Part shown: positions 1-64,000 of the stretch, piece by piece
How positions within the stretch are numbered: position 1 is the first letter of the stretch
How the letters are laid out: each line of letters starts with the position of its first letter
Translations under genes and position numbers: made by a program
The notes under the pieces: generated by a model
What the model was told of the DNA's origin: nothing
The model's input: the letters and a program-made list of their open reading frames with translations, nothing else
The model's database searches: none
Source of the DNA: Alphaproteobacteria bacterium
Lineage (GTDB): Bacteria; Pseudomonadota; Alphaproteobacteria; JACZXZ01
Assembly (NCBI GenBank): GCA_035509415.1
Contig: DATJLQ010000096.1
Location: 24,919 to 88,918 of the forward strand
Length of the DNA: 64,000 bases
Direction of reading: 5' to 3'

Positions 1-1118
1 AAGATCATGGCCGACGGAATCTGGCGTCCGATGATTTGCGCATCGTGCCCCGCCGCCGACGCCATCGTTTGGGACGGGAGCGCAAGTGCCTGCGCCGACG
101 CGTTGAGAATGCCGCGCAGCCGCGCATCCATCGCGGCGGGCTCGGACTGGTAGATCCGTCGACATTGCACCTCGAGGCCGTGCGTTGCGGCCGCGTTCCG
201 CGCCTCGCGCTCGACCGCGTCGGTCAACGCGCGCAGACACGCGCCGTCCGTGTCGCGTATCTCGAGCCCGAGGCGCGCAAGCGCGGGCACGACGTTGCCG
301 GCGCCGGGCTCGATCTTGACGATCCCTATGGTCATGACCGCGCGACCCTCGCCGCGCTCGACCACAACCTGCCGCAGCGACGTCGCGAACAAGGCGGCGG
401 CGGCGAACGCATCCTGGCGATCGCCCATCGGCGTCGAGCCGGCATGGTCCGGACGCCCTTCGAACCGGATGGAGAATCGCGCCTGGCCCGCGATCGCATC
501 GATGATGCCGATCGGGAGACCCTTGCGCTCCAGGATCGGACCCTGCTCGATGTGGAGCTCGAGATAGCCGGCGATTTCGTCGACGGGCCGGCGCGCATTC
601 GGGAGCGCCTCGATCGACAGTCCCGCCGACGACAACGCGTCGGCAAGGGTCACGCCGCCCGTGTCGCGCATCCGGGAAAGTTGCGCCGTATCGAGGAACC
701 CCATCATCGCGCGGCTACCCGTGAAGGCGCCGAACCGGCCCTCCTCGTCCTCGAAGGCGACGATCTCGAGCGGCCGCGCCCGGTTCGCCCGCTCGTCCTG
801 GAGCCGGCGCGCGACCTCGAGACCCGCGAGCACGCCGAGCGTGCCGTCGAGCGGCCCGCCGTTCGGCACCGTATCGATGTGAGAGCCGAGCATGAGGACG
901 GCCGGTTCGCCCGTCCCGACAGAAGCGGGCAAGCGCCCGATCACGTTGAAGGCAGGATCGACGCGGGCCACCAAGCCGGCGGCCGCCATTCTTTCCGCAA
1001 GCCAGCGCCGCGCATCGAGATCGGCCGGCGTATAGGCGCGCCGGGTATTGCCCCCGCTCGGCTCGGCGCCGAACCGCGCCAACGCGTCGAGATCGTCGCG
1101 CAGACGGGAATATTTCAC
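1..1118 (-). CDS. N-carbamoyl-amino-acid / beta-ureidopropionase-type amidohydrolase (M20, allantoate amidohydrolase family); 3' end runs off window start
   Basis: Hand translation of the minus-strand frame that is absent from the ORF track gives an uninterrupted reading frame from 1118 to position 1. It contains family hallmarks GSHIDTVPNGGPLDG, VAFEDEEGRFG, ELHIEQG, HAGSTPM and GHDAQ...PSAMIF. GTG start at 1118 overlaps the hydantoinase TGA stop (GTGA). The track probably omits it because of the GTG start and the missing stop. Confidence 0.8.
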   Translation of the reverse strand, partial: MKYSRLRDDLDALARFGAEPSGGNTRRAYTPADLDARRWLAERMAAAGLVARVDPAFNVIGRLPASVGTGEPAVLMLGSHIDTVPNGGPLDGTLGVLAGLEVARRLQDERANRARPLEIVAFEDEEGRFGAFTGSRAMMGFLDTAQLSRMRDTGGVTLADALSSAGLSIEALPNARRPVDEIAGYLELHIEQGPILERKGLPIGIIDAIAGQARFSIRFEGRPDHAGSTPMGDRQDAFAAAALFATSLRQVVVERGEGRAVMTIGIVKIEPGAGNVVPALARLGLEIRDTDGACLRALTDAVEREARNAAATHGLEVQCRRIYQSEPAAMDARLRGILNASAQALALPSQTMASAAGHDAQIIGRQIPSAMI

Positions 1119-2530
1119 GGCGCCGCTCCGACGCCGATGCCCGAGGCGAGATCGGGCTTGCCGCGCTTGATGAAGCGCCCATCGCCCGCGGTGCCGAGAT
1201 AACGACCTTCCTCCACCGCGACCGCGCCGCGCCGGACCGTGCAGACGGGCATGCCGGACAGGTCGACGTCGGGGTAAATGTTGTAGCCGACCGGGCCGTA
1301 ATGCGACTGAGCCGTGAGGCGCGTGCGCCGCTCCGGGTCGATGACGACCAGGTCCGCGTCGCTGCCCGGCGCGATCGTGCCCTTACGCGGCGCGAGCCCG
1401 AACAGCTGCGCCGGCCCCTCGCTCCAGATTCGGACGAGCTGCGGAAGGGTCAGCCGCCCCGTCTCGACGCCGAAGGTATAGATCAGCGGCAACCTGAACT
1501 CGGCGCCGTAGACGCCGTTTACCGTCGTCGCGAACGAGCCCGACGACGCGGTCTTCGCTTCGGCGCTGAAGGACGCATCGTCCGAGCCGACCGCGGCGAG
1601 CGTTCCGTCTTCAAGACCCGCCCAGAGGAGCTTCTGGTCCTCGGCCGTCCTGAGAGGCGGGCTCATGACGTAGAGGGTACCATCGGCGCGCTCGTAGCGG
1701 GAATCGTCGAGCGTCAGATAATGGGGACAGGTCTCGGCGAATACCGGCAGACCGCGCCGACGCGCCGCCCGGATGTTGGGAACTTCGCGGCCCAGCGCCA
1801 GGTGGAAAATGTAAATGCCCGCGCCGGCGGCTTCCGCAAGCGAGATCGCGCGCCGCACCGCTTCGGCCTCGGCGATGGGCGGGCGGGTGAGCGCGTGAAA
1901 ACGAGGCGCGACTTCGCCTTTGGCGAGACAACGCGCGGTCTCGTAAGCGATGATCTTCTCGTTCTCGGCATGGACGCCGACCAGGGCTCCTTCGCGACCC
2001 GCGACGCGCAGCAGCGCCAGCAGGGCGCCGTCATCGAGCATGAGGCCGTCCTTTTCGTACGTCATATAGGTCTTGAACGACGTCACGCCCTCTCGCATGA
2101 CGGCCGGGATCTCGGCCAGCGTCGCTTCGTTCACGTCGGTCACCACGATGTGAAGCCCGTAATCCACCGCGACCCGGGCATCGGCCTGCATGCGCCGATG
2201 CTTGAGCCCGTCCGTCAAGCTCCGGCCCCGGCGCTGGAGCGCGAAATCGACGACCGTGGTCGTCCCGCCTCTCAGCGCCGCGACGCCGCCGGAAAAGAAG
2301 TCGTAAACCGATCGGCACGACATGAACCCGACCAGAAAATGGGTGTGCACGTCGACCCCGCCCGGCAACACGAGCTTGCCCGTGGCGTCGATAACGCGCG
2401 CGGCATCGTGGCGTTCGCCGGGTGCCGCGACGGCGGCGATTTGCTCCCCGCGAATCAGCACGTCGCCACGCTCGGCACCCCTGCCCGTGACGACGGTGCC
2501 GCCGACGACGGCAAGATCGACCTCCGTCAT
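1115..2530 (-). CDS. D-hydantoinase / dihydropyrimidinase (cyclic amidohydrolase)
   Basis: Protein MTEVDLAVVGGTVV...GGVDVHTHF...VHAENE... is typical of metal-dependent dihydropyrimidinase/hydantoinase. The ATG at 2530 is chosen because it overlaps the upstream gene's start region. The longer track ORF (to 2728) would overlap the upstream CDS. Confidence 0.88.
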   Translation of the reverse strand: MTEVDLAVVGGTVVTGRGAERGDVLIRGEQIAAVAAPGERHDAARVIDATGKLVLPGGVDVHTHFLVGFMSCRSVYDFFSGGVAALRGGTTTVVDFALQRRGRSLTDGLKHRRMQADARVAVDYGLHIVVTDVNEATLAEIPAVMREGVTSFKTYMTYEKDGLMLDDGALLALLRVAGREGALVGVHAENEKIIAYETARCLAKGEVAPRFHALTRPPIAEAEAVRRAISLAEAAGAGIYIFHLALGREVPNIRAARRRGLPVFAETCPHYLTLDDSRYERADGTLYVMSPPLRTAEDQKLLWAGLEDGTLAAVGSDDASFSAEAKTASSGSFATTVNGVYGAEFRLPLIYTFGVETGRLTLPQLVRIWSEGPAQLFGLAPRKGTIAPGSDADLVVIDPERRTRLTAQSHYGPVGYNIYPDVDLSGMPVCTVRRGAVAVEEGRYLGTAGDGRFIKRGKPDLASGIGVGAAP

Positions 2531-3693
2531 ACCGCCTCCAACGCCTGCGCCAAGTCGGCGACGATGTCTTCCGCCGCCTCGATGCCAACGGAGAGTCGCA
2601 CCAGATTGTCGGGTATTCCGAGTGCGAGACGTGTCGCCGCGGGCACGCTGTAATGCGACGTCGCGATCGGTTGACTGATCAAGCTTTCGATTCCGCCCAG
2701 ACTCGGGCCGAGCCTGCACAGCTTGCACCGGTCCACCAGGCGGCGCGCGGCATCGCCGTCGCCGCGCACCTCGAAGGACAGCAAGCCGCCGAAGCCCCGC
2801 ATCTGCCGCGTGGCGAGCGCATGCTGTGGGTGGCTCTCGAGACCGGGATAATGGACGCGTTCGACCTTGGGATGCGCCTCCAGGAAACCCGCGAGCGCCG
2901 TGCCATTCTCGTTGTGCTGGCGAATGCGTAGCGCATAGGTGGAGAGGCCGCGATGGACCAGCCAGGCCGCGAGCGGCTCCAGGATCGGCCCGGCGACGAA
3001 TTGCAGATGTCGCACGGCGCGCGTGTGCGCGCGCGCGCCCGCGACCGCGCCCACGATCACGTCGCTGTGGCCGTTCAGGTACTTGGATGCGCTATGCACG
3101 ACCAAGTCGGCGCCGAGCTCGAGCGGACGTTGGTTGAGCGGACTGCCGAGGGTGCCGTCGACGATGAGCGTCACCGCGTTTCGCCGCGCGACCTCAGCCA
3201 CCGCCCGCAAATCGACGATGCGCAACAGCGGATTCGTCGGCGTCTCGACGAAGACGACGCGCGTCGCCGGCGTGATGGCCGCCTCGATCCGGCCGGGATC
3301 GTGCGAATCGCACCAATTCACCTTGATGCCGTGCCGCGGCAGGATCTCGGAGAAGTAATGATGCGTGCCGCCGTAGACGTCGGCGAGGCTGACCATTTCG
3401 TCGCCCGCCTTGAGGCAAGCCCCGACGGCGGCCGCGGTCGCCGCCATGCCGGACGAGAAGGCGACCGCCGATTCCGCTCCCTCGAGGCGCGCGAGCTTCT
3501 CCTCGAGCGCCATCACCGTCGGGTTGCGCAAGCGGGAATAAACGAAGCCCTGCCGCTCGCCGCGATTGATCGCCATGAGCGCCGCGGTATCCGGCGCCGC
3601 GAACGTCACCGTCTGGTAGATCGGCGGGCTGACGGCGCCGAGCTGCCGGTCCGGGTGATTGCCGGCGTGGACCGCGACCGTGTCGATCTTCAT
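2527..3693 (-). CDS. PLP-dependent Cys/Met-metabolism enzyme (cystathionine gamma-synthase / beta-lyase / methionine gamma-lyase family)
   Basis: MKIDTVAVHAG...YSRLRNPT...SASKYLNGHSD is the classic trans-sulfuration fold, with the conserved S-x-S-K PLP-binding lysine motif. Start ATG at 3693 overlaps the ACAD stop (ATGA). The N-terminal 380 residues of the 772-aa track ORF are antisense noise over the ACAD gene. Confidence 0.85.
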   Translation of the reverse strand: MKIDTVAVHAGNHPDRQLGAVSPPIYQTVTFAAPDTAALMAINRGERQGFVYSRLRNPTVMALEEKLARLEGAESAVAFSSGMAATAAAVGACLKAGDEMVSLADVYGGTHHYFSEILPRHGIKVNWCDSHDPGRIEAAITPATRVVFVETPTNPLLRIVDLRAVAEVARRNAVTLIVDGTLGSPLNQRPLELGADLVVHSASKYLNGHSDVIVGAVAGARAHTRAVRHLQFVAGPILEPLAAWLVHRGLSTYALRIRQHNENGTALAGFLEAHPKVERVHYPGLESHPQHALATRQMRGFGGLLSFEVRGDGDAARRLVDRCKLCRLGPSLGGIESLISQPIATSHYSVPAATRLALGIPDNLVRLSVGIEAAEDIVADLAQALEAV

Positions 3694-4832
3694 CGCAGGA
3701 GCTCGCGACCGATCACGAGGCGCAGGATCTCCGGCGTGGGGGCGATTTCGGCGAGCCGGGCATCGCGATAGTGGCGCTGCATGTCGAATTCCATGAGGAA
3801 GCCCCATCCCGCCATGATGCGCATGCCTTCGAGCGCCGCCTTCATGTAGGTCTCCGCGGACTTCAATCGCGCCAGACCGGAGCTGCGGGAATTGTTCGTG
3901 CCGCGGTCGACCTCCCAGGCGCTGCGATGGACGAGCATGCGCGATGCGCTGATCTCCATGTCCATGTCGACCAACTTGCCCTTGATCGGTTGGAATTCGG
4001 AGATCGGCCGCCCGAACTGCTTGCGCTGCTTCGCGTAAGCCAGCGCGAGATCGAAGCACGCCTGCGACGCGCCCACGTTCACCGCCGAAAGACAGCAGCG
4101 TTCGTAGTCGAAGCTCTTGAGGACGTTGGTCCAGCCCTTGTTGACTCCGCCGACGACGTCGTCGCGCGGTACGCGCACATCGGTGAGGAAGATTTCGTTG
4201 ATGTCCATCGGCTTGAGGCCGAGCTTCTTGATCTTGCGCAGCTCCACGCCCGGCGTCCTTGGATCGATCAGGAACATGGTGATGCCCTCTTGCTTGGGCG
4301 CGTCCGGGGCGGTGCGCGCGAGCAGGAGGATGTAGTCCGCTTCCTGCGCGCACGAGCAGAACATCTTCTGACCGTTGACGATCCAATGATCGCCGTCGAG
4401 CTGGGCGCGCGTTCGCAGCGCCGCGGCATCCGATCCGGAATCGGGCTCGGAAACGGAAAAAGCGAACCGGATCTCGCCTTTGGCCAATCTGGGCAATAGC
4501 TTGCGCTTTTGCTCCTCGCTGCCGAAATGGGTCAGCATGTCGGCGCCGATCACGATCGTCGTGTAAAAGATGTTGGCGCCCGCCTCGAAGGTATGCGCGA
4601 ACTCCTCGAGGAACACGATCAGATCCATGCAACTGGCGCCGGTGCCGCCATAGGCTTCGGGAATCGGCAGGCCGAGCCACCCCTGGTCGGCGAGCTTGCG
4701 GAATAGCTCCTCCGGGAACCTCGCCTCTTCGTCGCAGGCGCGAACGTATTCGGGCGGACATTCCTTCCGTAGGAACGAGCGCAGGCCGTCGCGCAAGGCT
4801 TCCTGTTCCGGTGACAGAGAAAAATTCAACAT
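3690..4832 (-). CDS. acyl-CoA dehydrogenase
   Basis: 380 aa with typical ACAD architecture and motifs (FAD-binding region, catalytic Glu region ...YRDARLAEIAPTPEI...). Confidence 0.88.
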   Translation of the reverse strand: MLNFSLSPEQEALRDGLRSFLRKECPPEYVRACDEEARFPEELFRKLADQGWLGLPIPEAYGGTGASCMDLIVFLEEFAHTFEAGANIFYTTIVIGADMLTHFGSEEQKRKLLPRLAKGEIRFAFSVSEPDSGSDAAALRTRAQLDGDHWIVNGQKMFCSCAQEADYILLLARTAPDAPKQEGITMFLIDPRTPGVELRKIKKLGLKPMDINEIFLTDVRVPRDDVVGGVNKGWTNVLKSFDYERCCLSAVNVGASQACFDLALAYAKQRKQFGRPISEFQPIKGKLVDMDMEISASRMLVHRSAWEVDRGTNNSRSSGLARLKSAETYMKAALEGMRIMAGWGFLMEFDMQRHYRDARLAEIAPTPEILRLVIGRELLR

Positions 4833-4890
4833 CCGCTTCCTCCAAAGTTCGTCGTCATTGTCGCAGGACCGGCGCAGCCGCCGGCGCGAG

Positions 4891-5979
4891 CTAGCTTTCC
4901 ACGATGATGGTGCTGTCCTCGGTCCACGACGCCCACACGGTCTGGCCGGCCGCCCAGCTTTCGCTTCCGCGCTCGCCTTCCGCCGACTGGAGCAGGACGT
5001 CGAGCTCGCGGCCGCTCTCGAGGCGCACCTTCAGCTGGCAGAGCGCTCCCTGGAAGATCGTGTCCGTGACGACGCCGCGAAAGCTGTTGCCCGCGCCCCG
5101 TTCGGCCGAGAGCGCGATCTTCTCCGGCCGGACACCGACCGTCGCTTCGGTGCCGCGTCCCATCGGCCCGTTGGCGCGCGCCCGGATCGGCAGGTCCGGT
5201 GCCGCGGCGATCACGACCGTCGAATTCCCCGCCTCGGCAACCGGTCCGCTGAAAATGTTGCACGAGCCGATGAAATCGAGGACGAAGCGGCTCCGCGGCC
5301 GATTGTAGATGCGGGCCGGCGTGTCAAGCTGCTCGAGCACGCCGAGGTTCATGACGGCGATCCGGTCCGAGAGCGTCAGGGCCTCGTCCTGGTCGTGGGT
5401 CACGTAGATGAAGGTGATCCCCAGGCTGCGCTGGATGCGCTTGAGCTCGAGCTGCATGCGCTTGCGCACCCGGAGATCGAGCGCTCCCAACGGCTCATCG
5501 AGCAGCAGAACGGTCGGCTTCCGAATGAGCGCCCGCGCGAGCGCCACGCGCTGCTGCTGGCCCCCCGAAAGCTGGTGCGGAAAGCGCCCCTCCATGCCGG
5601 CGAGGTCGACGACTTCGAGCATTTCCCCGCAGCGACTGCGCATCTCCTGCTTCGGCCGCCGCGCGATGCGGAGCGAGTAGACGATGTTGTCGTATACCGT
5701 GAGGTGCGGGAAGAGCGCATAGTGCTGGAACACCGTGTTCACGTCGCGCTTGTGGGGCGGCACGCCCGCGACCGGCTTTCCCTTCAGCAGGATTTCGCCT
5801 TCGTCCGGCACCTCGAAGCCGGCAACGAGTCGCAACGTGGTCGTCTTGCCGCATCCGCTCGGCCCGAGAACGGAGAGAAATTCGCCATGGTGCACGGCGA
5901 GGGACAAATTATCGACGGCAAGCGTGCCGTTGAACCGCTTGACGATGCCCTTGAGCTCCAGATCGAAGTTTGCGCTCAT
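4891..5979 (-). CDS. ABC transporter ATP-binding protein (PotA/spermidine-putrescine type)
   Basis: Walker [13 protein letters not shown] signature [15 protein letters not shown], Walker [13 protein letters not shown]-terminal TOBE-like domain. Confidence 0.9.
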
Positions 5980-6049
5980 CGCTCGGGTTTTCCGCCTTCA
6001 GTGTCGGGGGTGAATCGAGAGACGGACGGCGCTCGTGCCGCGCGCCCGC

Positions 6050-8251
6050 TCATGGGTTCGACAGCGGCGCCGGCGCCGGCGACCGGGCCGCGGCGGCGGC
6101 GAGCCGGGATCCGTCCGCGGCGGCATTCAGCCTCAGGCGCGCGTCGAGCGCCACGGCGCCCGTGCCGGTCGCGAGGATCGGGTTGATCTCGAGCTCGGCA
6201 ACCTCGGGCGCCTCGGCGAGCCGGCACAGGTCCGTGACGAGCCGAATCAGGGCGGCGCGATCCACCGGGGTTCGGCCGCGATGCCCTTGCAGGAGCGCTG
6301 CCCCCTTGAGCTCGGCGAGCATCTCCGCGACCTCGATCTCGTCGACCGGCAGGAGCCTCAGGCTCACATCCTCGAGCACCTCGACGCTGACGCCGCCGAG
6401 CCCGACCATGACGTACTTCCCGAACTGGGCATCCTCGGAAACGCCGCAGAGGAGCTCGATCCCCTTTTCGAGGATCATGGGCTGCACGCTGACGCCGTCG
6501 AGGCTGACCCCTGCGTCGAGCCGCTCGAACTTCGCCACCAGCGCCCGATAGGCCGAGGCCACCTCGGCCTCGTCGCGCAGGCCGAGCGCGACGCCGCCGA
6601 CGTCCGATTTGTGCGTGACCTGCGCGGATTGGATCTTGAGCGCGACCGGGAAGCCGATCGCCGTCGCGTGCGCGACTGCGCTCTCGACGCTCGTCGCGAG
6701 GCGCGAGGTCGCGACCCGGAGACCCGCCGCGTGGAGCAGCGTCTTCGCGTCATGCTCGGTGACGACCGTCTCCCCCTTTGCCGCCCGCGCCGCGAGGCCA
6801 ACGCGCCACGCCTCGGGCGCGGGCGCGGACGCCGCGCGTCGGCTCCATGCCGCCGCGCCCACGATGCGGCCGCGCGCGACGACGCCGCCCATGATGTGCA
6901 CCGCATCCTCCGGCATTTCCGAGACCGGGACGCCGCGCGCGTGAAACGTCGCCGAGATGCGATCGAACTCGACCCCGCCGGCTTCGTCCATCACCCAGCC
7001 GACCGAGGCTGCGACGCCGCGCGCGATCGCCGCCTCGAGAACCGGCGCGAGATGGGACGCGTAGGCGTCGTTGCCGAACGCCGCCGAGCCGGGCACGCCC
7101 ATGACGAGCGGCACGATGCCATCATATTCGCCGCTGGCCGCGAGGATCTCGACCGTTTGCGCCAGCATCGCCGGCGTCACGTCGCCAGTCAGGTCGATGG
7201 GATTGCGCATGCTCGCCATGGGCGGAAGGACATGCGCGAGAAGCGCCTTGGTCGCCTCGGACGGCGCCGGCAACGCGAGCTTCGCGCGCTCGCACGCGTC
7301 CGACGCGATCACGCCCATGCCGGCGAGGCTCGTCACAATCGCGATGCGGTCGCCCTGCGCCGGCCGCTGGTGCGCGAGGGCGAAGGTCAGCATGCCGAGG
7401 AGGCTTAGGGACTCGGCCGGCACGACACCCGCCTTGCGGAATGCCGCCCGGTAGATCCGCGCCGGACTCGAGATGCTCGCGGTGTGGGAGAAGATGGCGC
7501 CCAGCCCCGCCGCGGTGCGCCCGCCCTTGAGGACGACGATCGGCTTGGTTTCGCTCGCGCGCCTGGCGACCTCGACGAAGTGGCGGCCCGACTTGACGCT
7601 CTCGACGTAAAGGCCGATCGCGCGCACGCGCGGATCGCACGCGAGGAACTCGATGATCTCGGCATCCGAAATGTCGGCCTGGTTGCCGAGGCAGATGAAG
7701 CGGCCGAACTCGATCCCCTTGGCAAGAAGGCCGCGGACGAGCGCATAGCCGACCGAGCCCGCCTGGGAGACGATCGCGAGCGGCCCGCCCCCGACGGGAC
7801 CGCCCGCGAGCGTCGCGACCAGGCTGGCATCGGCGTTGATGAAGCCGGGGATGTTGGGCCCGAGCACGCGCATGGAGCCGCGCGCGCACACGCCTTCGAT
7901 CGCCCGCTGGAGGTCGACGCCGCGGACCCCGCTCTCGGCAAAGCCGCCGGCGGGGATGATGGCGCCCTTGACCCCGCGAGACGCAAGGGTCTCGAGGACG
8001 CCGGGAACCTTCTCCGCCGGCAGCATGACGATCGCCAAATCGACGTTTTCGGGGAGATCGGCGGAGTCCCTCACGCACTCGAGACCGAGGATCGATCCCG
8101 CGGCCGGATTGACGGGGTAGATCTTGCCTCGGTACCCGCCCTTGAGGATGCCCTCGACGCAGGCATAGCCGAGCTTCTCCGGATTCGCCGAGGCTCCCAC
8201 CACGGCGATGCTCCGAGGAAAGAAAATGCCGGCAAGCGGGTGTTCGACCAT
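6050..8251 (-). CDS. NDP(ADP)-forming acyl-CoA synthetase, fused CoA-binding/succinyl-CoA-synthetase-like and ATP-grasp domains
   Basis: N-terminal CoA-binding Rossmann (SIAVVGASANPEKLGY...) and C-terminal ATP-grasp (...GFPVALKIQSAQVTHKSDVGGV...). Start taken at MVEHPL (8251). The upstream 80 aa of the track ORF are low-complexity. Confidence 0.78.
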   Translation of the reverse strand: MVEHPLAGIFFPRSIAVVGASANPEKLGYACVEGILKGGYRGKIYPVNPAAGSILGLECVRDSADLPENVDLAIVMLPAEKVPGVLETLASRGVKGAIIPAGGFAESGVRGVDLQRAIEGVCARGSMRVLGPNIPGFINADASLVATLAGGPVGGGPLAIVSQAGSVGYALVRGLLAKGIEFGRFICLGNQADISDAEIIEFLACDPRVRAIGLYVESVKSGRHFVEVARRASETKPIVVLKGGRTAAGLGAIFSHTASISSPARIYRAAFRKAGVVPAESLSLLGMLTFALAHQRPAQGDRIAIVTSLAGMGVIASDACERAKLALPAPSEATKALLAHVLPPMASMRNPIDLTGDVTPAMLAQTVEILAASGEYDGIVPLVMGVPGSAAFGNDAYASHLAPVLEAAIARGVAASVGWVMDEAGGVEFDRISATFHARGVPVSEMPEDAVHIMGGVVARGRIVGAAAWSRRAASAPAPEAWRVGLAARAAKGETVVTEHDAKTLLHAAGLRVATSRLATSVESAVAHATAIGFPVALKIQSAQVTHKSDVGGVALGLRDEAEVASAYRALVAKFERLDAGVSLDGVSVQPMILEKGIELLCGVSEDAQFGKYVMVGLGGVSVEVLEDVSLRLLPVDEIEVAEMLAELKGAALLQGHRGRTPVDRAALIRLVTDLCRLAEAPEVAELEINPILATGTGAVALDARLRLNAAADGSRLAAAAARSPAPAPLSNP

Positions 8252-8264
8252 CGTTCGCCCCGCC

Positions 8265-9377
8265 TCAGGCCGCCTTGACTTCGGTCCAGGTCTGGACCCA
8301 GTCGTTGAGGTTGAGCGGATAATCGAGGAACAGGACGTCCTTGAGGGTTTCGGCGATGCGATCGTACCCGAGCTCGACTTGCAGCTTCGGCGTGAGGTCC
8401 TTGAGCAGGAGCTCGGACGTGGCGTTGTAGCCCTCGTCGCGGCCCACGGCGGCGCCCCAATACGGCCCAAGCGTCCAGTCGATGAAGGCATAGCCCGTCT
8501 TCACGAGCTTGGTGTCCTTCGACATGACGTAGTAGTGGATGGCGCCGATCCCCTTTTCTTTCGGGATCGCGTATTTCATGTTCATCCCCTCCTTGGCGAG
8601 CGCCCACCACATCGGCCGCCAACCGGAGAGCGCCCAAACCTCGCCGCTGCGGAGCAAGGTCATCGCCTCGGCGTACCCGGTCCAGAGTTTGCGGAAGTTC
8701 TTCTTCTTCGAGATCAGGAACTTTTTGATCTCCAGGAGGTCGGCGGCGGAGAGCACCGACGGATCCTTGTGGCCGAGATACAGCGCGGTGAGCTGAATCG
8801 CGTTCTGCGCGTCGTCGCGCAGCGCCACCTTGCCCGCGTACTTGTCGTCGAACAGGACGCCCCACGAATCGACGTTCGGAATGTGATCGGCGTTATAAAC
8901 GACCGAATCGTAGGTCCATACATAGGGCACGCCGTAAACCTTGCCTTCGTAGTCCGCGAACTTCGCGCGCTTGAAATACGGGAACAGGTGCGCCGCGTTC
9001 GGAATATCGGCCATGTTGAGCGGATGGAGCAGGCCGCGCCGAATGATCGGATAGAGGAACGCATGGTGGACCGCGACCACGTCCCACTCTGCCGTGGCGC
9101 CGGTCGCGAGCTTGGTGAGGGTCGAGAGGTTCGAGGTCCAGCAGGCGCGCGTGACCTGCACGTCCTTGGCCTTCTCGAACACGGCGATGTCGCCTTCCCG
9201 GCACCAGGTCGGGCACAGGCAATGTACGGTGAGGGGCCCGGCAAGGCCGGCGGCCCCGGCACTCGGCATCATCGGAAAGCCCATCGAGAGGAGACTCGCG
9301 CCGGCGCCGATCTGCAGCGCTTGCCCGAGCAGGCCTCGACGTGTCACGGAAAATCCGCGGTCAGTGCGATTCGACAT
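8265..9377 (-). CDS. ABC transporter periplasmic substrate-binding protein (PotD/PotF-like) with Tat-type signal
   Basis: RRGLLGQALQIGAGASLL twin-arginine signal followed by a type-II SBP fold. Sits between the permeases and the ATPase of the same importer. Confidence 0.85.
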   Translation of the reverse strand: MSNRTDRGFSVTRRGLLGQALQIGAGASLLSMGFPMMPSAGAAGLAGPLTVHCLCPTWCREGDIAVFEKAKDVQVTRACWTSNLSTLTKLATGATAEWDVVAVHHAFLYPIIRRGLLHPLNMADIPNAAHLFPYFKRAKFADYEGKVYGVPYVWTYDSVVYNADHIPNVDSWGVLFDDKYAGKVALRDDAQNAIQLTALYLGHKDPSVLSAADLLEIKKFLISKKKNFRKLWTGYAEAMTLLRSGEVWALSGWRPMWWALAKEGMNMKYAIPKEKGIGAIHYYVMSKDTKLVKTGYAFIDWTLGPYWGAAVGRDEGYNATSELLLKDLTPKLQVELGYDRIAETLKDVLFLDYPLNLNDWVQTWTEVKAA

Positions 9378-9414
9378 TTTCCACCTCCATCTGTTTCAGG
9401 TTCTTTGGTTTTGG

Positions 9415-10242
9415 TTACTCCGCACGGTGAGCCTGACGGGAAAGCCGATAACCGACGGTCATCAGCGTCAGGCTGAACACGATCATCAGCGTCGCGATGG
9501 CGTTGGTCTCGGGCGAGACGTTCGCCATGAGCATGGACCAGAGATAGATCGGCAGCGTGTTGTCGACGCCGATCAGGAAGAAGGTCCGGATGAACTCGTC
9601 GAATGACAGCATGAATGCAAACACCGCCGCCGCGACGATACCGGGCATGACGATAGGCATGACGACGGTGCGGAACATTTGAAGCCTGGTCGCGCCGAGA
9701 TCGAGCGCGGCCTCCTCGATCGACGGGTCGAAGCGGTGAAAGCTCGGAAACACGAGGACAAAGATGAACGGCACCGTGTAGGTCACGTGCCCCATGAGGG
9801 TCGACCCGAACAACGACGGGCTCAAGCCCAGGAGGTTCCAGGTCAGATGCTGCGCCACGCCGACGATGATCGGCGGCGCGATCAGAGCCACGAGGATGAG
9901 GTTGAACAACACGCCCCGCAGGCGGAACCAGTGCCGGAAGGCGTAGGCCGCGCCCACGCCGATCGGCAGGGCCACGATCACGGTGACGACGCCGAGCTCG
10001 ATGGAGTTCAGCAGTGCCGTGCGCAGATCGTGATCCCGGAGCGCCACGCCGTACCAATGGAGGGTGAACCCGGCCCAGGGCGGCGTGATGCTCATGGTGT
10101 CGTTGAACGACAAGATCGAGAGACATAGGAGCGGCGCGTAAAGGAACACGTAAACGGCGAGGCCGAAGGTGCCCCAAAGAAGCGGCGCGAACGGGCCGCG
10201 CCGGCCGGGCATCCTCAGGCTTTGAACGCCGCTGCCCCGCAT
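9415..10242 (-). CDS. ABC transporter permease (PotC-like)
   Basis: Six-TM permease with EAA-like loop (IEEAALDLGATRLQMFRTVVMP). Confidence 0.85.
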   Translation of the reverse strand: MRGSGVQSLRMPGRRGPFAPLLWGTFGLAVYVFLYAPLLCLSILSFNDTMSITPPWAGFTLHWYGVALRDHDLRTALLNSIELGVVTVIVALPIGVGAAYAFRHWFRLRGVLFNLILVALIAPPIIVGVAQHLTWNLLGLSPSLFGSTLMGHVTYTVPFIFVLVFPSFHRFDPSIEEAALDLGATRLQMFRTVVMPIVMPGIVAAAVFAFMLSFDEFIRTFFLIGVDNTLPIYLWSMLMANVSPETNAIATLMIVFSLTLMTVGYRLSRQAHRAE

Positions 10243-10245
10243 CTC

Positions 10246-11154
10246 CTACGCCTCGCCGCCGAAGAAGACTTCCTTGAGACCGATCCGGCGCCCCACCACG
10301 AGCAAGACGACGGCAATGATCGCCGTGAACGCGACGGCGAGGCATGCGCCATAGGACCAGTTGAACGTCGCCCCGAACTGGTCGGCGATCATCTCGCCGA
10401 ACATCAGCCCCGATGGCCCGCCGAGCAGCTTGGGCGTCACGTAGGAGCCCGCCGTGAGAATGAATACCAACATCCCGCCGCCGACCGTGCCCGAGGCGCT
10501 CAACGGAAAGATCACGCGCCAGAAGGTCTCGACCCGGCCGGCGCCCAGATCCGCCGAGGCCTCGAGCAGAGAGCGGTCGATGCGGTCGAGTGCCAGATAA
10601 ATCGGGATCACGGCGAACGGGAACCAGACATAGATCAGACCGAGGACGACCGAGAACTGGGTAAACAGGAAACGCTCCGACGGCGCGGACAGAATGCCGA
10701 GCCAGAGCAGGATGGAGTTCAGGACGCCGTTGGTGCCCAGGATCGGATACCAGGCGTAGGTGCGGATCAGGTAGCTGATCCAATAGGGCACCAGGATGAG
10801 CAGCAGGTAGAAATGGCGGTGGCGCGACTGGCGCGAGGCGACCCAGTACGCCATCGGGTAACCGAGCAAGAGAACGATCGCCGTCACCTCGATGCCGATC
10901 CAGATCGACTTGCCGAGGAGCGACGCGTCGGTGCTCGTGGTCAAGAGATGGCGGTAGTTCCCAAGCGTCGGCACCCAGACGATCCCGGCGAACGACGACT
11001 TGAAGAACGAGATGAACACGACGAGGAGGGCGGGGACGATCAGGCACGCGCATAGGAGGAGGCCCGCGGGCAGAGCGGAAAGGGACGGCCAACGCGTCGC
11101 CTGTCTCTCCTCCATTCGATCCGGCCTCGCCTCCTGGTTCGGCGCCGCGCGCAA
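10246..11154 (-). CDS. ABC transporter permease (PotB-like)
   Basis: Permease with EAA loop (LLEASADLGAGRVETFWRVIFP). Alternative start MEERQ at 11115. Confidence 0.85.
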   Translation of the reverse strand: MRAAPNQEARPDRMEERQATRWPSLSALPAGLLLCACLIVPALLVVFISFFKSSFAGIVWVPTLGNYRHLLTTSTDASLLGKSIWIGIEVTAIVLLLGYPMAYWVASRQSRHRHFYLLLILVPYWISYLIRTYAWYPILGTNGVLNSILLWLGILSAPSERFLFTQFSVVLGLIYVWFPFAVIPIYLALDRIDRSLLEASADLGAGRVETFWRVIFPLSASGTVGGGMLVFILTAGSYVTPKLLGGPSGLMFGEMIADQFGATFNWSYGACLAVAFTAIIAVVLLVVGRRIGLKEVFFGGEA

Positions 11155-11200
11155 GATTCTTGGTCGGTTTGGCGCGATTTTAAGCAGCCGCGGCGCTTGC

Positions 11201-11221
11201 GTGTTTCAAATGTTGAAACAC
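11201..11221. promoter_or_regulatory. perfect 9-3-9 inverted repeat GTGTTTCAA-ATG-TTGAAACAC followed by T-rich tract; candidate operator (or weak plus-strand hairpin)
   Basis: Read directly from the sequence. Lies in the AT-rich 290-bp gap between the IclR gene and the first ABC importer gene (the first gene of the importer operon on the minus strand). Confidence 0.35.
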
Positions 11222-11441
11222 CGTTTCTTTTTTAAAGTATCGATGATTTGCGCCCCGTCGTCAAGGTTCCCCGCCCCACGACGGCTTCGGTGCGATAGCG
11301 CGCGTCCGCGTCCGGCACTGGATTGCGCGCGTGGCCGAAATCGATCGATGCCGGCCGGGGGGTTCGGCGGCACGGCCGATGAAATTCGTCAATTTTTCCG
11401 ACGTGCCGGTTCCTCGCGCATGGAAAGCGCCGAGCTTCGGC

Positions 11442-12335
11442 TCAGCGTAGACCTGCGGGCGCGACAGTGCGCCCCTTGCGCGCGCCCGCTTTCGACCTCG
11501 AGGACGAGGGCACGCCACGCCGGCCGCTCGTCGCCCCCTCGCCGTCATGCCAACCCGCGAGCGCGCCGGCGGCTGCGCGGTTCGCGGGCGATGTGATGAA
11601 CCCGAGCTCGGCGGAGATTCGGGCCGCCGAAGCGATCACCAGCGGGCTCATGGCACGCAACGCCGATACCGGCAGCCGGTTCGACGGCCCGGACGCGCCG
11701 ACCGACGCCACCACGGTGCCGACGCGGTCGCGGATCGGCGCCGCCACGCCGGAAATGCCGATGCGCCATTCGCCGACGTTGATCGCATAGCCCTGCTGCC
11801 GAACCGTTTCCAATTCGCGGAGGAGCCGCGCGGGCGCGGTGATCGTGCGCGGCGTGAACGCCTTGAGGTTGCGCCCGACGGAATCGATGAAGGCGGGCGC
11901 CTGGAAGGCGAGAACGCATTTCCCGGTCGAGCCGCAATAAAGGGGGACGCGGCCGCCGATCGGCGTGAAAATCCGCAGCGGGTGGGCACCGTCGGCTTTG
12001 TCGATGTATACGACGTCCTGGCCGTCGGGAATGGCGAGATGCACGGTCTCGCCGGTCTGCCCGGCCAGCTCGCGCAAGATGCCGGTCGCGATCCGGCTCA
12101 CGTCGCGCTGGGCAAGGATATGGGTGCCGATCTCCCACAGCTTCATGGTGAGCTCGTAGGTGCCGGCGCGGTCGCCCTGTTTGACGTAGCCGAGGCGCGC
12201 GAGCCCGTTCAGCAGGCGGTGAACGGTCGTCTTGTTGAGGCCGAGCGCCCGGGCCAACTCGCTGACCCCGTGCGGCGGCGGCTCCCTCGCGAGCGTCTCG
12301 ATCAATCTGATGGCCTTCGCGATGGTCTTCGACAA
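11442..12335 (-). CDS. IclR-family transcriptional regulator
   Basis: wHTH VSELARALGLNKTTVHRLLNGLARLGYV plus IclR effector domain. TTG start at 12335 is proposed, preceded by an AAAGGA Shine-Dalgarno, giving MSKTIAKAIRLIE.... The ATG at 12437 would overlap the upstream molybdoenzyme CDS by 65 nt. Confidence 0.75.
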   Translation of the reverse strand: MSKTIAKAIRLIETLAREPPPHGVSELARALGLNKTTVHRLLNGLARLGYVKQGDRAGTYELTMKLWEIGTHILAQRDVSRIATGILRELAGQTGETVHLAIPDGQDVVYIDKADGAHPLRIFTPIGGRVPLYCGSTGKCVLAFQAPAFIDSVGRNLKAFTPRTITAPARLLRELETVRQQGYAINVGEWRIGISGVAAPIRDRVGTVVASVGASGPSNRLPVSALRAMSPLVIASAARISAELGFITSPANRAAAGALAGWHDGEGATSGRRGVPSSSRSKAGARKGRTVAPAGLR

Positions 12336-12372
12336 TCGACCGGTCCTTTTGCCGCAGGGTGAGCGCGCCGCC

Positions 12373-14694
12373 CTAGGGGCGTCGGGGGCGTTGGACGATT
12401 TGGGGCGCCCTGTGCGCGTTGACCGCGGGAAGCGCACCCCGGTAGCGCTCGATCTCGACGAGACAACTCTCGGCGATCGTTGCCTGCGAGAGTTTCGATG
12501 CCCCTTTGTCGAGTGTCAAGACGTTGGGGTTTCCATGACACTCGAGCGTGCCGGGCACGCCCGGTTCCAAGGGATCGTACCAGGCGCCGGTCGAGAGCAT
12601 CGCGACCCCAGGGCGGATCTTGTCGGTCACGCGCGCACCCGCAAGACAGGCGCCGCGCGCGTTGAAGACGCGCACCACGTCGTTCTCCCGGATTCCGCGC
12701 GGCACCGCATCGGCAGCGCTGATCCAGATCGGCTCGCGGCCCTTGATCTTGCTCCGTTGGCTGACCCGGCCGCCGTCGAGCTGGCTATGGAGCCGGGTTT
12801 TCGGTTGGTTCGAGATCAAATGGAGCGGGTAGCGCTCGGCGAGCGCGCTGCCAAGCCATTCGACCGGCTCCATCCACACGGGGTGGCCCGGGCAGTCGTC
12901 GTAGTCGAAGCCGGCGATCCGCTCGGAAAAAATCTCGATTTTGCCCGACGGAGTCGCGAGCGGGTTCGCGTCCGGGTCGGCACGGAATGCGCCGAGCATG
13001 TCGAAAGGCGCTTCCGGCACCTCGATCTCGACATGCCCCGCAGCCCAGAACACTTCGAAGTCAGGAAGCTCGACCCCGCTCTCCGCCGCACCCTGCCGGG
13101 CGCGGTCGTAAAGATACCTGAGCCATTCCATCTCCGTGCGCCCTTCGGTGAAGGCGTCACGCACGCCGAGACGGCCGGCAAGCTCGGCTAGGATGTCGAA
13201 ATCGCTGCGCGACTCGCCCACCGGCTCGATCGCCTTTTGCATCGCGAGGACGAACCGATCGCGCGAGCAGGCGCCGATATCGTTGCGCTCAAGCGTCGTG
13301 GTCGCCGGGAGCACGATGTCGGCGTGACGCGCCGTCGCGGTCCACCAGGCTTCGTGCACGACGATCGTCTCCGGCCGGCGCCACGCCTCGATCAGCCGGT
13401 TGAGGTCCTGGTGATGGTGGAACGGGTTGCCGCCCGCCCAATAGACCATCCGGATATCCGGATAACGGCGCTTTTCGCCGTTGAAGTCGTACGGCTCGTT
13501 CGGATGCAGGAGCATATCCGTGAGGCGCGAGACGGGAATGTAGCTCCCGGTCTTGTTCGGCCCCGGCCGCAGGTTGGGGACCGGAAGGACGCGCCGAGGA
13601 TAGCCCATCGCCGCGGTCGAGCCGTAGCCGAAGCCGAAACCGCCGCCCGGCAGGCCGATCTGGCCCAGCATCGCCGCGAGCACGATCGTCATCCAATACG
13701 GCTGCTCGCCGTGATCGCAGCGCTGCACCGACCAGCTCGGCGCGACCATGGTTCGGCTCCGCGCCATGCGCCGCGCAAGATCGATGATCACGCCCGGCTC
13801 GAGCGCGGCGATCCGCCCGGCCCAATGGGCGTCCTTCGGAACTCCATCGGTCTCGCCCATGAGATAGGCGCGAAAGCGCTCGAACCCGACCGTATAGCGA
13901 TCGAGAAACGCGCGGTCGTGGAGATTCTCGCGCACCAAGCTGTGCGCCAGGCCGAGCATGATGGCCGCGTCGGTGTTCGGCCGCGCCGCGTGCCATTCCC
14001 CGTCCATGAACGCCGGCAGATCCTCGCGGATCGGGCTGATCACGACGGTCTTCAATCCGCGCTCGGTCAGCCGGCGTAGCCACCGCTCCGTCGCGTGGTC
14101 TCCGAGCCCGCCCGATTCGATCTGGACGTTCTTGAGCGGCACGCCGCCGAAAGAGACCAGAAGCTCGGTGTTGTCCGCCATGCTGTCATAGGTCGTGAGC
14201 GGTCCGTCGACCGAATCCAGATTGCCGATCACGTGCAGGAGGATCGTCATGCCCGCGCCGTAGCTGTAGTTCAGGATTTGTCGCGTGCAGCCGCCGAACG
14301 CGTCGAGGCACCGTTGCAGCTGGGTCCGCGCATGGTGGAACCGGCCCGCGCTCGCCCAACCGTACGAGCCGCCGAAAATGGACGCAGTGCCATGGTCGCG
14401 CTTGACGCGGACGAGCTCGGCCGCGACGAGATCGAGCGCCTCGTTCCAAGAGACAGGGACGAACGGGTCGACGCCCCGCTTGGCGCGATCGCTGTTCTTC
14501 CCGGCCTCGAGCCAGCCGGCGCGCACCATCGGCCGGGCAACGCGGTCGTCGGCATAGGCGACGTCGGCCATCGACTCGATGAGCGGCGACGGGGACGTGT
14601 CCTTCCGGAACGGCCGGATGCGCGCGATCCGGCCGCCCTCGACCTCGACTTCGTAAGCGCCCCAATGGGACGCGGTATGGACGGTCCGGGACAT
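12373..14694 (-). CDS. molybdopterin (bis-MGD) oxidoreductase, biotin-sulfoxide/TMAO/DMSO reductase (BisC/TorA) family, no Tat signal
   Basis: 773 aa; N-terminus MSRTVHTASHWGAYEVEVEGGRIARIRPF is typical of the cytoplasmic BisC type. Molybdopterin-binding domains throughout. Confidence 0.85.
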   Translation of the reverse strand: MSRTVHTASHWGAYEVEVEGGRIARIRPFRKDTSPSPLIESMADVAYADDRVARPMVRAGWLEAGKNSDRAKRGVDPFVPVSWNEALDLVAAELVRVKRDHGTASIFGGSYGWASAGRFHHARTQLQRCLDAFGGCTRQILNYSYGAGMTILLHVIGNLDSVDGPLTTYDSMADNTELLVSFGGVPLKNVQIESGGLGDHATERWLRRLTERGLKTVVISPIREDLPAFMDGEWHAARPNTDAAIMLGLAHSLVRENLHDRAFLDRYTVGFERFRAYLMGETDGVPKDAHWAGRIAALEPGVIIDLARRMARSRTMVAPSWSVQRCDHGEQPYWMTIVLAAMLGQIGLPGGGFGFGYGSTAAMGYPRRVLPVPNLRPGPNKTGSYIPVSRLTDMLLHPNEPYDFNGEKRRYPDIRMVYWAGGNPFHHHQDLNRLIEAWRRPETIVVHEAWWTATARHADIVLPATTTLERNDIGACSRDRFVLAMQKAIEPVGESRSDFDILAELAGRLGVRDAFTEGRTEMEWLRYLYDRARQGAAESGVELPDFEVFWAAGHVEIEVPEAPFDMLGAFRADPDANPLATPSGKIEIFSERIAGFDYDDCPGHPVWMEPVEWLGSALAERYPLHLISNQPKTRLHSQLDGGRVSQRSKIKGREPIWISAADAVPRGIRENDVVRVFNARGACLAGARVTDKIRPGVAMLSTGAWYDPLEPGVPGTLECHGNPNVLTLDKGASKLSQATIAESCLVEIERYRGALPAVNAHRAPQIVQRPRRP

Positions 14695-14805
14695 GGCTCC
14701 TCTCGGCGCGCCGTTCGAGTTCGGCGTTCAGAATGAGAAACGCCGTTTCGAAAATTTAGCAGCGCAGGGCGCGCGGTCAAGCGCCTTCGGAACCGGCGCT
14801 CCGGC

Positions 14806-16092
14806 TCAGCCCGCGAAATGGCGCGGCAGCCAGAGGGAGAGCGCCGGAATGTAGGTCACGAAGATGAGGGTCACGATGCCGAGGGCGATGAAGGGCGCCA
14901 GGGCCCTCACCTGACGCTCGAACGGGATGCCGGCCATGCGCGAGGCGACAAGCGCCGAGGCCCCCACCGGGGGCAGCAGCACGCCGATCTGGAGATTGAC
15001 GATCATCACGATGCCGAAATGGATCAGGTCGATGTTGAGGCTCTTGATCAGCGGCAGCAGGATCGAGCAGCCGAGCAGGATGGACGCGGCCGGCTCCAGG
15101 AACATTCCGAACGCCAGCAGCAGCAGGTTGATCATGAGCAGCGTCTCGTCGCGGCCGAAACCGTGCATGGACGATACAATCAGCTGAGGCAGCTGGCTGC
15201 GCGCGAGCACCCAGCTGAGAAGGCTGGAGCCGCCTATCAGGATCATCACCACGCCGGTATCGATCGCGGTACGGTGGAAGGCGCGTGCAAGCGCGCGCCA
15301 CGGCATGCGCCCGAGAATCAGGCCGCGTACCATCGCGTAGATCAGCGCGTAGAGCGCCGCGGCGCCGGCCGACTCGGTGAGCGTGAAGACGCCCCACACG
15401 ACGCCCGCGACGATGAGCGCCGGGATCACGAGGGCGGGCAACGCCCCGACGAGTGCCGCGGCCGCGCGCCCGAGACTGAAGGTCTCGCTGATCGAGCCGT
15501 AGCTGTGGCGCTTGGACAGCCAGAACGCCACCCCGCCGCACACGATCGAGAGGATCAATCCCGGCACGATGCCGGCGACGAAGAGCTGGGCCACCGACTG
15601 CTCCGCCGCGAAGCCGTAAAGGATCATGAGGATGCTCGGCGGAATGATCGGCCCGACGATGTTCGCGGCCGCCGTGACCGCGCCCGCGAAGGCGGGCGGA
15701 TAACCCTCCTCTATCATCGCCGGGATCATGATCGAGCCGACCGCGGCCGTGTCCGCGAGGCACGAGCCCGAGATGCCGGCGAAGAGTGTCGAGGCGGCGA
15801 CGTTGCCGATGGCGAGCGAGCCGCGCACATGGCCGATGAGCGAGGTCGCGAAGCGCACCAGCGCGCTGGTGACACCGCCCACCGTCATCAGATTCGCCAT
15901 CAACAGGAATAGCGGGATCGCCACCAGCGGAAACGAGTTGATGCCCTGGAAGAATTGCAGCGCCACGATCGACCAGCTCGGCACGCCGAGGAGCAGCAGG
16001 CCCAGCAGCGACGCGAGACCGATGCCGACGAACAGCGGCACCCCCAGCAGCAACAGGGCGACGAAGGTCGCGAGGGTGGCGACGCCGATCAC
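14806..16092 (-). CDS. dctM: TRAP transporter large permease subunit
   Basis: About 429-aa polytopic DctM-type protein. GTG start at 16092 overlaps the dctQ stop (GTGA). The upstream 137 aa of the track ORF are arginine-rich noise. Confidence 0.85.
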   Translation of the reverse strand: MIGVATLATFVALLLLGVPLFVGIGLASLLGLLLLGVPSWSIVALQFFQGINSFPLVAIPLFLLMANLMTVGGVTSALVRFATSLIGHVRGSLAIGNVAASTLFAGISGSCLADTAAVGSIMIPAMIEEGYPPAFAGAVTAAANIVGPIIPPSILMILYGFAAEQSVAQLFVAGIVPGLILSIVCGGVAFWLSKRHSYGSISETFSLGRAAAALVGALPALVIPALIVAGVVWGVFTLTESAGAAALYALIYAMVRGLILGRMPWRALARAFHRTAIDTGVVMILIGGSSLLSWVLARSQLPQLIVSSMHGFGRDETLLMINLLLLAFGMFLEPAASILLGCSILLPLIKSLNIDLIHFGIVMIVNLQIGVLLPPVGASALVASRMAGIPFERQVRALAPFIALGIVTLIFVTYIPALSLWLPRHFAG

Positions 16093-16568
16093 GCTTCCTC
16101 GCCCCCGAACCAGATGGCGGCGATCTGCTCGAGGGAGAAGAGCACCATGAGCGCGCCGGCGATGACCGAGACCGAGTAGAACTGCGCCCAGCTCACGTCG
16201 ATCGGCAATCCTTCCACCTGGGTCGTGCGCGTGACCGCCATCAGCGTGAAGCCCGCATAGCCGAGCATGAGCGCGAACAGCAGCGACGCGAGGTGACAGA
16301 AGGTCATCACGCACTTCCTGGCCGTGCCGCGCAGCATCGTCCAGAAGAAGCGCACCTCCAGATTCTCGTCGCGGCGCACCGCCGCCGTCGCGGCGAGGAA
16401 AGTGAGCCAGGCGAGGGCGCAGGAGGCGACGGTGTCGGACCAAGTGGTCGCGTCGTCGAACACGTAGCGCATGACGACTTGAACCGACACCGAGACGAGG
16501 CATACCGCCACCAGCGCCGCGCTCACCGCGTCGAGCGTCCGCTCGATGCCCTTGAAGAGCCGGCGCAT
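16089..16568 (-). CDS. dctQ: TRAP transporter small permease subunit
   Basis: 159 aa, four-TM DctQ-like protein (MRRLFKGIERTLDAV...). The long track ORF 16089..18065 is an antisense read-through. Confidence 0.8.
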   Translation of the reverse strand: MRRLFKGIERTLDAVSAALVAVCLVSVSVQVVMRYVFDDATTWSDTVASCALAWLTFLAATAAVRRDENLEVRFFWTMLRGTARKCVMTFCHLASLLFALMLGYAGFTLMAVTRTTQVEGLPIDVSWAQFYSVSVIAGALMVLFSLEQIAAIWFGGEEA

Positions 16569-16594
16569 CCTCGCCTGCCGCACCCCGCGCACGT

Positions 16595-17572
16595 CTACCG
16601 GCCGCTGAGGATTTGCGCCCACTTCCAGACGTCGGGCAGCTCCGTCCTGAGCGGCTCCTCCATGGCGCGCATCTGCTCGACCGAGACGGCGGGCTCGACG
16701 AACTTGACGCCCTTGGCCTTGAACGCGGCGATCAGCTTTGCCTCGTCGGCCTTGGTCGTATCGCCGTAGTATTTCGACGCCTCCTCGGCCGCGCGGATGA
16801 AAGCCGCCTTGCTCTTGGGCTTGAGACTGTCGACGAAGGGGCCGTAGGTCAGGAACATCTTGGGCGACAGCACATGCCCGGTCATCACCACGGTCTTCGC
16901 CACGTCCTCGATCGAGAGCGCTGCCATGTCGGTGATCGCGCCTTCGATGCCCTCGACCACGTTCTGCTGCATGGCCGAGAAGGTTTCCGCGATGTTCATC
17001 GGCACCGGACTCAGGCCGAGCAGCTTCAGCTGATCGACGTAGATCGCGGTGCCAGGCACGCGAATCTTCATGCCCTTGAGGTCGGCGAGAGATTTCGCGT
17101 CGCGCGTCGTGTAGATCCAGCGCGGCACGTTCCAGGACGGCGCGAGCATCAGGTACCCGCTGCGCTTTTCGACCTCGGCGACGAGGGCCTTGCCGCCCGG
17201 TCCCCGCCACGCCTTGAGCATCTCGTCCGCGTTCTTGAACAGGAACGGCCACGAATTCGCCGTCACGATCGGGACCTGCTGGCCGAGCGCATCGGGTTGG
17301 ATGAACATGACGTTGACCAGGCCGACCTTCATCTGGGTCGCCATGGTGGCGAAGGTGCCGAGCTGGCTGTTGAAGTAGAGCTGCACCTGGAGCTCGCCGT
17401 CGCTGTACGTCTCGGCGCGCTTCTTGAAGAGCTCGAGCGTGCGTCCTACCACGCTCGTGGCGCTGCTCGTATCGCCGACGATCACCTTCGTGGCCGCGTG
17501 CGAAGCGCTGGCGAGCGCCATACTCGCCGCGAGGCTGAGCGCGAACAGTATCCGATTGACGGTCATGGGCAT
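16595..17572 (-). CDS. dctP: TRAP transporter periplasmic solute-binding protein
   Basis: Signal peptide MPMTVNRILFALSLAASMALASASHA plus DctP fold. Confidence 0.85.
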   Translation of the reverse strand: MPMTVNRILFALSLAASMALASASHAATKVIVGDTSSATSVVGRTLELFKKRAETYSDGELQVQLYFNSQLGTFATMATQMKVGLVNVMFIQPDALGQQVPIVTANSWPFLFKNADEMLKAWRGPGGKALVAEVEKRSGYLMLAPSWNVPRWIYTTRDAKSLADLKGMKIRVPGTAIYVDQLKLLGLSPVPMNIAETFSAMQQNVVEGIEGAITDMAALSIEDVAKTVVMTGHVLSPKMFLTYGPFVDSLKPKSKAAFIRAAEEASKYYGDTTKADEAKLIAAFKAKGVKFVEPAVSVEQMRAMEEPLRTELPDVWKWAQILSGR

Positions 17573-17653
17573 CCTCCCAATTTTGTTGTGATGCGCCGGC
17601 CGATGCCGTGCGCGTCGTGAAGATGGTCGGCGTTCTATGCCGGGCGATCGCCG

Positions 17654-18193
17654 CTAGGCGGCCGCGATGCGGCCCTCGGCGCGCAGCTTGGCGATGCGCT
17701 GCGCCACCATCGGCCTCCAGCCGCCGAGCGCAATGGTCTCGAGCAGGGTCGCGGGCAGCGGCTCGTAGCGGTGCTTGGTGCCGCGCGTGAGGTTCTCGAA
17801 CGAGCCGGTCGCGAAATCGACCCGGAGCTCGTCGCCGGTCTCGCATTCCTTCGTGACGCCGTCGCAATGGGGCAGGATCGGCAGGCCCGCGTTGACCGCG
17901 TTGCGATACGAGCCGCGCGGGATCGATTCCACGACCGCGCCGAGGCTGAGTGCCGCGATCCCGAGCAGGCCCTGGATGTGCGGGTTGCCCTGGGCGAAGC
18001 GCCGGCCGGCGACGACGATGTCGCGGGGCGAAACCTTCTTCGGGAAATCCGGGTCGATCCCGCACATGCAGAACTCGCGCAAGATCTCGGGCCGCGTCTC
18101 GCGCTGGAGCGCGAATTCCTTCTTGGTGAGATCGGCATCGACCGCGAGGTTGTCGCCGAATTTCCAGCAGCGTCCGTGATAAATCCAGTCCAT
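17654..18193 (-). CDS. aconitase-family hydro-lyase small subunit (LeuD-like)
   Basis: 179 aa, GDNLAVD...GRRFAQG swivel-domain motifs. ATG at 18193 sits 9 nt after the large-subunit stop. Confidence 0.8.
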   Translation of the reverse strand: MDWIYHGRCWKFGDNLAVDADLTKKEFALQRETRPEILREFCMCGIDPDFPKKVSPRDIVVAGRRFAQGNPHIQGLLGIAALSLGAVVESIPRGSYRNAVNAGLPILPHCDGVTKECETGDELRVDFATGSFENLTRGTKHRYEPLPATLLETIALGGWRPMVAQRIAKLRAEGRIAAA

Positions 18194-18201
18194 GGCTTCC
18201 C

Positions 18202-19464
18202 TCAGAGATATTTGCGTGGATCGCTGATCTCGCCCGCGACGGCGGAGGCGGCGACCGTGAAGGGCGAGGCGAGATAGACGTCCGCCTTGGTGGTGCCGAG
18301 GCGGCCCGGATCGTTGCGCGTGCCCGTGTTGATCGAGACTTCGCCGGGCGCGATGGGCGCGATGCGCCCGCCGGCGCACGGGCCGCAGCCGGGTGCGGTC
18401 ATCACGGCGCCGCTCTCGAGGAAGATGTTAAGCAGCCCCTCCTGCCCCGCGCGCTGGGCGATTTCCTGGGTCGCGGGCGTGATGAAGAGGCGCACCTCGG
18501 GATGGATCTTGCGCCCGCGCAGGATCCGCGCCGCGTCGCGCATATCCTCGATCGAGCCGTTGGCGCAGGAGCCGATGAAGGCATGGTTCACGCGCACGCC
18601 CGCGACGCTCGACACGCCGACCACGTTGTCGGGCCGCGGCGGCGCCGCGACCTGCGGCTCCATGAGGCCGAGATCGTAGTCGTAGACGGCCTTGAACGTG
18701 GCATCCGGATCGCTCTTCTCGGCCGCGATCGGCCCCTTGAGCCGCGGCGCCAGCCAGGCCTTCGTGACCTCGTCGACCTCGACCAGGGCCGACTTGGCGC
18801 CCATCTCGAGCGGGCTGTTGCAGAGCGTCATGCGGCCCGCGAAGTTCACGTCCTTGAGCGCGGGCCCGCCATACTCGACCACCGCGTAATCGAGATTGTC
18901 CTCGCCGATGTCGACGATCATGCGCTGGGACACGTCGCGGATGGCCATGCCCGGCTTGAGGGCGCCCGTAAGATTGACCCGCACCGTCTCCGGGACGCGG
19001 ATCCAGACCGAGCCGCAGGCGAGCACCTCGGGGATTTCGAACACCACCGCGATGCCGAGGGCGCCGACCGCGCCGTAATTGGTGACGTGGGTGTCGTAGG
19101 CGAGGACGAACATGCCGGGGCGGACGAAGCCCATCTCCATCGGGAAGACGTGGCCGTGGCCGCCGCGGCCGGCGTCGAAGAAGCGCTCGATGCCGTATTT
19201 CTTCACGATCTCGCGCACCGCCTTCTGGCGCTCCGCCGACTGGGGACTGAGCGCCACCGGTTCGTGGTCGGTCGAGATCAGCACGCGCTTGGGATCGTAG
19301 AGCGCGGTCACGCCGAGCTCCTTGAGCGCCTTGTCGAAATTGACCACGTACCAGTCGTGGACCGTCATCAGATCCGGCTCCGGATAGACGGTCTCGCCCG
19401 CCTTGACCGGGCGGCCCGCCGCCCGCGACAGGATCTTTTCCGTGAGTGTCTGTCCCATATCCAT
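18202..19464 (-). CDS. aconitase-family hydro-lyase large subunit (LeuC-like, archaeal-type approx 420 aa)
   Basis: Fe-S cluster cysteines (GSCANGS, ...PGCGPCAGG) and the aconitase catalytic domain. Confidence 0.85.
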   Translation of the reverse strand: MDMGQTLTEKILSRAAGRPVKAGETVYPEPDLMTVHDWYVVNFDKALKELGVTALYDPKRVLISTDHEPVALSPQSAERQKAVREIVKKYGIERFFDAGRGGHGHVFPMEMGFVRPGMFVLAYDTHVTNYGAVGALGIAVVFEIPEVLACGSVWIRVPETVRVNLTGALKPGMAIRDVSQRMIVDIGEDNLDYAVVEYGGPALKDVNFAGRMTLCNSPLEMGAKSALVEVDEVTKAWLAPRLKGPIAAEKSDPDATFKAVYDYDLGLMEPQVAAPPRPDNVVGVSSVAGVRVNHAFIGSCANGSIEDMRDAARILRGRKIHPEVRLFITPATQEIAQRAGQEGLLNIFLESGAVMTAPGCGPCAGGRIAPIAPGEVSINTGTRNDPGRLGTTKADVYLASPFTVAASAVAGEISDPRKYL

Positions 19465-19497
19465 TCCTCTCTTCGATCGGGCGCGCCGCCCGAATTC

Positions 19498-20079
19498 TCA
19501 GTAGCCCAGCACCTGCTTGAAGGTCTCGCCGCGGCGCAGACGCTCCTCGCGCTCGGCATCGAGGTGCGCCTTCGCGACCGCCTTCTCGGCGACCTCCGCC
19601 GCGCGCTCGGCCTGGACGATCACCACCCCATCCTCGTCGCCGAACACAAGATCGCCCGGCTTCACCGGCACGTCCGCGATCGAGATCGGCACCTGGGTCC
19701 AGCCAGGATGGGATTTGACCGTGCCGCGCACGTTGACGCCCGCGGCATAGATCGGGAAGCGCAGCGCCCGGATCTGCGCCATATCGCGCACCGCGGCGTT
19801 GGTGACGCAGCCCGCGATCTTTTTCGCGACGCACGCGGTGGTCGAGGTGCCGCCCCAGATCGTCGCCCTGTCCGTGGCGCCGGCATCGAGCACGATCACG
19901 CTCCCCGGCGGCGCCTCGTCGATCGCGCGGAACACGACCAGATTGTCGCCCGGCATCGCCTTTACCGTGAACGCCGGCCCGGCGAGCCGCACGCCGTCGA
20001 CCAGGAGACGGATCGGCGGGCCGACATCGCCCCATTTCCCCGCCGCCTCGTAGATGGTCGCCGTCGGCAGCGCCGCCAT
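19498..20079 (-). CDS. RraA-family protein (HMG/CHA aldolase / oxaloacetate decarboxylase-like)
   Basis: MAALPTATIYEAAGKWGDV...VLDAGATDRATIWGG... has the RraA/MenG-like fold. Start taken at the ATG at 20079. The track ORF's 82-aa N-terminal extension is low-complexity. Confidence 0.75.
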   Translation of the reverse strand: MAALPTATIYEAAGKWGDVGPPIRLLVDGVRLAGPAFTVKAMPGDNLVVFRAIDEAPPGSVIVLDAGATDRATIWGGTSTTACVAKKIAGCVTNAAVRDMAQIRALRFPIYAAGVNVRGTVKSHPGWTQVPISIADVPVKPGDLVFGDEDGVVIVQAERAAEVAEKAVAKAHLDAEREERLRRGETFKQVLGY

Positions 20080-20126
20080 GATGGCGAGCGGCGAGCCGGG
20101 GCCCGATGCCGATGTCTTCGACGTGC

Positions 20127-20927
20127 TCACGATATGCGCTCCTCCTCCGCCATGCGCCGCGCCACGGTCGCGGCAGCCGTCTTGATCACCTCGCCAAGGT
20201 CCGCGAACCGCTCGCGGGTTACCTGGCTGGTCGCAAATCCGAGGGAGAGCACGCCAAGCAGCTTTCCGTCGGGACCCCGTACCGGCGCCGCGACCGAGCC
20301 CACGCCTTGGGTGTGCTCTTCCCAATTCACCGAATAGCCGCGCGTCACGACGGCACGCAGGGCCGCCTTCAACCTCGGCAAGCTCGTGATCGTGTGCGGC
20401 GTACGCGCCGGCATGCCGGTGCGCCCGATCATCGCGTCGACCTCGAGCGCAGACAGGGTCGAAAGCGCCGCATGGCCGGTCGCGGAGCTGTGCACCGTGA
20501 GCTTCTCGCCGACAGGAATGCTGTATTTGAGCCGGCCCGGCGCCTCGACGGAATGAAGAATCACCATGCGGTCGTCCTGCAGCGCCGAGAGATAGGCGGT
20601 AACACCCTCGTCGGCGACCACGCGCTCCAGGATCGGGGCCGCGATGCGCCGAATGCGATCGCCGCCGGCGAACAAACCGCCGACCCGCGCAACTTCGGTG
20701 CCCGGCTGATAGCGCCTGGTCTTGGGATCGCGCACGACATAGCCGTGCATCTCGAGCGCCTGGATGAACCGGAGCGTGCTGGTCTTGGAGAGTGCCAGCG
20801 CCCGGCTCGCCTCGACCACGCTGAGGGTGCGGCGTTCGTCGCTAAAGAGCGAAAGCAGCGTGAGCGTGCGGCTCGCGCTCAGGGAGAACTCGGGCTTGCC
20901 GTCGGCGGATGCGGCCCTGCTGATCAT
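20127..20927 (-). CDS. IclR-family transcriptional regulator
   Basis: HTH LSVVEASRALALSKTSTLRFIQALEMHGYV plus IclR C-terminal domain. Confidence 0.85.
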   Translation of the reverse strand: MISRAASADGKPEFSLSASRTLTLLSLFSDERRTLSVVEASRALALSKTSTLRFIQALEMHGYVVRDPKTRRYQPGTEVARVGGLFAGGDRIRRIAAPILERVVADEGVTAYLSALQDDRMVILHSVEAPGRLKYSIPVGEKLTVHSSATGHAALSTLSALEVDAMIGRTGMPARTPHTITSLPRLKAALRAVVTRGYSVNWEEHTQGVGSVAAPVRGPDGKLLGVLSLGFATSQVTRERFADLGEVIKTAAATVARRMAEEERIS

Positions 20928-20962
20928 CGTCGCGACGGGCTCCTTCTGGGGGTCGCTTGAGG

Positions 20963-20976
20963 TCCGTTTATCGGAC
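20963..20976. promoter_or_regulatory. inverted repeat GGACT-TTAT-AGTCC in AT-rich divergent intergenic region; candidate operator
   Basis: Read from the sequence. Located between the divergent IclR gene (minus) and the IclR-TAXI fusion gene (plus), next to the AT-rich stretch TGAATTAGGATAATAAAG. Confidence 0.3.
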
Positions 20977-21237
20977 TTTATAGTCCTGAATTAGGATAAT
21001 AAAGAGCGTCACCGAGCGCGTCAACAGCACCTTGCAGGCCGTCGCCTGCGGCGCGAAATTCGGGAAATACTTCAGTGCGATGAACAATCGGCTATGATGG
21101 TGCGCAGGTGCCGAACCGCGGCAAGGCGCTGCCGGAACCAAGGGGCTGGAGATACCCCTCGGGGTCGACCGCGCGCGCCGTGGCGACGCGACCGTGCCAT
21201 CGTTCGCACCCAATTCCCGCCTCCAAAAGGGAGCGTC

Positions 21238-22974
21238 ATGCCGAAGCGAGCGCGCACCAGGACGGCCTTCGGGAAGGACGTGAACTCGGTCACCAAGGCG
21301 GTCGACGTTCTGCGCGCCTTCATCGACGGCCAGGAAAGCTGGGGCGTGCGCGAGCTCGCCAACGCCCTCGGCCAGCCGGGGAGTTCGACCCATCGCGTGC
21401 TGCAAATCCTGCGGCGCGAGGGTTTCGTCGAATGGGACGCGGAGTCGCGCAAGTATGAAACGGGCATGGAATTTTTCCGCTGGTGGGCGATCCTCGGCGG
21501 ACGCCTCAAGGTCGCCGAGGTCGCGCGTCCATTGATGAGCGAGCTTGCGGGCGAGATCGGCGAGACCTGCCTCCTCGGCCTCTACAAGGCGGGCGACCAT
21601 CGCCACGCCTACGTCGCCGAGGCCCTGGCCCACCAAGGCTCGTCCTTCAACGCGCTGATCGGAAATTACGCGCCGCTTTGGAGCTCCGCAGGCGGCCTCT
21701 CGATCCTGGCGCTTCTTCCCGAGCCCGCGCGCCGGGCCGTATTCAAGGCGCGCGCGGCGACCGGCCCGCGCAACCCGCCCCGGTCCCTCGAAGGCCATCT
21801 CGCTGCGGTGCGCGCGGCCGGCTACGGCGTGATGCTCTCATCGGACGACGACGCCCCCGTCACCGTCGGCGCCGCGGTGACCGACGCGCACGGCAACCCC
21901 GTCGGCAGCCTCACGATCGCGGCCCCGCGCGGACGCTACGCCGAGCCCGCGCTGCGCGAGATCGGCGCGCGCGTCTCGAGCTATGCCGGTCGCCTGTCGC
22001 GCATGATCGGCGCCCAGATGCTGGGTGGCGCCGGAGGAATCGGCAGCTGGACGCTCGGCATCGACGTGATCGCGCGCGTGATTCAGCGCGAGATCCCCGG
22101 CATCGGCTCGACCATCTGGAACGCGAGCGGCGATCAGGCGCTTCAGGACCTCCAGAACGGCCGCGGCGGCTACTGCTTCGCCGTCGCGGGGAGCTTGTGG
22201 AGCGCCTATCGCGGCGAGGCGCCGTTCACGCACCCCCATGGCCAGCTGCGCGCCATGTGCAGCCTGTTTCCGATTTTTCTGCATATCGTCACGCGCCGGA
22301 ACAGCGGGATCGGAAGCTTCCGCGATCTGAAGGGCAAGCGCGTCTCGGCCGGCGAAGCGGACTTCACGACCGCGCGGGTAGTGGCCGAGCTGATGCGCCG
22401 CGCCGGCATTCTCGAGCGCGGAAGGGCGGCCGCACGGACGCTCGTCTATCTCAACTACGCCGAGGCGACGCGCGAGTTCGCCGCCGGCAAGCTCGACGTC
22501 ATCATCTCCCTGACCGCCCTTGGCGACCCGGCCTACCGCAAGCTCGCGCGCTCGTTCGACCTGCGCCTCATTCCTTTGGATGCAGCGTCCGCCGGCGCCT
22601 TCGTCGCGCGCCATTCGGCCTACGAGACGGGCGTCATTCCGGCGGCAACCTACGCCGGTGCCGACGAACCCACCGAGACCTTGGCCGTACCCACCGTCCT
22701 CGTCACGACCGCCGAGCGCAGCGACGACGAGGTCTACGCTGCGACGCGCGCGATCTATCGCGAGCGCGACAGGATCGCGGCGGCGCTCGGCGCGCCTGAG
22801 ACGCTCAAGCCCCCGTACCTGTTCCGCGGCATCGACGTGCCGCTGCACCCGGGTGCCGAGCGCTTTTGGCGCGAGCAGGGATTGATCGGACCGCCCGCGC
22901 TGGTCGCGCCGGCTGCCGCAGCGCGGCGCACGGCGCCCGCCGTCGAGCCGCGCCGGTCGAGTTCCCGGCGTTGA
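21238..22974 (+). CDS. IclR-family regulator fused in-frame to a TAXI-family (TRAP-associated) periplasmic-binding-protein-like domain
   Basis: aa 1-257: IclR wHTH (VRELANALGQPGSSTHRVLQILRREGFV) plus effector domain. aa about 262-578: TAXI hallmarks (GIGSWTLGIDVIARVIQREIPGIGSTIWNASGDQALQDLQNGRGGYCFAVAGSLWSAYRGE ... PLHPGAERFWREQG), with no signal peptide. Strong Shine-Dalgarno AAAGGGAG before the ATG at 21238. Single uninterrupted frame. Confidence 0.75.
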   Translation: MPKRARTRTAFGKDVNSVTKAVDVLRAFIDGQESWGVRELANALGQPGSSTHRVLQILRREGFVEWDAESRKYETGMEFFRWWAILGGRLKVAEVARPLMSELAGEIGETCLLGLYKAGDHRHAYVAEALAHQGSSFNALIGNYAPLWSSAGGLSILALLPEPARRAVFKARAATGPRNPPRSLEGHLAAVRAAGYGVMLSSDDDAPVTVGAAVTDAHGNPVGSLTIAAPRGRYAEPALREIGARVSSYAGRLSRMIGAQMLGGAGGIGSWTLGIDVIARVIQREIPGIGSTIWNASGDQALQDLQNGRGGYCFAVAGSLWSAYRGEAPFTHPHGQLRAMCSLFPIFLHIVTRRNSGIGSFRDLKGKRVSAGEADFTTARVVAELMRRAGILERGRAAARTLVYLNYAEATREFAAGKLDVIISLTALGDPAYRKLARSFDLRLIPLDAASAGAFVARHSAYETGVIPAATYAGADEPTETLAVPTVLVTTAERSDDEVYAATRAIYRERDRIAAALGAPETLKPPYLFRGIDVPLHPGAERFWREQGLIGPPALVAPAAAARRTAPAVEPRRSSSRR

Positions 22975-22993
22975 GGGCGAACGGTCTTCCCGA

Positions 22994-24187
<1,194 letters not shown>

Positions 24188-24202
24188 TCGAACGCCGCAC
24201 GC

Positions 24203-25336
24203 CTAAGCGGCTTTGACTTCGCCCCACGCCTGGATCCACGCGTTCATGTTGTTCGGCCAGCTGTAGGGATAGCGCGCGATATTCCTGGTGATCGCGTCGA
24301 AGCCCATCTTCTCCCGCTCCGCGGGCGTGAAGGCGTCGAGCGCGCCCGTGGTGACCGGGCCATAGCTCGATTCCTTGGCGAGGGCGACGCCGTATTCGGG
24401 CGAAAGCATCGCGTTCACGACCGATTCGGCGAGCGGGGCCTTGGACGAATCCTTCGGAATGAACGCCGACTGGTTCCAGATCAGGATGCCCTCCTTGGGC
24501 CAGGCATTGGTGATCGGCAAGTTCTGCTTCAGAAGCGCCGCGCGCATCGAGAGCCAACCGTACATCGCCCACACCTCGCCGCTCGACATCAGATTTACCG
24601 CCTCGGCGAACTGGGACCACATGGTGCGGAAGTTCTTCTTCTTCGAGATCAGGAATTTCTTCACTTCCGCGAGGTCGGCATCCGACATGGTCGCGGGGTC
24701 CTTGATGCCGAGGGTTAGGGCCGCGACCACGATGCCGCCATACGGATCGTCGCGCATCGCGGTCTTGCCCTTGTACTTGTCGTCGAACAGCACGTTCCAC
24801 GTCTGGGTCGATGCCGCATCCTCGGGAATGTGCTCCTTGTTGTAAAGTGGCGAATCGAATCCCCAGAAGATCGGGATCATGTAGGTCTTGCCGTCGCGCA
24901 CCTGGATCTGCTCGGCGAACAGCGACTGCAGGTTCTTCTCGTTCGGCACCTTGCTCAGGTCGAACGGCCGCACTTTCTCGTCGCCCGCATGCGCCCCGAG
25001 GATCGGCCCCTTCACGAAGTCCGTCACGCTGATCATGAGATCGTAGCGCGACGTCCCGCCGGGCGCGAGCAGCTTGGCAATCGTATCGGTCGGCGAGACG
25101 TAGGGCACGTTGTCGACCTTGACGCCCGAGAGCTTCTCCTCGACCGCGCGCGCGCCGGGCGGGATGACCACGCCGGACATCACACCCGTGATCGTCTCCA
25201 TGCCCCAAGCGGACGTGCTTCCCGCCGCCCCGGTTAGCGCGAGCGCTCCCGCAGCACCCGAAAGTGCCAGGAATTCACGGCGATTAAGACCGGACTCGAA
25301 GCCGGGCCCGTATTTTCCCAAGTTTGTTTTGCTCAT
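24203..25336 (-). CDS. ABC transporter periplasmic substrate-binding protein (PotD/F-like), Tat signal
   Basis: MSKTNLGKYGPGFESGLNRREFLALSGAAGALALTGAAG. Paralogous to the SBP at 8265..9377, sharing the KKFLISKKKNFR block. Confidence 0.85.
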   Translation of the reverse strand: MSKTNLGKYGPGFESGLNRREFLALSGAAGALALTGAAGSTSAWGMETITGVMSGVVIPPGARAVEEKLSGVKVDNVPYVSPTDTIAKLLAPGGTSRYDLMISVTDFVKGPILGAHAGDEKVRPFDLSKVPNEKNLQSLFAEQIQVRDGKTYMIPIFWGFDSPLYNKEHIPEDAASTQTWNVLFDDKYKGKTAMRDDPYGGIVVAALTLGIKDPATMSDADLAEVKKFLISKKKNFRTMWSQFAEAVNLMSSGEVWAMYGWLSMRAALLKQNLPITNAWPKEGILIWNQSAFIPKDSSKAPLAESVVNAMLSPEYGVALAKESSYGPVTTGALDAFTPAEREKMGFDAITRNIARYPYSWPNNMNAWIQAWGEVKAA

Positions 25337-25370
25337 GATCGACTCCTCTGTTGAATGTTCATCCCCGTTC

Positions 25371-26207
25371 TCATCGATCCGTCGCGGGGTGCGCGTCGTC
25401 GCGCGTTCGGCGCGAAACCACGAGGCCAATCAAAGACGTTGTGGCCGAAATCAGCATGATGATCACCGCCATCGCCGGAAGATCGGGCGTCAACTGCTCG
25501 ACGATCATCGACCAGAACATCACCGGGATGGTCCGGTCGTAACCGGTCACGAACAGCGTGCGCACGAATTCGTCGAACGACAGACTGAAGGAGAACAGGA
25601 GCGTCGCGATGATCGCCGGACGCACGATCGGCAGCACGACGTGCCAAAAGACCTCGATCGGGCGCGCTCCGAGGTCCATCGCCGCTTCCTCCACGGCGCG
25701 GTCGAAGCGGTGCAGCCGCGGATACAGCGTGAGGAAGGCGAAGGGGAGGACCCAATCGACGTGCGCGATCAGCACCGTCGTCCACAGCGACGGCGGCACG
25801 CCCAGATAGCCGAAGAACATCAGGAGCATGATGCCGCCCACGATGCCCGGCATCACGATCGGCGCCAGGACCAGGTTGAACAAGGCGCCCTTGAACCGGA
25901 ACTCGTGCCGGAATCCCATGGCGAGGAAAAGTGCGAGGGCGGTCGAGATGACGGCGGCGAGGACGCCCACGGCCAGACTGTGGGCCAGCGCGGTCAGGAA
26001 TTCCGGCGTCTTGAACACTTTCGCGTACCAATCGGCGGTGAAGCGCCGGAACGGGAATCCGATGGTCTCCGAATCGTTGAACGACAGCACGACGATCATC
26101 ACGAGCGGCGCGTATAGCAGAACGTAGAACACGCCGGCGTAAATCCACAAAGCGAGGCGATAAGGCGAGACGCGCCCCCGCCTGGGTCCGGTCGCGGCCG
26201 CGATCAT
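25371..26207 (-). CDS. ABC transporter permease (PotC-like)
   Basis: Start MIAAATGP at 26207 overlaps the upstream permease stop (ATGA). EAA loop VEEAAMDLGARPIEVFWHVVLP. Confidence 0.85.
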   Translation of the reverse strand: MIAAATGPRRGRVSPYRLALWIYAGVFYVLLYAPLVMIVVLSFNDSETIGFPFRRFTADWYAKVFKTPEFLTALAHSLAVGVLAAVISTALALFLAMGFRHEFRFKGALFNLVLAPIVMPGIVGGIMLLMFFGYLGVPPSLWTTVLIAHVDWVLPFAFLTLYPRLHRFDRAVEEAAMDLGARPIEVFWHVVLPIVRPAIIATLLFSFSLSFDEFVRTLFVTGYDRTIPVMFWSMIVEQLTPDLPAMAVIIMLISATTSLIGLVVSRRTRDDAHPATDR

Positions 26208-27136
26208 CGACGGCCTCCCGAAACGACCTGCTGCAGCCCGATCCAGCGCCCGAACACGATGAGAAGCAGCAGCACGACCCCGAACAGCACGACGGACAGC
26301 GCGGCGCCGAACGCCCAATTGTTGGTCGAGATGTATTGAATCGCGATCATGTTGCTGTAGAGGATGCCCGACGTCCCGCCCAGAAGCTGCGGCGTCACGT
26401 AGGCGCTGACCGAAAGGAGAAAGACCATGAGCGAGCCCGACAGCACGCCGGGCCAGCTGAGCGGAAGAATGACGCGCCAGAAGATCCAAAACGGCCGCGC
26501 GCCGAGGTCCGCCGCCGCCTCGATCAGCCGCGGGTCGATCTTGTCGATCGAGAGATAGATCGGCAGGGTCATGAACAGCGTATAGACGTAGATCAGGCCG
26601 ATATAGACCGCGCCGCTATCGTAGAGCAGCCAGCCGATCGGGTGGTCGATGAGCCCGAGGTAAAGCAAAAACTGATTGATCGCGCCCGTGGTCCCGAGGA
26701 TGGGCAGCCAAACGAAGGTGCGCACCACGTAGCTGGTCCAGAACGGCAGGAACAGCAGCAGCACGAACCCCGTCTTGGCGGTGCCCCGGAGGGTCGCGAG
26801 GAGATAGGCGATCGGATACGAGATCGCGAGCGAGATCAGGGTCGTGACGAACGATACCCATAGGGTCTTGACGAGAAGGTTGCGGTAGAACGGCGTCGCC
26901 AAGGCCTGGGCGTAGTTGCCGAACTGGAAAGCGGGCGTCGTGCCGAAGATCGTCGAGGTCCAGAACGACATCGCGATCGCGAAGCCGAACGGAACGAGGA
27001 CGAAGACCGCGAGCCAGATCAGCCCCGGCGAGAGCATCAAAAAGGCGGTGCGGCGGGCGCGGCGACGCGCGGCGCCGGTCGCCGCGGTCGGCAACGTGAG
27101 CGACACATGTCCCGTATCCGCCGCCATCGACGCCAT
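26204..27136 (-). CDS. ABC transporter permease (PotB-like)
   Basis: Polytopic permease, IEAAADLGARPFWIFWRVILP. Confidence 0.85.
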   Translation of the reverse strand: MASMAADTGHVSLTLPTAATGAARRRARRTAFLMLSPGLIWLAVFVLVPFGFAIAMSFWTSTIFGTTPAFQFGNYAQALATPFYRNLLVKTLWVSFVTTLISLAISYPIAYLLATLRGTAKTGFVLLLFLPFWTSYVVRTFVWLPILGTTGAINQFLLYLGLIDHPIGWLLYDSGAVYIGLIYVYTLFMTLPIYLSIDKIDPRLIEAAADLGARPFWIFWRVILPLSWPGVLSGSLMVFLLSVSAYVTPQLLGGTSGILYSNMIAIQYISTNNWAFGAALSVVLFGVVLLLLIVFGRWIGLQQVVSGGRR

Positions 27137-27177
27137 CCCTCACCCACCCATCCTTCGCACTCCGATCATTGGGTTCG

Positions 27178-28995
27178 TCATGTCCGCCGCCCGCGCGGCA
27201 CTTTCCCGGAAACGTCGTCGGACGCCGTCTTGGCTCCCCGCATCGTCCCGGTGCGCGCGCGATCGACCTCGAATGTCGCGGCATCGAGCGCGACGCCGTA
27301 ATCCGTCGCCGCCGCCTCGACCGTGACGCGGCCCTCGCGCGCATCCTCGACAACCGATTCGACGGCGCGCTCGAACGGATCGCCGAAACCCCCGCCGCCG
27401 CCGAGCTGGAAGCGAATCCGGTCGCCCGGCAGGAAGCGGCGGTAAATGCCATGCTCGATCGTCTTGCCGTTGAGCCAGAGCCCGCCGCCACGCCCGTTGC
27501 GGCCGCCGCAGCGGCCCTGGAGGGGAAAGTCGCCGCTCTCGCCGCGCCCGTTGAGGCGAACCGAGCCTTCGACGAAATCCTGCGGCCCCTGCGCGCCGCC
27601 CAGAATCTCGAATTCGACCGACTGGCCGAGACCGCCGCGCTGCCGGCCCGGTCCGCCCGAATCCGCGACCAGCTCCTTCTCGAGAAACCGCACCGGCGCC
27701 TCGTTCTCGGTGACCTCGATCGGGATGTTGCGCGTGTTGTTCGGGAAGCACAGGGTCGGATAGCCGTCGTATTTGTGGCTCGCGCCGAAACCGCCGCTAT
27801 GCTGTTGGATCGCGAGGAAGGAGCGGCCGTCGCGCCGCCACTTGCCGTGGAGATAAATCTCGTTGGCGGGACAGCCGCCGTTTGCCGCGAGCACGGCCTC
27901 GGGCATCGCCTTCTCGAGCGCGCCGAAGATGATCTCGGGATAGAGGTGGGAGATCATGGTACGGCCCCAAGTCGCCGCCGGGGGTCGGCAGTTCACGACG
28001 GAGCCCAGCGGCGCGACGATCTCGATCGGGCGCATGCAGCCGTCGTTGTTCGGCACCTCCGGATCGAACGCAAGCTTGATCGGATAGGCGCTATAGGAGC
28101 GCGTCGAGTTGAGGGTACAGTTGATCGCGGCGCCGACCTCGCCCGAGGTGCCCGTGTAGTCGATCGTCACGCGGCCGTCCTTGATCGTGACCGCCGCCTT
28201 GATGCGGACCTCGTCCGGGCAATGGGGGATGCGCGGCAGCACCACTTCGTTGTGGTAGGTTCCCTCGGGCAGCCGCCGCAACTTCGCGCGCAGGCTGCTT
28301 TCGGTGCGCTCGATGATCTCGCGGCCGAGCTCCTCGAGCCCGTCGAGCTGGTACTCGTCGAGGAGGCGCAGGAGGCCCTGGGTGCATACATGGTTGGCGA
28401 CCAGCTGGGCACGCAGGTCGCCCAGCACCTTGTCGGGCACCCGGATGTTCGCCTTCATGAACTCGAAGATCGCCCGGTTGAGGCGCCCCGCCTCGTACAG
28501 CTTGAGGATCGGGATCTTGAGCCCCTCCTCGTAGATGTTCTTCGACTCGAGCGTCGACATGCGTCCACCCATGTCGAGATGGTGGACGATGCAGAGCGTG
28601 TAACCGACGGCGCGCCCGCCGTGGAAGATCGGCGAGGCGACCGATACGTCGATCAGATGGCCGCTCGCGAGCCACGGATCGTTCGTGATGAGAACGTCGC
28701 CCGGCTCAAGCGTTTCCGGCGGATGCGCCTTGAGGAAGTTGCGCATCACCTCGGGCACGATACCGAGGAAGCCGGCGGTCGTGACCGTCGAATGGGAAAG
28801 CATCCTGCCGTCGCGGTCGAACAGCGCGCAGCAGAAATCGTGATACTCCTTGACCGACGGGGTGTAGGCCGTGCGCATCAATCCGGTCGCCGCCTCGTCG
28901 ACGATCGAGATCAGGCGGTTCCAGAGCACTTGGATCGTCACCGCGTCGAGCAGGTTCGAGCGATTGCGCGATGAGGGAATTGAAACGGCGCTCAT
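27178..28995 (-). CDS. hyuB: hydantoinase B / oxoprolinase-family subunit (HyuB)
   Basis: 605 aa; VLWNRLISIVDEAATGLMRTAYTPSVKEYHDF...GGGGFGDP; Hydantoinase_B fold. Confidence 0.9.
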   Translation of the reverse strand: MSAVSIPSSRNRSNLLDAVTIQVLWNRLISIVDEAATGLMRTAYTPSVKEYHDFCCALFDRDGRMLSHSTVTTAGFLGIVPEVMRNFLKAHPPETLEPGDVLITNDPWLASGHLIDVSVASPIFHGGRAVGYTLCIVHHLDMGGRMSTLESKNIYEEGLKIPILKLYEAGRLNRAIFEFMKANIRVPDKVLGDLRAQLVANHVCTQGLLRLLDEYQLDGLEELGREIIERTESSLRAKLRRLPEGTYHNEVVLPRIPHCPDEVRIKAAVTIKDGRVTIDYTGTSGEVGAAINCTLNSTRSYSAYPIKLAFDPEVPNNDGCMRPIEIVAPLGSVVNCRPPAATWGRTMISHLYPEIIFGALEKAMPEAVLAANGGCPANEIYLHGKWRRDGRSFLAIQQHSGGFGASHKYDGYPTLCFPNNTRNIPIEVTENEAPVRFLEKELVADSGGPGRQRGGLGQSVEFEILGGAQGPQDFVEGSVRLNGRGESGDFPLQGRCGGRNGRGGGLWLNGKTIEHGIYRRFLPGDRIRFQLGGGGGFGDPFERAVESVVEDAREGRVTVEAAATDYGVALDAATFEVDRARTGTMRGAKTASDDVSGKVPRGRRT

Positions 28996-28998
28996 CCT

Positions 28999-31140
28999 TC
29001 AGTTCTCCACGACGGTCGCTTCGGGACCCAACGCCCCCTTACCGGCGGGCAAACCCGGCCGGACCTCAACGTCGAGGCAGCCATAGGCATCGACCACGAC
29101 GCGGTCGCCGATACCGATGATGGTCGTCGATTCGCGCTCCTCGATCACCGCCGGACCGACCAAGATCTGGCCGACCTGAAGGGACGACCGCTCGAACACG
29201 GGTGCGCGCCGGAACGCCGCGCTGCCGACGACGTAGATGTCCCGGAATGCCTTGGGCGCCGCGTCGGTCATGGCGGCCGGCCGCGAGATGGCTGGCGCGC
29301 GCACGCGTCGCTGGAGCTGGATCCGGGCGGTTGCGACCTCGATCGAGTTTTCCTCGTCGACCTTGCCGTAGAGCGTCGCATAAAGCTCGAGGAAGGCTGC
29401 GCTCCACGCCGCAACCGCAGTCTCGGCCTGGATCGGCCGCTCGATCGGAATTTCCAGCGAATAATCCTGTCCCGCGTAGCGCAAGTCGAGGAAGCGCATG
29501 TACTGCGCCTCGGAGAGTTCGGGCAGGAGTGCTGCGGCATCGCGCTCGATCTCCTCGAAGATCGTTTCCAGCGCCTCGAGATCGACGGTCGTGAGCAACG
29601 CGCCCACCGTGCGGCTGCGCTCGATCGCCATCGGCGCCGCGAGCAGGCCGAGAGACGACATGACGCCCGAGAATGGCGGGATCACGACGCGTCCGATTCC
29701 GAGCTTGCGCGCGAGCTCGACCGCGTGCACCGGGCCCGCGCCGCCCGAGGCGACCAGGGCGAGATCGCCGCTCGATTTCCCCTTGTCGGTGACGTAGATG
29801 CGCGCCGCCGCCGCCATGGTTTCGCTCACCAGGCCGAAGATGCCTGCGGCTGCGGCGGCGATATCGAGTCCGGTCGGGACGGCGATCTTGGTCTTGATCG
29901 CGCGCTCGGCGGCGGCGCGATCGAGCGGCATCTCGCCGCCGAGAAAATAATCCGGATTGAGATAACCGAGCACGAGATCGGCGTCGGTCACGGTCGGATC
30001 CTTACCGCCGAGCCCGTAGCATGCCGGCCCCGGATCCGAGGCGGCGCTATTGGGCCCGACCTGCAGCAGATCGAGATCGTTCACGCGCGCGATGCTGCCG
30101 CCGCCGGCGCCGATTTCGAGCAGATCGTAAACCGGGAGCGAGACCGGATATCCGCTGCCGGCCTTGAATCGGTGCACGCGGCCGACCTCGAACGAGCGCG
30201 TGCGCGCGGCGTGACCGTTCTCGATGATGCAGAGCTTCGCCGTCGTGCCGCCCATGTCGAAGGCGAGCATGGTGTCGAGGCCGATCAGGCGGCCGAAGAA
30301 GCCGACCGCCTCGACGCCCGCGGCCGGTCCGGATTCGAGGATCTGGACCGGGAAACGCTTTGCGGTGTCGACCGTCGCGGTGCCGCCGTTGGACAGCATG
30401 AGGAACAGACTGCGTGCGAAGCCGCGCTTTTTGAGGCCCTCGTCGAGCCGCTCGATATAGGCGCTCGCGGTGCGCTTCACGTAAGCGTCGATCACCGTGG
30501 TCGAGGTGCGCTCGAATTCCTTGGGCTCCGGCAAGACCTCGTGGGAAAGCGAGAGATCGACGCCCGGGAGTTCGGCGGCCAGGATTTCGGCAGCGCGCTT
30601 CTCGTTCGCAGGATTCCGATAGGAATGGAGGAAGCAAATCGCGACCGCCTCGACCCCCTCGCGCCGGAACAGGGCCGCCGCTTCTTTCAGCTCCTGCTCA
30701 TTCACCGCCTCGGTCACGCTGCCGTCGGAGAGGGTGCGCTCGGATATGCCGACCCTCAGCCGGCGCGGCACGAGCGGCGGCGGGAACCGGATGAACATGT
30801 CGAAGACGGTGTATCGAACCTCGCGCCCGATCTCGAGGATATCGCGGAAGCCCTTGGTGGTGATCAGCCCGGTACGGCTGCCCTTGCCCTCGAGGATCAC
30901 GTTGGTCACGAGAGTGGTCGCGTGGATGATGTCGTTGGTCGTAGGCAGGAGATCGGGCAAGGCCTCGGCGAGCCGCTTGAGGCCGGCATAGACCGCCAAA
31001 TCCGGCCGCTCGGGCGTGGTGAGCGTCTTTTCGATCCGAATCCGGCCGCTCGACTGGTCGGTCACCGTGAAGTCGGTGAACGTCCCGCCGATGTCGATGC
31101 CGATACGATATTTGCCGCTTGCCACCCGCGCATCCAACAT
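28999..31140 (-). CDS. hyuA: hydantoinase A / oxoprolinase-family ATPase subunit (HyuA)
   Basis: MLDARVASGKYRIGIDIGGTFTDF... sugar-kinase/ASKHA-like N-terminus and hydantoinase_A domains. Start ATG at 31140. Confidence 0.9.
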   Translation of the reverse strand: MLDARVASGKYRIGIDIGGTFTDFTVTDQSSGRIRIEKTLTTPERPDLAVYAGLKRLAEALPDLLPTTNDIIHATTLVTNVILEGKGSRTGLITTKGFRDILEIGREVRYTVFDMFIRFPPPLVPRRLRVGISERTLSDGSVTEAVNEQELKEAAALFRREGVEAVAICFLHSYRNPANEKRAAEILAAELPGVDLSLSHEVLPEPKEFERTSTTVIDAYVKRTASAYIERLDEGLKKRGFARSLFLMLSNGGTATVDTAKRFPVQILESGPAAGVEAVGFFGRLIGLDTMLAFDMGGTTAKLCIIENGHAARTRSFEVGRVHRFKAGSGYPVSLPVYDLLEIGAGGGSIARVNDLDLLQVGPNSAASDPGPACYGLGGKDPTVTDADLVLGYLNPDYFLGGEMPLDRAAAERAIKTKIAVPTGLDIAAAAAGIFGLVSETMAAAARIYVTDKGKSSGDLALVASGGAGPVHAVELARKLGIGRVVIPPFSGVMSSLGLLAAPMAIERSRTVGALLTTVDLEALETIFEEIERDAAALLPELSEAQYMRFLDLRYAGQDYSLEIPIERPIQAETAVAAWSAAFLELYATLYGKVDEENSIEVATARIQLQRRVRAPAISRPAAMTDAAPKAFRDIYVVGSAAFRRAPVFERSSLQVGQILVGPAVIEERESTTIIGIGDRVVVDAYGCLDVEVRPGLPAGKGALGPEATVVEN

Positions 31141-31167
31141 GTTCAATATTGTTGAACAGCACTGTTC
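31141..31167. promoter_or_regulatory. two overlapping inverted repeats GTTCAA-TATTG-TTGAAC and GAACAG-CA-CTGTTC at the divergent hyuA / Rieske promoter; candidate operator
   Basis: Read from the sequence. Starts immediately at the minus-strand hyuA start codon, about 90 bp upstream of the Rieske alpha ATG. The half-site resembles the palindrome at 11201. Confidence 0.35.
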
Positions 31168-31252
31168 CATAAGCCAGGATGGGACGCAAGCGCGAATCGC
31201 GCCATGTCGGAACCGCCGGCGGCCGGCACGGCGCGTGGAAGGAGGGGCGCAC

Positions 31253-32524
31253 ATGACGCTCGTCAATGACCCGGGATTCACGGTCGACTGGCCGCGCGAC
31301 GATTATTCGCGCATTCCCTACTGGCTGTTCCACGATCCCAAGGTCTACGAACTGGAGCGCGCGCGCATCTTCCGCGGCCCGGTATGGAATTATCTTGGGC
31401 TCGAGGCGGAGATCCCGAAGCCCGACGATTTCCGCACCACCTTCGTGGGCGACATTCCGGTCGTCGTCGCTCGCGCCGGCGACGGCACGGTCCACGCGTT
31501 CGTCAACCGCTGCGCCCACCGCGGCGCCCAGATCGTCCGCACGACGCACGGCAGCGCCAAGGATTTCGTCTGCATTTATCATCGCTGGTGCTATTCGCTC
31601 GAAGGCGATCTCATCGGCATCCCGTTCAAGCGCGGCCTCAAGGGCCAGGGCGGCATGGCCGATTTCGACATGGCGGCGAACGGCCCCGAGAAGCTGCGCG
31701 TGGCGAGCCTGAGCGGCATGATATTCGGCACTTTCTCCGCCCATACCGAGCCGCTGGAGGGTTACCTGGGCGCCTTCGGTTGCGGCCTGATCGAGCGCCT
31801 GCTGGGGAAGCCGATCCGCATCTATGGCTACCAGCGCCAGGTGATTCACGCGAACTGGAAATTCTACGCGGAGAACTTGCGCGATACCTACCATGCGAGC
31901 CTGCTGCACACCTTCCTGTCGTCCTACGGCATCGATCGGGCGACCCAGAAAGGGGGCGTCAAGATGGACGGCCGCCACCGCCACAGCATGAATTATGCCT
32001 TCGCGGCGACCGACGGCCAGGATGAGGCGCGCGCCGCCTATGCCGGCAATTCGGGCGTCTCTCTCGATCGGCTCAAGCTGCGCGACGGCTCCCTGATGCG
32101 CTACGTGCCGGAGTTCGAGGACGGCATGAACCTCGCGACCCCGACATTCTTCCCCAATGTCCTGCTGATCCAGGTCAACAACGTCCTCTCGACGCGCCAG
32201 ATCCGGCCGAAGGGCAAGGACGCGTTCGAGGTGTTCCAGACCCTGTTCGGCTATGCCGACGACGACGAGGCCATGACGCGCCATCGCCTGAAGCAGTCGA
32301 ACCTGGTTGGGCCGGCGGGCTATGTCTCGATGGAGGACGGCGAGGCGATCGAGCTCGCCCACCGCGCGAGCGCCTCCTCGCAGGGCTTTACCTCCGTGAT
32401 CGAGATGGGAGGGCGCGGGCCGATCCGCGACCTCGAGCACCGGGTTACCGACGTGCCGGTGCGCGGCTTCTGGTCTTATTGGTCGGAGCTCATGGGCGTC
32501 GAGCCCGTTTGCGGGGTGCGATGA
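31253..32524 (+). CDS. Rieske non-heme iron ring-hydroxylating oxygenase, alpha subunit
   Basis: Rieske CAHRG...(17)...CIYHRW and mononuclear iron site DTYHASLLH. Shine-Dalgarno GGAAGGAGGGG before the ATG. Confidence 0.9.
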   Translation: MTLVNDPGFTVDWPRDDYSRIPYWLFHDPKVYELERARIFRGPVWNYLGLEAEIPKPDDFRTTFVGDIPVVVARAGDGTVHAFVNRCAHRGAQIVRTTHGSAKDFVCIYHRWCYSLEGDLIGIPFKRGLKGQGGMADFDMAANGPEKLRVASLSGMIFGTFSAHTEPLEGYLGAFGCGLIERLLGKPIRIYGYQRQVIHANWKFYAENLRDTYHASLLHTFLSSYGIDRATQKGGVKMDGRHRHSMNYAFAATDGQDEARAAYAGNSGVSLDRLKLRDGSLMRYVPEFEDGMNLATPTFFPNVLLIQVNNVLSTRQIRPKGKDAFEVFQTLFGYADDDEAMTRHRLKQSNLVGPAGYVSMEDGEAIELAHRASASSQGFTSVIEMGGRGPIRDLEHRVTDVPVRGFWSYWSELMGVEPVCGVR

Positions 32525-32988
32525 GCCGGCGCGAGGCGGTGCGCGATCTGGTCGTCGAATATGGCGCGCTCATCGACGCGGACCGTCTCGAGGATTGGGT
32601 CGAGCTCTTCGCTTCCGACTGCCGGTACAGCGTCATCAGTGCGGAAAATCTGGCGCAAGATCTGCCGCAAACGCTCATGGCGTGCGACAGCAAGGACATG
32701 CTGCGCGATCGGGTGACCGCGTACCGGGAAGTGAACGAATACAATTTCCACAGCGACCGCCACGTAATCGGCGGCGTGCGCTTCCGCGACGAGAGCACGG
32801 GCGGTCCCTGGCGCATCGAGGCGAACTACAGCCTGTTCCAGACCGACGTGGAGGGAGTCACGCGCTTGTTTCTCGTCGGTCAGTACGACATGTCGGTCGT
32901 GTTCGAGGACGAGCGGCCGCGCTTTGCCGATGTGCGCGTGGTGGTCGACACTGCCTCGATCCCGACCCTCCTCGCGACACCGATATAA
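32521..32988 (+). CDS. ring-hydroxylating oxygenase beta subunit (NTF2/SnoaL-like)
   Basis: MSRREAVRDLVVEYGALIDADRLEDWVELFASDCRY... is a typical small subunit. ATGA overlap with the alpha stop. Confidence 0.8.
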   Translation: MSRREAVRDLVVEYGALIDADRLEDWVELFASDCRYSVISAENLAQDLPQTLMACDSKDMLRDRVTAYREVNEYNFHSDRHVIGGVRFRDESTGGPWRIEANYSLFQTDVEGVTRLFLVGQYDMSVVFEDERPRFADVRVVVDTASIPTLLATPI

Positions 32989-33079
32989 GTGTCCACGACG
33001 ACGGCGCTTCTCTCGAGACGGTTCTCGATCCGCGCCCAACCTGCCTAGGCCTCGACGACGCACCCCTCTTGGAAACCTC

Positions 33080-35155
33080 ATGACTTCTGGACGCACCCTG
33101 GACAATCCTCGACAGCCGAGCGAGCGCGCGGTCGATCCCGTGACGCTTCAGGTCTTTCAACAGCGCTTGATCGGCATCGTGCGCGAGATGCGCGCGACCA
33201 TGGTCCATTCCGCCTTCTCGGCCGCGATTTGCGAGCTGTTCGATCTCTCCTGCGCGCTCTTGAGCGCGCGCGGCGAGTTGATCGTCCAGTCCGAGGACAA
33301 CCCGCAGCACATTTTCCCGCTCCTCTGGTCGGCCCAGGAAGTGATGCGCCGCTACGGCAACGACATACGGCCCGACGACGTTTTCCTCCACAACGACCCC
33401 TACGAGGGCGGAACACACCTCAACGACATCGCGATCATCGTACCCTTTTTCGTCGACGGCCAGCTCGTTGCATTCCCGGTTGTGCGCGCTCATTGGGAGG
33501 ATGTCGGCGGCTCGACGCACGGCAGCATATCGGGCCAGAACCGCGAGATCTTCCAGGAAGGCCTGCGCATCCCGCTCACGCGCCTCAAGGCGAACTCGCC
33601 CGAGTTCGAGGCGTTCATGGCGCTGCTGTTCTCGAACATGCGCATTCCCAACGAGCGCCGCGGCGATTTCGACGCCATGATGGGGACTTCCGAGATCGGG
33701 CGGCGCCGGCTCGCCGAGGTCGTGGACCGCTATGGCGTGGGCCAGGTGCTGCGCTTCATGGACCGACTCCTCGACCAGGAGGAGACGCGCATGAGGGCAA
33801 AATTGAGGGCGCTTCCCGAGGGCGCTTTCACGTTCGAGAACTATCTCGATCCTCGGCCCGATCTCGGCGTGGCCCAGAAGATCGCCGTGCGCGTCGCGAT
33901 CGCGGACGGCCGCATCGAGGTTTCGTTCGACGGCTCGAGTCCCCAGATCGACGGACCCTTCAATATCGGCCCCTCGGGCGCGCCGACCGGCGTCTTTATC
34001 ATCGCGAAGTCGCTGCTCGACCCGAAAGGACCGGTCAATTCCGGGAGCTTCCGGCCCATTTCGGTCGACGCGCCGGCGGGCTCGTTCGTCAATGCCGTCT
34101 ACCCCGCTGCGGTGGGCGCCATGGGCGACGTCCGGCGGTCCTTGGAAAGCACCGTCATGGCGGCCCTGGCATCGGTCCTGCCCGACCGCGTCACCGGCGA
34201 CACGAAGGGCACGTCGAACCAGCTTTTGATCGGCGGACGCCGGCCTGGCACCGGCCATGCCTGGCTTCTTTACGAGGCGCCTGCCGGCGGTACCGGCGGC
34301 TTCGAGGGCGGCGACGGCAATTCCACCTTGCGCACATTTGCCGAGGGCGACTTCAGCGCGGTCCAGCCGGTCGAGGCGATCGAGCAGAAATTTCCGCTGC
34401 GCGTCGAGGAAGTGTGTCTGCGCGCCGATTCCGCGGGCGACGGCAAATATCGCGGCGGTCTCGGCATGCGTCGCGTGATCCGCCTTCTGGTCGAGAGCGC
34501 GTCCCTGTCGAGCGTGTCGGACAAGAACGTGGTCCCGCCTTATGGACTTTTCGGCGGCACCGGTGGTGCCCAGAACAAAATCTCGGTCGAGCGCGGCGGC
34601 AAATCGATCGCACCGTCGCGGGCGCCGGGCAAGATCTCCAACTTCCACCTGCGCAAGGACGACCGCGTCATCTTCGAGTCGAGCGGCGGCGGCGGCTATG
34701 GCGATCCGCTCGATCGCGATCCGGACGACGTCGCGCGCGACGTGAGCCTGGGATACGTCTCCGCGTCGCGGGCGCGCCAGGTCTATGGCGTCGTCGTGAG
34801 CCGCGGCAAAGCATCGGCCGCGAAGACCGGCGTCCGGCGCCGCGCGCTTCTGAACGCGCGCGTGACTTTATCGGTTGCGCTCGGCGAGGTACCGGCAAAT
34901 GCGCTCAAGCTGCCGACCGCGCTTGTCCATCCCGCGACTGCGCGCAAGGCAAACTTGCGCGCGGGCCAGATCGGCGAACTCCTTTCGGCGCGCAAGCCCG
35001 CCGCTCCCATTCGGATCGTGATCGCGACATCGGCCGGGCTCGCGCGCGGCAAGATCGTCGTCGCGAGGAGCGCGGCGCGCTTTCACGGATGGGCATCGGG
35101 CCACGGCGTGCGGTTGCGCGCGCTGCCGCGGCACGTCGATGCGTTTCAGGAGTGA
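33080..35155 (+). CDS. hyuB: hydantoinase B / oxoprolinase-family subunit (HyuB) with approx 130-aa Ala/Arg-rich C-terminal extension
   Basis: Core like the minus-strand HyuB (VFQQRLIGIVREMRATMVHSAFS...GGGGYGDPLDRDP), then extra residues ...GKIVVARSAARFHGWASGHGVRLRAL. Total 692 aa versus 605 aa for the paralog. Confidence 0.82.
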   Translation: MTSGRTLDNPRQPSERAVDPVTLQVFQQRLIGIVREMRATMVHSAFSAAICELFDLSCALLSARGELIVQSEDNPQHIFPLLWSAQEVMRRYGNDIRPDDVFLHNDPYEGGTHLNDIAIIVPFFVDGQLVAFPVVRAHWEDVGGSTHGSISGQNREIFQEGLRIPLTRLKANSPEFEAFMALLFSNMRIPNERRGDFDAMMGTSEIGRRRLAEVVDRYGVGQVLRFMDRLLDQEETRMRAKLRALPEGAFTFENYLDPRPDLGVAQKIAVRVAIADGRIEVSFDGSSPQIDGPFNIGPSGAPTGVFIIAKSLLDPKGPVNSGSFRPISVDAPAGSFVNAVYPAAVGAMGDVRRSLESTVMAALASVLPDRVTGDTKGTSNQLLIGGRRPGTGHAWLLYEAPAGGTGGFEGGDGNSTLRTFAEGDFSAVQPVEAIEQKFPLRVEEVCLRADSAGDGKYRGGLGMRRVIRLLVESASLSSVSDKNVVPPYGLFGGTGGAQNKISVERGGKSIAPSRAPGKISNFHLRKDDRVIFESSGGGGYGDPLDRDPDDVARDVSLGYVSASRARQVYGVVVSRGKASAAKTGVRRRALLNARVTLSVALGEVPANALKLPTALVHPATARKANLRAGQIGELLSARKPAAPIRIVIATSAGLARGKIVVARSAARFHGWASGHGVRLRALPRHVDAFQE

Positions 35156-35164
35156 TCGCGCGCC

Positions 35165-37222
35165 ATGCTCGTCCTCGGCATCGACATCGGCGGCACGTTC
35201 ACGGACCTGATCCTCTACGACACCGAGGCGGGGACATTCTCGGCCGGCAAAGTCCCTTCCGTACCCGGACGGCAGTGGGAAGGGCTCGCGGCCGGCCTTG
35301 CGGCACTCGACCTCGATGCGGGTCGACTCGCAAGCGTGGTGCACGGCACCACGGTCGGGACCAACGCAATCCTCGAAGGCAAGACCGCGCGCACGGCGCT
35401 CGTCACCACCAAGGGTTTCCGCGACGTGCTCGAAATCGGGCGCAGCATGCGCTTGACTCCCGGCAGCCTGTTCGACACGCGCTTCAAGCGCCCCGCGCCG
35501 CTGGTGCCGCGCAATCTGCGCCTCGAGCTCAAGGAGCGCATCGGCGCGCGCGGCGAGGTGGTGACGCCGCTCGAGCCGCCCACGCTCGAGGCGCTCGCCC
35601 GCGCGCTGCGCGCGTCGAAGACCGAGGCGGTCGCGGTCTGCCTGATCAATGCGTACGCCAACCCCGATCACGAGAAGCGCGTCGTGGATTTCCTCTCGCA
35701 CGCGAATCTCGACGCCGCAATCTATCCCTCCCACGAGATCTCTCCCGAATATCGCGAATACGAGCGGACTTCGACCACGGTCATCAACGCCGCCGTGAGC
35801 CCGATCATCGACCGATACCTCGAGGCCTTCGAGGGTACGTTGCGCGAGCGGGGCTTCGCCGGCTCGCTGTTCATCATGGCGTCCAATGGCGGCACGCTCC
35901 CGCGCCGTGTCGTGAGCCGCTCGGGCGCGCACACGATCCTTTCCGGGCCCGTGGGCGGCGTCCGGGGGGCGCTTTTGGTCGCGAAATCGATCGGCCGGTC
36001 GCGCGTGATCACGCTCGACATGGGCGGCACCAGCACCGATGTCGCCCTGATCGACGGGCACGAGCCCGAAATGGCCGACGTGACGGTGATCAACGGCATG
36101 CCCTTGCGCCTGCCTCAACTCAACATCGTGACCGTGGGCGCGGGCGGCGGAAGCCTGGCCAAGATCGACGAGGGCGGCGGGGTCGATGTGGGCCCGGAGA
36201 GCGCGGGCGCGCGTCCCGGTCCGGCCTGCTACGGCTTCGGCAATGCCACGCCGACGGTGACCGACGCGAATCTGGCGCTCGGCCGCCTGGGCGTCGAGTT
36301 GATCGGCGGCGCCATGCGCATGCAGCCCGAGCTCGCGACCGCGGCGATCGAGCGCTTGGCGGCGGCGGCCGGCGTCGAGCCCATGCACCTCGCCTCGGGC
36401 ATCGTCGAGATCGCGGTCGCGCGCATGGCGAATGCGATCCGCGAGGTCTCGGTCGAGCAAGGCGCCGACCCGCGCGGCTTCGCGCTGTTCGCCTTCGGCG
36501 GCGCGGGACCGCTGCATGGCTGCGCGGTCGCGTCCGAGCTCGGCATCGCCGAGGTGATCGTGCCGCCGTATCCCGGCCATGTCTGCGCCTATGGGCTGCT
36601 TGCCTCGGAGCTGCGCCAGGATCGCGCACGCACGTGGCTGCGCGCGTTCGCCGATGTCGACCGGAAGACGCTACGGCAGGCGCTCGAGAAGGAGGGCGAT
36701 GCGCTGCGAAAATCGGTTCGTCAGGCGGGCTGGCCCCTCGATAGGACCGACCTCCGCTACGCGCTCGATCTTCGCTATGTGGGGCAGTCCTTCGCGGTAC
36801 GGGTCGAGCTGCGCGGCCTCGCGGATGGGGACATCGAGGCGCTGCCGGCGGATTTCGGCGCGCGCCATGAGGAGCTCTACGGTCATCGCCATACGCGCGG
36901 CATCGAGATCGTGACCCTGCGCGTCACGGCGCGCGCGCCGCGAGCCTTCGGTTTCGACTTGCCGAAGGCGACACCGCCAAGCCGCTCGGGGTCGGGTCCG
37001 CGCGCGAGCGTCTCCCGCTTGCGCCGGATTTACGAGCGTGGAGCGTGGGTGGAGTGCCCGGTCGTCGATCGCGCCGATCTTTCGCCGGGCGACACGCTGG
37101 TTGGCCCCGCGATCGTCGAGGAAATCGGATCGACGACTTTCGTCGAGCGCGGATGGACGATGCGCGTCGAGCCGACTCTCGCGATGGTCCTTACGACGCG
37201 GGCCGAGACCGGGAAAGATTGA
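35165..37222 (+). CDS. hyuA: hydantoinase A / oxoprolinase-family subunit (HyuA)
   Basis: MLVLGIDIGGTFTDLILYD.... Gene order B then A; 10-nt gap after hyuB. Confidence 0.9.
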   Translation: MLVLGIDIGGTFTDLILYDTEAGTFSAGKVPSVPGRQWEGLAAGLAALDLDAGRLASVVHGTTVGTNAILEGKTARTALVTTKGFRDVLEIGRSMRLTPGSLFDTRFKRPAPLVPRNLRLELKERIGARGEVVTPLEPPTLEALARALRASKTEAVAVCLINAYANPDHEKRVVDFLSHANLDAAIYPSHEISPEYREYERTSTTVINAAVSPIIDRYLEAFEGTLRERGFAGSLFIMASNGGTLPRRVVSRSGAHTILSGPVGGVRGALLVAKSIGRSRVITLDMGGTSTDVALIDGHEPEMADVTVINGMPLRLPQLNIVTVGAGGGSLAKIDEGGGVDVGPESAGARPGPACYGFGNATPTVTDANLALGRLGVELIGGAMRMQPELATAAIERLAAAAGVEPMHLASGIVEIAVARMANAIREVSVEQGADPRGFALFAFGGAGPLHGCAVASELGIAEVIVPPYPGHVCAYGLLASELRQDRARTWLRAFADVDRKTLRQALEKEGDALRKSVRQAGWPLDRTDLRYALDLRYVGQSFAVRVELRGLADGDIEALPADFGARHEELYGHRHTRGIEIVTLRVTARAPRAFGFDLPKATPPSRSGSGPRASVSRLRRIYERGAWVECPVVDRADLSPGDTLVGPAIVEEIGSTTFVERGWTMRVEPTLAMVLTTRAETGKD

Positions 37223-37622
37223 GCGCCGCCCGCTGCCTCGCAAGTCGCGCCGGGACCCCGGTACCCGCTTTCGTGCGCGGCGCAAGTCCTCGAGGGAAAC
37301 GGTGGGCACGGCAAGGATTGAATTTGCGACCCCTTGACGTGCATCGCGCCTGTCACGGCTCCGCGCCCGATCGCTGGGCTCGGAATTCGGCGCCGCGGAG
37401 CCCTGGCAGATCGATTTTCGATCCGGTCCAGGCCCGCTTGATGCCCAGCGCCGCCGAGGCGCCATATGCAACCGTCGATCTCTCGCGCGATTTCGCGCTC
37501 CCTTGGTCGTGAGCGGTAGGCGACCCATGCACCGGTCATGCCCAAGGGGAGTGTCGAACTCCCGCGTTCCGCGCCTTCGTCCTCTTCGCCGACGGCCGAT
37601 TCAGGCTGGGCCGAAGGCGATG

Positions 37623-39221
37623 TCAGCCGAGGAAACTCTCGACCGTCCTGATCGCGCCGTCGAGCGCCACGCCCTCCTCGTCCCTGAGGGCGGCCTCGCG
37701 CAGGCGGCGCGACCACTCGGCCGCGTCTGGACGCCCGACAAGACGGAGCGAGGTCGTGAGCACGCGCTCGAATTTCCCCTGGCCGCGCGCCGCCGTGTCG
37801 GAATAACCCTTCACCAGACGCCGGCAGCGCAAAAGCTCGACCGCGAGCGCATAATCCCGAGGCGCCGTCGCCATCACGGTGTCGAGCCAGCGCTTCCAAT
37901 GGGCGCGTTCGCGCGCGTGGCGCAACGTGCCGCGGCGCCAGCGCTTGAGGCCGCCGAGCGAATACAGGATGAGGAACCAGCCGAGCGTCCCGGTGCGCAC
38001 GCGCCGCCCGCGGTTGACCGACCGGTCGAGTGCGCGCATCAATCGGGGCCGGGCCTCGATGAAGCGGCCGAGCAAGGCGGGCAGCGTGCCGCATACCTCT
38101 TCCATGCGCGGATGCATGAACTCGGTCAGGTGCAGGACCTGGTCCGGTGCCGCGCCAACGTCGCGCCGCACGCGCGCGAACCGGCTCGCGCGGGTCTTGA
38201 GGTCGGCGACGCGGATCACGTCGTCATAGGCCATCGCGACGGCGACGTATTTCGCGGCCTCGCGCGTGAGAGCCAAGGCGTCCGCTCCCGGCGCCTGCAT
38301 CCGGTCGAGGGCAAGCATCGGCTCGAGCGTATCGAGATACTCCGCGCCATAGGCGATATCTTGGAAGTCGACGACGCGGCGCAGCCCGGCTGCGAGCATG
38401 TCATGAACGGATGCCGGAAAGCGCTCGGCAGCTCGCGCGACGAGGGCATCGAAGCTCGGATGCCCGACGGGCGCGAGGGTCGCCGCCGCCCGGCGCTCCG
38501 CGGCCGGATCGGGAGTCTCGAACGTCTGATCGCGGCCCGAGCGCTCGGCACGCGCCGCCTCGAAGCCGAGAGCGAAAGCGCGCAAGCTCGCTTCGACGCC
38601 GACGCCGGTCGCGCGGATGGTCTCCTCGAACGAGGCGCGCTCGAATTGCGTCGCCCCTGAACCCGCGAGGGCCCCGAACATGACCGCGGAGATGACGCTC
38701 CCCGCGCGCGTCGCGAGCGCGGCCATGTCGAAGGCGAAGACGCGCTTCGCCGCCTCGCGCGCCGCGCGGCCGACGGCCGCCGGATCGCCGATCCCGTCGC
38801 CGGGCACCATTTTCTCCTGGACCGCGTAGGCGCGGTGGGTCGAGACGATGAGCGTGGTGCGATCCGGTGTCACGTAGCCGCGCAGGATCGCGCGGCCAGC
38901 TTCCATGAGCTCGGCGCCGATCACCACGTCGACGTCGCCCGGCGCCGGCATGAGCGAGAGCACCGGCCGCCGCGTGCCCAAGCCGCCCGCGGGCATCGGG
39001 ACCATCTCGACGTAATAGACCGTGGCGCCCGTGCGCTGCGCGACGCCCGGCACGGAAGTCGCCTGGACGATCCAGCCCGCGCGTTCGGCGAGTGCCACGA
39101 TCCAGTCCATCAGCACGCCGCCGCCCTGGCCGCCGAGGGCCAAGATCGCGATCGTGAGGGGACGCGTCGGATTGAGCCCGACCCGCCCTCGTTCCCTGGT
39201 CGCAACGTGGATTTCGTTCAT
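37623..39221 (-). CDS. iorB: indolepyruvate:ferredoxin oxidoreductase beta subunit
   Basis: 532 aa; LTIAILALGGQGGGVLMDWIV... is the IorB/2-oxoacid:ferredoxin oxidoreductase gamma-like fold. Confidence 0.8.
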   Translation of the reverse strand: MNEIHVATRERGRVGLNPTRPLTIAILALGGQGGGVLMDWIVALAERAGWIVQATSVPGVAQRTGATVYYVEMVPMPAGGLGTRRPVLSLMPAPGDVDVVIGAELMEAGRAILRGYVTPDRTTLIVSTHRAYAVQEKMVPGDGIGDPAAVGRAAREAAKRVFAFDMAALATRAGSVISAVMFGALAGSGATQFERASFEETIRATGVGVEASLRAFALGFEAARAERSGRDQTFETPDPAAERRAAATLAPVGHPSFDALVARAAERFPASVHDMLAAGLRRVVDFQDIAYGAEYLDTLEPMLALDRMQAPGADALALTREAAKYVAVAMAYDDVIRVADLKTRASRFARVRRDVGAAPDQVLHLTEFMHPRMEEVCGTLPALLGRFIEARPRLMRALDRSVNRGRRVRTGTLGWFLILYSLGGLKRWRRGTLRHARERAHWKRWLDTVMATAPRDYALAVELLRCRRLVKGYSDTAARGQGKFERVLTTSLRLVGRPDAAEWSRRLREAALRDEEGVALDGAIRTVESFLG

Positions 39222-39228
39222 CGCCGGC

Positions 39229-41424
39229 TCAAGCGAAGTCGAGTGCGCGGCGCGCGCGACGGCGCTGGAGGAAGCCGATCGCGCCCCCGCGCAGCCGGGC
39301 GAGGACGCGGTCGAGCCAGGACGGATTGTAAACGATGTCGGCGCGATAGAAGGACGGGCATAGCACCGCCGCCTCCGCCACCTCGCCGCAATTGCCGCAG
39401 CCGACGCAGCTCTCGTCGATCGCGGCGACCGGGTCGTCCTTCAAGGGATCGTCGGTCCGCTTCACCGAAAGGGACGGGCAGCCCGAGAGGCGGATGCAGG
39501 CGTGATCGCCCGTGCATACATCCTCGTCGACGCCGAAGCGTTGGCGCACCGCGCGCGCGCCTTCCTTGACCGCCTTGTTGAAGAGCGGCCGCACCCGACG
39601 CTGCTTGTTGAGCATGCATTCGGAGGAGGCGACGATGACCTTGGGTCCCGGCGCCTTCGAGGTGAGCGCCTCCCGCAGCGTATCGCGCATCTTGGCGACG
39701 TCGTAAGTGCGGTCGATCTGGCGCACCCAATCGACGCCGACCCCTTTGACCGCACGCGCGATCGAGTGGGCCGTCGAGCGCGAGCGATTCTCGGCGCGCG
39801 ACGAGAGGACATCCTGCCCGCCGGTCGCGGCCGAGTAGTTGTTGTCGATCACCAGGGTCACGCCGTCGTGCTTGTTGAAGACGGCATTGCCGATACCCGA
39901 GGTGAGCCCGTTGTGCCAGAAGCCGCCATCGCCCACGACCGAGATCGAGCGCTTGCCGGCCACGACGTTGAAGGCCGAGGCCGAGGCGGGGCCGAGGCCG
40001 TAGCCCATGGTCGTGGTGCCGATGTTGAAGGGCGGCAGCGCCGAGAAAATATGGCAGCCGATGTCGCCAGACACGTGGTGAGGGCCGAGCTCGCGCTCGA
40101 CCAGTTTCATGGCGGCGAACACCGGCCGCTCGGGGCAGCCGACGCAGAAGCCCGGCGGCCGGCCCGGCACCGCCGCTGCGAGGGCCGCGATGCTCTCGCT
40201 CGGGGCCGCGTCGGGCGCGTTCGGCGCACGGAGCGAAGGGGCAAGCAGGCTCGGCCCGCGCTCGGCGAGGAATGCGCGCGCGCCCGCCGCCACGGCCTCC
40301 ACCGTGTATTCGCCCGCCATCGGCAGCACGTCCTTGCCGACGATCGCGGCCCCAACGCCCGCGCGGCGCAGAATCTTGTGGAGCGACTGCTCGATGAAAT
40401 CGGGCTGACCCTCCTCGACCAGCAGCACGGCCTTCTTGCCGCGGCAGAAGTCGGCGAGCTCGTCGTCGATCAAGGGGTAGGTGACGTTCATGACGTAGAG
40501 CGGGAGGCGCGTGGTGCCCCACACGTCGGCGAGGCCCATGGTCTGGAGTGCTCGCAGCACGGTGTTGTACATGCCGCCCTGGAGCACGACGCCGAGCTCC
40601 TCGACGTCGCCCGGGAAGGTCTCGTTGAGCCGGTGGCGCCGCACATAGTCGACGGCGGCGGGCCAACGCTGCTCGATTTTTTCCTTCTCGTGGAGGTAGG
40701 TCGCGGGCGGCAGCACGACGCGGCTCGTGTCCCGCCGCGGCGTCTCCATCGCCTCTCTGAGCGTGAAGCGCGGCGGCCGGTTGTCGCGCGCCGAGAAGCT
40801 TCCATGCACGTGGCAGCCGCGGATGCGCACCTCGAGCATCACCGGCGTGTGCGACGCCTCGGAGAGCTCGAAGCCGTGCTCCACCGCGCGCACGATCGAT
40901 TCGAGGTTGGGGCGCGGATCGAGCAGCCAGATCTGGGACTTCATCGCGAAGGCGTGGCTGCGCTCCTGCATGATCGAGGAGCCTTCGCCGTAATCCTCGC
41001 CCACGATGATGAGCGCACCCCCCTCGACCCCGCCCGAGGCGAGGTTGGCGAGCGCGTCCGATGCGACGTTGGTGCCGACCGGCGACTTGAAGGCGACCGC
41101 ACCCCGGATCGGGTACATGACCGAAGCCGACAGCATCGCCGCCGCCGCGGCCTCGTTGGCGCTCGATTCGAAGTGGACGCCGAGCTCGCCCAAAATCTCC
41201 TGGGCGTCCGACAGCACGTCCATCAAATGCGAGATGGGGGCGCCCTGGTAACCGCCCACATAGCCCACCCCCGCCTCGAGCAGCGCCTTGGTGATCGCGA
41301 GGATGCCTTCGCCGTGGAACTCGGCGCCCGCGCCGAGCTTCAGGTCTGCGATCTCGCGCTTGAAGGAACGTTCCGCCACGCGGGACTCCGTCCGCTGCGC
41401 CGGCCGCGCGACTTTCGCACCCAC
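39229..41424 (-). CDS. iorA: indolepyruvate:ferredoxin oxidoreductase alpha subunit (TPP and 4Fe-4S)
   Basis: 731 aa; TPP motif GDGGFWHNG and a ferredoxin-like cysteine cluster CVGCGNCGEVAEAAVLCP. The 900-aa track ORF extension is antisense to the VOC gene. Confidence 0.85.
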   Translation of the reverse strand: MGAKVARPAQRTESRVAERSFKREIADLKLGAGAEFHGEGILAITKALLEAGVGYVGGYQGAPISHLMDVLSDAQEILGELGVHFESSANEAAAAAMLSASVMYPIRGAVAFKSPVGTNVASDALANLASGGVEGGALIIVGEDYGEGSSIMQERSHAFAMKSQIWLLDPRPNLESIVRAVEHGFELSEASHTPVMLEVRIRGCHVHGSFSARDNRPPRFTLREAMETPRRDTSRVVLPPATYLHEKEKIEQRWPAAVDYVRRHRLNETFPGDVEELGVVLQGGMYNTVLRALQTMGLADVWGTTRLPLYVMNVTYPLIDDELADFCRGKKAVLLVEEGQPDFIEQSLHKILRRAGVGAAIVGKDVLPMAGEYTVEAVAAGARAFLAERGPSLLAPSLRAPNAPDAAPSESIAALAAAVPGRPPGFCVGCPERPVFAAMKLVERELGPHHVSGDIGCHIFSALPPFNIGTTTMGYGLGPASASAFNVVAGKRSISVVGDGGFWHNGLTSGIGNAVFNKHDGVTLVIDNNYSAATGGQDVLSSRAENRSRSTAHSIARAVKGVGVDWVRQIDRTYDVAKMRDTLREALTSKAPGPKVIVASSECMLNKQRRVRPLFNKAVKEGARAVRQRFGVDEDVCTGDHACIRLSGCPSLSVKRTDDPLKDDPVAAIDESCVGCGNCGEVAEAAVLCPSFYRADIVYNPSWLDRVLARLRGGAIGFLQRRRARRALDFA

Positions 41425-41450
41425 CGGCGCATTTGACTCTAGAAACGGAA

Positions 41451-41466
41451 ATTTGATATGTCAAAT
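41451..41466. promoter_or_regulatory. inverted repeat ATTTGA-TATG-TCAAAT (plus upstream TTTGAC half-site) in divergent iorA / VOC intergenic region; candidate operator
   Basis: Read from the sequence. AT-rich island with three TTTGAY/RTCAAA half-sites between 41431 and 41470. Confidence 0.3.
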
Positions 41467-41545
41467 ATCTCCCGGACGCGGCGGCTGCGGGCCGATGCGC
41501 GTCCCCGGCCTCGGTCGGCGGCCCGCGCGAGTATGGAGACGGCCA

Positions 41546-41947
41546 ATGGCGAAGCTTCGTCACATCGCGATCCAGGTGCCGGACCTCGAGAAGGCGGCCG
41601 GGTTCTACGAAACGGCGCTCGAGCTCAAGCGCGTCGCCCAGACCGAAAGCCCGGTCGGCAACGCGATCATGCTGTCCGACGGCGTGATGAACCTCACCCT
41701 CCTCAATTTCCCCGAGGGCACCAAGGGCGGCATCAACGGGCCCGGCTGGGCGGGGCTGCATCATTTCGGCTTCGTGGTCGAGGACGCCGAGGCGACCGCG
41801 AAGAAGATCGAGCATCTGGGCGGCCGCTTCTTCATGCGCCTCCCCGACTCCTATCCGGGGGTCGACGCCGAGACCAAGTACAAGGACCCGCTCGGCATCG
41901 TGTTCGACGTATCGGAGCACGACTGGACCCAGGCCAAGGAGCCGTGA
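41546..41947 (+). CDS. VOC / glyoxalase-bleomycin-resistance-dioxygenase superfamily protein
   Basis: 133 aa; MAKLRHIAIQVPDLEKAAGFYETALELK... is the classic VOC betaalphabetabetabeta N-terminus. Confidence 0.75.
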   Translation: MAKLRHIAIQVPDLEKAAGFYETALELKRVAQTESPVGNAIMLSDGVMNLTLLNFPEGTKGGINGPGWAGLHHFGFVVEDAEATAKKIEHLGGRFFMRLPDSYPGVDAETKYKDPLGIVFDVSEHDWTQAKEP

Positions 41948-42597
41948 CCGGCGCGACGCCAGAGGGCGGGCCGATGCGCGGCAAGACGGTGTCGGAATTC
42001 GTGATTCCGGCGCGCGTCGGGCACGCGCTTGTCGTGCCCAAGGGCCACGTCTTGCGCATCCATCAGATCGAAGGCGGGCAGGTCGGCGACTGCGCCTTCT
42101 TCAACGCGAACGACACGCGCGAGTGGTTCCATGTCGGCCAGAGCTGGGCCCTCAACGTCATGCTCGGCACCGGCACGAGCAAGGGCTTCAAGCATTTCTA
42201 TTCGAAACCGCCGCGCGAGAACGTGATGCTCACGACGGTCGAGGACACGCTCGGCAACCATTGGGGCAACATGGGCGGACGCTGCTCGACGCGCCTCTAC
42301 GCGCTGCGCGACGGCATCTCCGGTCACCGCTCGTGCCAGGAGAATCTCGCCGAAGCGCTCCAGCCTTTCGGCCTCACGGGCGACGACGTGGGCGACATCT
42401 TCAACGTTTTCATGAATGTCGAGCTCGACGCCGCGGGTGGGTTCCGGATCCGGCCGACCGAGGTCGGCCCCGACGATTACATCGACTTGCGCGCCGAGAT
42501 GGACGTGCTTGCCGCGATCTCCGCGTGCCCGGCCGACGCCAATGCCACCAACGGCGGCCGCTGCAAGCCGCTCGGCATCAAGGTCTTCGCGTCGTGA
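41944..42597 (+). CDS. DUF1989-family protein (urea-carboxylase-associated-like)
   Basis: Matches the DUF1989 pattern (IPARVGHALVVPKGHVLRIHQIEGGQVGDCAFFNAND...LRAEMDVLAAISACPAD). GTG start at 41944 overlaps the VOC stop (GTGA). Alternative ATG at 41974. Confidence 0.7.
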   Translation: MTGATPEGGPMRGKTVSEFVIPARVGHALVVPKGHVLRIHQIEGGQVGDCAFFNANDTREWFHVGQSWALNVMLGTGTSKGFKHFYSKPPRENVMLTTVEDTLGNHWGNMGGRCSTRLYALRDGISGHRSCQENLAEALQPFGLTGDDVGDIFNVFMNVELDAAGGFRIRPTEVGPDDYIDLRAEMDVLAAISACPADANATNGGRCKPLGIKVFAS

Positions 42598-42628
42598 TCG
42601 GGCGCCGCGGCTGAGAACGCGGCGAGCG

Positions 42629-43801
42629 ATGCGCATCCTCGCGATCCGCGAGAAGACCGTCCCGCTCGCCTCCTCGTTGCGGAACGCGAATATCGGCTTC
42701 GGCGCCATGACCGCGAGCGCCCTCGTCGTCGCAACCGACGCGGTGCGCGAGGGAAAGCCGGTCAACGGCCTCGCCTTCGATTCGATCGGACGCTACGGCC
42801 ATGGCGGCCTGCTGCGCGAGCGCTTCATTCCGCGCCTCTTGGCGGCGAAGCCCGAGGATTACGCCGACGCGCGCGGCGACAATATCGATCCCGCGAAGCT
42901 CTGGGCGATCGCGATGCAGGACGAGAAGCCCGGCGGCCACGGCGAGCGGCCGGGGGCCCTGGGCCTGATCGACGCGGCGGCTTGGGACATCGTAGCCAAG
43001 CTTGAGGGGAAGCCGCTGTGGCGCGTCCTCGCCGAGCGCTTCGGCGCGGACGGCATGGCACCTGACGGCACGGTCGCGGTATACGCGAGCGGCGGCCATT
43101 ATCGCCCGAGCGGCGACCTCGACGGGCTCAAGGACGAGATCCGCCGCTACGTCGATCTCGGCCACATGCGCATCAAGATCAAGATCGGCGGCGCGCCGCT
43201 CGCGGCCGACCTGAAGCGCGTCGAGGCGGCGCTCGCGATCCTCGGCACGGGCTCGGCGCTCGCCCTCGATTGCAACGGAACCTTCGATCGCGCGCGCGCC
43301 TTCGAGTACCTCGACGCTCTCGCGCCCTATGGGCTCGCCTGGCTCGAGGAGCCGGTCGACCCGCTCGATTTCGAGCTTCACCGCGAGCTCGCGGCGACGA
43401 CCCCGATGCCGCTTGCGACCGGCGAAAACATCTTCTCCGTCGCCGACGCGCGCAATCTCTTGCGTCACGGTGGCTTGAGGCCGGCGCGCGATTGGCTGCA
43501 GATGGACATTTCGCTCAGCTACGGCATCGTCGAGTATCTGCGCATGCTCGAAGTCATGGCGGCGCATGGATGGTCGCGCCGCCGCGCCTTGCCGCACGCG
43601 GGCCATTTGCTCGCGCTCCACGCGGCCGCGGGCCTCGGCCTCGGCGGCCATGAATCGGCCCCCGACCCGACCCATCTCATCGGCGGCTTTCCGGACGGCG
43701 TTTCGGTCGAACACGGCACCGTGCGCGCGCCCGAAGATCCCGGCGTCGGCATCGAACGCAAGGCCAATCTCTACGCCGTGTTCCGCGATCTCCTCGATTG
43801 A
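42629..43801 (+). CDS. enolase-superfamily enzyme (mandelate racemase / muconate lactonizing enzyme family)
   Basis: 390 aa; metal-ligand region LALDCNGTF...LEEP.... Start at MRILAIREK. Confidence 0.78.
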   Translation: MRILAIREKTVPLASSLRNANIGFGAMTASALVVATDAVREGKPVNGLAFDSIGRYGHGGLLRERFIPRLLAAKPEDYADARGDNIDPAKLWAIAMQDEKPGGHGERPGALGLIDAAAWDIVAKLEGKPLWRVLAERFGADGMAPDGTVAVYASGGHYRPSGDLDGLKDEIRRYVDLGHMRIKIKIGGAPLAADLKRVEAALAILGTGSALALDCNGTFDRARAFEYLDALAPYGLAWLEEPVDPLDFELHRELAATTPMPLATGENIFSVADARNLLRHGGLRPARDWLQMDISLSYGIVEYLRMLEVMAAHGWSRRRALPHAGHLLALHAAAGLGLGGHESAPDPTHLIGGFPDGVSVEHGTVRAPEDPGVGIERKANLYAVFRDLLD

Positions 43802-44400
43802 GGCGGGCGTGCGGACTGCCGGCGCGCGGGCGGGCCCAGGATCATGTCGCACACGGTCTCGATCAGCGCCCCGATGTCGCGCGTATCGCCGAGGCGCCGG
43901 TTGATCACGAAGCCGTCATAGGCCATGAGCAGGAGATGGGCGAGAAGATCGCCCTCAAGGAAGTGCTGTCGCGCGCGCGGTACGATGGTCTCGAGAATCA
44001 CGGTGAGACGGCGCTCTGTGACGCGGAGAAGATCGTCGGGCTTGCCCTCGCGCGGGTCGGCCGATGCGAGCGCCTCCATGAGGCTGTTGGCGAGCCCGGT
44101 ATTGCGCGCCGGGATATCGCGCCAGATGCATAGGAGGAAGAGACGCAGCTTCTCGCGCGGCGCGCGCTTGCCCGCGAGCGAGCGCTCGAGCCGGTCGATA
44201 TGACCGAGGAGCCAGGGCCGGTAGACCTGATAGAGGAGCGCGAGCTTCGAGGGAAAATAGGAATAGATGCTGCCGACCCCGACCTTGGTCGCCTTCGCGA
44301 TGTCGGCGAGCGTCGTCTCGTGATAGCCGTGCGCGGAGAACAACGCATCCGCGTTGCGGACGATCGCGTCGTGTACCGATCTTTTCTTGACCTGGACCAA
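43771..44400 (-). CDS. TetR-family transcriptional regulator
   Basis: N-terminal HTH TTLADIAKATKVGVGSIYSYFPSKLALL. Confidence 0.85.
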   Translation of the reverse strand: MVQVKKRSVHDAIVRNADALFSAHGYHETTLADIAKATKVGVGSIYSYFPSKLALLYQVYRPWLLGHIDRLERSLAGKRAPREKLRLFLLCIWRDIPARNTGLANSLMEALASADPREGKPDDLLRVTERRLTVILETIVPRARQHFLEGDLLAHLLLMAYDGFVINRRLGDTRDIGALIETVCDMILGPPARRQSARPPQSRRSRNTA

Positions 44401-44503
44401 GCCGACCCTCGCGCGCTCAGACGATCGCGCGCCGCGGCCGCGGCACCGGCGTGCGCCTCGTTCCCGGCCCGTCCCGGCCCCTGTCGGGTTCCCGATCCAT
44501 GGC

Positions 44504-45031
44504 CTAGAACGGAATCGACATTGCCTGGTGGACGCCGTCGCAGTCGATCAGATCGACGCGCTTCGATGCGATCTTGAAGCCGCCGTCCGCGAGCCGAAGT
44601 ATATGACTGTAGCGGCCGCTGAACACGCGCCGGCTTTCCTCCCGAAATTCGGACATCAGGAACGCGGACTCGACCGTGCACTCGCGCCGTGCCGGCTCGA
44701 GCGCGGTCACGTCCACGTTGGTGACGAGGTGGGTGGTGCGCGGCATGGGTGCGAGCACGTGGGCGCGCGGGTGCGTGAGGCGGCGCACGCGCATCGCAAG
44801 AAGCGGCAGGTCCTCGTAGACAATGGACGCGACCGCGCGCGGATCGGTCTGACCCGGCCGGCTCGGGACCCAATAGACCGCGTCCGGCGCGAAGAGAGCG
44901 AGCCATTCGTCGAACCGGCCGGCGTCGAGAAGGCGCGCCTCGAGGAACAGAAAGCGCTCGATCTCGTGGCGCCGCTCGGCGCCGACAGTCATCGGATCGT
45001 CGACCGGCGCATGGTCGCGCAGCGAGCTCAT
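44504..45031 (-). CDS. ring-hydroxylating oxygenase beta subunit
   Basis: 175 aa; RHEIERFLFLEARLLDAGRFDEWLALFAPDAVYWVP is a typical small subunit. ATGA overlap with the alpha stop. Confidence 0.8.
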   Translation of the reverse strand: MSSLRDHAPVDDPMTVGAERRHEIERFLFLEARLLDAGRFDEWLALFAPDAVYWVPSRPGQTDPRAVASIVYEDLPLLAMRVRRLTHPRAHVLAPMPRTTHLVTNVDVTALEPARRECTVESAFLMSEFREESRRVFSGRYSHILRLADGGFKIASKRVDLIDCDGVHQAMSIPF

Positions 45032-46380
45032 TGGGCAGCCTGCCTGACGCCGGCGCCGGCCAGCCGCTCGTCCACCATGAAGCGGAGCCAGGCCGCGAAC
45101 TGCACCCGGGTCGGAAGCTCGCTCGCCGTCGCAATCCGGAGCCCCGGACCGAAGTCCCGATCGCGTCCAAAGCCGCGTTCGACGTCGATCCAGTCGGCCG
45201 CGCCGGAGGTCAGTCCGCTCTGGCAGCGCGCGAACATCTCGACGTCGTCCGAAAAGATCATCGAGGCGGGCGAGCCGAGATTGGTGAGGAACCGCACCGC
45301 GCGGTGGAAGATGCCATCGGGCGCGCCCGCGAGCCGGAAGCAGTAACTCGTGACGAGGGTACGATCGGCCGCGAGCGGATGCACGACCCGGAGCTGGTGG
45401 TATTGCGCGTTCACGCTGATGTTGGGGTAGATCAGATTGTTGAACCGATCGAGGCCGAGGATCTCGGCCGCGCGCACCTCGCCGTGGCGGCGCGCGAGGC
45501 ACGCGCGGTATTCGGCGCGCACCGCATCCTCCTCGGTGGGGGCGAGGATGCCGCTCTTGTAAAAGCCGCTCATGTAGCTGTGGCCCGCCTCCGATCCCAC
45601 CAGCTCGACGTTCTCCCATTCGCGGCGCGTGAAGTTGTTCGCGAACAGCATCTCGCGCGTCTGGTCGTCGTCGAGTGCCGAGCCCTGGCGCGGCGCCGCG
45701 CGCGCGGTCGCGACCGAGGATTCGTGCACGAAGCTCGGATGGAAAACGTCGTTCGCATTCTCCATGTGCATTTTCCAGTTGCCCGGGTATTCGAGCGTGA
45801 AAACGCTTTCGGCGATCTCGATCTCGCCGCCCGGCGCGCGCTCGATCAAATTGTCGAACGCGTCGGTCATGGTGCCGAGGTGCTCGCCGAGCGACGGGCC
45901 GTCCGGTGCGAGACTCGCGAACACGAAACCGCGATAGCTCGCGACGCGCGGCGCCTGGGCGAGACGGTTGCGCGGCTCCTCCAGGCTAAAGCCCTCGGGA
46001 TAACTCTCGCGGTGCGGTACGGCTTCGAGGCTGCCGTCGCCGCGGAACGACCAGCCGTGATAAGGACAAACGAAGGATGTGCGCTTGCCGCTCGGGCTCG
46101 CGCAGATACGCGCGCCGCGATGCGCGCATCGATTGTGGAGCGCGTGCAGCGTGCCGTCCTTGTGGCGCGTGACCAGCACTTCGTAACGGCCGAGCCGGCT
46201 GCGCACGAAGTCGCCCGGCGCCTTGAGCTGGCTCTCGTGCGCGACGTAGAGCCACGCGCGCCCGAAGATGCGGTCCATCTCGAGTTCGAAGATCGCCGGG
46301 TCGATGTAGAGGCGCCGGTGGACGCGATCGGGCTGAACCAGCGCGCGAATCTCCGCCGCACCGATCTCGGTCCCTGCCAT
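45028..46380 (-). CDS. Rieske non-heme iron ring-hydroxylating oxygenase, alpha subunit (second paralog)
   Basis: Rieske CAHRG...CPYHGW; catalytic domain NANDVFHPSFVHE. Confidence 0.9.
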   Translation of the reverse strand: MAGTEIGAAEIRALVQPDRVHRRLYIDPAIFELEMDRIFGRAWLYVAHESQLKAPGDFVRSRLGRYEVLVTRHKDGTLHALHNRCAHRGARICASPSGKRTSFVCPYHGWSFRGDGSLEAVPHRESYPEGFSLEEPRNRLAQAPRVASYRGFVFASLAPDGPSLGEHLGTMTDAFDNLIERAPGGEIEIAESVFTLEYPGNWKMHMENANDVFHPSFVHESSVATARAAPRQGSALDDDQTREMLFANNFTRREWENVELVGSEAGHSYMSGFYKSGILAPTEEDAVRAEYRACLARRHGEVRAAEILGLDRFNNLIYPNISVNAQYHQLRVVHPLAADRTLVTSYCFRLAGAPDGIFHRAVRFLTNLGSPASMIFSDDVEMFARCQSGLTSGAADWIDVERGFGRDRDFGPGLRIATASELPTRVQFAAWLRFMVDERLAGAGVRQAAQ

Positions 46381-46665
46381 CCGCCCTCCCCTCGCGGCCC
46401 GCGCGCGCTATCCGGCAACCGTGAATTCGCTCCCGGGCCGCATCGGACGAGTATTCCGAACCGTCGGCGTTTTGTCAAAGTCGAATCTTGTTCGGTTATG
46501 AGGAAGGCGATAAGATGGCCGCGTGAGAGGCTAACGCCGCGCCGGCGGCGCCCGAATCCCGCTCATTTCGACCTCGCGGGATCGACGGGTCCAGGCGCGG
46601 CGGCCAGGGGGAGAGATGGCAGCACGCGTGCCGTGCCACGGCGCCGTCATGAGCGGTGCGTGGCC

Positions 46666-47520
46666 ATGAAGGCGCCCGCCTTCGACTACGTCCGTCCGTC
46701 CGATCTCGACGGCGCGCTCGCGTTGCGCGCGCGCTACGGCGACGCCGCGCAATATCTCGCGGGCGGCCAGAGCCTGATGCCCTCCCTTCATTTCCGCGTC
46801 GCGTCACCCCGGCTCTTGATCGACATCAACCGCATCGGGTCGCTCCGCGGCATCGAGCGCCGCGGCGATTTCGTGCGCATCGGCGCGCTCGCGCGTCACG
46901 CCGAGGTCGAGGCATCCGAAATCGTGCGCGCCGACCTGCCGCTGATCGCCGAAGCCGTGCGCCATGTCGCCCATCCCGCGATCCGCAGCCGCGGCACCTT
47001 CGGCGGGAGCCTGGCGCTCGCGGACCCGGCCGCGGAACTGCCGGCTTGCGCGGTCGCGTTGGGTGCCGAAATCGTGGTCGCGGGCCAAGGCGGCATGCGC
47101 CGCGTCGCGGCGCGGGATTTCTTCCGCGGCTTGTTCGAGACCGCGCTCGCGCCGGGCGAAATCGTGGTCGAGGCGACGATTCCACGCCAGGAGGCGCGCC
47201 AGCGCAGCGCGTTCCTGGAGCTCAGCCCCCGTCGCGGCGATTTCGCGACCGTCGGCGTCGCCTGCCAAGCGGATCTCGAGGGCGACAAAGTGTCCGCCCT
47301 GCGCCTCGTCGTGTTCGGCTCCGAGCCCTACCCGCGCGTCGCGCGCCGGGCGCAAGCGGCGGCTGAGGGCGCGCGCTTGGCGCCCGAGCTCGGCGCGCCA
47401 GTCGCCGAGGCGCTCGAGGGGGATCTGGAGCCGATGGCCAACGCGCAAGGCAGTGCCGCCTTCAAACGCCATCTCGCGGCCGTGCTTGCGCGCCGCGCGA
47501 TCGAGCGCATGGCGGCGTGA
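46666..47520 (+). CDS. xanthine-dehydrogenase-family molybdenum hydroxylase, FAD-binding medium subunit (CoxM/CutM-like)
   Basis: 284 aa; LAGGQSLMP...GTFGGSLA is the FAD-binding PCMH fold. Only the C-terminal part of the 829-aa track ORF is real. Confidence 0.85.
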   Translation: MKAPAFDYVRPSDLDGALALRARYGDAAQYLAGGQSLMPSLHFRVASPRLLIDINRIGSLRGIERRGDFVRIGALARHAEVEASEIVRADLPLIAEAVRHVAHPAIRSRGTFGGSLALADPAAELPACAVALGAEIVVAGQGGMRRVAARDFFRGLFETALAPGEIVVEATIPRQEARQRSAFLELSPRRGDFATVGVACQADLEGDKVSALRLVVFGSEPYPRVARRAQAAAEGARLAPELGAPVAEALEGDLEPMANAQGSAAFKRHLAAVLARRAIERMAA

Positions 47521-47527
47521 GCGAAAG

Positions 47528-48073
47528 GTGACGACCATCGAGACCGAGCCCGGCGCCGAGTTCGACATCGCCTGCATGGTCAACGGTCGCGCGGTCCGGG
47601 CGCGCGTGGCGGTGCGCCAGCATCTCGTCGACTTTCTGCGCGAGCGGCTCGGCCTCGCGGGTTCGCGGCTCGGCTGCGAGCACGGGAGCTGCGGCGCCTG
47701 CACGGTGCGGGTCGATGGAGTGCCGGTGCGGGGCTGCCTGATGCTCGCGATCCAGGCCGATGGGGCGGCGATCGAGACCGTCGAGGGCCTGACCGAAAGC
47801 GGCGAGATCGCCGATCTCCAGGCCGCGTTCGTCGCGCGCAACGCGCTCCAATGCGGCTTCTGCACCGCGGGTGTCCTGGTAACCGCGAGCGAACTCCTGC
47901 GCGGGGAGATCCCTTCGACCGACGTCGCGCGCGCCGCGGTGCGCGATTTCCTCTCGGGCAATTTCTGTCGCTGCACCGGCTATCACGCGATCGTCGATGC
48001 CGTATGCATGACCCTCGAGGGACGCCGCGCCGGCGCGCGTCCCGCCGAGGGAACGGGGCTGTGTCATGCTTGA
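47528..48073 (+). CDS. molybdenum hydroxylase [2Fe-2S] small subunit (CoxS-like)
   Basis: CEHGSCGACTV and CGFCTAG...CRCTGY iron-sulfur motifs. GTG start at 47528 is inferred from alignment to CoxS N-termini. Rejected alternative: the first in-frame ATG (MVNG) would remove conserved residues. Confidence 0.8.
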   Translation: MTTIETEPGAEFDIACMVNGRAVRARVAVRQHLVDFLRERLGLAGSRLGCEHGSCGACTVRVDGVPVRGCLMLAIQADGAAIETVEGLTESGEIADLQAAFVARNALQCGFCTAGVLVTASELLRGEIPSTDVARAAVRDFLSGNFCRCTGYHAIVDAVCMTLEGRRAGARPAEGTGLCHA

Positions 48074-50465
48074 CCCGGCATCCTCCGCCATTCAGTCGAA
48101 GGCGCCTTTCGGCCAAAGCGTGCCGCGCGCGAACGCGGCGCGTCTCGTCGCCGGACGCGGCCGCTTCACGGACGACGTGCTCGCGCCGCGCATGGTGCAC
48201 CTCGCCTTCCTGCGCAGCCCGATCGCCCACGGACGCCTCCGCGCCCTCGATGCGGGCCGGGCCGCCGCCATGCCCGGCGTGGTGCGCGTCGTGACCGGCG
48301 CCGATCTCGCCGGGAAATTCCATCCCTTCAAGACCGTGCTCGCCCATCTGCCGCACCATCTTTCGCCGGTCCAGCCGCTCCTGGCTGCGGACGAGGTCAC
48401 CTGGCAGGGCGAGCCGATTGCCGCCGTTGCCGCCGAAAGCCGCGCCCTTGCGGAGGACGCCGTCGAGGCGATCGAAATCGAGTGGGAGGCGCTGCCCGCC
48501 GTCGGCAACCCCGAGGCGGCGCTCGCGCGCGGCGCCCCCGCGGCCCATTCGACGCTCGCGAGCAATCTCGTCTTCGCGGCGCGCTTCGGCTCGGGCGACG
48601 TCGATGCGGCGAGCGCCGGCGCCGCCCACATCGTCGAGCAGCGTTTCGATTTCAGCCGCCTTGCGGGCGTGCCGCTCGAGCCGCGCTCGATTCTCGCCGA
48701 TTACGATCCCGCGGCCGGCACGCTCACGGTTCATCAGTCGCACCAGTCTCCCCATCTGATGCAACTCCTGTTCGCGCGCCATCTCGGCCTTCCGGCCCAC
48801 AAGGTGCGGGTGATCGCGCCGGACGTGGGCGGCGCCTTCGGCATCAAGCTTCATGCCTATGGCGACGAAATGGCGGCCGCCGCGATCTCGGTCCTGCTCG
48901 GCCGGCCGGTCAAGTACGTGGCCGACCGGCTCGAGGCGTTCCAGTCGGACTGCCACGCGCGCGAATGCATCGTCGAAGGCCGCCTCGCGGTCGACCGCGA
49001 CGGGCGCTTGCTGGCGCTCTCGGCCGACGTGCTTCTCGGCATCGGTCCCTATTCGATCTACCCGCGCTCGAGCCTGGGCGACGGGCTCCACGCGGCGACG
49101 CTCCCGGGGGCTGCCTACGATCTTGCGGCCTTCCGCGGCGATCTCAGGGTCGCGGCGCAGAACAAGGTGCCGACCGGCGCTTTCCGCGGCATCGGCCAGC
49201 CACTCGCCTGCGTGGTTGCGGAGCTGCTGCTCGATCGCGCGGCGGCCGCCCTCGCGATCGATCCCGCCGAGATGCGCCGGCACAATTACCTCAAGCCCGG
49301 ACAGTTCCCGGCCGTCTCGAAGGGCGGGCTCAAGATGAATTCGCTTTCCCTCGAGCCGTGCCTCGACAAGCTGCTCGCGCTCATGGATTACGAGCGCCTC
49401 CGGCACGAGCAGACCGAGCTCCGGGTGCGCGGCGTCCATCGCGGCATCGGGCTTGCGACCTTCGTCGAGCAGACCGCGCCGGGTGCCGGCCTCTATGGCC
49501 CGGGGGCGATCCCGGTCACGAGTCAGGATTGCTGCATCCTGCGCGTCGAGCCCTCGGGCGCCGTGCGCTGCGAGGTCGGCTGCACCGACCAGGGGCAAGG
49601 AACTGCGACCGGCATTGCGCAGATTGTCGCGGCCACGCTCGGCATTCCCCTCGAGGACGTGGCGGTCGCGACCGGCGACAGCGCGGGTGCGATCGGCGGC
49701 GGCGCCTGGGCGTCGCGCGGCCTTTCGATCGCCGGCGAAGCGGCCTATCGCGCCGCGACGGCGTTGCGCGCGAACCTTCTCGACCTCGCGGCGGCGCTGC
49801 TCCAGTGCCGCGCGGCCGAGCTCGATATCAGCGGCGGCGCCGTCGTCTCGGCGCCGGGCGGCGAGGCGCGCATGAGCCTCGCCGAGCTCTGCGCCACCGC
49901 CCATTTCCGTCAGGATCTGTTGCCGCCGGGGATCGAGCCGGTCCTCGTGGCGAGCGCCCATTTCACGCCGCGCCGCGATCCCTACTTCGTCGCCAACGGC
50001 ATCCAAGCAAGCCATCTCGAGATCGACATCGAGACCGGCTGGATCAAGCTCCTCGGCCATTGGGTGGTCGAGGATTGCGGGCACGCGGTCAATCCCATGC
50101 TGGTCGACGAGCAGATCCGCGGCGGGGTCGTGCAGGGCCTGGGCGCCGCCCTCTTCGAGCGCTGCCTCTACGATCGCGAAGGCCAGCTTCTCACAAGCAA
50201 TCTCGCCGATTATCTCGTGCCCATGGCGGCCGAGATGCCCGACATCGTCGTCGCGCACGTGACGACGCCGCAGCCCGGCACGGCGCTCGGCGTCAAGGGC
50301 GTGGGCGAGGCGGGTACCATCGGCGCCTCGGCCGCCGTCTGGTGCGCGGTGCATGACGCGCTCAGGCCCTTCGGCGCGCGCCCCGAGCGACAGCCCTTTA
50401 CCCCCGACGTCATCCTCGCGGCGTTGGGTCGCGTTCCGAGCGAGGACAAATCCATCGTGACTTGA
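48066..50465 (+). CDS. molybdenum hydroxylase large (molybdopterin-binding) subunit, XDH/aldehyde-oxidase family
   Basis: 799 aa. The active-site loop GAFRGIGQP is not the CODH loop VAYRCSFR, so this is not a CO dehydrogenase. 8-nt overlap with the small subunit. Confidence 0.88.
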   Translation: MLDPASSAIQSKAPFGQSVPRANAARLVAGRGRFTDDVLAPRMVHLAFLRSPIAHGRLRALDAGRAAAMPGVVRVVTGADLAGKFHPFKTVLAHLPHHLSPVQPLLAADEVTWQGEPIAAVAAESRALAEDAVEAIEIEWEALPAVGNPEAALARGAPAAHSTLASNLVFAARFGSGDVDAASAGAAHIVEQRFDFSRLAGVPLEPRSILADYDPAAGTLTVHQSHQSPHLMQLLFARHLGLPAHKVRVIAPDVGGAFGIKLHAYGDEMAAAAISVLLGRPVKYVADRLEAFQSDCHARECIVEGRLAVDRDGRLLALSADVLLGIGPYSIYPRSSLGDGLHAATLPGAAYDLAAFRGDLRVAAQNKVPTGAFRGIGQPLACVVAELLLDRAAAALAIDPAEMRRHNYLKPGQFPAVSKGGLKMNSLSLEPCLDKLLALMDYERLRHEQTELRVRGVHRGIGLATFVEQTAPGAGLYGPGAIPVTSQDCCILRVEPSGAVRCEVGCTDQGQGTATGIAQIVAATLGIPLEDVAVATGDSAGAIGGGAWASRGLSIAGEAAYRAATALRANLLDLAAALLQCRAAELDISGGAVVSAPGGEARMSLAELCATAHFRQDLLPPGIEPVLVASAHFTPRRDPYFVANGIQASHLEIDIETGWIKLLGHWVVEDCGHAVNPMLVDEQIRGGVVQGLGAALFERCLYDREGQLLTSNLADYLVPMAAEMPDIVVAHVTTPQPGTALGVKGVGEAGTIGASAAVWCAVHDALRPFGARPERQPFTPDVILAALGRVPSEDKSIVT

Positions 50466-50486
50466 GGCTTTGCAAGGAATGGGAGA

Positions 50487-51674
50487 ATGCACATGAAACG
50501 TTGGCTAATGACGATCGCGGCGCTCGGCGTCGGCCTGATGGCGATGTCGGCGGCGCAAGCGGCCGAACCGGTCAAGATCGGCTTCTCGATCTCCAAGACC
50601 GGCCTGTTCGCGGCCGGCACGGGTTCGCAGATGGACACCTACGAGCTTTGGAAGGACGAGGTCAACGCGGCCGGCGGGCTCGACGTGAAAGGCGTCAAGC
50701 GCCCGATCGTGTTCGACTACTACGACGACCAGTCGGACCCGAGCAAGGCGGTGCAGATCTACGAGAAGCTGATCACCCAGGACAAGGTCGACCTCCTGCT
50801 CGCACCCTGGGGCACCCCCATGCACATCGCGGTCGCGGGCATCGCCGAGCGCTACAAGTTCCCGATCGTGGGCAATTCGGCCGCCTCGGTTAAGCTGCGC
50901 GAAATCAAGTCGAACTACATGTGGTTCACGACCGCCGAGATGCCCGACCGCTTCGCGCACGCGCTCACGGCGCTCCTGAAGTCGGTCCATAAGACCAAGG
51001 TCGCGCTGATCGCGAACCAGCTGCCCTTCGCCCTCGAGGTGCGCAGCTACCTCGTGCCCGACCTCGAGAAGGCGGGCTTCAAAATCGCGGTCAACGAGGC
51101 CTATCCGCCGGGAATCAAGGACATGACCTCGCTCTTGACCGAGGTGAAGGCGGCCAAGCCCGACGCCGTGCTGGCGTTGACCTACCCCGCGGACACCAGC
51201 CTCTACATGAAGCAGGCGCGCGAGCTCGGCATCGATGCGCCGTTCCAGATGGTGTTGATCGGCGCCACCGAGTCCTGGTTTCCGAAGGAGTTCGGCGCCG
51301 CCGCCAACGGCATCGTGACCATGGCCCACTGGGCGCCGCGCAAGGAATGGCCCAAGGCCCAGGCGTTCTTCGACGCCTATGAGAAGAAGTTCCACGAGGC
51401 TCCCGATTATCTCGACTCCGCCCTCGCCTACATGTCGTGCGAGATCCTGCAGCAGGCGGTGGCGAAGGTCGGGCTCGACCGCGTGGCGATTCGGAACATG
51501 ATCGCGACCCACACCTTCGAGACCATCAACGGTCCGGTCAAGTTCAAGGGCCCGGAGAACATCACCACGCCTGCCGGGATCGTGCAGATCCAGGGCAAGA
51601 ACATGGAGCTGATCTGGCCGCCGAGCATCGAGACGGCGAAGTTCATGCCCAAGCCCGCCTGGCCGGCTCACTGA
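50487..51674 (+). CDS. ABC transporter substrate-binding protein, LivK/branched-chain-amino-acid (type I PBP) family, signal peptide
   Basis: MHMKRWLMTIAALGVGLMAMSAAQA signal plus Leu/Ile/Val-binding-protein fold. Confidence 0.85.
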   Translation: MHMKRWLMTIAALGVGLMAMSAAQAAEPVKIGFSISKTGLFAAGTGSQMDTYELWKDEVNAAGGLDVKGVKRPIVFDYYDDQSDPSKAVQIYEKLITQDKVDLLLAPWGTPMHIAVAGIAERYKFPIVGNSAASVKLREIKSNYMWFTTAEMPDRFAHALTALLKSVHKTKVALIANQLPFALEVRSYLVPDLEKAGFKIAVNEAYPPGIKDMTSLLTEVKAAKPDAVLALTYPADTSLYMKQARELGIDAPFQMVLIGATESWFPKEFGAAANGIVTMAHWAPRKEWPKAQAFFDAYEKKFHEAPDYLDSALAYMSCEILQQAVAKVGLDRVAIRNMIATHTFETINGPVKFKGPENITTPAGIVQIQGKNMELIWPPSIETAKFMPKPAWPAH

Positions 51675-51786
51675 CGCGTGACGCCGGCGCCGGAATCGTG
51701 CTCTCATCCGCGGTGCGGACGGGAGCCGGTCCCGGCGCCGGGTCGCTCGGCGGGCCGCGCTCGAAAATCGGGCGTCGGGGTTTTTC

Positions 51787-52677
51787 GTGCAGATCATCTT
51801 CTCCACGCAATTGCTGTTCGCGGCCCTCGTGATCGGTTCGATCTACGTGCTGGTCGCGGTCGGGCTCAACATGGTGTACGGCACCATGCGCCTCCTCAAC
51901 ATCGCCCATGGCGAGATGGTGATGGCGGGGGCATATACGAGCTACTGGCTGTTCACGCTCGCCGGCGTTTCGCCGCTGCTCTCCATGCTCGTCGCGGCCG
52001 TGCTTTGCGCGGGATTCGGGGCGCTGCTCTATCGCGGCCTATTTCGGCGTCTCCTCAACGACTCCAAGTTCCTCGCCCGGCTCGAGGGCAATTCGCTTTT
52101 GCTGTTCTTCGGCATTTCGATCGTGCTGCAGAATGTGGCGGCACTCCTGTTCCAGCCGACTCCGCGCGGCTATCAGTATCTTGACGGCGTGATCCAGGTC
52201 GCCGACGCATCGATCACCGAGAACAATCTTCTGGCGCTCGTCGTCGCCCTGGTGCTGTGCGGCGCCATCGTGCTGTTCCTCCGCTTCCACATCTACGGGC
52301 TCGCGATCAAGGCGTTGATTCAGCACCGCCAGGGCGCCATGGTGGTCGGCATCGACGTCGAGCGCATTCAGCTGCTGAGCTTCTGCATCGGCTTCGGCAC
52401 CGCCGGCCTCGCCGGCTCGCTGCTCAGCATGATGCAGCAGATCACGCCCTTCATGGGCTTTCCCTTCACGATCGCCTCCTTCGTCGTCGTGATCCTGGGG
52501 GGACTCGGCAATCTCCTGGGCGGCATGGCGGCGGGCGTGCTGCTCGGGGTTCTCGAGACCTACGGCGTCGCCCTCACCTCGCCGAGCCTGCGCTCGGTCC
52601 TGATCTACGGCGTGTTCATTCTCGTGCTGCTGGTGCGGCCCCAGGGCCTCTTGGGCGGGCGGAGGCTCGCGCGATGA
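51787..52677 (+). CDS. ABC transporter permease (LivH-type)
   Basis: 296-aa polytopic BPD_transp_2 protein. Confidence 0.85.
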   Translation: MQIIFSTQLLFAALVIGSIYVLVAVGLNMVYGTMRLLNIAHGEMVMAGAYTSYWLFTLAGVSPLLSMLVAAVLCAGFGALLYRGLFRRLLNDSKFLARLEGNSLLLFFGISIVLQNVAALLFQPTPRGYQYLDGVIQVADASITENNLLALVVALVLCGAIVLFLRFHIYGLAIKALIQHRQGAMVVGIDVERIQLLSFCIGFGTAGLAGSLLSMMQQITPFMGFPFTIASFVVVILGGLGNLLGGMAAGVLLGVLETYGVALTSPSLRSVLIYGVFILVLLVRPQGLLGGRRLAR

Positions 52678-53585
52678 AGCTCCTGCCTGCCGGACTCGGT
52701 CTTGCGTTCCTGCTCGCCGCCATGGCGGCGGTGCCCCAGTTCGCCGACGAGTACATCGTCGGCGTCGCCCTCTCGCTCGCCATGTGGATCGCGCTCACCG
52801 AGAGCTGGGTGCTGCTGTCGGGTCTCACGGGTTACGTCTCGCTCGGCCACGTGGTGTTCTACGGCATCGGCTCCTACGTCGGCGTGCTCGTTTGGCAGCA
52901 GGTGCCGATGTGGCAGATGATCGCGCTCGCCGGTCTCTCGAGCGGGCTGTTCGCGCTCGTGGTGGGGTATCCGGTGCTGCGCGTGCGCGGGCCCTATTTC
53001 GTCATGCTCACCTTCGGCATCGCCGAGCTCGTCAAATTCGTCGTCATCGACATCGAGGCGCAGCTCGGCGAATTCAGCCGGCTCGTCCTCGGCGGTCCGT
53101 CGGTTACCGACCTCTACTACGTCATGCTCGGCATGGCGGCGGCCGCGGTCGTCCTGACCTACGCCGTCGGACGCTCGCGCGCCGGCTACGCGCTGCGCGC
53201 GATCCGCGAGAACGAGGAGGCGGCCGAAACGGTCGGCGTGCCGGTCGCGCGCTACAAGCTCGCGGTGTTCGCGCTCTCGGCCGTGATTCCGGGCATGGTG
53301 GGGGCGGTGATGGCGGTGCGCTCGTCCTATTTCGAGCCGAGCCAGGCGTTCGATCCGGTGATTTCGTTCACCATCGTGACCATGGCGATCATCGGCGGCA
53401 GCGACAACGCGCGTGGCCCGCTCGTGGGCTCGGCGTTCCTCGTCATTCTCTCCGAGCTTCTGTGGGACCGCGCCCCCCAGATGTACATGATCCTGCTCGG
53501 CCTGCTCCTGATCGCGTTCGTGCTGTTCGCGCCGGGCGGCGTGACGGCCTGGCGGCTGCCGCGCTTCGGCGGAGCGCGCCGATGA
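52674..53585 (+). CDS. ABC transporter permease (LivM-type)
   Basis: 303 aa; ATGA overlap with the upstream permease. The track ORF's upstream extension is noise. Confidence 0.85.
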   Translation: MKLLPAGLGLAFLLAAMAAVPQFADEYIVGVALSLAMWIALTESWVLLSGLTGYVSLGHVVFYGIGSYVGVLVWQQVPMWQMIALAGLSSGLFALVVGYPVLRVRGPYFVMLTFGIAELVKFVVIDIEAQLGEFSRLVLGGPSVTDLYYVMLGMAAAAVVLTYAVGRSRAGYALRAIRENEEAAETVGVPVARYKLAVFALSAVIPGMVGAVMAVRSSYFEPSQAFDPVISFTIVTMAIIGGSDNARGPLVGSAFLVILSELLWDRAPQMYMILLGLLLIAFVLFAPGGVTAWRLPRFGGARR

Positions 53586-54310
53586 ACATTCTCGAAGTCG
53601 AAGACCTCTCGATGTCGTTCGGCGGCTTGCAGGCGCTGCGCGACATCAATTTTGCGGTCCCCGCGGGCGAAATTCTGGGCATCATGGGCGCCAATGGCGC
53701 GGGAAAGACCACGCTGTTCGGCCTGATCGCGGGTCACGCCAGGCCGACCGGTGGCGCCATCCGCTTCGAGGGAGTCCGCATCGACGGGCTCAGGCCCGAC
53801 AAGCTGAGCCGCGCCGGAATCGCACGCACCTTCCAGATCGTGAAGCCGTTCGCCGCCATGTCGGTGCTCGACAACGTCGTGGTCGCGGCCCTGTTCGGCG
53901 CACGCCGCGAGCGGCGCCACGCGGCAGCGGAGGCGCGCGCGCGCGAGATCCTCGCCGAGGTCGGGCTCGAGGCGCGCGCGGGCGACCTCGCCGCGTCGCT
54001 CACGCTCTCGGGCCAGAAGCGGCTCGAGATCGCGCGCGCGCTCGCGACCGAGCCGAAGCTCATCATGCTCGACGAGGTGATGGCGGGCCTCACCGCGACC
54101 GAGGTCAACGAGATGTTGGACGCGATCCGCGCGATCAAGGCGCGACGCACGCTCACGATCCTCATTGTCGAGCATGTGATGCGCGCGCTCATGCGCCTTT
54201 CGGACCGCATCCTCGTGCTGCACCATGGCGAGATGATTGCGGAGGGGCCGCCCGCCACGATCGCCGGGGACGCGCGCGTGATCGAAGCCTATCTCGGGCA
54301 GGAGGAATGA
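53582..54310 (+). CDS. ABC transporter ATP-binding protein (LivG-type)
   Basis: GANGAGKTT, LSGQKRLEIARALA. ATGA overlap. Confidence 0.9.
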   Translation: MNILEVEDLSMSFGGLQALRDINFAVPAGEILGIMGANGAGKTTLFGLIAGHARPTGGAIRFEGVRIDGLRPDKLSRAGIARTFQIVKPFAAMSVLDNVVVAALFGARRERRHAAAEARAREILAEVGLEARAGDLAASLTLSGQKRLEIARALATEPKLIMLDEVMAGLTATEVNEMLDAIRAIKARRTLTILIVEHVMRALMRLSDRILVLHHGEMIAEGPPATIAGDARVIEAYLGQEE

Positions 54311-55023
54311 TGGCGCCGCTGCTCTCCCTCGCCGACATCGTCTCGGGTTACGGCGACGTGCTGGTGCTGCACGGCGTCTCCCTCGACGTCGCGCCCGGCT
54401 CGATTACCGCGCTCCTGGGGAGCAACGGCGCGGGCAAGACGACGTTGCTCAAGACGATCGCGGGCCTGATCGTTGCGCGCGCGGGCGTCATGCGCTTCGA
54501 GGGCGCCGAGATCGGCGCGTTGCGCAGCAGCCAGCGCGTCGAGCACGGCATCGTGCTGGTGCCGGAGGGGCGCATGATCTTTCCCGACATGAGCGTCGAG
54601 GAGAATTTGCGCGTGGGCGCCTTCGCGCCCAAGGCGCGCGTCGGCACGGCACGCGGACTCGAGCGCGTCTATGCGAAGTTCCCGCGCCTCAAGGAACGGC
54701 GCAACCAGGCGGGCGGCACGCTGTCGGGCGGCGAGCAGCAGATGCTTGCGCTCGGCCGTGGCCTCATGGCCGAGCCGCGCCTCCTGCTCCTCGACGAGCC
54801 GACGCTCGGTCTAGCGCCGATCGTGACGCGCGCCATCTTCGATACCATCCAGGAGCTGCGCGGCGAGGGTTTGACCATCTTCCTGGCCGAGCAGGATGCG
54901 CGCCGCACGCTCGCGATCGCGGACCGCGCCTACGTGCTCGAGAACGGCCGCGGCGTCATGGCGGGAACCGGGGCCGAGCTCCTCGCCGACCCGCAGATCA
55001 ACGCGGCTTATCTGGGCATATGA
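54307..55023 (+). CDS. ABC transporter ATP-binding protein (LivF-type)
   Basis: GSNGAGKTT, LSGGEQQMLALGRGL. ATGA overlap. Confidence 0.9.
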   Translation: MMAPLLSLADIVSGYGDVLVLHGVSLDVAPGSITALLGSNGAGKTTLLKTIAGLIVARAGVMRFEGAEIGALRSSQRVEHGIVLVPEGRMIFPDMSVEENLRVGAFAPKARVGTARGLERVYAKFPRLKERRNQAGGTLSGGEQQMLALGRGLMAEPRLLLLDEPTLGLAPIVTRAIFDTIQELRGEGLTIFLAEQDARRTLAIADRAYVLENGRGVMAGTGAELLADPQINAAYLGI

Positions 55024-55946
55024 TCCTTATCTTCCGCGCTGCGCGCCGGAGACGGGATGGACACATGGCGGGACCGAAGATATTTCTCGATTACGACCAG
55101 GCGGCGCTCGATGCGGCCTACGATCAGCTCGCCTACGCGCCGAACCGCGACCAGGTGCTGGCGCGCTATGCGGCGGCGAGCGAGGCGATGCGGGCGCGAC
55201 TGGGCGAGCCCCAGCGTCTTGCCTATGGACCGAGCGAGGTCGAGCGCCTCGACTTCTATTCGGCGCGAACCGCGCGCGCGCCGATCGAGATTTTCCTCCA
55301 CGGCGGCGCCTGGCGCCGCGGCCGCGCGCGCGATTACGGCTTCCCCGCCGAGATGTTCAATGCCCACGGCTTGCATTACGCCGCACTCGATTTCGTCGCC
55401 GTCGAGGCCGCGCCCGACGGTCTGCGCACCATGGCGGACCAGGTGCGGCGCGCGATCGCCTGGCTCCACGCCCACGCGGCCGAGTTCGGCGGGGATCCGG
55501 ATCGGCTCTATCTCACGGGTCATTCCTCGGGCGCGCACCTCGCGGCCGTCCTGCTCACGACCGATTGGACGACGCAACACGGGTTGCCGCGCGATCTCGT
55601 CAAGGGCGGCCTGTGCGTGAGCGGCATGTACGACCTTCTGCCGGTGAGCCTCTCCGCGCGCAGCCGCTACGTGCCGTTCGACGACCGGGTGATCGAGAGC
55701 CTGAGCCCCCGGCGCCATGTAAGCCGTCTCGCGGCCGCCCTCGTGGTCGCGCACGGTTCCCTCGAGACGCCCGAGTTCCAGCGCCAGGCGCAGGATTTCG
55801 CGGCTGCGGTCGCGGGCGCGGGGAAGCCGGTCGAAAGCCTGCGTCTCGAGGGCTACAATCATTTCGAGATGCTCGAGACCTACGGCAGTCCCGATGGCGT
55901 CCTGGGCCGCGCGGCACTCGCGCGCGCGCACGCGCAAGCACCTTAA
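55020..55946 (+). CDS. alpha/beta-hydrolase (esterase/formamidase-like; NicD / N-formylmaleamate-deformylase-like or arylformamidase-like)
   Basis: HGGAW oxyanion motif and nucleophile elbow GHSSG. ATGA overlap with the LivF-type ATPase stop. Alternative start MAGPKIF at 55065. Confidence 0.75.
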   Translation: MILIFRAARRRRDGHMAGPKIFLDYDQAALDAAYDQLAYAPNRDQVLARYAAASEAMRARLGEPQRLAYGPSEVERLDFYSARTARAPIEIFLHGGAWRRGRARDYGFPAEMFNAHGLHYAALDFVAVEAAPDGLRTMADQVRRAIAWLHAHAAEFGGDPDRLYLTGHSSGAHLAAVLLTTDWTTQHGLPRDLVKGGLCVSGMYDLLPVSLSARSRYVPFDDRVIESLSPRRHVSRLAAALVVAHGSLETPEFQRQAQDFAAAVAGAGKPVESLRLEGYNHFEMLETYGSPDGVLGRAALARAHAQAP

Positions 55947-55964
55947 CGCGAGTATTGCTCGTTA

Positions 55965-55992
55965 TTGACCGCGGCGGCGCGCGTGCTAGAAT
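55965..55992 (+). promoter_or_regulatory. sigma70-like promoter: -35 TTGACC, 16-nt spacer, -10 TAGAAT
   Basis: Read from the sequence, about 70 nt upstream of the ATG at 56065. It is the only near-consensus -35/-10 pair found in the long plus-strand array. Confidence 0.35.
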
Positions 55993-56064
55993 GGCGCCGT
56001 CGGTCGGCGCGGCGGGACGCGACCCGCGCCGCCGTCCGGATCACCAGCGACGGGGGAGGACGAG

Positions 56065-57144
56065 ATGCACCAGGCCGGCCTGCGCGCGCAGGAGCTCAAC
56101 CCGGGCAAGCTCACGGGCTTGTTCGTGCGCCAGTTCAAGCTCTGCAACGTCAAGAAGGGCGAGACGGTCGCTTGCGTGACCGATCTTGCGACCCGGCGCG
56201 AATTCGTCGAGGCGGCCTTCGCCGCGAGCGAGGAGCTCGGCGCCGACGTCTACGAAATGTGCGTCAACCTGGTTCCCGGCTGGACCAAGGTGGGCGTGCC
56301 CACGATCGGGCGCTGCAAAGGCACGCTCGAGGCGCTCGCCAAGGCGGACATCATCGTCATCTTCCACGTGCCGCTGTTCTCGAGCTGGCTCAAGGACGTG
56401 CGCAAAGCGGGCGTGCGCGTGCTCATGATCATCGACGCGCCGGACGATCTCGAGGAGCTCATGTCGCCGCCCGGCCTCAAGGAGGCGGTACAGCACGGCC
56501 ACGAGCTGTATGCGCGCACCAAGACCGCGCGCGTCACCTCGGACGCCGGCACCGATCTCCACTGGACCTGCGGCGACTTCCCGGTGATGAGCCAATACGG
56601 CTATGCCGACCTTCCGGGCCGCTTCGACCACTGGGGCGCCGGACACGTGCACACGTTCCCGAACGAGGGCACCGCCAACGGCACGGTCGTGATGCAGCCG
56701 GGCGACATCGTGATCCTGCCCTATTGCCGCTACGTCCAGGACCCGGTGCAGCTTACGATCCGCGACGGCTTCATCGTCAAGGTCGAAGGCGGGCTCGATG
56801 CGAAGCTCATGACCTCCTGGCTCGACGACAACAAGCTCGCGTCCGACGATCGCGATCCCTACGCGGTATCCCATCTCGGCTGGGGCCTCAATCCGCAAGC
56901 GCCCTGGTACTGGATGGGGCTCCAGGGCGACGTGCCCGAGCGCGCGCGCGCGGCGGCGCGCGTCTTCGCCGGAAATTTCCTGTTCTCGACCGGCCCCAAC
57001 AGCGAGGGCGGCGGCAATCGACGCACGCGCGGTCATTACGACGTGCCGATGCGCGACTGCTCCTTCTTCCTCGACGGAACGATGATCATCGACAAGGGCC
57101 GCGTCGTCGATCCCAAGATGATCGTCGAGCGCGTTCGGCACTGA
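56065..57144 (+). CDS. hypothetical protein, tentatively NicX-like (2,5-dihydroxypyridine 5,6-dioxygenase / aminopeptidase-T-fold family)
   Basis: 359-aa ORF with good coding statistics and its own promoter. The family assignment rests on size, the His/Asp-rich C-terminal half (HWGAGHVHTFPNEG...HLGWG) and the gene context (formamidase-like hydrolase plus Mo-hydroxylases). It is not verified. Confidence 0.5.
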   Translation: MHQAGLRAQELNPGKLTGLFVRQFKLCNVKKGETVACVTDLATRREFVEAAFAASEELGADVYEMCVNLVPGWTKVGVPTIGRCKGTLEALAKADIIVIFHVPLFSSWLKDVRKAGVRVLMIIDAPDDLEELMSPPGLKEAVQHGHELYARTKTARVTSDAGTDLHWTCGDFPVMSQYGYADLPGRFDHWGAGHVHTFPNEGTANGTVVMQPGDIVILPYCRYVQDPVQLTIRDGFIVKVEGGLDAKLMTSWLDDNKLASDDRDPYAVSHLGWGLNPQAPWYWMGLQGDVPERARAAARVFAGNFLFSTGPNSEGGGNRRTRGHYDVPMRDCSFFLDGTMIIDKGRVVDPKMIVERVRH

Positions 57145-57213
57145 AATGGGCGCCGGCGCCCCGGCCCCGCGCGCGGCGCTCGTCCGACGGGGATTGCCGA
57201 TGAGGACCGCCCG

Positions 57214-57714
57214 ATGAGGATCGAAGGCGCCTTCCGGATCGCCGCCCCGCGCGCCGAGGTGTGGAAGCGCATCACCGACCCCGCGCTCATGGCCTCCTGC
57301 GTCCCCGGCTGCGAGGCGATCGAGCGGCAGTCGCCGACGCGCTACGGCGCGCGCGTCAAGCTCGCGGTCGGGCCGATCAAGGCGAGTTTCAACCTTGTCG
57401 TCGAGGTCGTGCGCGAGGAACCGCCCGAGCGCGTGCGGTCGACGACGCGCGGCGAGGAGGGAAGCCGCGCCAGCATCGTCTCGGCCGAGAACGTGGTGGC
57501 GCTCGTCGAAATCGACCCGGTGACGACCGAGGTGAGTTACAGCTCGGACGTCTCCGTGACGGGCCGGCTTGGAAAGTTCGGCCTCGGCGTCATGAGGAAA
57601 AAGGCGGAATCCATGGGGGCCGACTTCGTCGCGGCCTTTCGCGCGCGCGTCGAAGACGCCGGGGCGGCCGCCGGCGCCGCGCCGGCGGGCGCCGTCGCCG
57701 AAGGTGGCCGATGA
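57214..57714 (+). CDS. SRPBCC-family CoxG-like protein (carbon-monoxide-dehydrogenase subunit G family)
   Basis: MRIEGAFRIAAPRAEVWKRITDPALMASCVPGCEAIE is the CoxG signature N-terminus. Confidence 0.75.
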   Translation: MRIEGAFRIAAPRAEVWKRITDPALMASCVPGCEAIERQSPTRYGARVKLAVGPIKASFNLVVEVVREEPPERVRSTTRGEEGSRASIVSAENVVALVEIDPVTTEVSYSSDVSVTGRLGKFGLGVMRKKAESMGADFVAAFRARVEDAGAAAGAAPAGAVAEGGR

Positions 57715-58559
57715 GCGGGGTCGCGCTCGCCCGCGCGCGCAGCCTCGAGGAAGCGCTCGAGCTTCTCGCGGCCGATCCCGAGGCCAGGCCGCTCGCGGGC
57801 GGCGCCTCGCTGGTCGCGATGATGAATGCGGGCCTCGTCGCCCCCACCACACTGGTGAGCTTGCGCGACGTCGAAGCTCTCCGCGGCATCCGCCCGCGCG
57901 AAGACGGCACGGTCCGCATTGGCGCCATGACGCGCCACTGCGAGAGTGCCGCGGCGGCCGAGCTCTCGGGCACGCTGGCGACCTTGCGCGCGGCGGCGCG
58001 CCGCATCGCCAATCCGGTCGTGCGCAACATGGGTACCATCGGAGGCTCGATCGCGCTCTCCGACCCGGGCGCCGATTATCCGCCCGCCCTCGTGGCCCTC
58101 GATGCCGAGATCGAGATCGCGTCCCTTACCGGCGCCCGGCGCGTCCCGGCACGCGCGTTCTTCGTCGACTGGTACGCGACCGCGCTCGAGCCCGGCGAGC
58201 TCGTGACGGCGATCCATCTGCCGGCGCCCCGGCCCGGGATCGGGATCTACCGCAAGCTCGCGCGCGTCGCGGGCGATTTCGCGACCGTCTCGGTCGCCCT
58301 GAGCGCCGGCGAGGATGGTCGCGTCTCGGTCGCGATCGGCGGCTCTGGGCCGGCTCCGGTCGTGAGCGACGAGGCGAACGAATTGCTTTCCGAGACGCTC
58401 GACGATCCGCGCGCCGTCGCGCGCGCGGGCGAGAGCTTGGCGGCGCGATCCGATCCGGTCGACGACGTGCGCGCGAGTGCGGCGTATCGCCGGCGCGTCA
58501 TCCCACGCCTTCTCGCCGAGGTCGCCCGGGCCGCGCGTCTGCAAGGCGCCGCGGCGTGA
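57711..58559 (+). CDS. molybdenum hydroxylase FAD-binding medium subunit (second set)
   Basis: 282 aa; ATGA overlap with the CoxG-like gene's stop; AGGASLVAMMN...GTIGGSIA. Confidence 0.85.
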   Translation: MSGVALARARSLEEALELLAADPEARPLAGGASLVAMMNAGLVAPTTLVSLRDVEALRGIRPREDGTVRIGAMTRHCESAAAAELSGTLATLRAAARRIANPVVRNMGTIGGSIALSDPGADYPPALVALDAEIEIASLTGARRVPARAFFVDWYATALEPGELVTAIHLPAPRPGIGIYRKLARVAGDFATVSVALSAGEDGRVSVAIGGSGPAPVVSDEANELLSETLDDPRAVARAGESLAARSDPVDDVRASAAYRRRVIPRLLAEVARAARLQGAAA

Positions 58560-59023
58560 GCGCCTTCATTCTCAACGTCAACGGGTCGCAGCGCCAGGTC
58601 GAGGCCGCGGGCGACGCGACCCTGCTCACGGTGTTGCGCGACGGGCTCGAGCTCACCGGCGCGAAGCGCGGCTGCAACCAAGGTGTGTGCGGCGCCTGCA
58701 CGGTGGCGCTCGACGGCGCGCCGGTGCGCGCCTGTCTTTCGATCGCGGCCAATTGCGAGGGCCAGGAGATCGTGACCGTCGAGGGCCTCGCGCGCGACCC
58801 GATCGGTGCCGCGCTCCGGAAATCCTTCGCCGAGTGTGGCGCCGTGCAGTGCGGCTTCTGCACGCCCGGCATGTTGATGGCGGCACGGCGCCTCCTCGCC
58901 GATGGCCTGCGGCCCGACACGGACCAAATCCGCGCCGGTCTTTCGGGCAACCTGTGCCGCTGCTCGGGCTATCGCAAGATCGTCGACGCGGTGCATCGCG
59001 CGGCGGAGGCGTTGGCCCCATGA
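58556..59023 (+). CDS. molybdenum hydroxylase [2Fe-2S] small subunit (second set)
   Basis: GTG start overlapping the medium-subunit stop (GTGA); CNQGVCGACTV and CGFCTPG...CRCSGY. Confidence 0.82.
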   Translation: MSAFILNVNGSQRQVEAAGDATLLTVLRDGLELTGAKRGCNQGVCGACTVALDGAPVRACLSIAANCEGQEIVTVEGLARDPIGAALRKSFAECGAVQCGFCTPGMLMAARRLLADGLRPDTDQIRAGLSGNLCRCSGYRKIVDAVHRAAEALAP

Positions 59024-61344
59024 GCGTCGCCGGTCTCGGCCAGCGCCTGCCGCGCCTCGAGGTCGCCGAGAAGCTCGCCGGCCGGGCACAGTACATCGCC
59101 GATCTCAGCCGGCCCGGCATGCTCCATGGCGCGATCCTCGGCTCGCCCCATGCGCATGCGCGCATCAAGGGCTACGACACCGCGGCCGCGTGCGCGATGC
59201 CGGGCGTCCACGCTGTCCTCACCGGCGCCGATTTCCCCGACGGCCGCATGGGAGCCTTCATCAAGGACGAGCACGCGATCGCGAAGGACAAGGTGCGCTA
59301 TCTGGGCGAGCCGGTGGCCGCGGTCGCGGCCGAAACGGAAGCCGCGGCGCGCGCCGCGGCGCAGGCCATCATCGTCGAATACGAGGAATTGCCGTCGATT
59401 CTCACGCCCGAGGCGGCGCTCGAGCCCGGGGCAGCCGTGATCCACGAGGAGCTCGCCGGCTATTTCAAGGTGTTCGACGCGGGAAGCGAGGGGAACGTCT
59501 GCTCGCGTACTTTCTTCTCCGAGGGCGACGTGGAGGCAGCCTGGGCCGACTGCGACCTCGTGCTCGAGGACCGCTACGAGACCCCGCCCCAGGCCCATGT
59601 CGCGATCGAGCCTTGCGGTGCCCTCGCCGAAGTCGACGCCCAGGGACGCGTGACGCTCTGGTCCGCCAACCAGTCGGTGTTCCGGGTCCAGGCGAATGTC
59701 TGCGAGAGCCTGAAGCTGCCGATGACGCGCCTGCGCTCCCTGACGCCGCGTGTCGGCGGCGGGTTCGGCAACAAGATGGAGCCGCACATCCAACCCATCG
59801 CCGTGCAACTGGCGCTCGCGACCGGCCGACCGGTCAAGCTGATCCTCAGCCGCGAGGAGGATTTCGAGATCGTGCGCGCGCGCCACCCCTTCAAGCTCCG
59901 GGTCAAGACCGGCGCCAAGAAGGACGGCACCTTCGTCGCGCGCGAGGTCGAGGTGCTGCTCGACGGCGGCGCCTACGCCGACGACAGCCCGGGCGTGCTC
60001 GGCTACAGCCTCCTCATGTCGCGCGGGCCCTACCGGTTTCCGCACGCGAAGGCGCACGGCACCCTCGTCTATACCAACAAGCTGCGCTTCGGCGCCTTCC
60101 GCGGCTTCGGCCAGCCCCAGGTTCAGTTCGGCGCCGAGCAGCAGATCGACGAGATCGCGCGCTGTCTCGGCATCGACCCATTCGACATTCGGCGCATGAA
60201 CGCGCTCGCACCCGGCGATCCCTGGTTCGGCGGCGCGCGCGTCGGCTCGAACGGCCTCGGCCAGTGCCTCGATGCGGTCGAGACGGCGAGCGGGTGGAAG
60301 GACCGAGCGGCGCGCAAATCGAAACCCGGCAAGCGCCGCGCCATGGGCGTGGCGGCCAGCGCGCATATTTCGGGGCTGCTCGGAACCGGTGCCATCGTCC
60401 GCATGCTCGAGGACGGCACGATCGTTCTCAATACCGGGGCCGTCGACATTGGCCAGGGGTCGGATACGGTCCTCACCCAGCTCGTGTGCGAGACGCTCAA
60501 GCTGCCGCTCGAGCGCGTCTCGATCGCGAGCCCGGACACCGACGGCTCGCCCTTCAATTGGGGCACGACCGCAAGCCGCGTCACCTTCACGACCGGCCGC
60601 TCCGTGGTCGGCGCCGCGCGCGAGGTCGAGACGCGCATTCTCGAGCACGCGGCCGAGATCTTCGAATGCGCGGCCCAGGATGTCGAGCTGCGCGACGGCG
60701 GCCGGGTCGGCATCAAGGGCGTGGCCGGGAAGGAGCTGCCCTTCGCCGCGATCGCGGCGCGCGCGCATTGGGCCAAGGGAGGCCCGATCGTGGGCACCCA
60801 TAGCTGGGTCTACGACCAGAAGACCATCGACCCGAAGCGCGCGGTCGCGCGCGGCGTGCCGTTCCCGCAAATCGGTGCTTTCGCGTTCGGCGCCATTGCG
60901 GTCGAGCTCGAGGTCGACGAGGCGACCGGCGAGGTCGAGCCGCTCGAGGCCTGGTCCGCGGTCGATGTGGGAAAGGCGATCAACCCGCAGGCGGTCGAGG
61001 GTCAGATCGAGGGCGCCTTCGCCCAGGGGCTTGGCTTCGCGCTCTCGGAGGAGATGGTGTGGGACGGCGCGCGCCTCGCGAACCCGACCATGATGGACTA
61101 CAAGATCCCGACCGCGCTCGACGTGCCCTATGGCATCCATTCGATCATCGTCGAAGCGCCCGATCCGGACGGTCCCTTCGGCGCCAAGGGTTGCGGCGAG
61201 ATCGGCATCAACGGCGTCGCGGCCGCGGTCGCGAACGCGGTCGCGGCGGCGATCGGCAGGCGCCTCCATAGGTTGCCGCTCAAGCCCGAGCGCGTGCTCG
61301 CGGCCCTGCTCGGCGACGAGCACGGCGATGGCGCGGGCGATTGA
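59020..61344 (+). CDS. molybdenum hydroxylase large subunit, XDH/aldehyde-oxidase family (second set)
   Basis: 774 aa. Loop GAFRGFGQPQ is not the CODH type. ATGA overlap with the small subunit. Confidence 0.88.
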   Translation: MSVAGLGQRLPRLEVAEKLAGRAQYIADLSRPGMLHGAILGSPHAHARIKGYDTAAACAMPGVHAVLTGADFPDGRMGAFIKDEHAIAKDKVRYLGEPVAAVAAETEAAARAAAQAIIVEYEELPSILTPEAALEPGAAVIHEELAGYFKVFDAGSEGNVCSRTFFSEGDVEAAWADCDLVLEDRYETPPQAHVAIEPCGALAEVDAQGRVTLWSANQSVFRVQANVCESLKLPMTRLRSLTPRVGGGFGNKMEPHIQPIAVQLALATGRPVKLILSREEDFEIVRARHPFKLRVKTGAKKDGTFVAREVEVLLDGGAYADDSPGVLGYSLLMSRGPYRFPHAKAHGTLVYTNKLRFGAFRGFGQPQVQFGAEQQIDEIARCLGIDPFDIRRMNALAPGDPWFGGARVGSNGLGQCLDAVETASGWKDRAARKSKPGKRRAMGVAASAHISGLLGTGAIVRMLEDGTIVLNTGAVDIGQGSDTVLTQLVCETLKLPLERVSIASPDTDGSPFNWGTTASRVTFTTGRSVVGAAREVETRILEHAAEIFECAAQDVELRDGGRVGIKGVAGKELPFAAIAARAHWAKGGPIVGTHSWVYDQKTIDPKRAVARGVPFPQIGAFAFGAIAVELEVDEATGEVEPLEAWSAVDVGKAINPQAVEGQIEGAFAQGLGFALSEEMVWDGARLANPTMMDYKIPTALDVPYGIHSIIVEAPDPDGPFGAKGCGEIGINGVAAAVANAVAAAIGRRLHRLPLKPERVLAALLGDEHGDGAGD

Positions 61345-61348
61345 GGCA

Positions 61349-62176
61349 ATGCGCGAGTCCGACTACCCGCCCCAGGAGCCGCTCTCGGACTTTGCCCGTC
61401 CCTACCGGGACGCGTGCGTCGAGCGCTCCACGGGCATCTCGTTCGACGAGATCGCCTATGGCGACGATCCCTATCAGCGCGTCGCGATCTATCCCGCGCC
61501 GCGGCCGAACGGGACCGTGCTCGCCTTCGTCCATGGCGGCGGCTGGACCAGCGGATACAAGGAGTGGATGGGCTTCATGGCGCCGGCGCTCGCGACGCAA
61601 GGCGTTCTGTTCGCCTCGATCGGCTATCGCCTGGCGCCCGCGCACGTCTTTCCCACAGGCCTCGACGATGTCGCGGCGGCGATCGCGGCGATCGAAAAGT
61701 CGGCGTCGCGCTGGGGCGGCGACGGGCGACGGCTCTTCATCGGCGGCCATTCGGCGGGCGGTCATTACACGTCGCTGCTCGCGGTGCGCCGCGATTGGCA
61801 GAGCCTCCACGGCTTGCCCCACGACGCGATCCGGGGCTGTCTTCCGATCTCGGGCGTATACCGTTTCGGCGCGGGCTCGGGCCTCTCGATGCGACCGCGC
61901 TTCCTCGGGCCCGAGAGCGCGGCGCTCGAGCGCGCGGCGAGCCCGATTCTCAATATCCAGGGCACGCCGCCGCCGTTTTTGATCGCCCACGGCGACAGGG
62001 ACTTCCCTCATCTCGTAACCCAGGCCGTCGAGATGGAGGCGGCGCTACGCGCGGCTGGAGGCGCGGTCGAGCGGCTCGTGCTCGCGGGCTGCGACCATCT
62101 CGGCGCGAGCCTCGCGGCGGGCGACGCGAACGGGCCGTGGGTCCCGCGCGCCGCCGACTTCATGGCGCGACATTAG
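61349..62176 (+). CDS. alpha/beta-hydrolase (HGGGW / GHSAG esterase-type)
   Basis: Paralogous in motif layout to the hydrolase at 55020. Alternative start at 61328 would overlap the large-subunit gene by 17 nt. Confidence 0.72.
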   Translation: MRESDYPPQEPLSDFARPYRDACVERSTGISFDEIAYGDDPYQRVAIYPAPRPNGTVLAFVHGGGWTSGYKEWMGFMAPALATQGVLFASIGYRLAPAHVFPTGLDDVAAAIAAIEKSASRWGGDGRRLFIGGHSAGGHYTSLLAVRRDWQSLHGLPHDAIRGCLPISGVYRFGAGSGLSMRPRFLGPESAALERAASPILNIQGTPPPFLIAHGDRDFPHLVTQAVEMEAALRAAGGAVERLVLAGCDHLGASLAAGDANGPWVPRAADFMARH

Positions 62177-62793
62177 GGCCGCGCGCCGTCCTTCCCGAGG
62201 ATCAGGTCGCACATCGCCTCGATCGTCGCGTCGGGGCAGACGCGCTCGGGCGCGAGGTGAGCCTGCATGACGAAGCCGTCATAGGCCATCATCAGCACGT
62301 GGGCGAAACCGCTTGCTGCGAGCTTCCGATAGCGCGCGGGCGGCACCGCGTCCTTGATCATTGCCTCGATGCGCGCCTCGACCCAGGCGAGCAGCTCGGG
62401 GCGGTAGCGATCCGGCCGGCCGAGCGTGCTCAGCGCCTGCATGAGATTGTTGGTGAAGCCGTTATCCTCGCGCGGCAGGTCGCGCCAGAGCGCCTCGAGG
62501 AGGCGCCGAAGCCGCGCGCGCGGCTCGGGCACGCGCGCGACCGCGCCCTCGAGACGCGCGATGCGCGCGCGCAGCCAGGGCTCGAAGAGATGGGAGAGGA
62601 TGTCGAATTTCGAGTCGAAATAATTATAGAGATTGGCCTCGGCGATGTGCGCGCCGGCCGCGACCTGGGCCGTGGTGGTCGCGACGTATCCCTTGCGCTT
62701 GAAGAGGCGATAGGCGCTCTTGAGGATCGCCTCCCGCACTTCGGTCTTCTTGGTCTGCGCCACGGGGCCCCCGTCGGCAAAAGCGAGCGGCAC
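62173..62793 (-). CDS. TetR-family transcriptional regulator
   Basis: HTH TTAQVAAGAHIAEANLYNYFDSKFDIL. Convergent 4-nt overlap with the hydrolase. Confidence 0.8.
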   Translation of the reverse strand: MPLAFADGGPVAQTKKTEVREAILKSAYRLFKRKGYVATTTAQVAAGAHIAEANLYNYFDSKFDILSHLFEPWLRARIARLEGAVARVPEPRARLRRLLEALWRDLPREDNGFTNNLMQALSTLGRPDRYRPELLAWVEARIEAMIKDAVPPARYRKLAASGFAHVLMMAYDGFVMQAHLAPERVCPDATIEAMCDLILGKDGARP

Positions 62794-62851
62794 TCGCCGT
62801 CGGCCGCGAGATTAGCATGGCGGCGCGCACGGCGTCGCGGCGCGCAGGCGC

Positions 62852-64000
62852 TCAGGACGCGGGCTCGGGCTCCCAGTCGGGTGCGGTGAGCCGGCGCTTC
62901 CCGTCCGGCGTGAGGGCCATGCCCGGGCGCTTCAGGTCTTCCTTGTCCCAGAGCTGGCAGGTGACCGGCTTGTGCTTCTGGTCGAGGCCCTCGCAATAAT
63001 TCGTGTATTCGCAGAGGCGGATCTCCGCGCCGCGGCCGAGGGCGAGCTTCCGGAACCAATCCGGATCGGCGAGCGTCTGGCGCGCGGCACCCACGATGTC
63101 GCACACGCCGTCGGCGAGCATGGCCTCGGCCATGTCGAAATTATGCACGCCGCCGGTGCACACCACGGGCGTCTCGAAGCCCTCCGCGCGCAGCGCCGCG
63201 CGGATCGCTTGGGTCGCGTCGCGATTGCGTCCGAAGGGCCCGCGCGCGTCGGAGATGTACTGCGGCATGCATTCGTAGCCGCTCGGGCCCGTATAGGGAT
63301 AGGCGGCCCAGCCGACGGCCGGCTGCTTCGCGTCGTCGAACTTGCCGCCGCGCGAGGTCGAGAGGAAATCCATGCCCGCGCGCGCGAAGGCGACGCCGAA
63401 GAAGCGCGCATCCTCGACGTCGCTGCCGCCCGGGACGCATTCCTCGGCAAGAAAGCGGCAGCCGACCGCGAAATCGGCGCCGACCCGCGCGCGTACCGCC
63501 TGGTAGACCTCGAGCGGCAGGCGCGCACGCCGCTCCCGCGCGCCGCCGTAGCCGTCGTCGCGCGTGTTGGTGCGCGAGAGGAAGGACGCCATCGTGTAGG
63601 CATGGGCGTAATGGAGCTCGACGCCGTCGAAGCCCGCTTCCGACGCGTGCGCGGCCGCGTCGGCGAAAAGATCCGGCAGCACCGCGGGCAGCGCCCGGAT
63701 ATGATCGAGGTGCATGTCGGTTACGCGCTCGCGCAGTCCGTAGTCGAGCGCCTCGAGCTCGGAGGGTGAAAGCACGCGCACGAGCGCGTCGCGGCCGAGG
63801 GACGCGAGGCGCGCGCGCACGAGAGCCTCGTCGGCGCCCGCCATGCCGAGAGCCGCGCGATGCGCATCCGAAATCGCGAGGTATTGGGCGAAGAACCTCG
63901 CGGGCTCGGGCCGGCGTCGAATCGAGAGAAAGTCGATGAGCTGGATGAAGAGGCGCGTCTCGCCGCCGCTCGCAGCGCGCACCGTCTCGACCAGTCGCTT
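62852..64000 (-). CDS. Old-Yellow-Enzyme family NADH:flavin oxidoreductase, N-terminus beyond window end
   Basis: FIQLIDFLSIRRR aligns with the OYE QLxHxGR region, and AGFDGVELHYAHAYTMASFLSRTNTRDDGYGG is an OYE hallmark. The usual roughly 60 N-terminal residues are missing, so the ATG at 63982 in the track is probably internal. Confidence 0.72.
   Translation of the reverse strand, partial: KRLVETVRAASGGETRLFIQLIDFLSIRRRPEPARFFAQYLAISDAHRAALGMAGADEALVRARLASLGRDALVRVLSPSELEALDYGLRERVTDMHLDHIRALPAVLPDLFADAAAHASEAGFDGVELHYAHAYTMASFLSRTNTRDDGYGGARERRARLPLEVYQAVRARVGADFAVGCRFLAEECVPGGSDVEDARFFGVAFARAGMDFLSTSRGGKFDDAKQPAVGWAAYPYTGPSGYECMPQYISDARGPFGRNRDATQAIRAALRAEGFETPVVCTGGVHNFDMAEAMLADGVCDIVGAARQTLADPDWFRKLALGRGAEIRLCEYTNYCEGLDQKHKPVTCQLWDKEDLKRPGMALTPDGKRRLTAPDWEPEPAS

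Follow-up and report, generated by a model that had tools for sequence, protein, structure and literature searches.

The nic cluster of Pseudomonas putida KT2440 (nicAB, nicC, nicX, nicD, nicF, nicE and nicR) encodes the maleamate pathway, in which NicX-type Fe(II)-dependent ring cleavage comes after a molybdenum (Mo) hydroxylase and before an alpha/beta-fold hydrolase. An E177A substitution in P. putida NicX reduced its activity to 2.7%, and to our knowledge the only characterized substrate of the NicX family is a pyridine (PMC7910607). In characterized pic clusters, the genes for the Mo enzyme PicA and the Rieske oxygenase PicB are adjacent (bioRxiv 10.1101/530550); the cluster of Alcaligenes faecalis JQ135, with which we compare our locus by description, consists of picA1A2A3, picB1-4, picC and picD-G. 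The 3hpd cluster of Ensifer adhaerens HP1 contains genes of the maleamate pathway (hpdB, hpdC, hpdD and hpdE) and encodes the 3-hydroxypyridine dehydrogenase HpdA1A2A3A4, a Mo hydroxylase whose SRPBCC component has its own gene and which converts 3-hydroxypyridine to 2,5-dihydroxypyridine (bioRxiv 10.1101/2020.01.08.898148). QorMSL of P. putida 86 and HcrABC of Thauera aromatica are Mo enzymes with three subunits (M-S-L).

We compared these systems with a locus in a 64-kb stretch of DNA (the window) from an uncultured soil alphaproteobacterium. An earlier note on this DNA had described a co-directional array of 15 genes, and all of them were found on the + strand, their coordinates equal to those given there or shifted by a few bases at most; the same genes had been called independently in a metagenome annotation of the source contig. 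Its statement that nearly all junctions are coupled was somewhat overstated: 8 of the 14 junctions overlap (seven by the 4 nt of ATGA or GTGA and one by 8 nt), and the remaining six have gaps of 4, 7, 21, 69, 112 and 118 nt. The 15.5-kb array is not a single unit of evolution or transcription; instead, two separately conserved modules lie side by side. Moreover, the upstream limit had been set too short, and the unit reaches approximately 41.5 kb, including VOC, MR/MLE, TetR and Rieske alpha/beta genes. Two juxtaposed modules make up the locus, and each also occurs alone in other bacteria. Module 1 (approximately 41.5–55.0 kb) comprises the VOC, MR/MLE, TetR and Rieske alpha/beta genes, hydroxylase set 1 and a LivK-type importer; module 2 (56.1–62.8 kb) comprises the NicX-like gene, CoxG, hydroxylase set 2, an Abhydrolase_3 hydrolase gene and a TetR gene. 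Elsewhere in the window, unrelated genes for catabolism and transport form a mosaic.

Module 1 begins on the + strand with genes for a small VOC/glyoxalase-family protein of 133 aa (41546–41947, start codon chosen here; Pfam Glyoxalase) and an enolase-superfamily (MR/MLE) enzyme of 390 aa (42629–43801; MR_MLE_C). The former is 69–83% identical to the product of the same-position gene in the module-1 loci L085, L086, L088 and L090, and the latter is 61–69% identical to its counterparts in these loci and in L091; among NCBIfam models, talarate/galactarate dehydratase comes closest to the MR/MLE enzyme, with a score far under the cut-off. The – strand carries the TetR-family regulator gene tetRa (43771–44400; TetR_N) and the genes for the small (beta; 44504–45031; Ring_hydroxyl_B) and large (alpha; 45028–46380; Rieske and Ring_hydroxyl_A) subunits of a Rieske oxygenase, the beta gene overlapping the stop codon of the alpha gene by 4 nt. 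In module-1 loci, the beta and alpha subunits are 50–65% and 57–71% identical, respectively. The NCBIfam models closest to the alpha subunit are BenA, HcaE and AntA, none of which reaches its cut-off, and the subunit is 39% identical to the Rieske 2Fe-2S protein encoded by a gene of plasmid pCAR1, which we take to be antA. Judging from these similarities, the alpha subunit is of the type predicted to act on carboxylated aromatics.

Set 1, on the + strand, consists of an FAD subunit M1 (46666–47520; FAD_binding_5 and CO_deh_flav_C), a 2x[2Fe-2S] subunit S1 (47528–48073; Fer2 and Fer2_2) and a molybdopterin subunit L1 (48066–50465; Ald_Xan_dh_C (hammerhead) and MoCoBD_1/2). M1 and S1 are 66% and 68% identical to their counterparts in L085, and L1 orthologs (58–68%) are restricted to module-1 contexts. 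The best PDB match of L1 is QorL of quinoline 2-oxidoreductase (1t3q_B, E 1.5e-141), and its sequence contains FRGxG and the catalytic Glu motif GVGEAG. Module 1 without NicX was found in six other loci (L085/L087, L086, L088, L090 and L091), which share the VOC, MR/MLE, Rieske alpha/beta and L1 genes at 50–83% identity; the set-1 M and S genes are not present in all of them.

The importer genes follow on the same strand and encode a periplasmic solute-binding protein (SBP; 50487–51674; Peripla_BP_6) with a signal-like sequence at its N-terminus, the permeases LivH (51787–52677) and LivM (52674–53585), each with BPD_transp_2, and the ATPases LivG (53582–54310) and LivF (54307–55023), with ABC_tran and BCA_ABC_TP_C; the three junctions from LivH to LivF are all ATGA overlaps. 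The SBP is 72% identical to that of L085, compared with 58–59% for three module-2 loci, and LivH, LivM, LivG and LivF are 72–75% identical in L085. Overall, importer identity is 72–75% to module-1 loci versus 55–68% to module-2 loci, and by this measure the importer is assigned to module 1 (set 1 and the Rieske genes), not to the NicX module. A TRAP DctPQM transporter replaces the LivK-type system in two of the six other module-1 loci, and this alternation between transporter types points to a carboxylate substrate. The suggestion that the importer recognizes a heterocyclic acid needs adjustment in that the importer belongs to module 1, but the TRAP substitution fits the idea of an acid. Of the 21 loci with an L2 ortholog, 18 have a separate importer for module 2, which is missing here; because module 2 lies directly behind the importer of module 1, it may use this importer or a product of module 1.

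The NicX-like gene (56065–57144, + strand) encodes a putative Fe(II) ring-cleavage dioxygenase. It had been called NicX-like on its translation, and comparison with the NicX structure (PDB 7cn3, E 2.6e-63) established a true homolog in which all four Fe ligands are kept (H270, S308, H324 and D326, equivalent to H265, S302, H318 and D320 of NicX), as are the NicX residues H189, L104 and C76. The protein is 36–38% identical to canonical NicX, and its clade at most 39%; both differ from it at or beside substrate-contact positions (V175M, E177Q, W187F, P191G, F194H and F196H). Without exception, the clade members (79 of 79) show the resulting signature M175/Q177/F187/G191/H194/H196. Together with the effect of E177A in P. 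putida, these invariant pocket changes suggest that the substrate of the clade may not be 2,5-dihydroxypyridine. Its sequence places the protein in a distinct, previously undescribed branch of NicX. Among 80 loci of this clade, we found a Hyd2-like gene in 34, a TetRb-like gene in 30, CoxG in 23 and an L2 ortholog in 21; the complete module-2 set, including a LivK-type SBP, was present in 16, and neither canonical NicD nor NicE was found in any of the 80. Module 2 recurs in about 20 genomes, mostly with its own LivK importer. Among NicX-like relatives with examined contigs, the closest two (80% and 82% identity) lack the composite arrangement, which means that the juxtaposition of the modules could be incidental. 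One locus (L080) combines an L1-like set (43–55% identity) with NicX-like and Hyd2-like genes, hinting at a link between the modules.

Downstream of the NicX-like gene, the + strand encodes a CoxG-like protein of 166 aa (57214–57714; COXG, PF06240, 5.6e-21), consisting of an SRPBCC domain and a short Ala/Gly-rich tail, and the set-2 FAD subunit M2 (57711–58559; FAD_binding_5 and CO_deh_flav_C), 2x[2Fe-2S] subunit S2 (58556–59023; Fer2 and Fer2_2) and molybdopterin subunit L2 (59020–61344; assigned by Pfam domains). CoxG overlaps M2 by ATGA, S2 overlaps M2 by GTGA, and of the 21 loci with an L2 ortholog (50–73% identity), 19 also have CoxG. The CoxG-like protein is probably an accessory protein or a fourth subunit of the set-2 enzyme. 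L2 contains FRGxG and the catalytic Glu motif GCGEIG. Its top NCBIfam models are HcrA, XdhA and PucD, and the best score, 584 bits, lies far below the cut-off of 995; in neither module did any gene tested reach the cut-off of a curated NCBIfam model. M2 matches the HcrB model in two stretches only, skipping a part of the profile that presumably holds the [4Fe-4S] loop or insertion. The sequences AYRCSFR and AYRGAGR are absent from both L1 and L2, in agreement with the earlier note, which had seen no CO-dehydrogenase loop in either large subunit and had regarded both as N-heterocycle hydroxylases. The latter view stands in so far as both belong to the non-CO-dehydrogenase part of the xanthine dehydrogenase family and L1 is nearest to QorL, but L2 is nearest to HcrA.

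Two hydrolases had been termed formamidase-like, and both are predicted Abhydrolase_3/BD-FAE serine hydrolases by Pfam with intact catalytic motifs. Hyd1 (55020–55946, + strand; independent call from 55065) contains HGGAW and GHSSG and matches a lipase (9n8r, 3.3e-27) and, weakly, kynurenine formamidase (4e11, 6.6e-9); it overlaps LivF by ATGA, a hint of linkage between the modules, and its orthologs adjoin NicX-like genes in L003 (62%) and L005 (47%) only. Hyd2 (61349–62176, + strand; independent call from 61328) contains HGGGW and GHSAG, matches an esterase (4zrs, 4.4e-19) and is the commonest neighbor of the NicX-like clade, its orthologs being at least 49% identical in the 34 loci. On the – strand follow tetRb (62173–62793; TetR_N) and the gene for an OYE-type flavin oxidoreductase (62852–64000; Oxidored_FMN) that leaves the window and measures 487 aa on the source contig. 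The latter is possibly associated with module 2; its ortholog (71%) directly adjoins the NicX-like gene in L037.

A scan for sigma-70-like sites returned four, compared with 0.9 expected. The best match on the + strand, TTGACC-16-TAGAAT with a TG extension (55965–55992), lies upstream of the NicX-like gene, where a promoter had been proposed, and thus bears out that proposal as a promoter-like site. Within the same region (55948–55992), an imperfect operator-like palindrome, GCGAGTATTGCTCGTTATTGAC, occurs once in the window. About 12 module-2 loci have a motif at the corresponding position, in part alike in sequence, that overlaps the –35 hexamer in front of NicX. The divergent region between the Rieske genes and M1 (46450–46499) contains a promoter-like site on the – strand (TTGACA-17-AATACT, 46478–46450) and an element, TGTCAAAGTCGAATCTTGTTCGGTTAT (46473–46499), that is conserved in L085 and L086 and is similar to the operator-like motif preceding NicX in module-2 loci. 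TetRa and TetRb are paralogs with 39% identity; TetRa orthologs adjoin Rieske genes (66% in L086 and 52% in L088), and TetRb orthologs of at least 40% identity occur in 30 of the 80 loci, mostly divergent from NicX.

The layout matches neither canonical nic nor canonical pic clusters, as the earlier note had maintained. The order of enzyme types is that of nic. However, the hydroxylases here have three subunits, whereas NicAB is a two-component enzyme with cytochrome c domains, and the regulators are of the TetR family, compared with MarR in four canonical nic clusters examined. Tblastn searches of the whole 64 kb with NicC, NicD, NicE and NicF from two genuine nic clusters gave no match at E <= 1e-3, which confirms the reported lack of NicC, NicE and NicF and extends it to NicD; likewise, Pfam scans of the called upstream ORFs revealed no isochorismatase, Asp/Glu racemase or FAD monooxygenase. 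As in pic, a three-component Mo dehydrogenase adjoins large and small subunits of a Rieske oxygenase of the carboxylated-aromatic type, with a NicX-type dioxygenase and a candidate deformylase downstream; in contrast to pic, PicC decarboxylase, PicF, PicG, ferredoxin and reductase genes were not found, and the SRPBCC domain, fused to the [2Fe-2S] subunit in PicA, is missing from set 1 and separately encoded as CoxG with set 2. The 3hpd cluster shares with our locus a separate SRPBCC/CoxG gene, an adjoining ring-cleavage dioxygenase gene (for 2,5-dihydroxypyridine in 3hpd and NicX-like here), an ABC transporter and a single hydroxylation that would supply the ring-cleavage enzyme. Its gene order is nevertheless Mo-FeS-SRPBCC-FAD, compared with CoxG-FAD-FeS-Mo here, and HpdA3, unlike the SRPBCC-plus-tail protein of our locus, carries a predicted TAT signal peptide together with a transmembrane segment. 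No plasmid-borne relative of L2 exceeded 38% identity. The likeness of L1 to QorMSL and of L2 to HcrABC is at the family level only, all NCBIfam scores being below cut-off, and unlike the HcrABC setting, the locus has no CoA ligase gene.

We consider it probable that the locus consists of two side-by-side operons by which N-heteroaromatic compounds of the pyridine type are catabolized aerobically, with NicX-type ring cleavage as the point of convergence; here we infer the reaction order, the substrates, the deformylase role of Hyd2 and the link between the modules. In module 1, under the control of TetRa, an aromatic or heteroaromatic carboxylic acid would be taken up via the LivK-type system and hydroxylated beside the ring nitrogen by the Qor-like M1-S1-L1. 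The BenA/AntA-type Rieske oxygenase would oxygenate the product further, an enzyme logic equal to that of PicA plus PicB, and the MR/MLE and VOC proteins may catalyze later steps. Under TetRb, M2-S2-L2 assisted by CoxG would convert a hydroxypyridine-type compound to a 2,5-dihydroxypyridine-type para-diol, whose ring the variant NicX dioxygenase would open; Hyd2, and perhaps Hyd1, would then remove the N-acyl (formyl) group in place of the unrelated NicD. Several observations run counter to this reading. The best PDB match of L2 is 4-hydroxybenzoyl-CoA reductase (HcrA, 1rm6_A, E 5.6e-128), which has no N-heterocycle substrate; HpdA requires PEP-utilizing and PPDK-like partners that are absent here; no maleamate amidase or maleate isomerase was found in the window; and Pfam scans of the called ORFs contained neither a Rieske ferredoxin or reductase partner nor a PicC-type decarboxylase.

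Alternatively, the genes could serve a single pyridinecarboxylic acid in one integrated pathway resembling pic, a reading that we regard as unlikely. After import by the SBP, M1-S1-L1 would hydroxylate C6 as PicA does, the PicB-like Rieske enzyme would introduce the para hydroxyl, perhaps with decarboxylation, the NicX-like protein would cleave the ring in the role of PicD, and Hyd1 or Hyd2 would deformylate the product in the role of PicE, with set 2 widening the substrate range. Such a pathway would account for the pairing of Mo hydroxylase and Rieske genes, the co-directional order with LivF–Hyd1 coupling, the lack of the importer that most L2-ortholog loci own, the related operator-like elements and paralogous regulators, and the gene combination in L080. 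However, the modules recur apart, with NicX missing from the six examined module-1 loci and module 1 missing from the surroundings of the two closest NicX-like relatives examined; PicC, PicF and PicG are not found in the window; set 2, being conserved as a partner alongside the NicX-like gene, is no accessory; and the NicX operon has a separate promoter.

The independent occurrence and separate promoter and TetR regulator of each module, in a window that is otherwise a mosaic of unrelated genes, would also suit adjacent but metabolically unconnected operons of a catabolic island, in which a hydroxypyridine would be the substrate of module 2 and an aromatic acid, carbocyclic or bicyclic, that of module 1. 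We find this account quite unlikely, given that the usual importer of module 2 is missing exactly where the homologous one of module 1 (approximately 58% identity) abuts, that LivF and Hyd1 are translationally coupled and that the operator-like motifs of the modules are similar. It is very improbable that set 2, as an HcrA-like or xanthine-dehydrogenase-like enzyme, acts on a non-pyridine such as an aryl-CoA or a purine and that the NicX-like protein cleaves a non-pyridine para-diol. The PDB and NCBIfam rankings of L2 agree with this possibility, as do AMP-ligase genes adjoining the cluster in L004, L058 and L060, and a Bmp-type importer (presumably of the nucleoside or purine type), an isochorismatase and an amidohydrolase near one module-2 locus. 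Nevertheless, the scores are far below curated cut-offs, M2 skips part of the HcrB profile, a CoA ligase gene is missing from the window and from most module-2 loci, uricase and allantoin genes are absent, and the sole known characterized NicX-family substrate is a pyridine. Most likely, the two modules serve this organism in importing and breaking down pyridine-type N-ring compounds.

The genes of the window were picked by reading frame and third-position G+C bias (the G+C content was 65–72% across the window), and these picks agreed with independent gene calls on the source metagenome contig (ENA ERZ27256608 k141_4122665). All fifteen genes of the catabolic array reported at positions 46666–62176 were found, co-directional on the + strand, with the boundaries originally read from the sequence and with unambiguous domain assignments. 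The array opens with the FAD subunit M1 (46666–47520), the FeS subunit S1 (47528–48073) and the large subunit L1 (48066–50465) of a first molybdenum hydroxylase (set 1), followed by an ABC importer that consists of a binding protein with a signal-like N-terminus (SBP, 50487–51674) and LivH, LivM, LivG and LivF (up to 55023). Thereafter come a hydrolase of the Abhydrolase_3/BD-FAE (HSL) family (Hyd1, 55020–55946), the NicX-like gene (56065–57144), a gene for an SRPBCC/CoxG protein (CoxG-like, 57214–57714), a second hydroxylase (set 2: FAD subunit M2, 57711–58559, 282 aa; FeS subunit S2, 58556–59023; large subunit L2, 59020–61344) and a second hydrolase of the same family as Hyd1 (Hyd2, 61349–62176). 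The claim that almost every junction is translationally coupled held for 7 of the 14 junctions, which are 4-nt ATGA or GTGA overlaps (the CoxG-like/M2 junction is an ATGA overlap), and one further junction is an 8-nt overlap; the other six are gaps of 4, 7, 21, 69, 112 and 118 nt.

Both sets carry FAD_binding_5 and CO_deh_flav_C domains, two [2Fe-2S] domains, and hammerhead, MoCoBD_1 and MoCoBD_2 domains (E values from 1e-13 to 1e-79). L1 has FRGIG at position 373 and the catalytic Glu motif GVGEAG at 745, and L2 has FRGFG at 360 and GCGEIG at 724. By these sequence features, both sets are three-subunit (M–S–L) enzymes of the xanthine dehydrogenase/CODH family. The two large subunits are 33% identical to each other. 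The nearest solved structure to L1 is the quinoline 2-oxidoreductase large subunit QorL (1t3q, E = 1.5e-141), and CoxL and CutL proteins come next. For L2 it is 4-hydroxybenzoyl-CoA reductase, alpha subunit (1rm6, E = 5.6e-128), ahead of QorL (1.7e-86). No subunit of either set reached a curated NCBIfam cut-off, and tblastn against 72,556 plasmids gave at most 38–39% identity to any plasmid gene for L2 and for the NicX-like protein, so that neither has a close characterised plasmid-borne relative.

As the earlier note had stated, the CODH active-site loop is missing from both large subunits (AYRCSFR, AYRGAGR and YRC are all absent from L1 and L2), and the NCBIfam CODH models scored 464–492 bits for L1 and 304–344 bits for L2, far under their cut-offs of 950–991; an aerobic CO dehydrogenase of the form I or II CoxL type was therefore rejected. 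Membership in the 4-hydroxybenzoyl-CoA reductase family, which the nearest structure to L2 would favour, was likewise rejected for set 2: L2 scored 584 bits with the HcrA model TIGR03194 (cut-off 995) and M2 scored 107 bits with the HcrB model TIGR03195 (cut-off 405), the M2 match falls into two stretches that skip part of the profile (the reported stretch covers profile positions 160–311; the M1 match ends at position 116), and a CoA ligase is absent. The skipped part is presumably the site of the [4Fe-4S] insertion loop of HcrB. The CoxG-like protein was also considered as a catalytic ring opener comparable to HpoH or the pAO1 'polyketide cyclase', and was discarded in this role because those proteins are members of the KynB-like cyclase family PF04199, which has no relation to SRPBCC.

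The NicX-like protein proved to be a true NicX homologue, as had been proposed: it matches Pseudomonas putida NicX (7cn3, E = 2.6e-63) near full length (residues 14–351) and is tagged PF26233:NicX in the source database, and the local Pfam and NCBIfam copies contained no match. We located in the window protein the residues that the report of the NicX structure (PMC7910607) discusses. The Fe(II) ligands H265, S302, H318 and D320 of NicX correspond to H270, S308, H324 and D326, and C76, L104, H189 and E308 are also kept. The substrate hydrogen-bond network of NicX, His105–Glu177–His189 (PMC7910607), is incomplete, because H189 is kept but E177 is replaced by Gln and H105 by Phe. Glu177 touches the substrate, and the E177A variant keeps 2.7% activity (PMC7910607). 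Since three canonical NicX proteins also have Phe at position 105 and an H105F variant was reported to be still active (PMC7910607), this residue is not diagnostic of the clade.

When 185,579 species genomes were scanned by tblastn, close relatives of the NicX-like protein (67–80% identity) were found at 80 loci, from which 79 proteins were extracted. In all 79, the Fe(II) ligands, Gln at 177 and the whole pattern M175/Q177/F187/G191/H194/H196 are invariant. By comparison, V175/E177/W187/P191/F194/F196 is found both in P. putida NicX and in the NicX of each of four genuine nic clusters (Azospirillum lipoferum 4B, Pseudosulfitobacter, Mesorhizobium AR07 and Rhizobium SU303). Identity within the clade is at least 56% (median 72%), compared with at most 39% to canonical NicX. 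The altered residues between 187 and 196 flank H189 and probably line the pocket. In public metagenomes, more than 100 protein clusters (90% identity) are at least 69% identical to the window protein.

We compared the neighbourhoods of the 80 clade loci with the 56.1–62.8 kb part of the window, which holds the NicX-like gene, the CoxG-like gene, set 2, Hyd2 and a TetR regulator (TetRb), hereafter module 2. An orthologue of Hyd2 (at least 49% identity) occurs in 34 loci, a TetRb-like regulator in 30, CoxG in 23, an L2 orthologue (at least 50% identity) in 21, of which 19 also have CoxG, and a homologous LivK-type SBP in 19. The complete set is present in 16 of the 80 loci, several of them ordered TetR / NicX–CoxG–M–S–L–Hyd2–SBP–LivHMGF. 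Among cultured bacteria, Hwanghaeella sp. 1Z406 has all five module-2 genes, and Falsiroseomonas oryzae MO-31 and Bradyrhizobium sp. dw_411 have part of the set. None of the 80 loci contains canonical NicD or NicE, and matches of the NicF or NicC kind were rare and weak. In other loci the NicX-like gene stands beside sugar-type or NitT/TauT-type ABC systems, or alone. Across the contexts, the constant partners are an Abhydrolase_3 hydrolase and some molybdenum hydroxylase, which fits a 'lower pathway' pair that variable upstream steps supply. Hyd1 and Hyd2 are paralogues (33% identity) in which the HGGxW oxyanion and GxSxG nucleophile motifs are intact. Neither has detectable likeness to NicD, and the match of Hyd1 to Drosophila kynurenine formamidase 4e11 is weak (6.6e-9), with generic lipases and esterases scoring higher.

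In gammaproteobacterial MAGs (L009, L019–L026, L035, L036, L046, L049 and L053), the NicX-like gene is followed by a different M–S–L set, the L subunit of which is about 35% identical to L2, together with genes for a MoaD/ThiS-like small protein and a TonB-dependent receptor; upstream of it are genes for a flavin monooxygenase, an aminotransferase and an aldehyde dehydrogenase. A locus with an 80%-identical NicX-like gene (L096, 10001–21080) has the order NicX–M–S–L–Hyd2 without CoxG, with a TetR gene after Hyd2 and then a second NicX-family paralogue fused into a LivK-importer operon. One module-2 locus (JGI 3300043331 contig) has Amidohydro_1/3 and ADI/DDAH-like genes between Hyd2 and SBP, and a Bmp-type ABC system, an isochorismatase and a hydantoinase A/B/gamma set upstream; the same 320-kb contig also bears a module-1-like locus. 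A 'hypothetical' NicX homologue with Gln at 177 on a plasmid of Rhodococcus pyridinivorans YF3 from a quinoline-degrading reactor (L093, 7998–9011) lies among genes for Rieske alpha and beta subunits, ferredoxin, SDR, C-N hydrolase, isochorismatase and maleate isomerase, and may represent a third NicX context. In the window itself, an OYE-type flavin oxidoreductase is encoded just past TetRb (62852–64000, − strand), and its 71%-identical orthologue adjoins the NicX-like gene in another locus (L037). One may speculate that such an ene-reductase could stand in for the missing isomerase by reducing a maleamate-type double bond.

Set 1 is absent from the module-2 loci, where apparent hits to M1 and L1 at 30–37% identity are cross-matches to set 2. 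Only in one locus (L080) is an L1-like set (43–55% identity) paired with NicX-like and Hyd2-like genes. The closest relatives of L1 (58–68% identity) occur in a second recurrent arrangement (L085/L087, L086, L088, L090 and L091), which comprises VOC/glyoxalase, MR/MLE, sometimes TetR, Rieske beta and alpha, M–S–L or L alone, and a transporter; no NicX gene is present in these loci. The window has the same genes upstream of M1: VOC (41546–41947), MR/MLE (42629–43801), a TetR regulator (TetRa, 43771–44400, − strand), Rieske beta (44504–45031, −) and Rieske alpha (45028–46380, −), which are 50–83% identical to their counterparts. The Rieske genes diverge from M1–S1–L1, and this arrangement is conserved across the loci. 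We refer to the segment from about 41.5 to 55.0 kb, including set 1 and the importer, as module 1. The earlier interpretation was thus supported in part, with three main corrections: the array, taken as a single unit, consists of two separately recurring modules; the functional unit, taken to start at M1, begins further upstream with the VOC, MR/MLE, TetRa and Rieske genes; and the importer belongs to module 1 rather than to the NicX module, because it is 72–75% identical to that of L085, compared with 55–68% to the module-2 importers compared.

The Rieske alpha subunit has BenA, HcaE and AntA as its nearest models and is 39% identical to the product of a Rieske protein gene on plasmid pCAR1, which we take to be antA; it therefore belongs with the oxygenases of carboxylated aromatics. 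With a Peripla_BP_6 SBP, two BPD_transp_2 permeases and two ATPases, one of which carries BCA_ABC_TP_C, the importer is of the HAAT (LivKHMGF) type. Its SBP lies far below the LivJ/K and urea-SBP cut-offs (76 versus 477 bits), and the ligand is therefore not a known one. In two module-1 loci (L088 and L091), a TRAP transporter (DctPQM) replaces the importer, which argues for a carboxylate substrate. Further upstream in the window, two hydantoinase/oxoprolinase A+B pairs flank a second Rieske alpha gene (27178–31302, −; 30992–32524, +; 32768–37222, +). This family recurs beside module 1 in L088 and L091 and beside one module-2 locus, but the window pairs were rejected as a part of module 1, since they are only 31–37% identical to the L091 copies and hence not orthologous. 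Immediately upstream of the VOC gene are two genes for an indolepyruvate-type 2-oxoacid:ferredoxin oxidoreductase (TPP_enzyme_C; POR + DUF6537; 37623–41460, −), and a DMSO-reductase-family molybdopterin oxidoreductase beside a TRAP transporter (DctM fusion, DctP) and IclR (12373–17653, −) is unrelated to the array.

A promoter had been proposed before the NicX-like gene, and the best + strand sigma-70-like match, TTGACC-16-TAGAAT, indeed lies there (55965–55992). Its −35 hexamer is overlapped by an imperfect palindrome, GCGAGTATTGCTCGTTATTGAC (55948–55969), that occurs once in the window, and in about 12 module-2 loci the corresponding position carries a motif such as AACGAAT-N5-ATTTGGTATTGACA or ...GTTCGGTATTGACA. 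The divergent region between Rieske alpha and M1 contains an element, TGTCAAAGTCGAATCTTGTTCGGTTAT (46473–46499), that is common to L085 and L086 and similar to the module-2 motif; it overlaps a promoter-like site on the − strand. Given these separate promoter-like sites, motifs and TetR genes, the array comprises at least two transcription units. TetRa and TetRb are 39% identical and are probably paralogous repressors acting on related putative operators. The 8-mer CGAGTATT occurs in the 64 kb only at 46448–46455 and 55949–55956, once in each promoter/operator region; two or more occurrences arose by chance in 13% of shuffles, and we did not rely on it.

The locus follows a working logic similar to those of the nic, pic and 3-hydroxypyridine (3hpd) systems. 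All four plasmid-borne canonical nic clusters examined have nicD and nicE. In the window, tblastn gave no match to NicC, NicE or NicF, in agreement with the earlier note, nor to NicD, and a canonical nic cluster was rejected on this ground. In pic clusters, the Mo dehydrogenase PicA adjoins the Rieske oxygenase PicB (bioRxiv 10.1101/530550). This adjacency is mirrored, in architecture alone, by M1–S1–L1 and the Rieske genes, and PicB is of the same general type as the window Rieske alpha subunit, a carboxylated-aromatic oxygenase; as for the partners PicC, PicF and PicG, Pfam scans of the window ORFs found no Amidohydro_2, isochorismatase or Asp/Glu racemase. The 3-hydroxypyridine dehydrogenase HpdA resembles set 2 in that a separate SRPBCC/CoxG component adjoins it; the PEP-utilising/PPDK domains of its essential partners were detected in no scanned window ORF. 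Because NicC/D/E/F, PicC, the PEP-utilising partners of HpdA, the CODH loop and the HcrB insertion were all not found, the locus is a member of none of these systems. We found no description of this gene combination in the searchable literature, and the closest relatives bear generic database names ('xanthine dehydrogenase family protein', 'hypothetical protein' or an automatic '2,5-dihydroxypyridine 5,6-dioxygenase').

The best-supported interpretation is that the locus combines two catabolic modules, both for N-heteroaromatic compounds. In module 1, following the PicA/PicB logic, Mo hydroxylation beside the ring nitrogen would precede Rieske oxygenation of a heteroaromatic acid. In module 2, following the HpdA/NicX logic, a single Mo hydroxylation by the CoxG-associated set 2 would yield a para-diol, whose ring the NicX-type dioxygenase would cleave, and the Abhydrolase_3 hydrolase would substitute for NicD in removing the N-acyl group. 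A functional link between the modules is suggested by the facts that module 2 comes here without its usual importer, immediately behind the homologous importer of module 1, that Hyd1 overlaps LivF, that the putative operators of both modules are related, and that an L1-like set occurs together with NicX-like and Hyd2-like genes in L080. However, of the NicX-like relatives examined, the closest two (80% and 82% identity) lack the composite arrangement.

For module 2, a 3-hydroxypyridine-type compound is the most economical guess at the substrate, but, given the changed pocket and the consistent lack of maleamate-pathway genes, the substrate may instead be substituted or trihydroxylated and the downstream route a different one. 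A tentative and rather doubtful reading is that the NicX-like proteins form a widespread second NicX clade that cleaves a dihydroxy-N-heterocycle other than plain 2,5-dihydroxypyridine (examples would be a carboxylated, N-alkylated or trihydroxylated pyridine) and that, with a CoxG-assisted, HcrA-like Mo hydroxylase and a deacylase of the Abhydrolase_3 family as partners, they provide a ring-cleavage route bypassing the maleamate pathway (no NicD, NicE or NicF), one that would be common among Proteobacteria of soil and marine habitats.

Vitamin B6, nicotinate, picolinate, quinolinate, dipicolinate, alkaloids and numerous agrochemicals contain pyridine rings. To our knowledge, the mineralisation of these rings has been characterised for a handful of routes, nearly all of which proceed via NicX and the maleamate pathway. 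This locus and about 20 related ones constitute a recurrent module without experimental description in searchable papers. Module 2 joins a distinct NicX clade, a different hydroxylase and a different hydrolase, and the usual downstream genes are missing. The locus also cautions that co-directional arrays are not necessarily single pathways, as two independent modules are joined here. If the substrate were assigned, many genes of soil and marine Alpha-, Beta- and Gammaproteobacteria that now bear the labels 'xanthine dehydrogenase family' or 'hypothetical' would gain an annotation, and a new fate of the ring-cleavage product might come to light.
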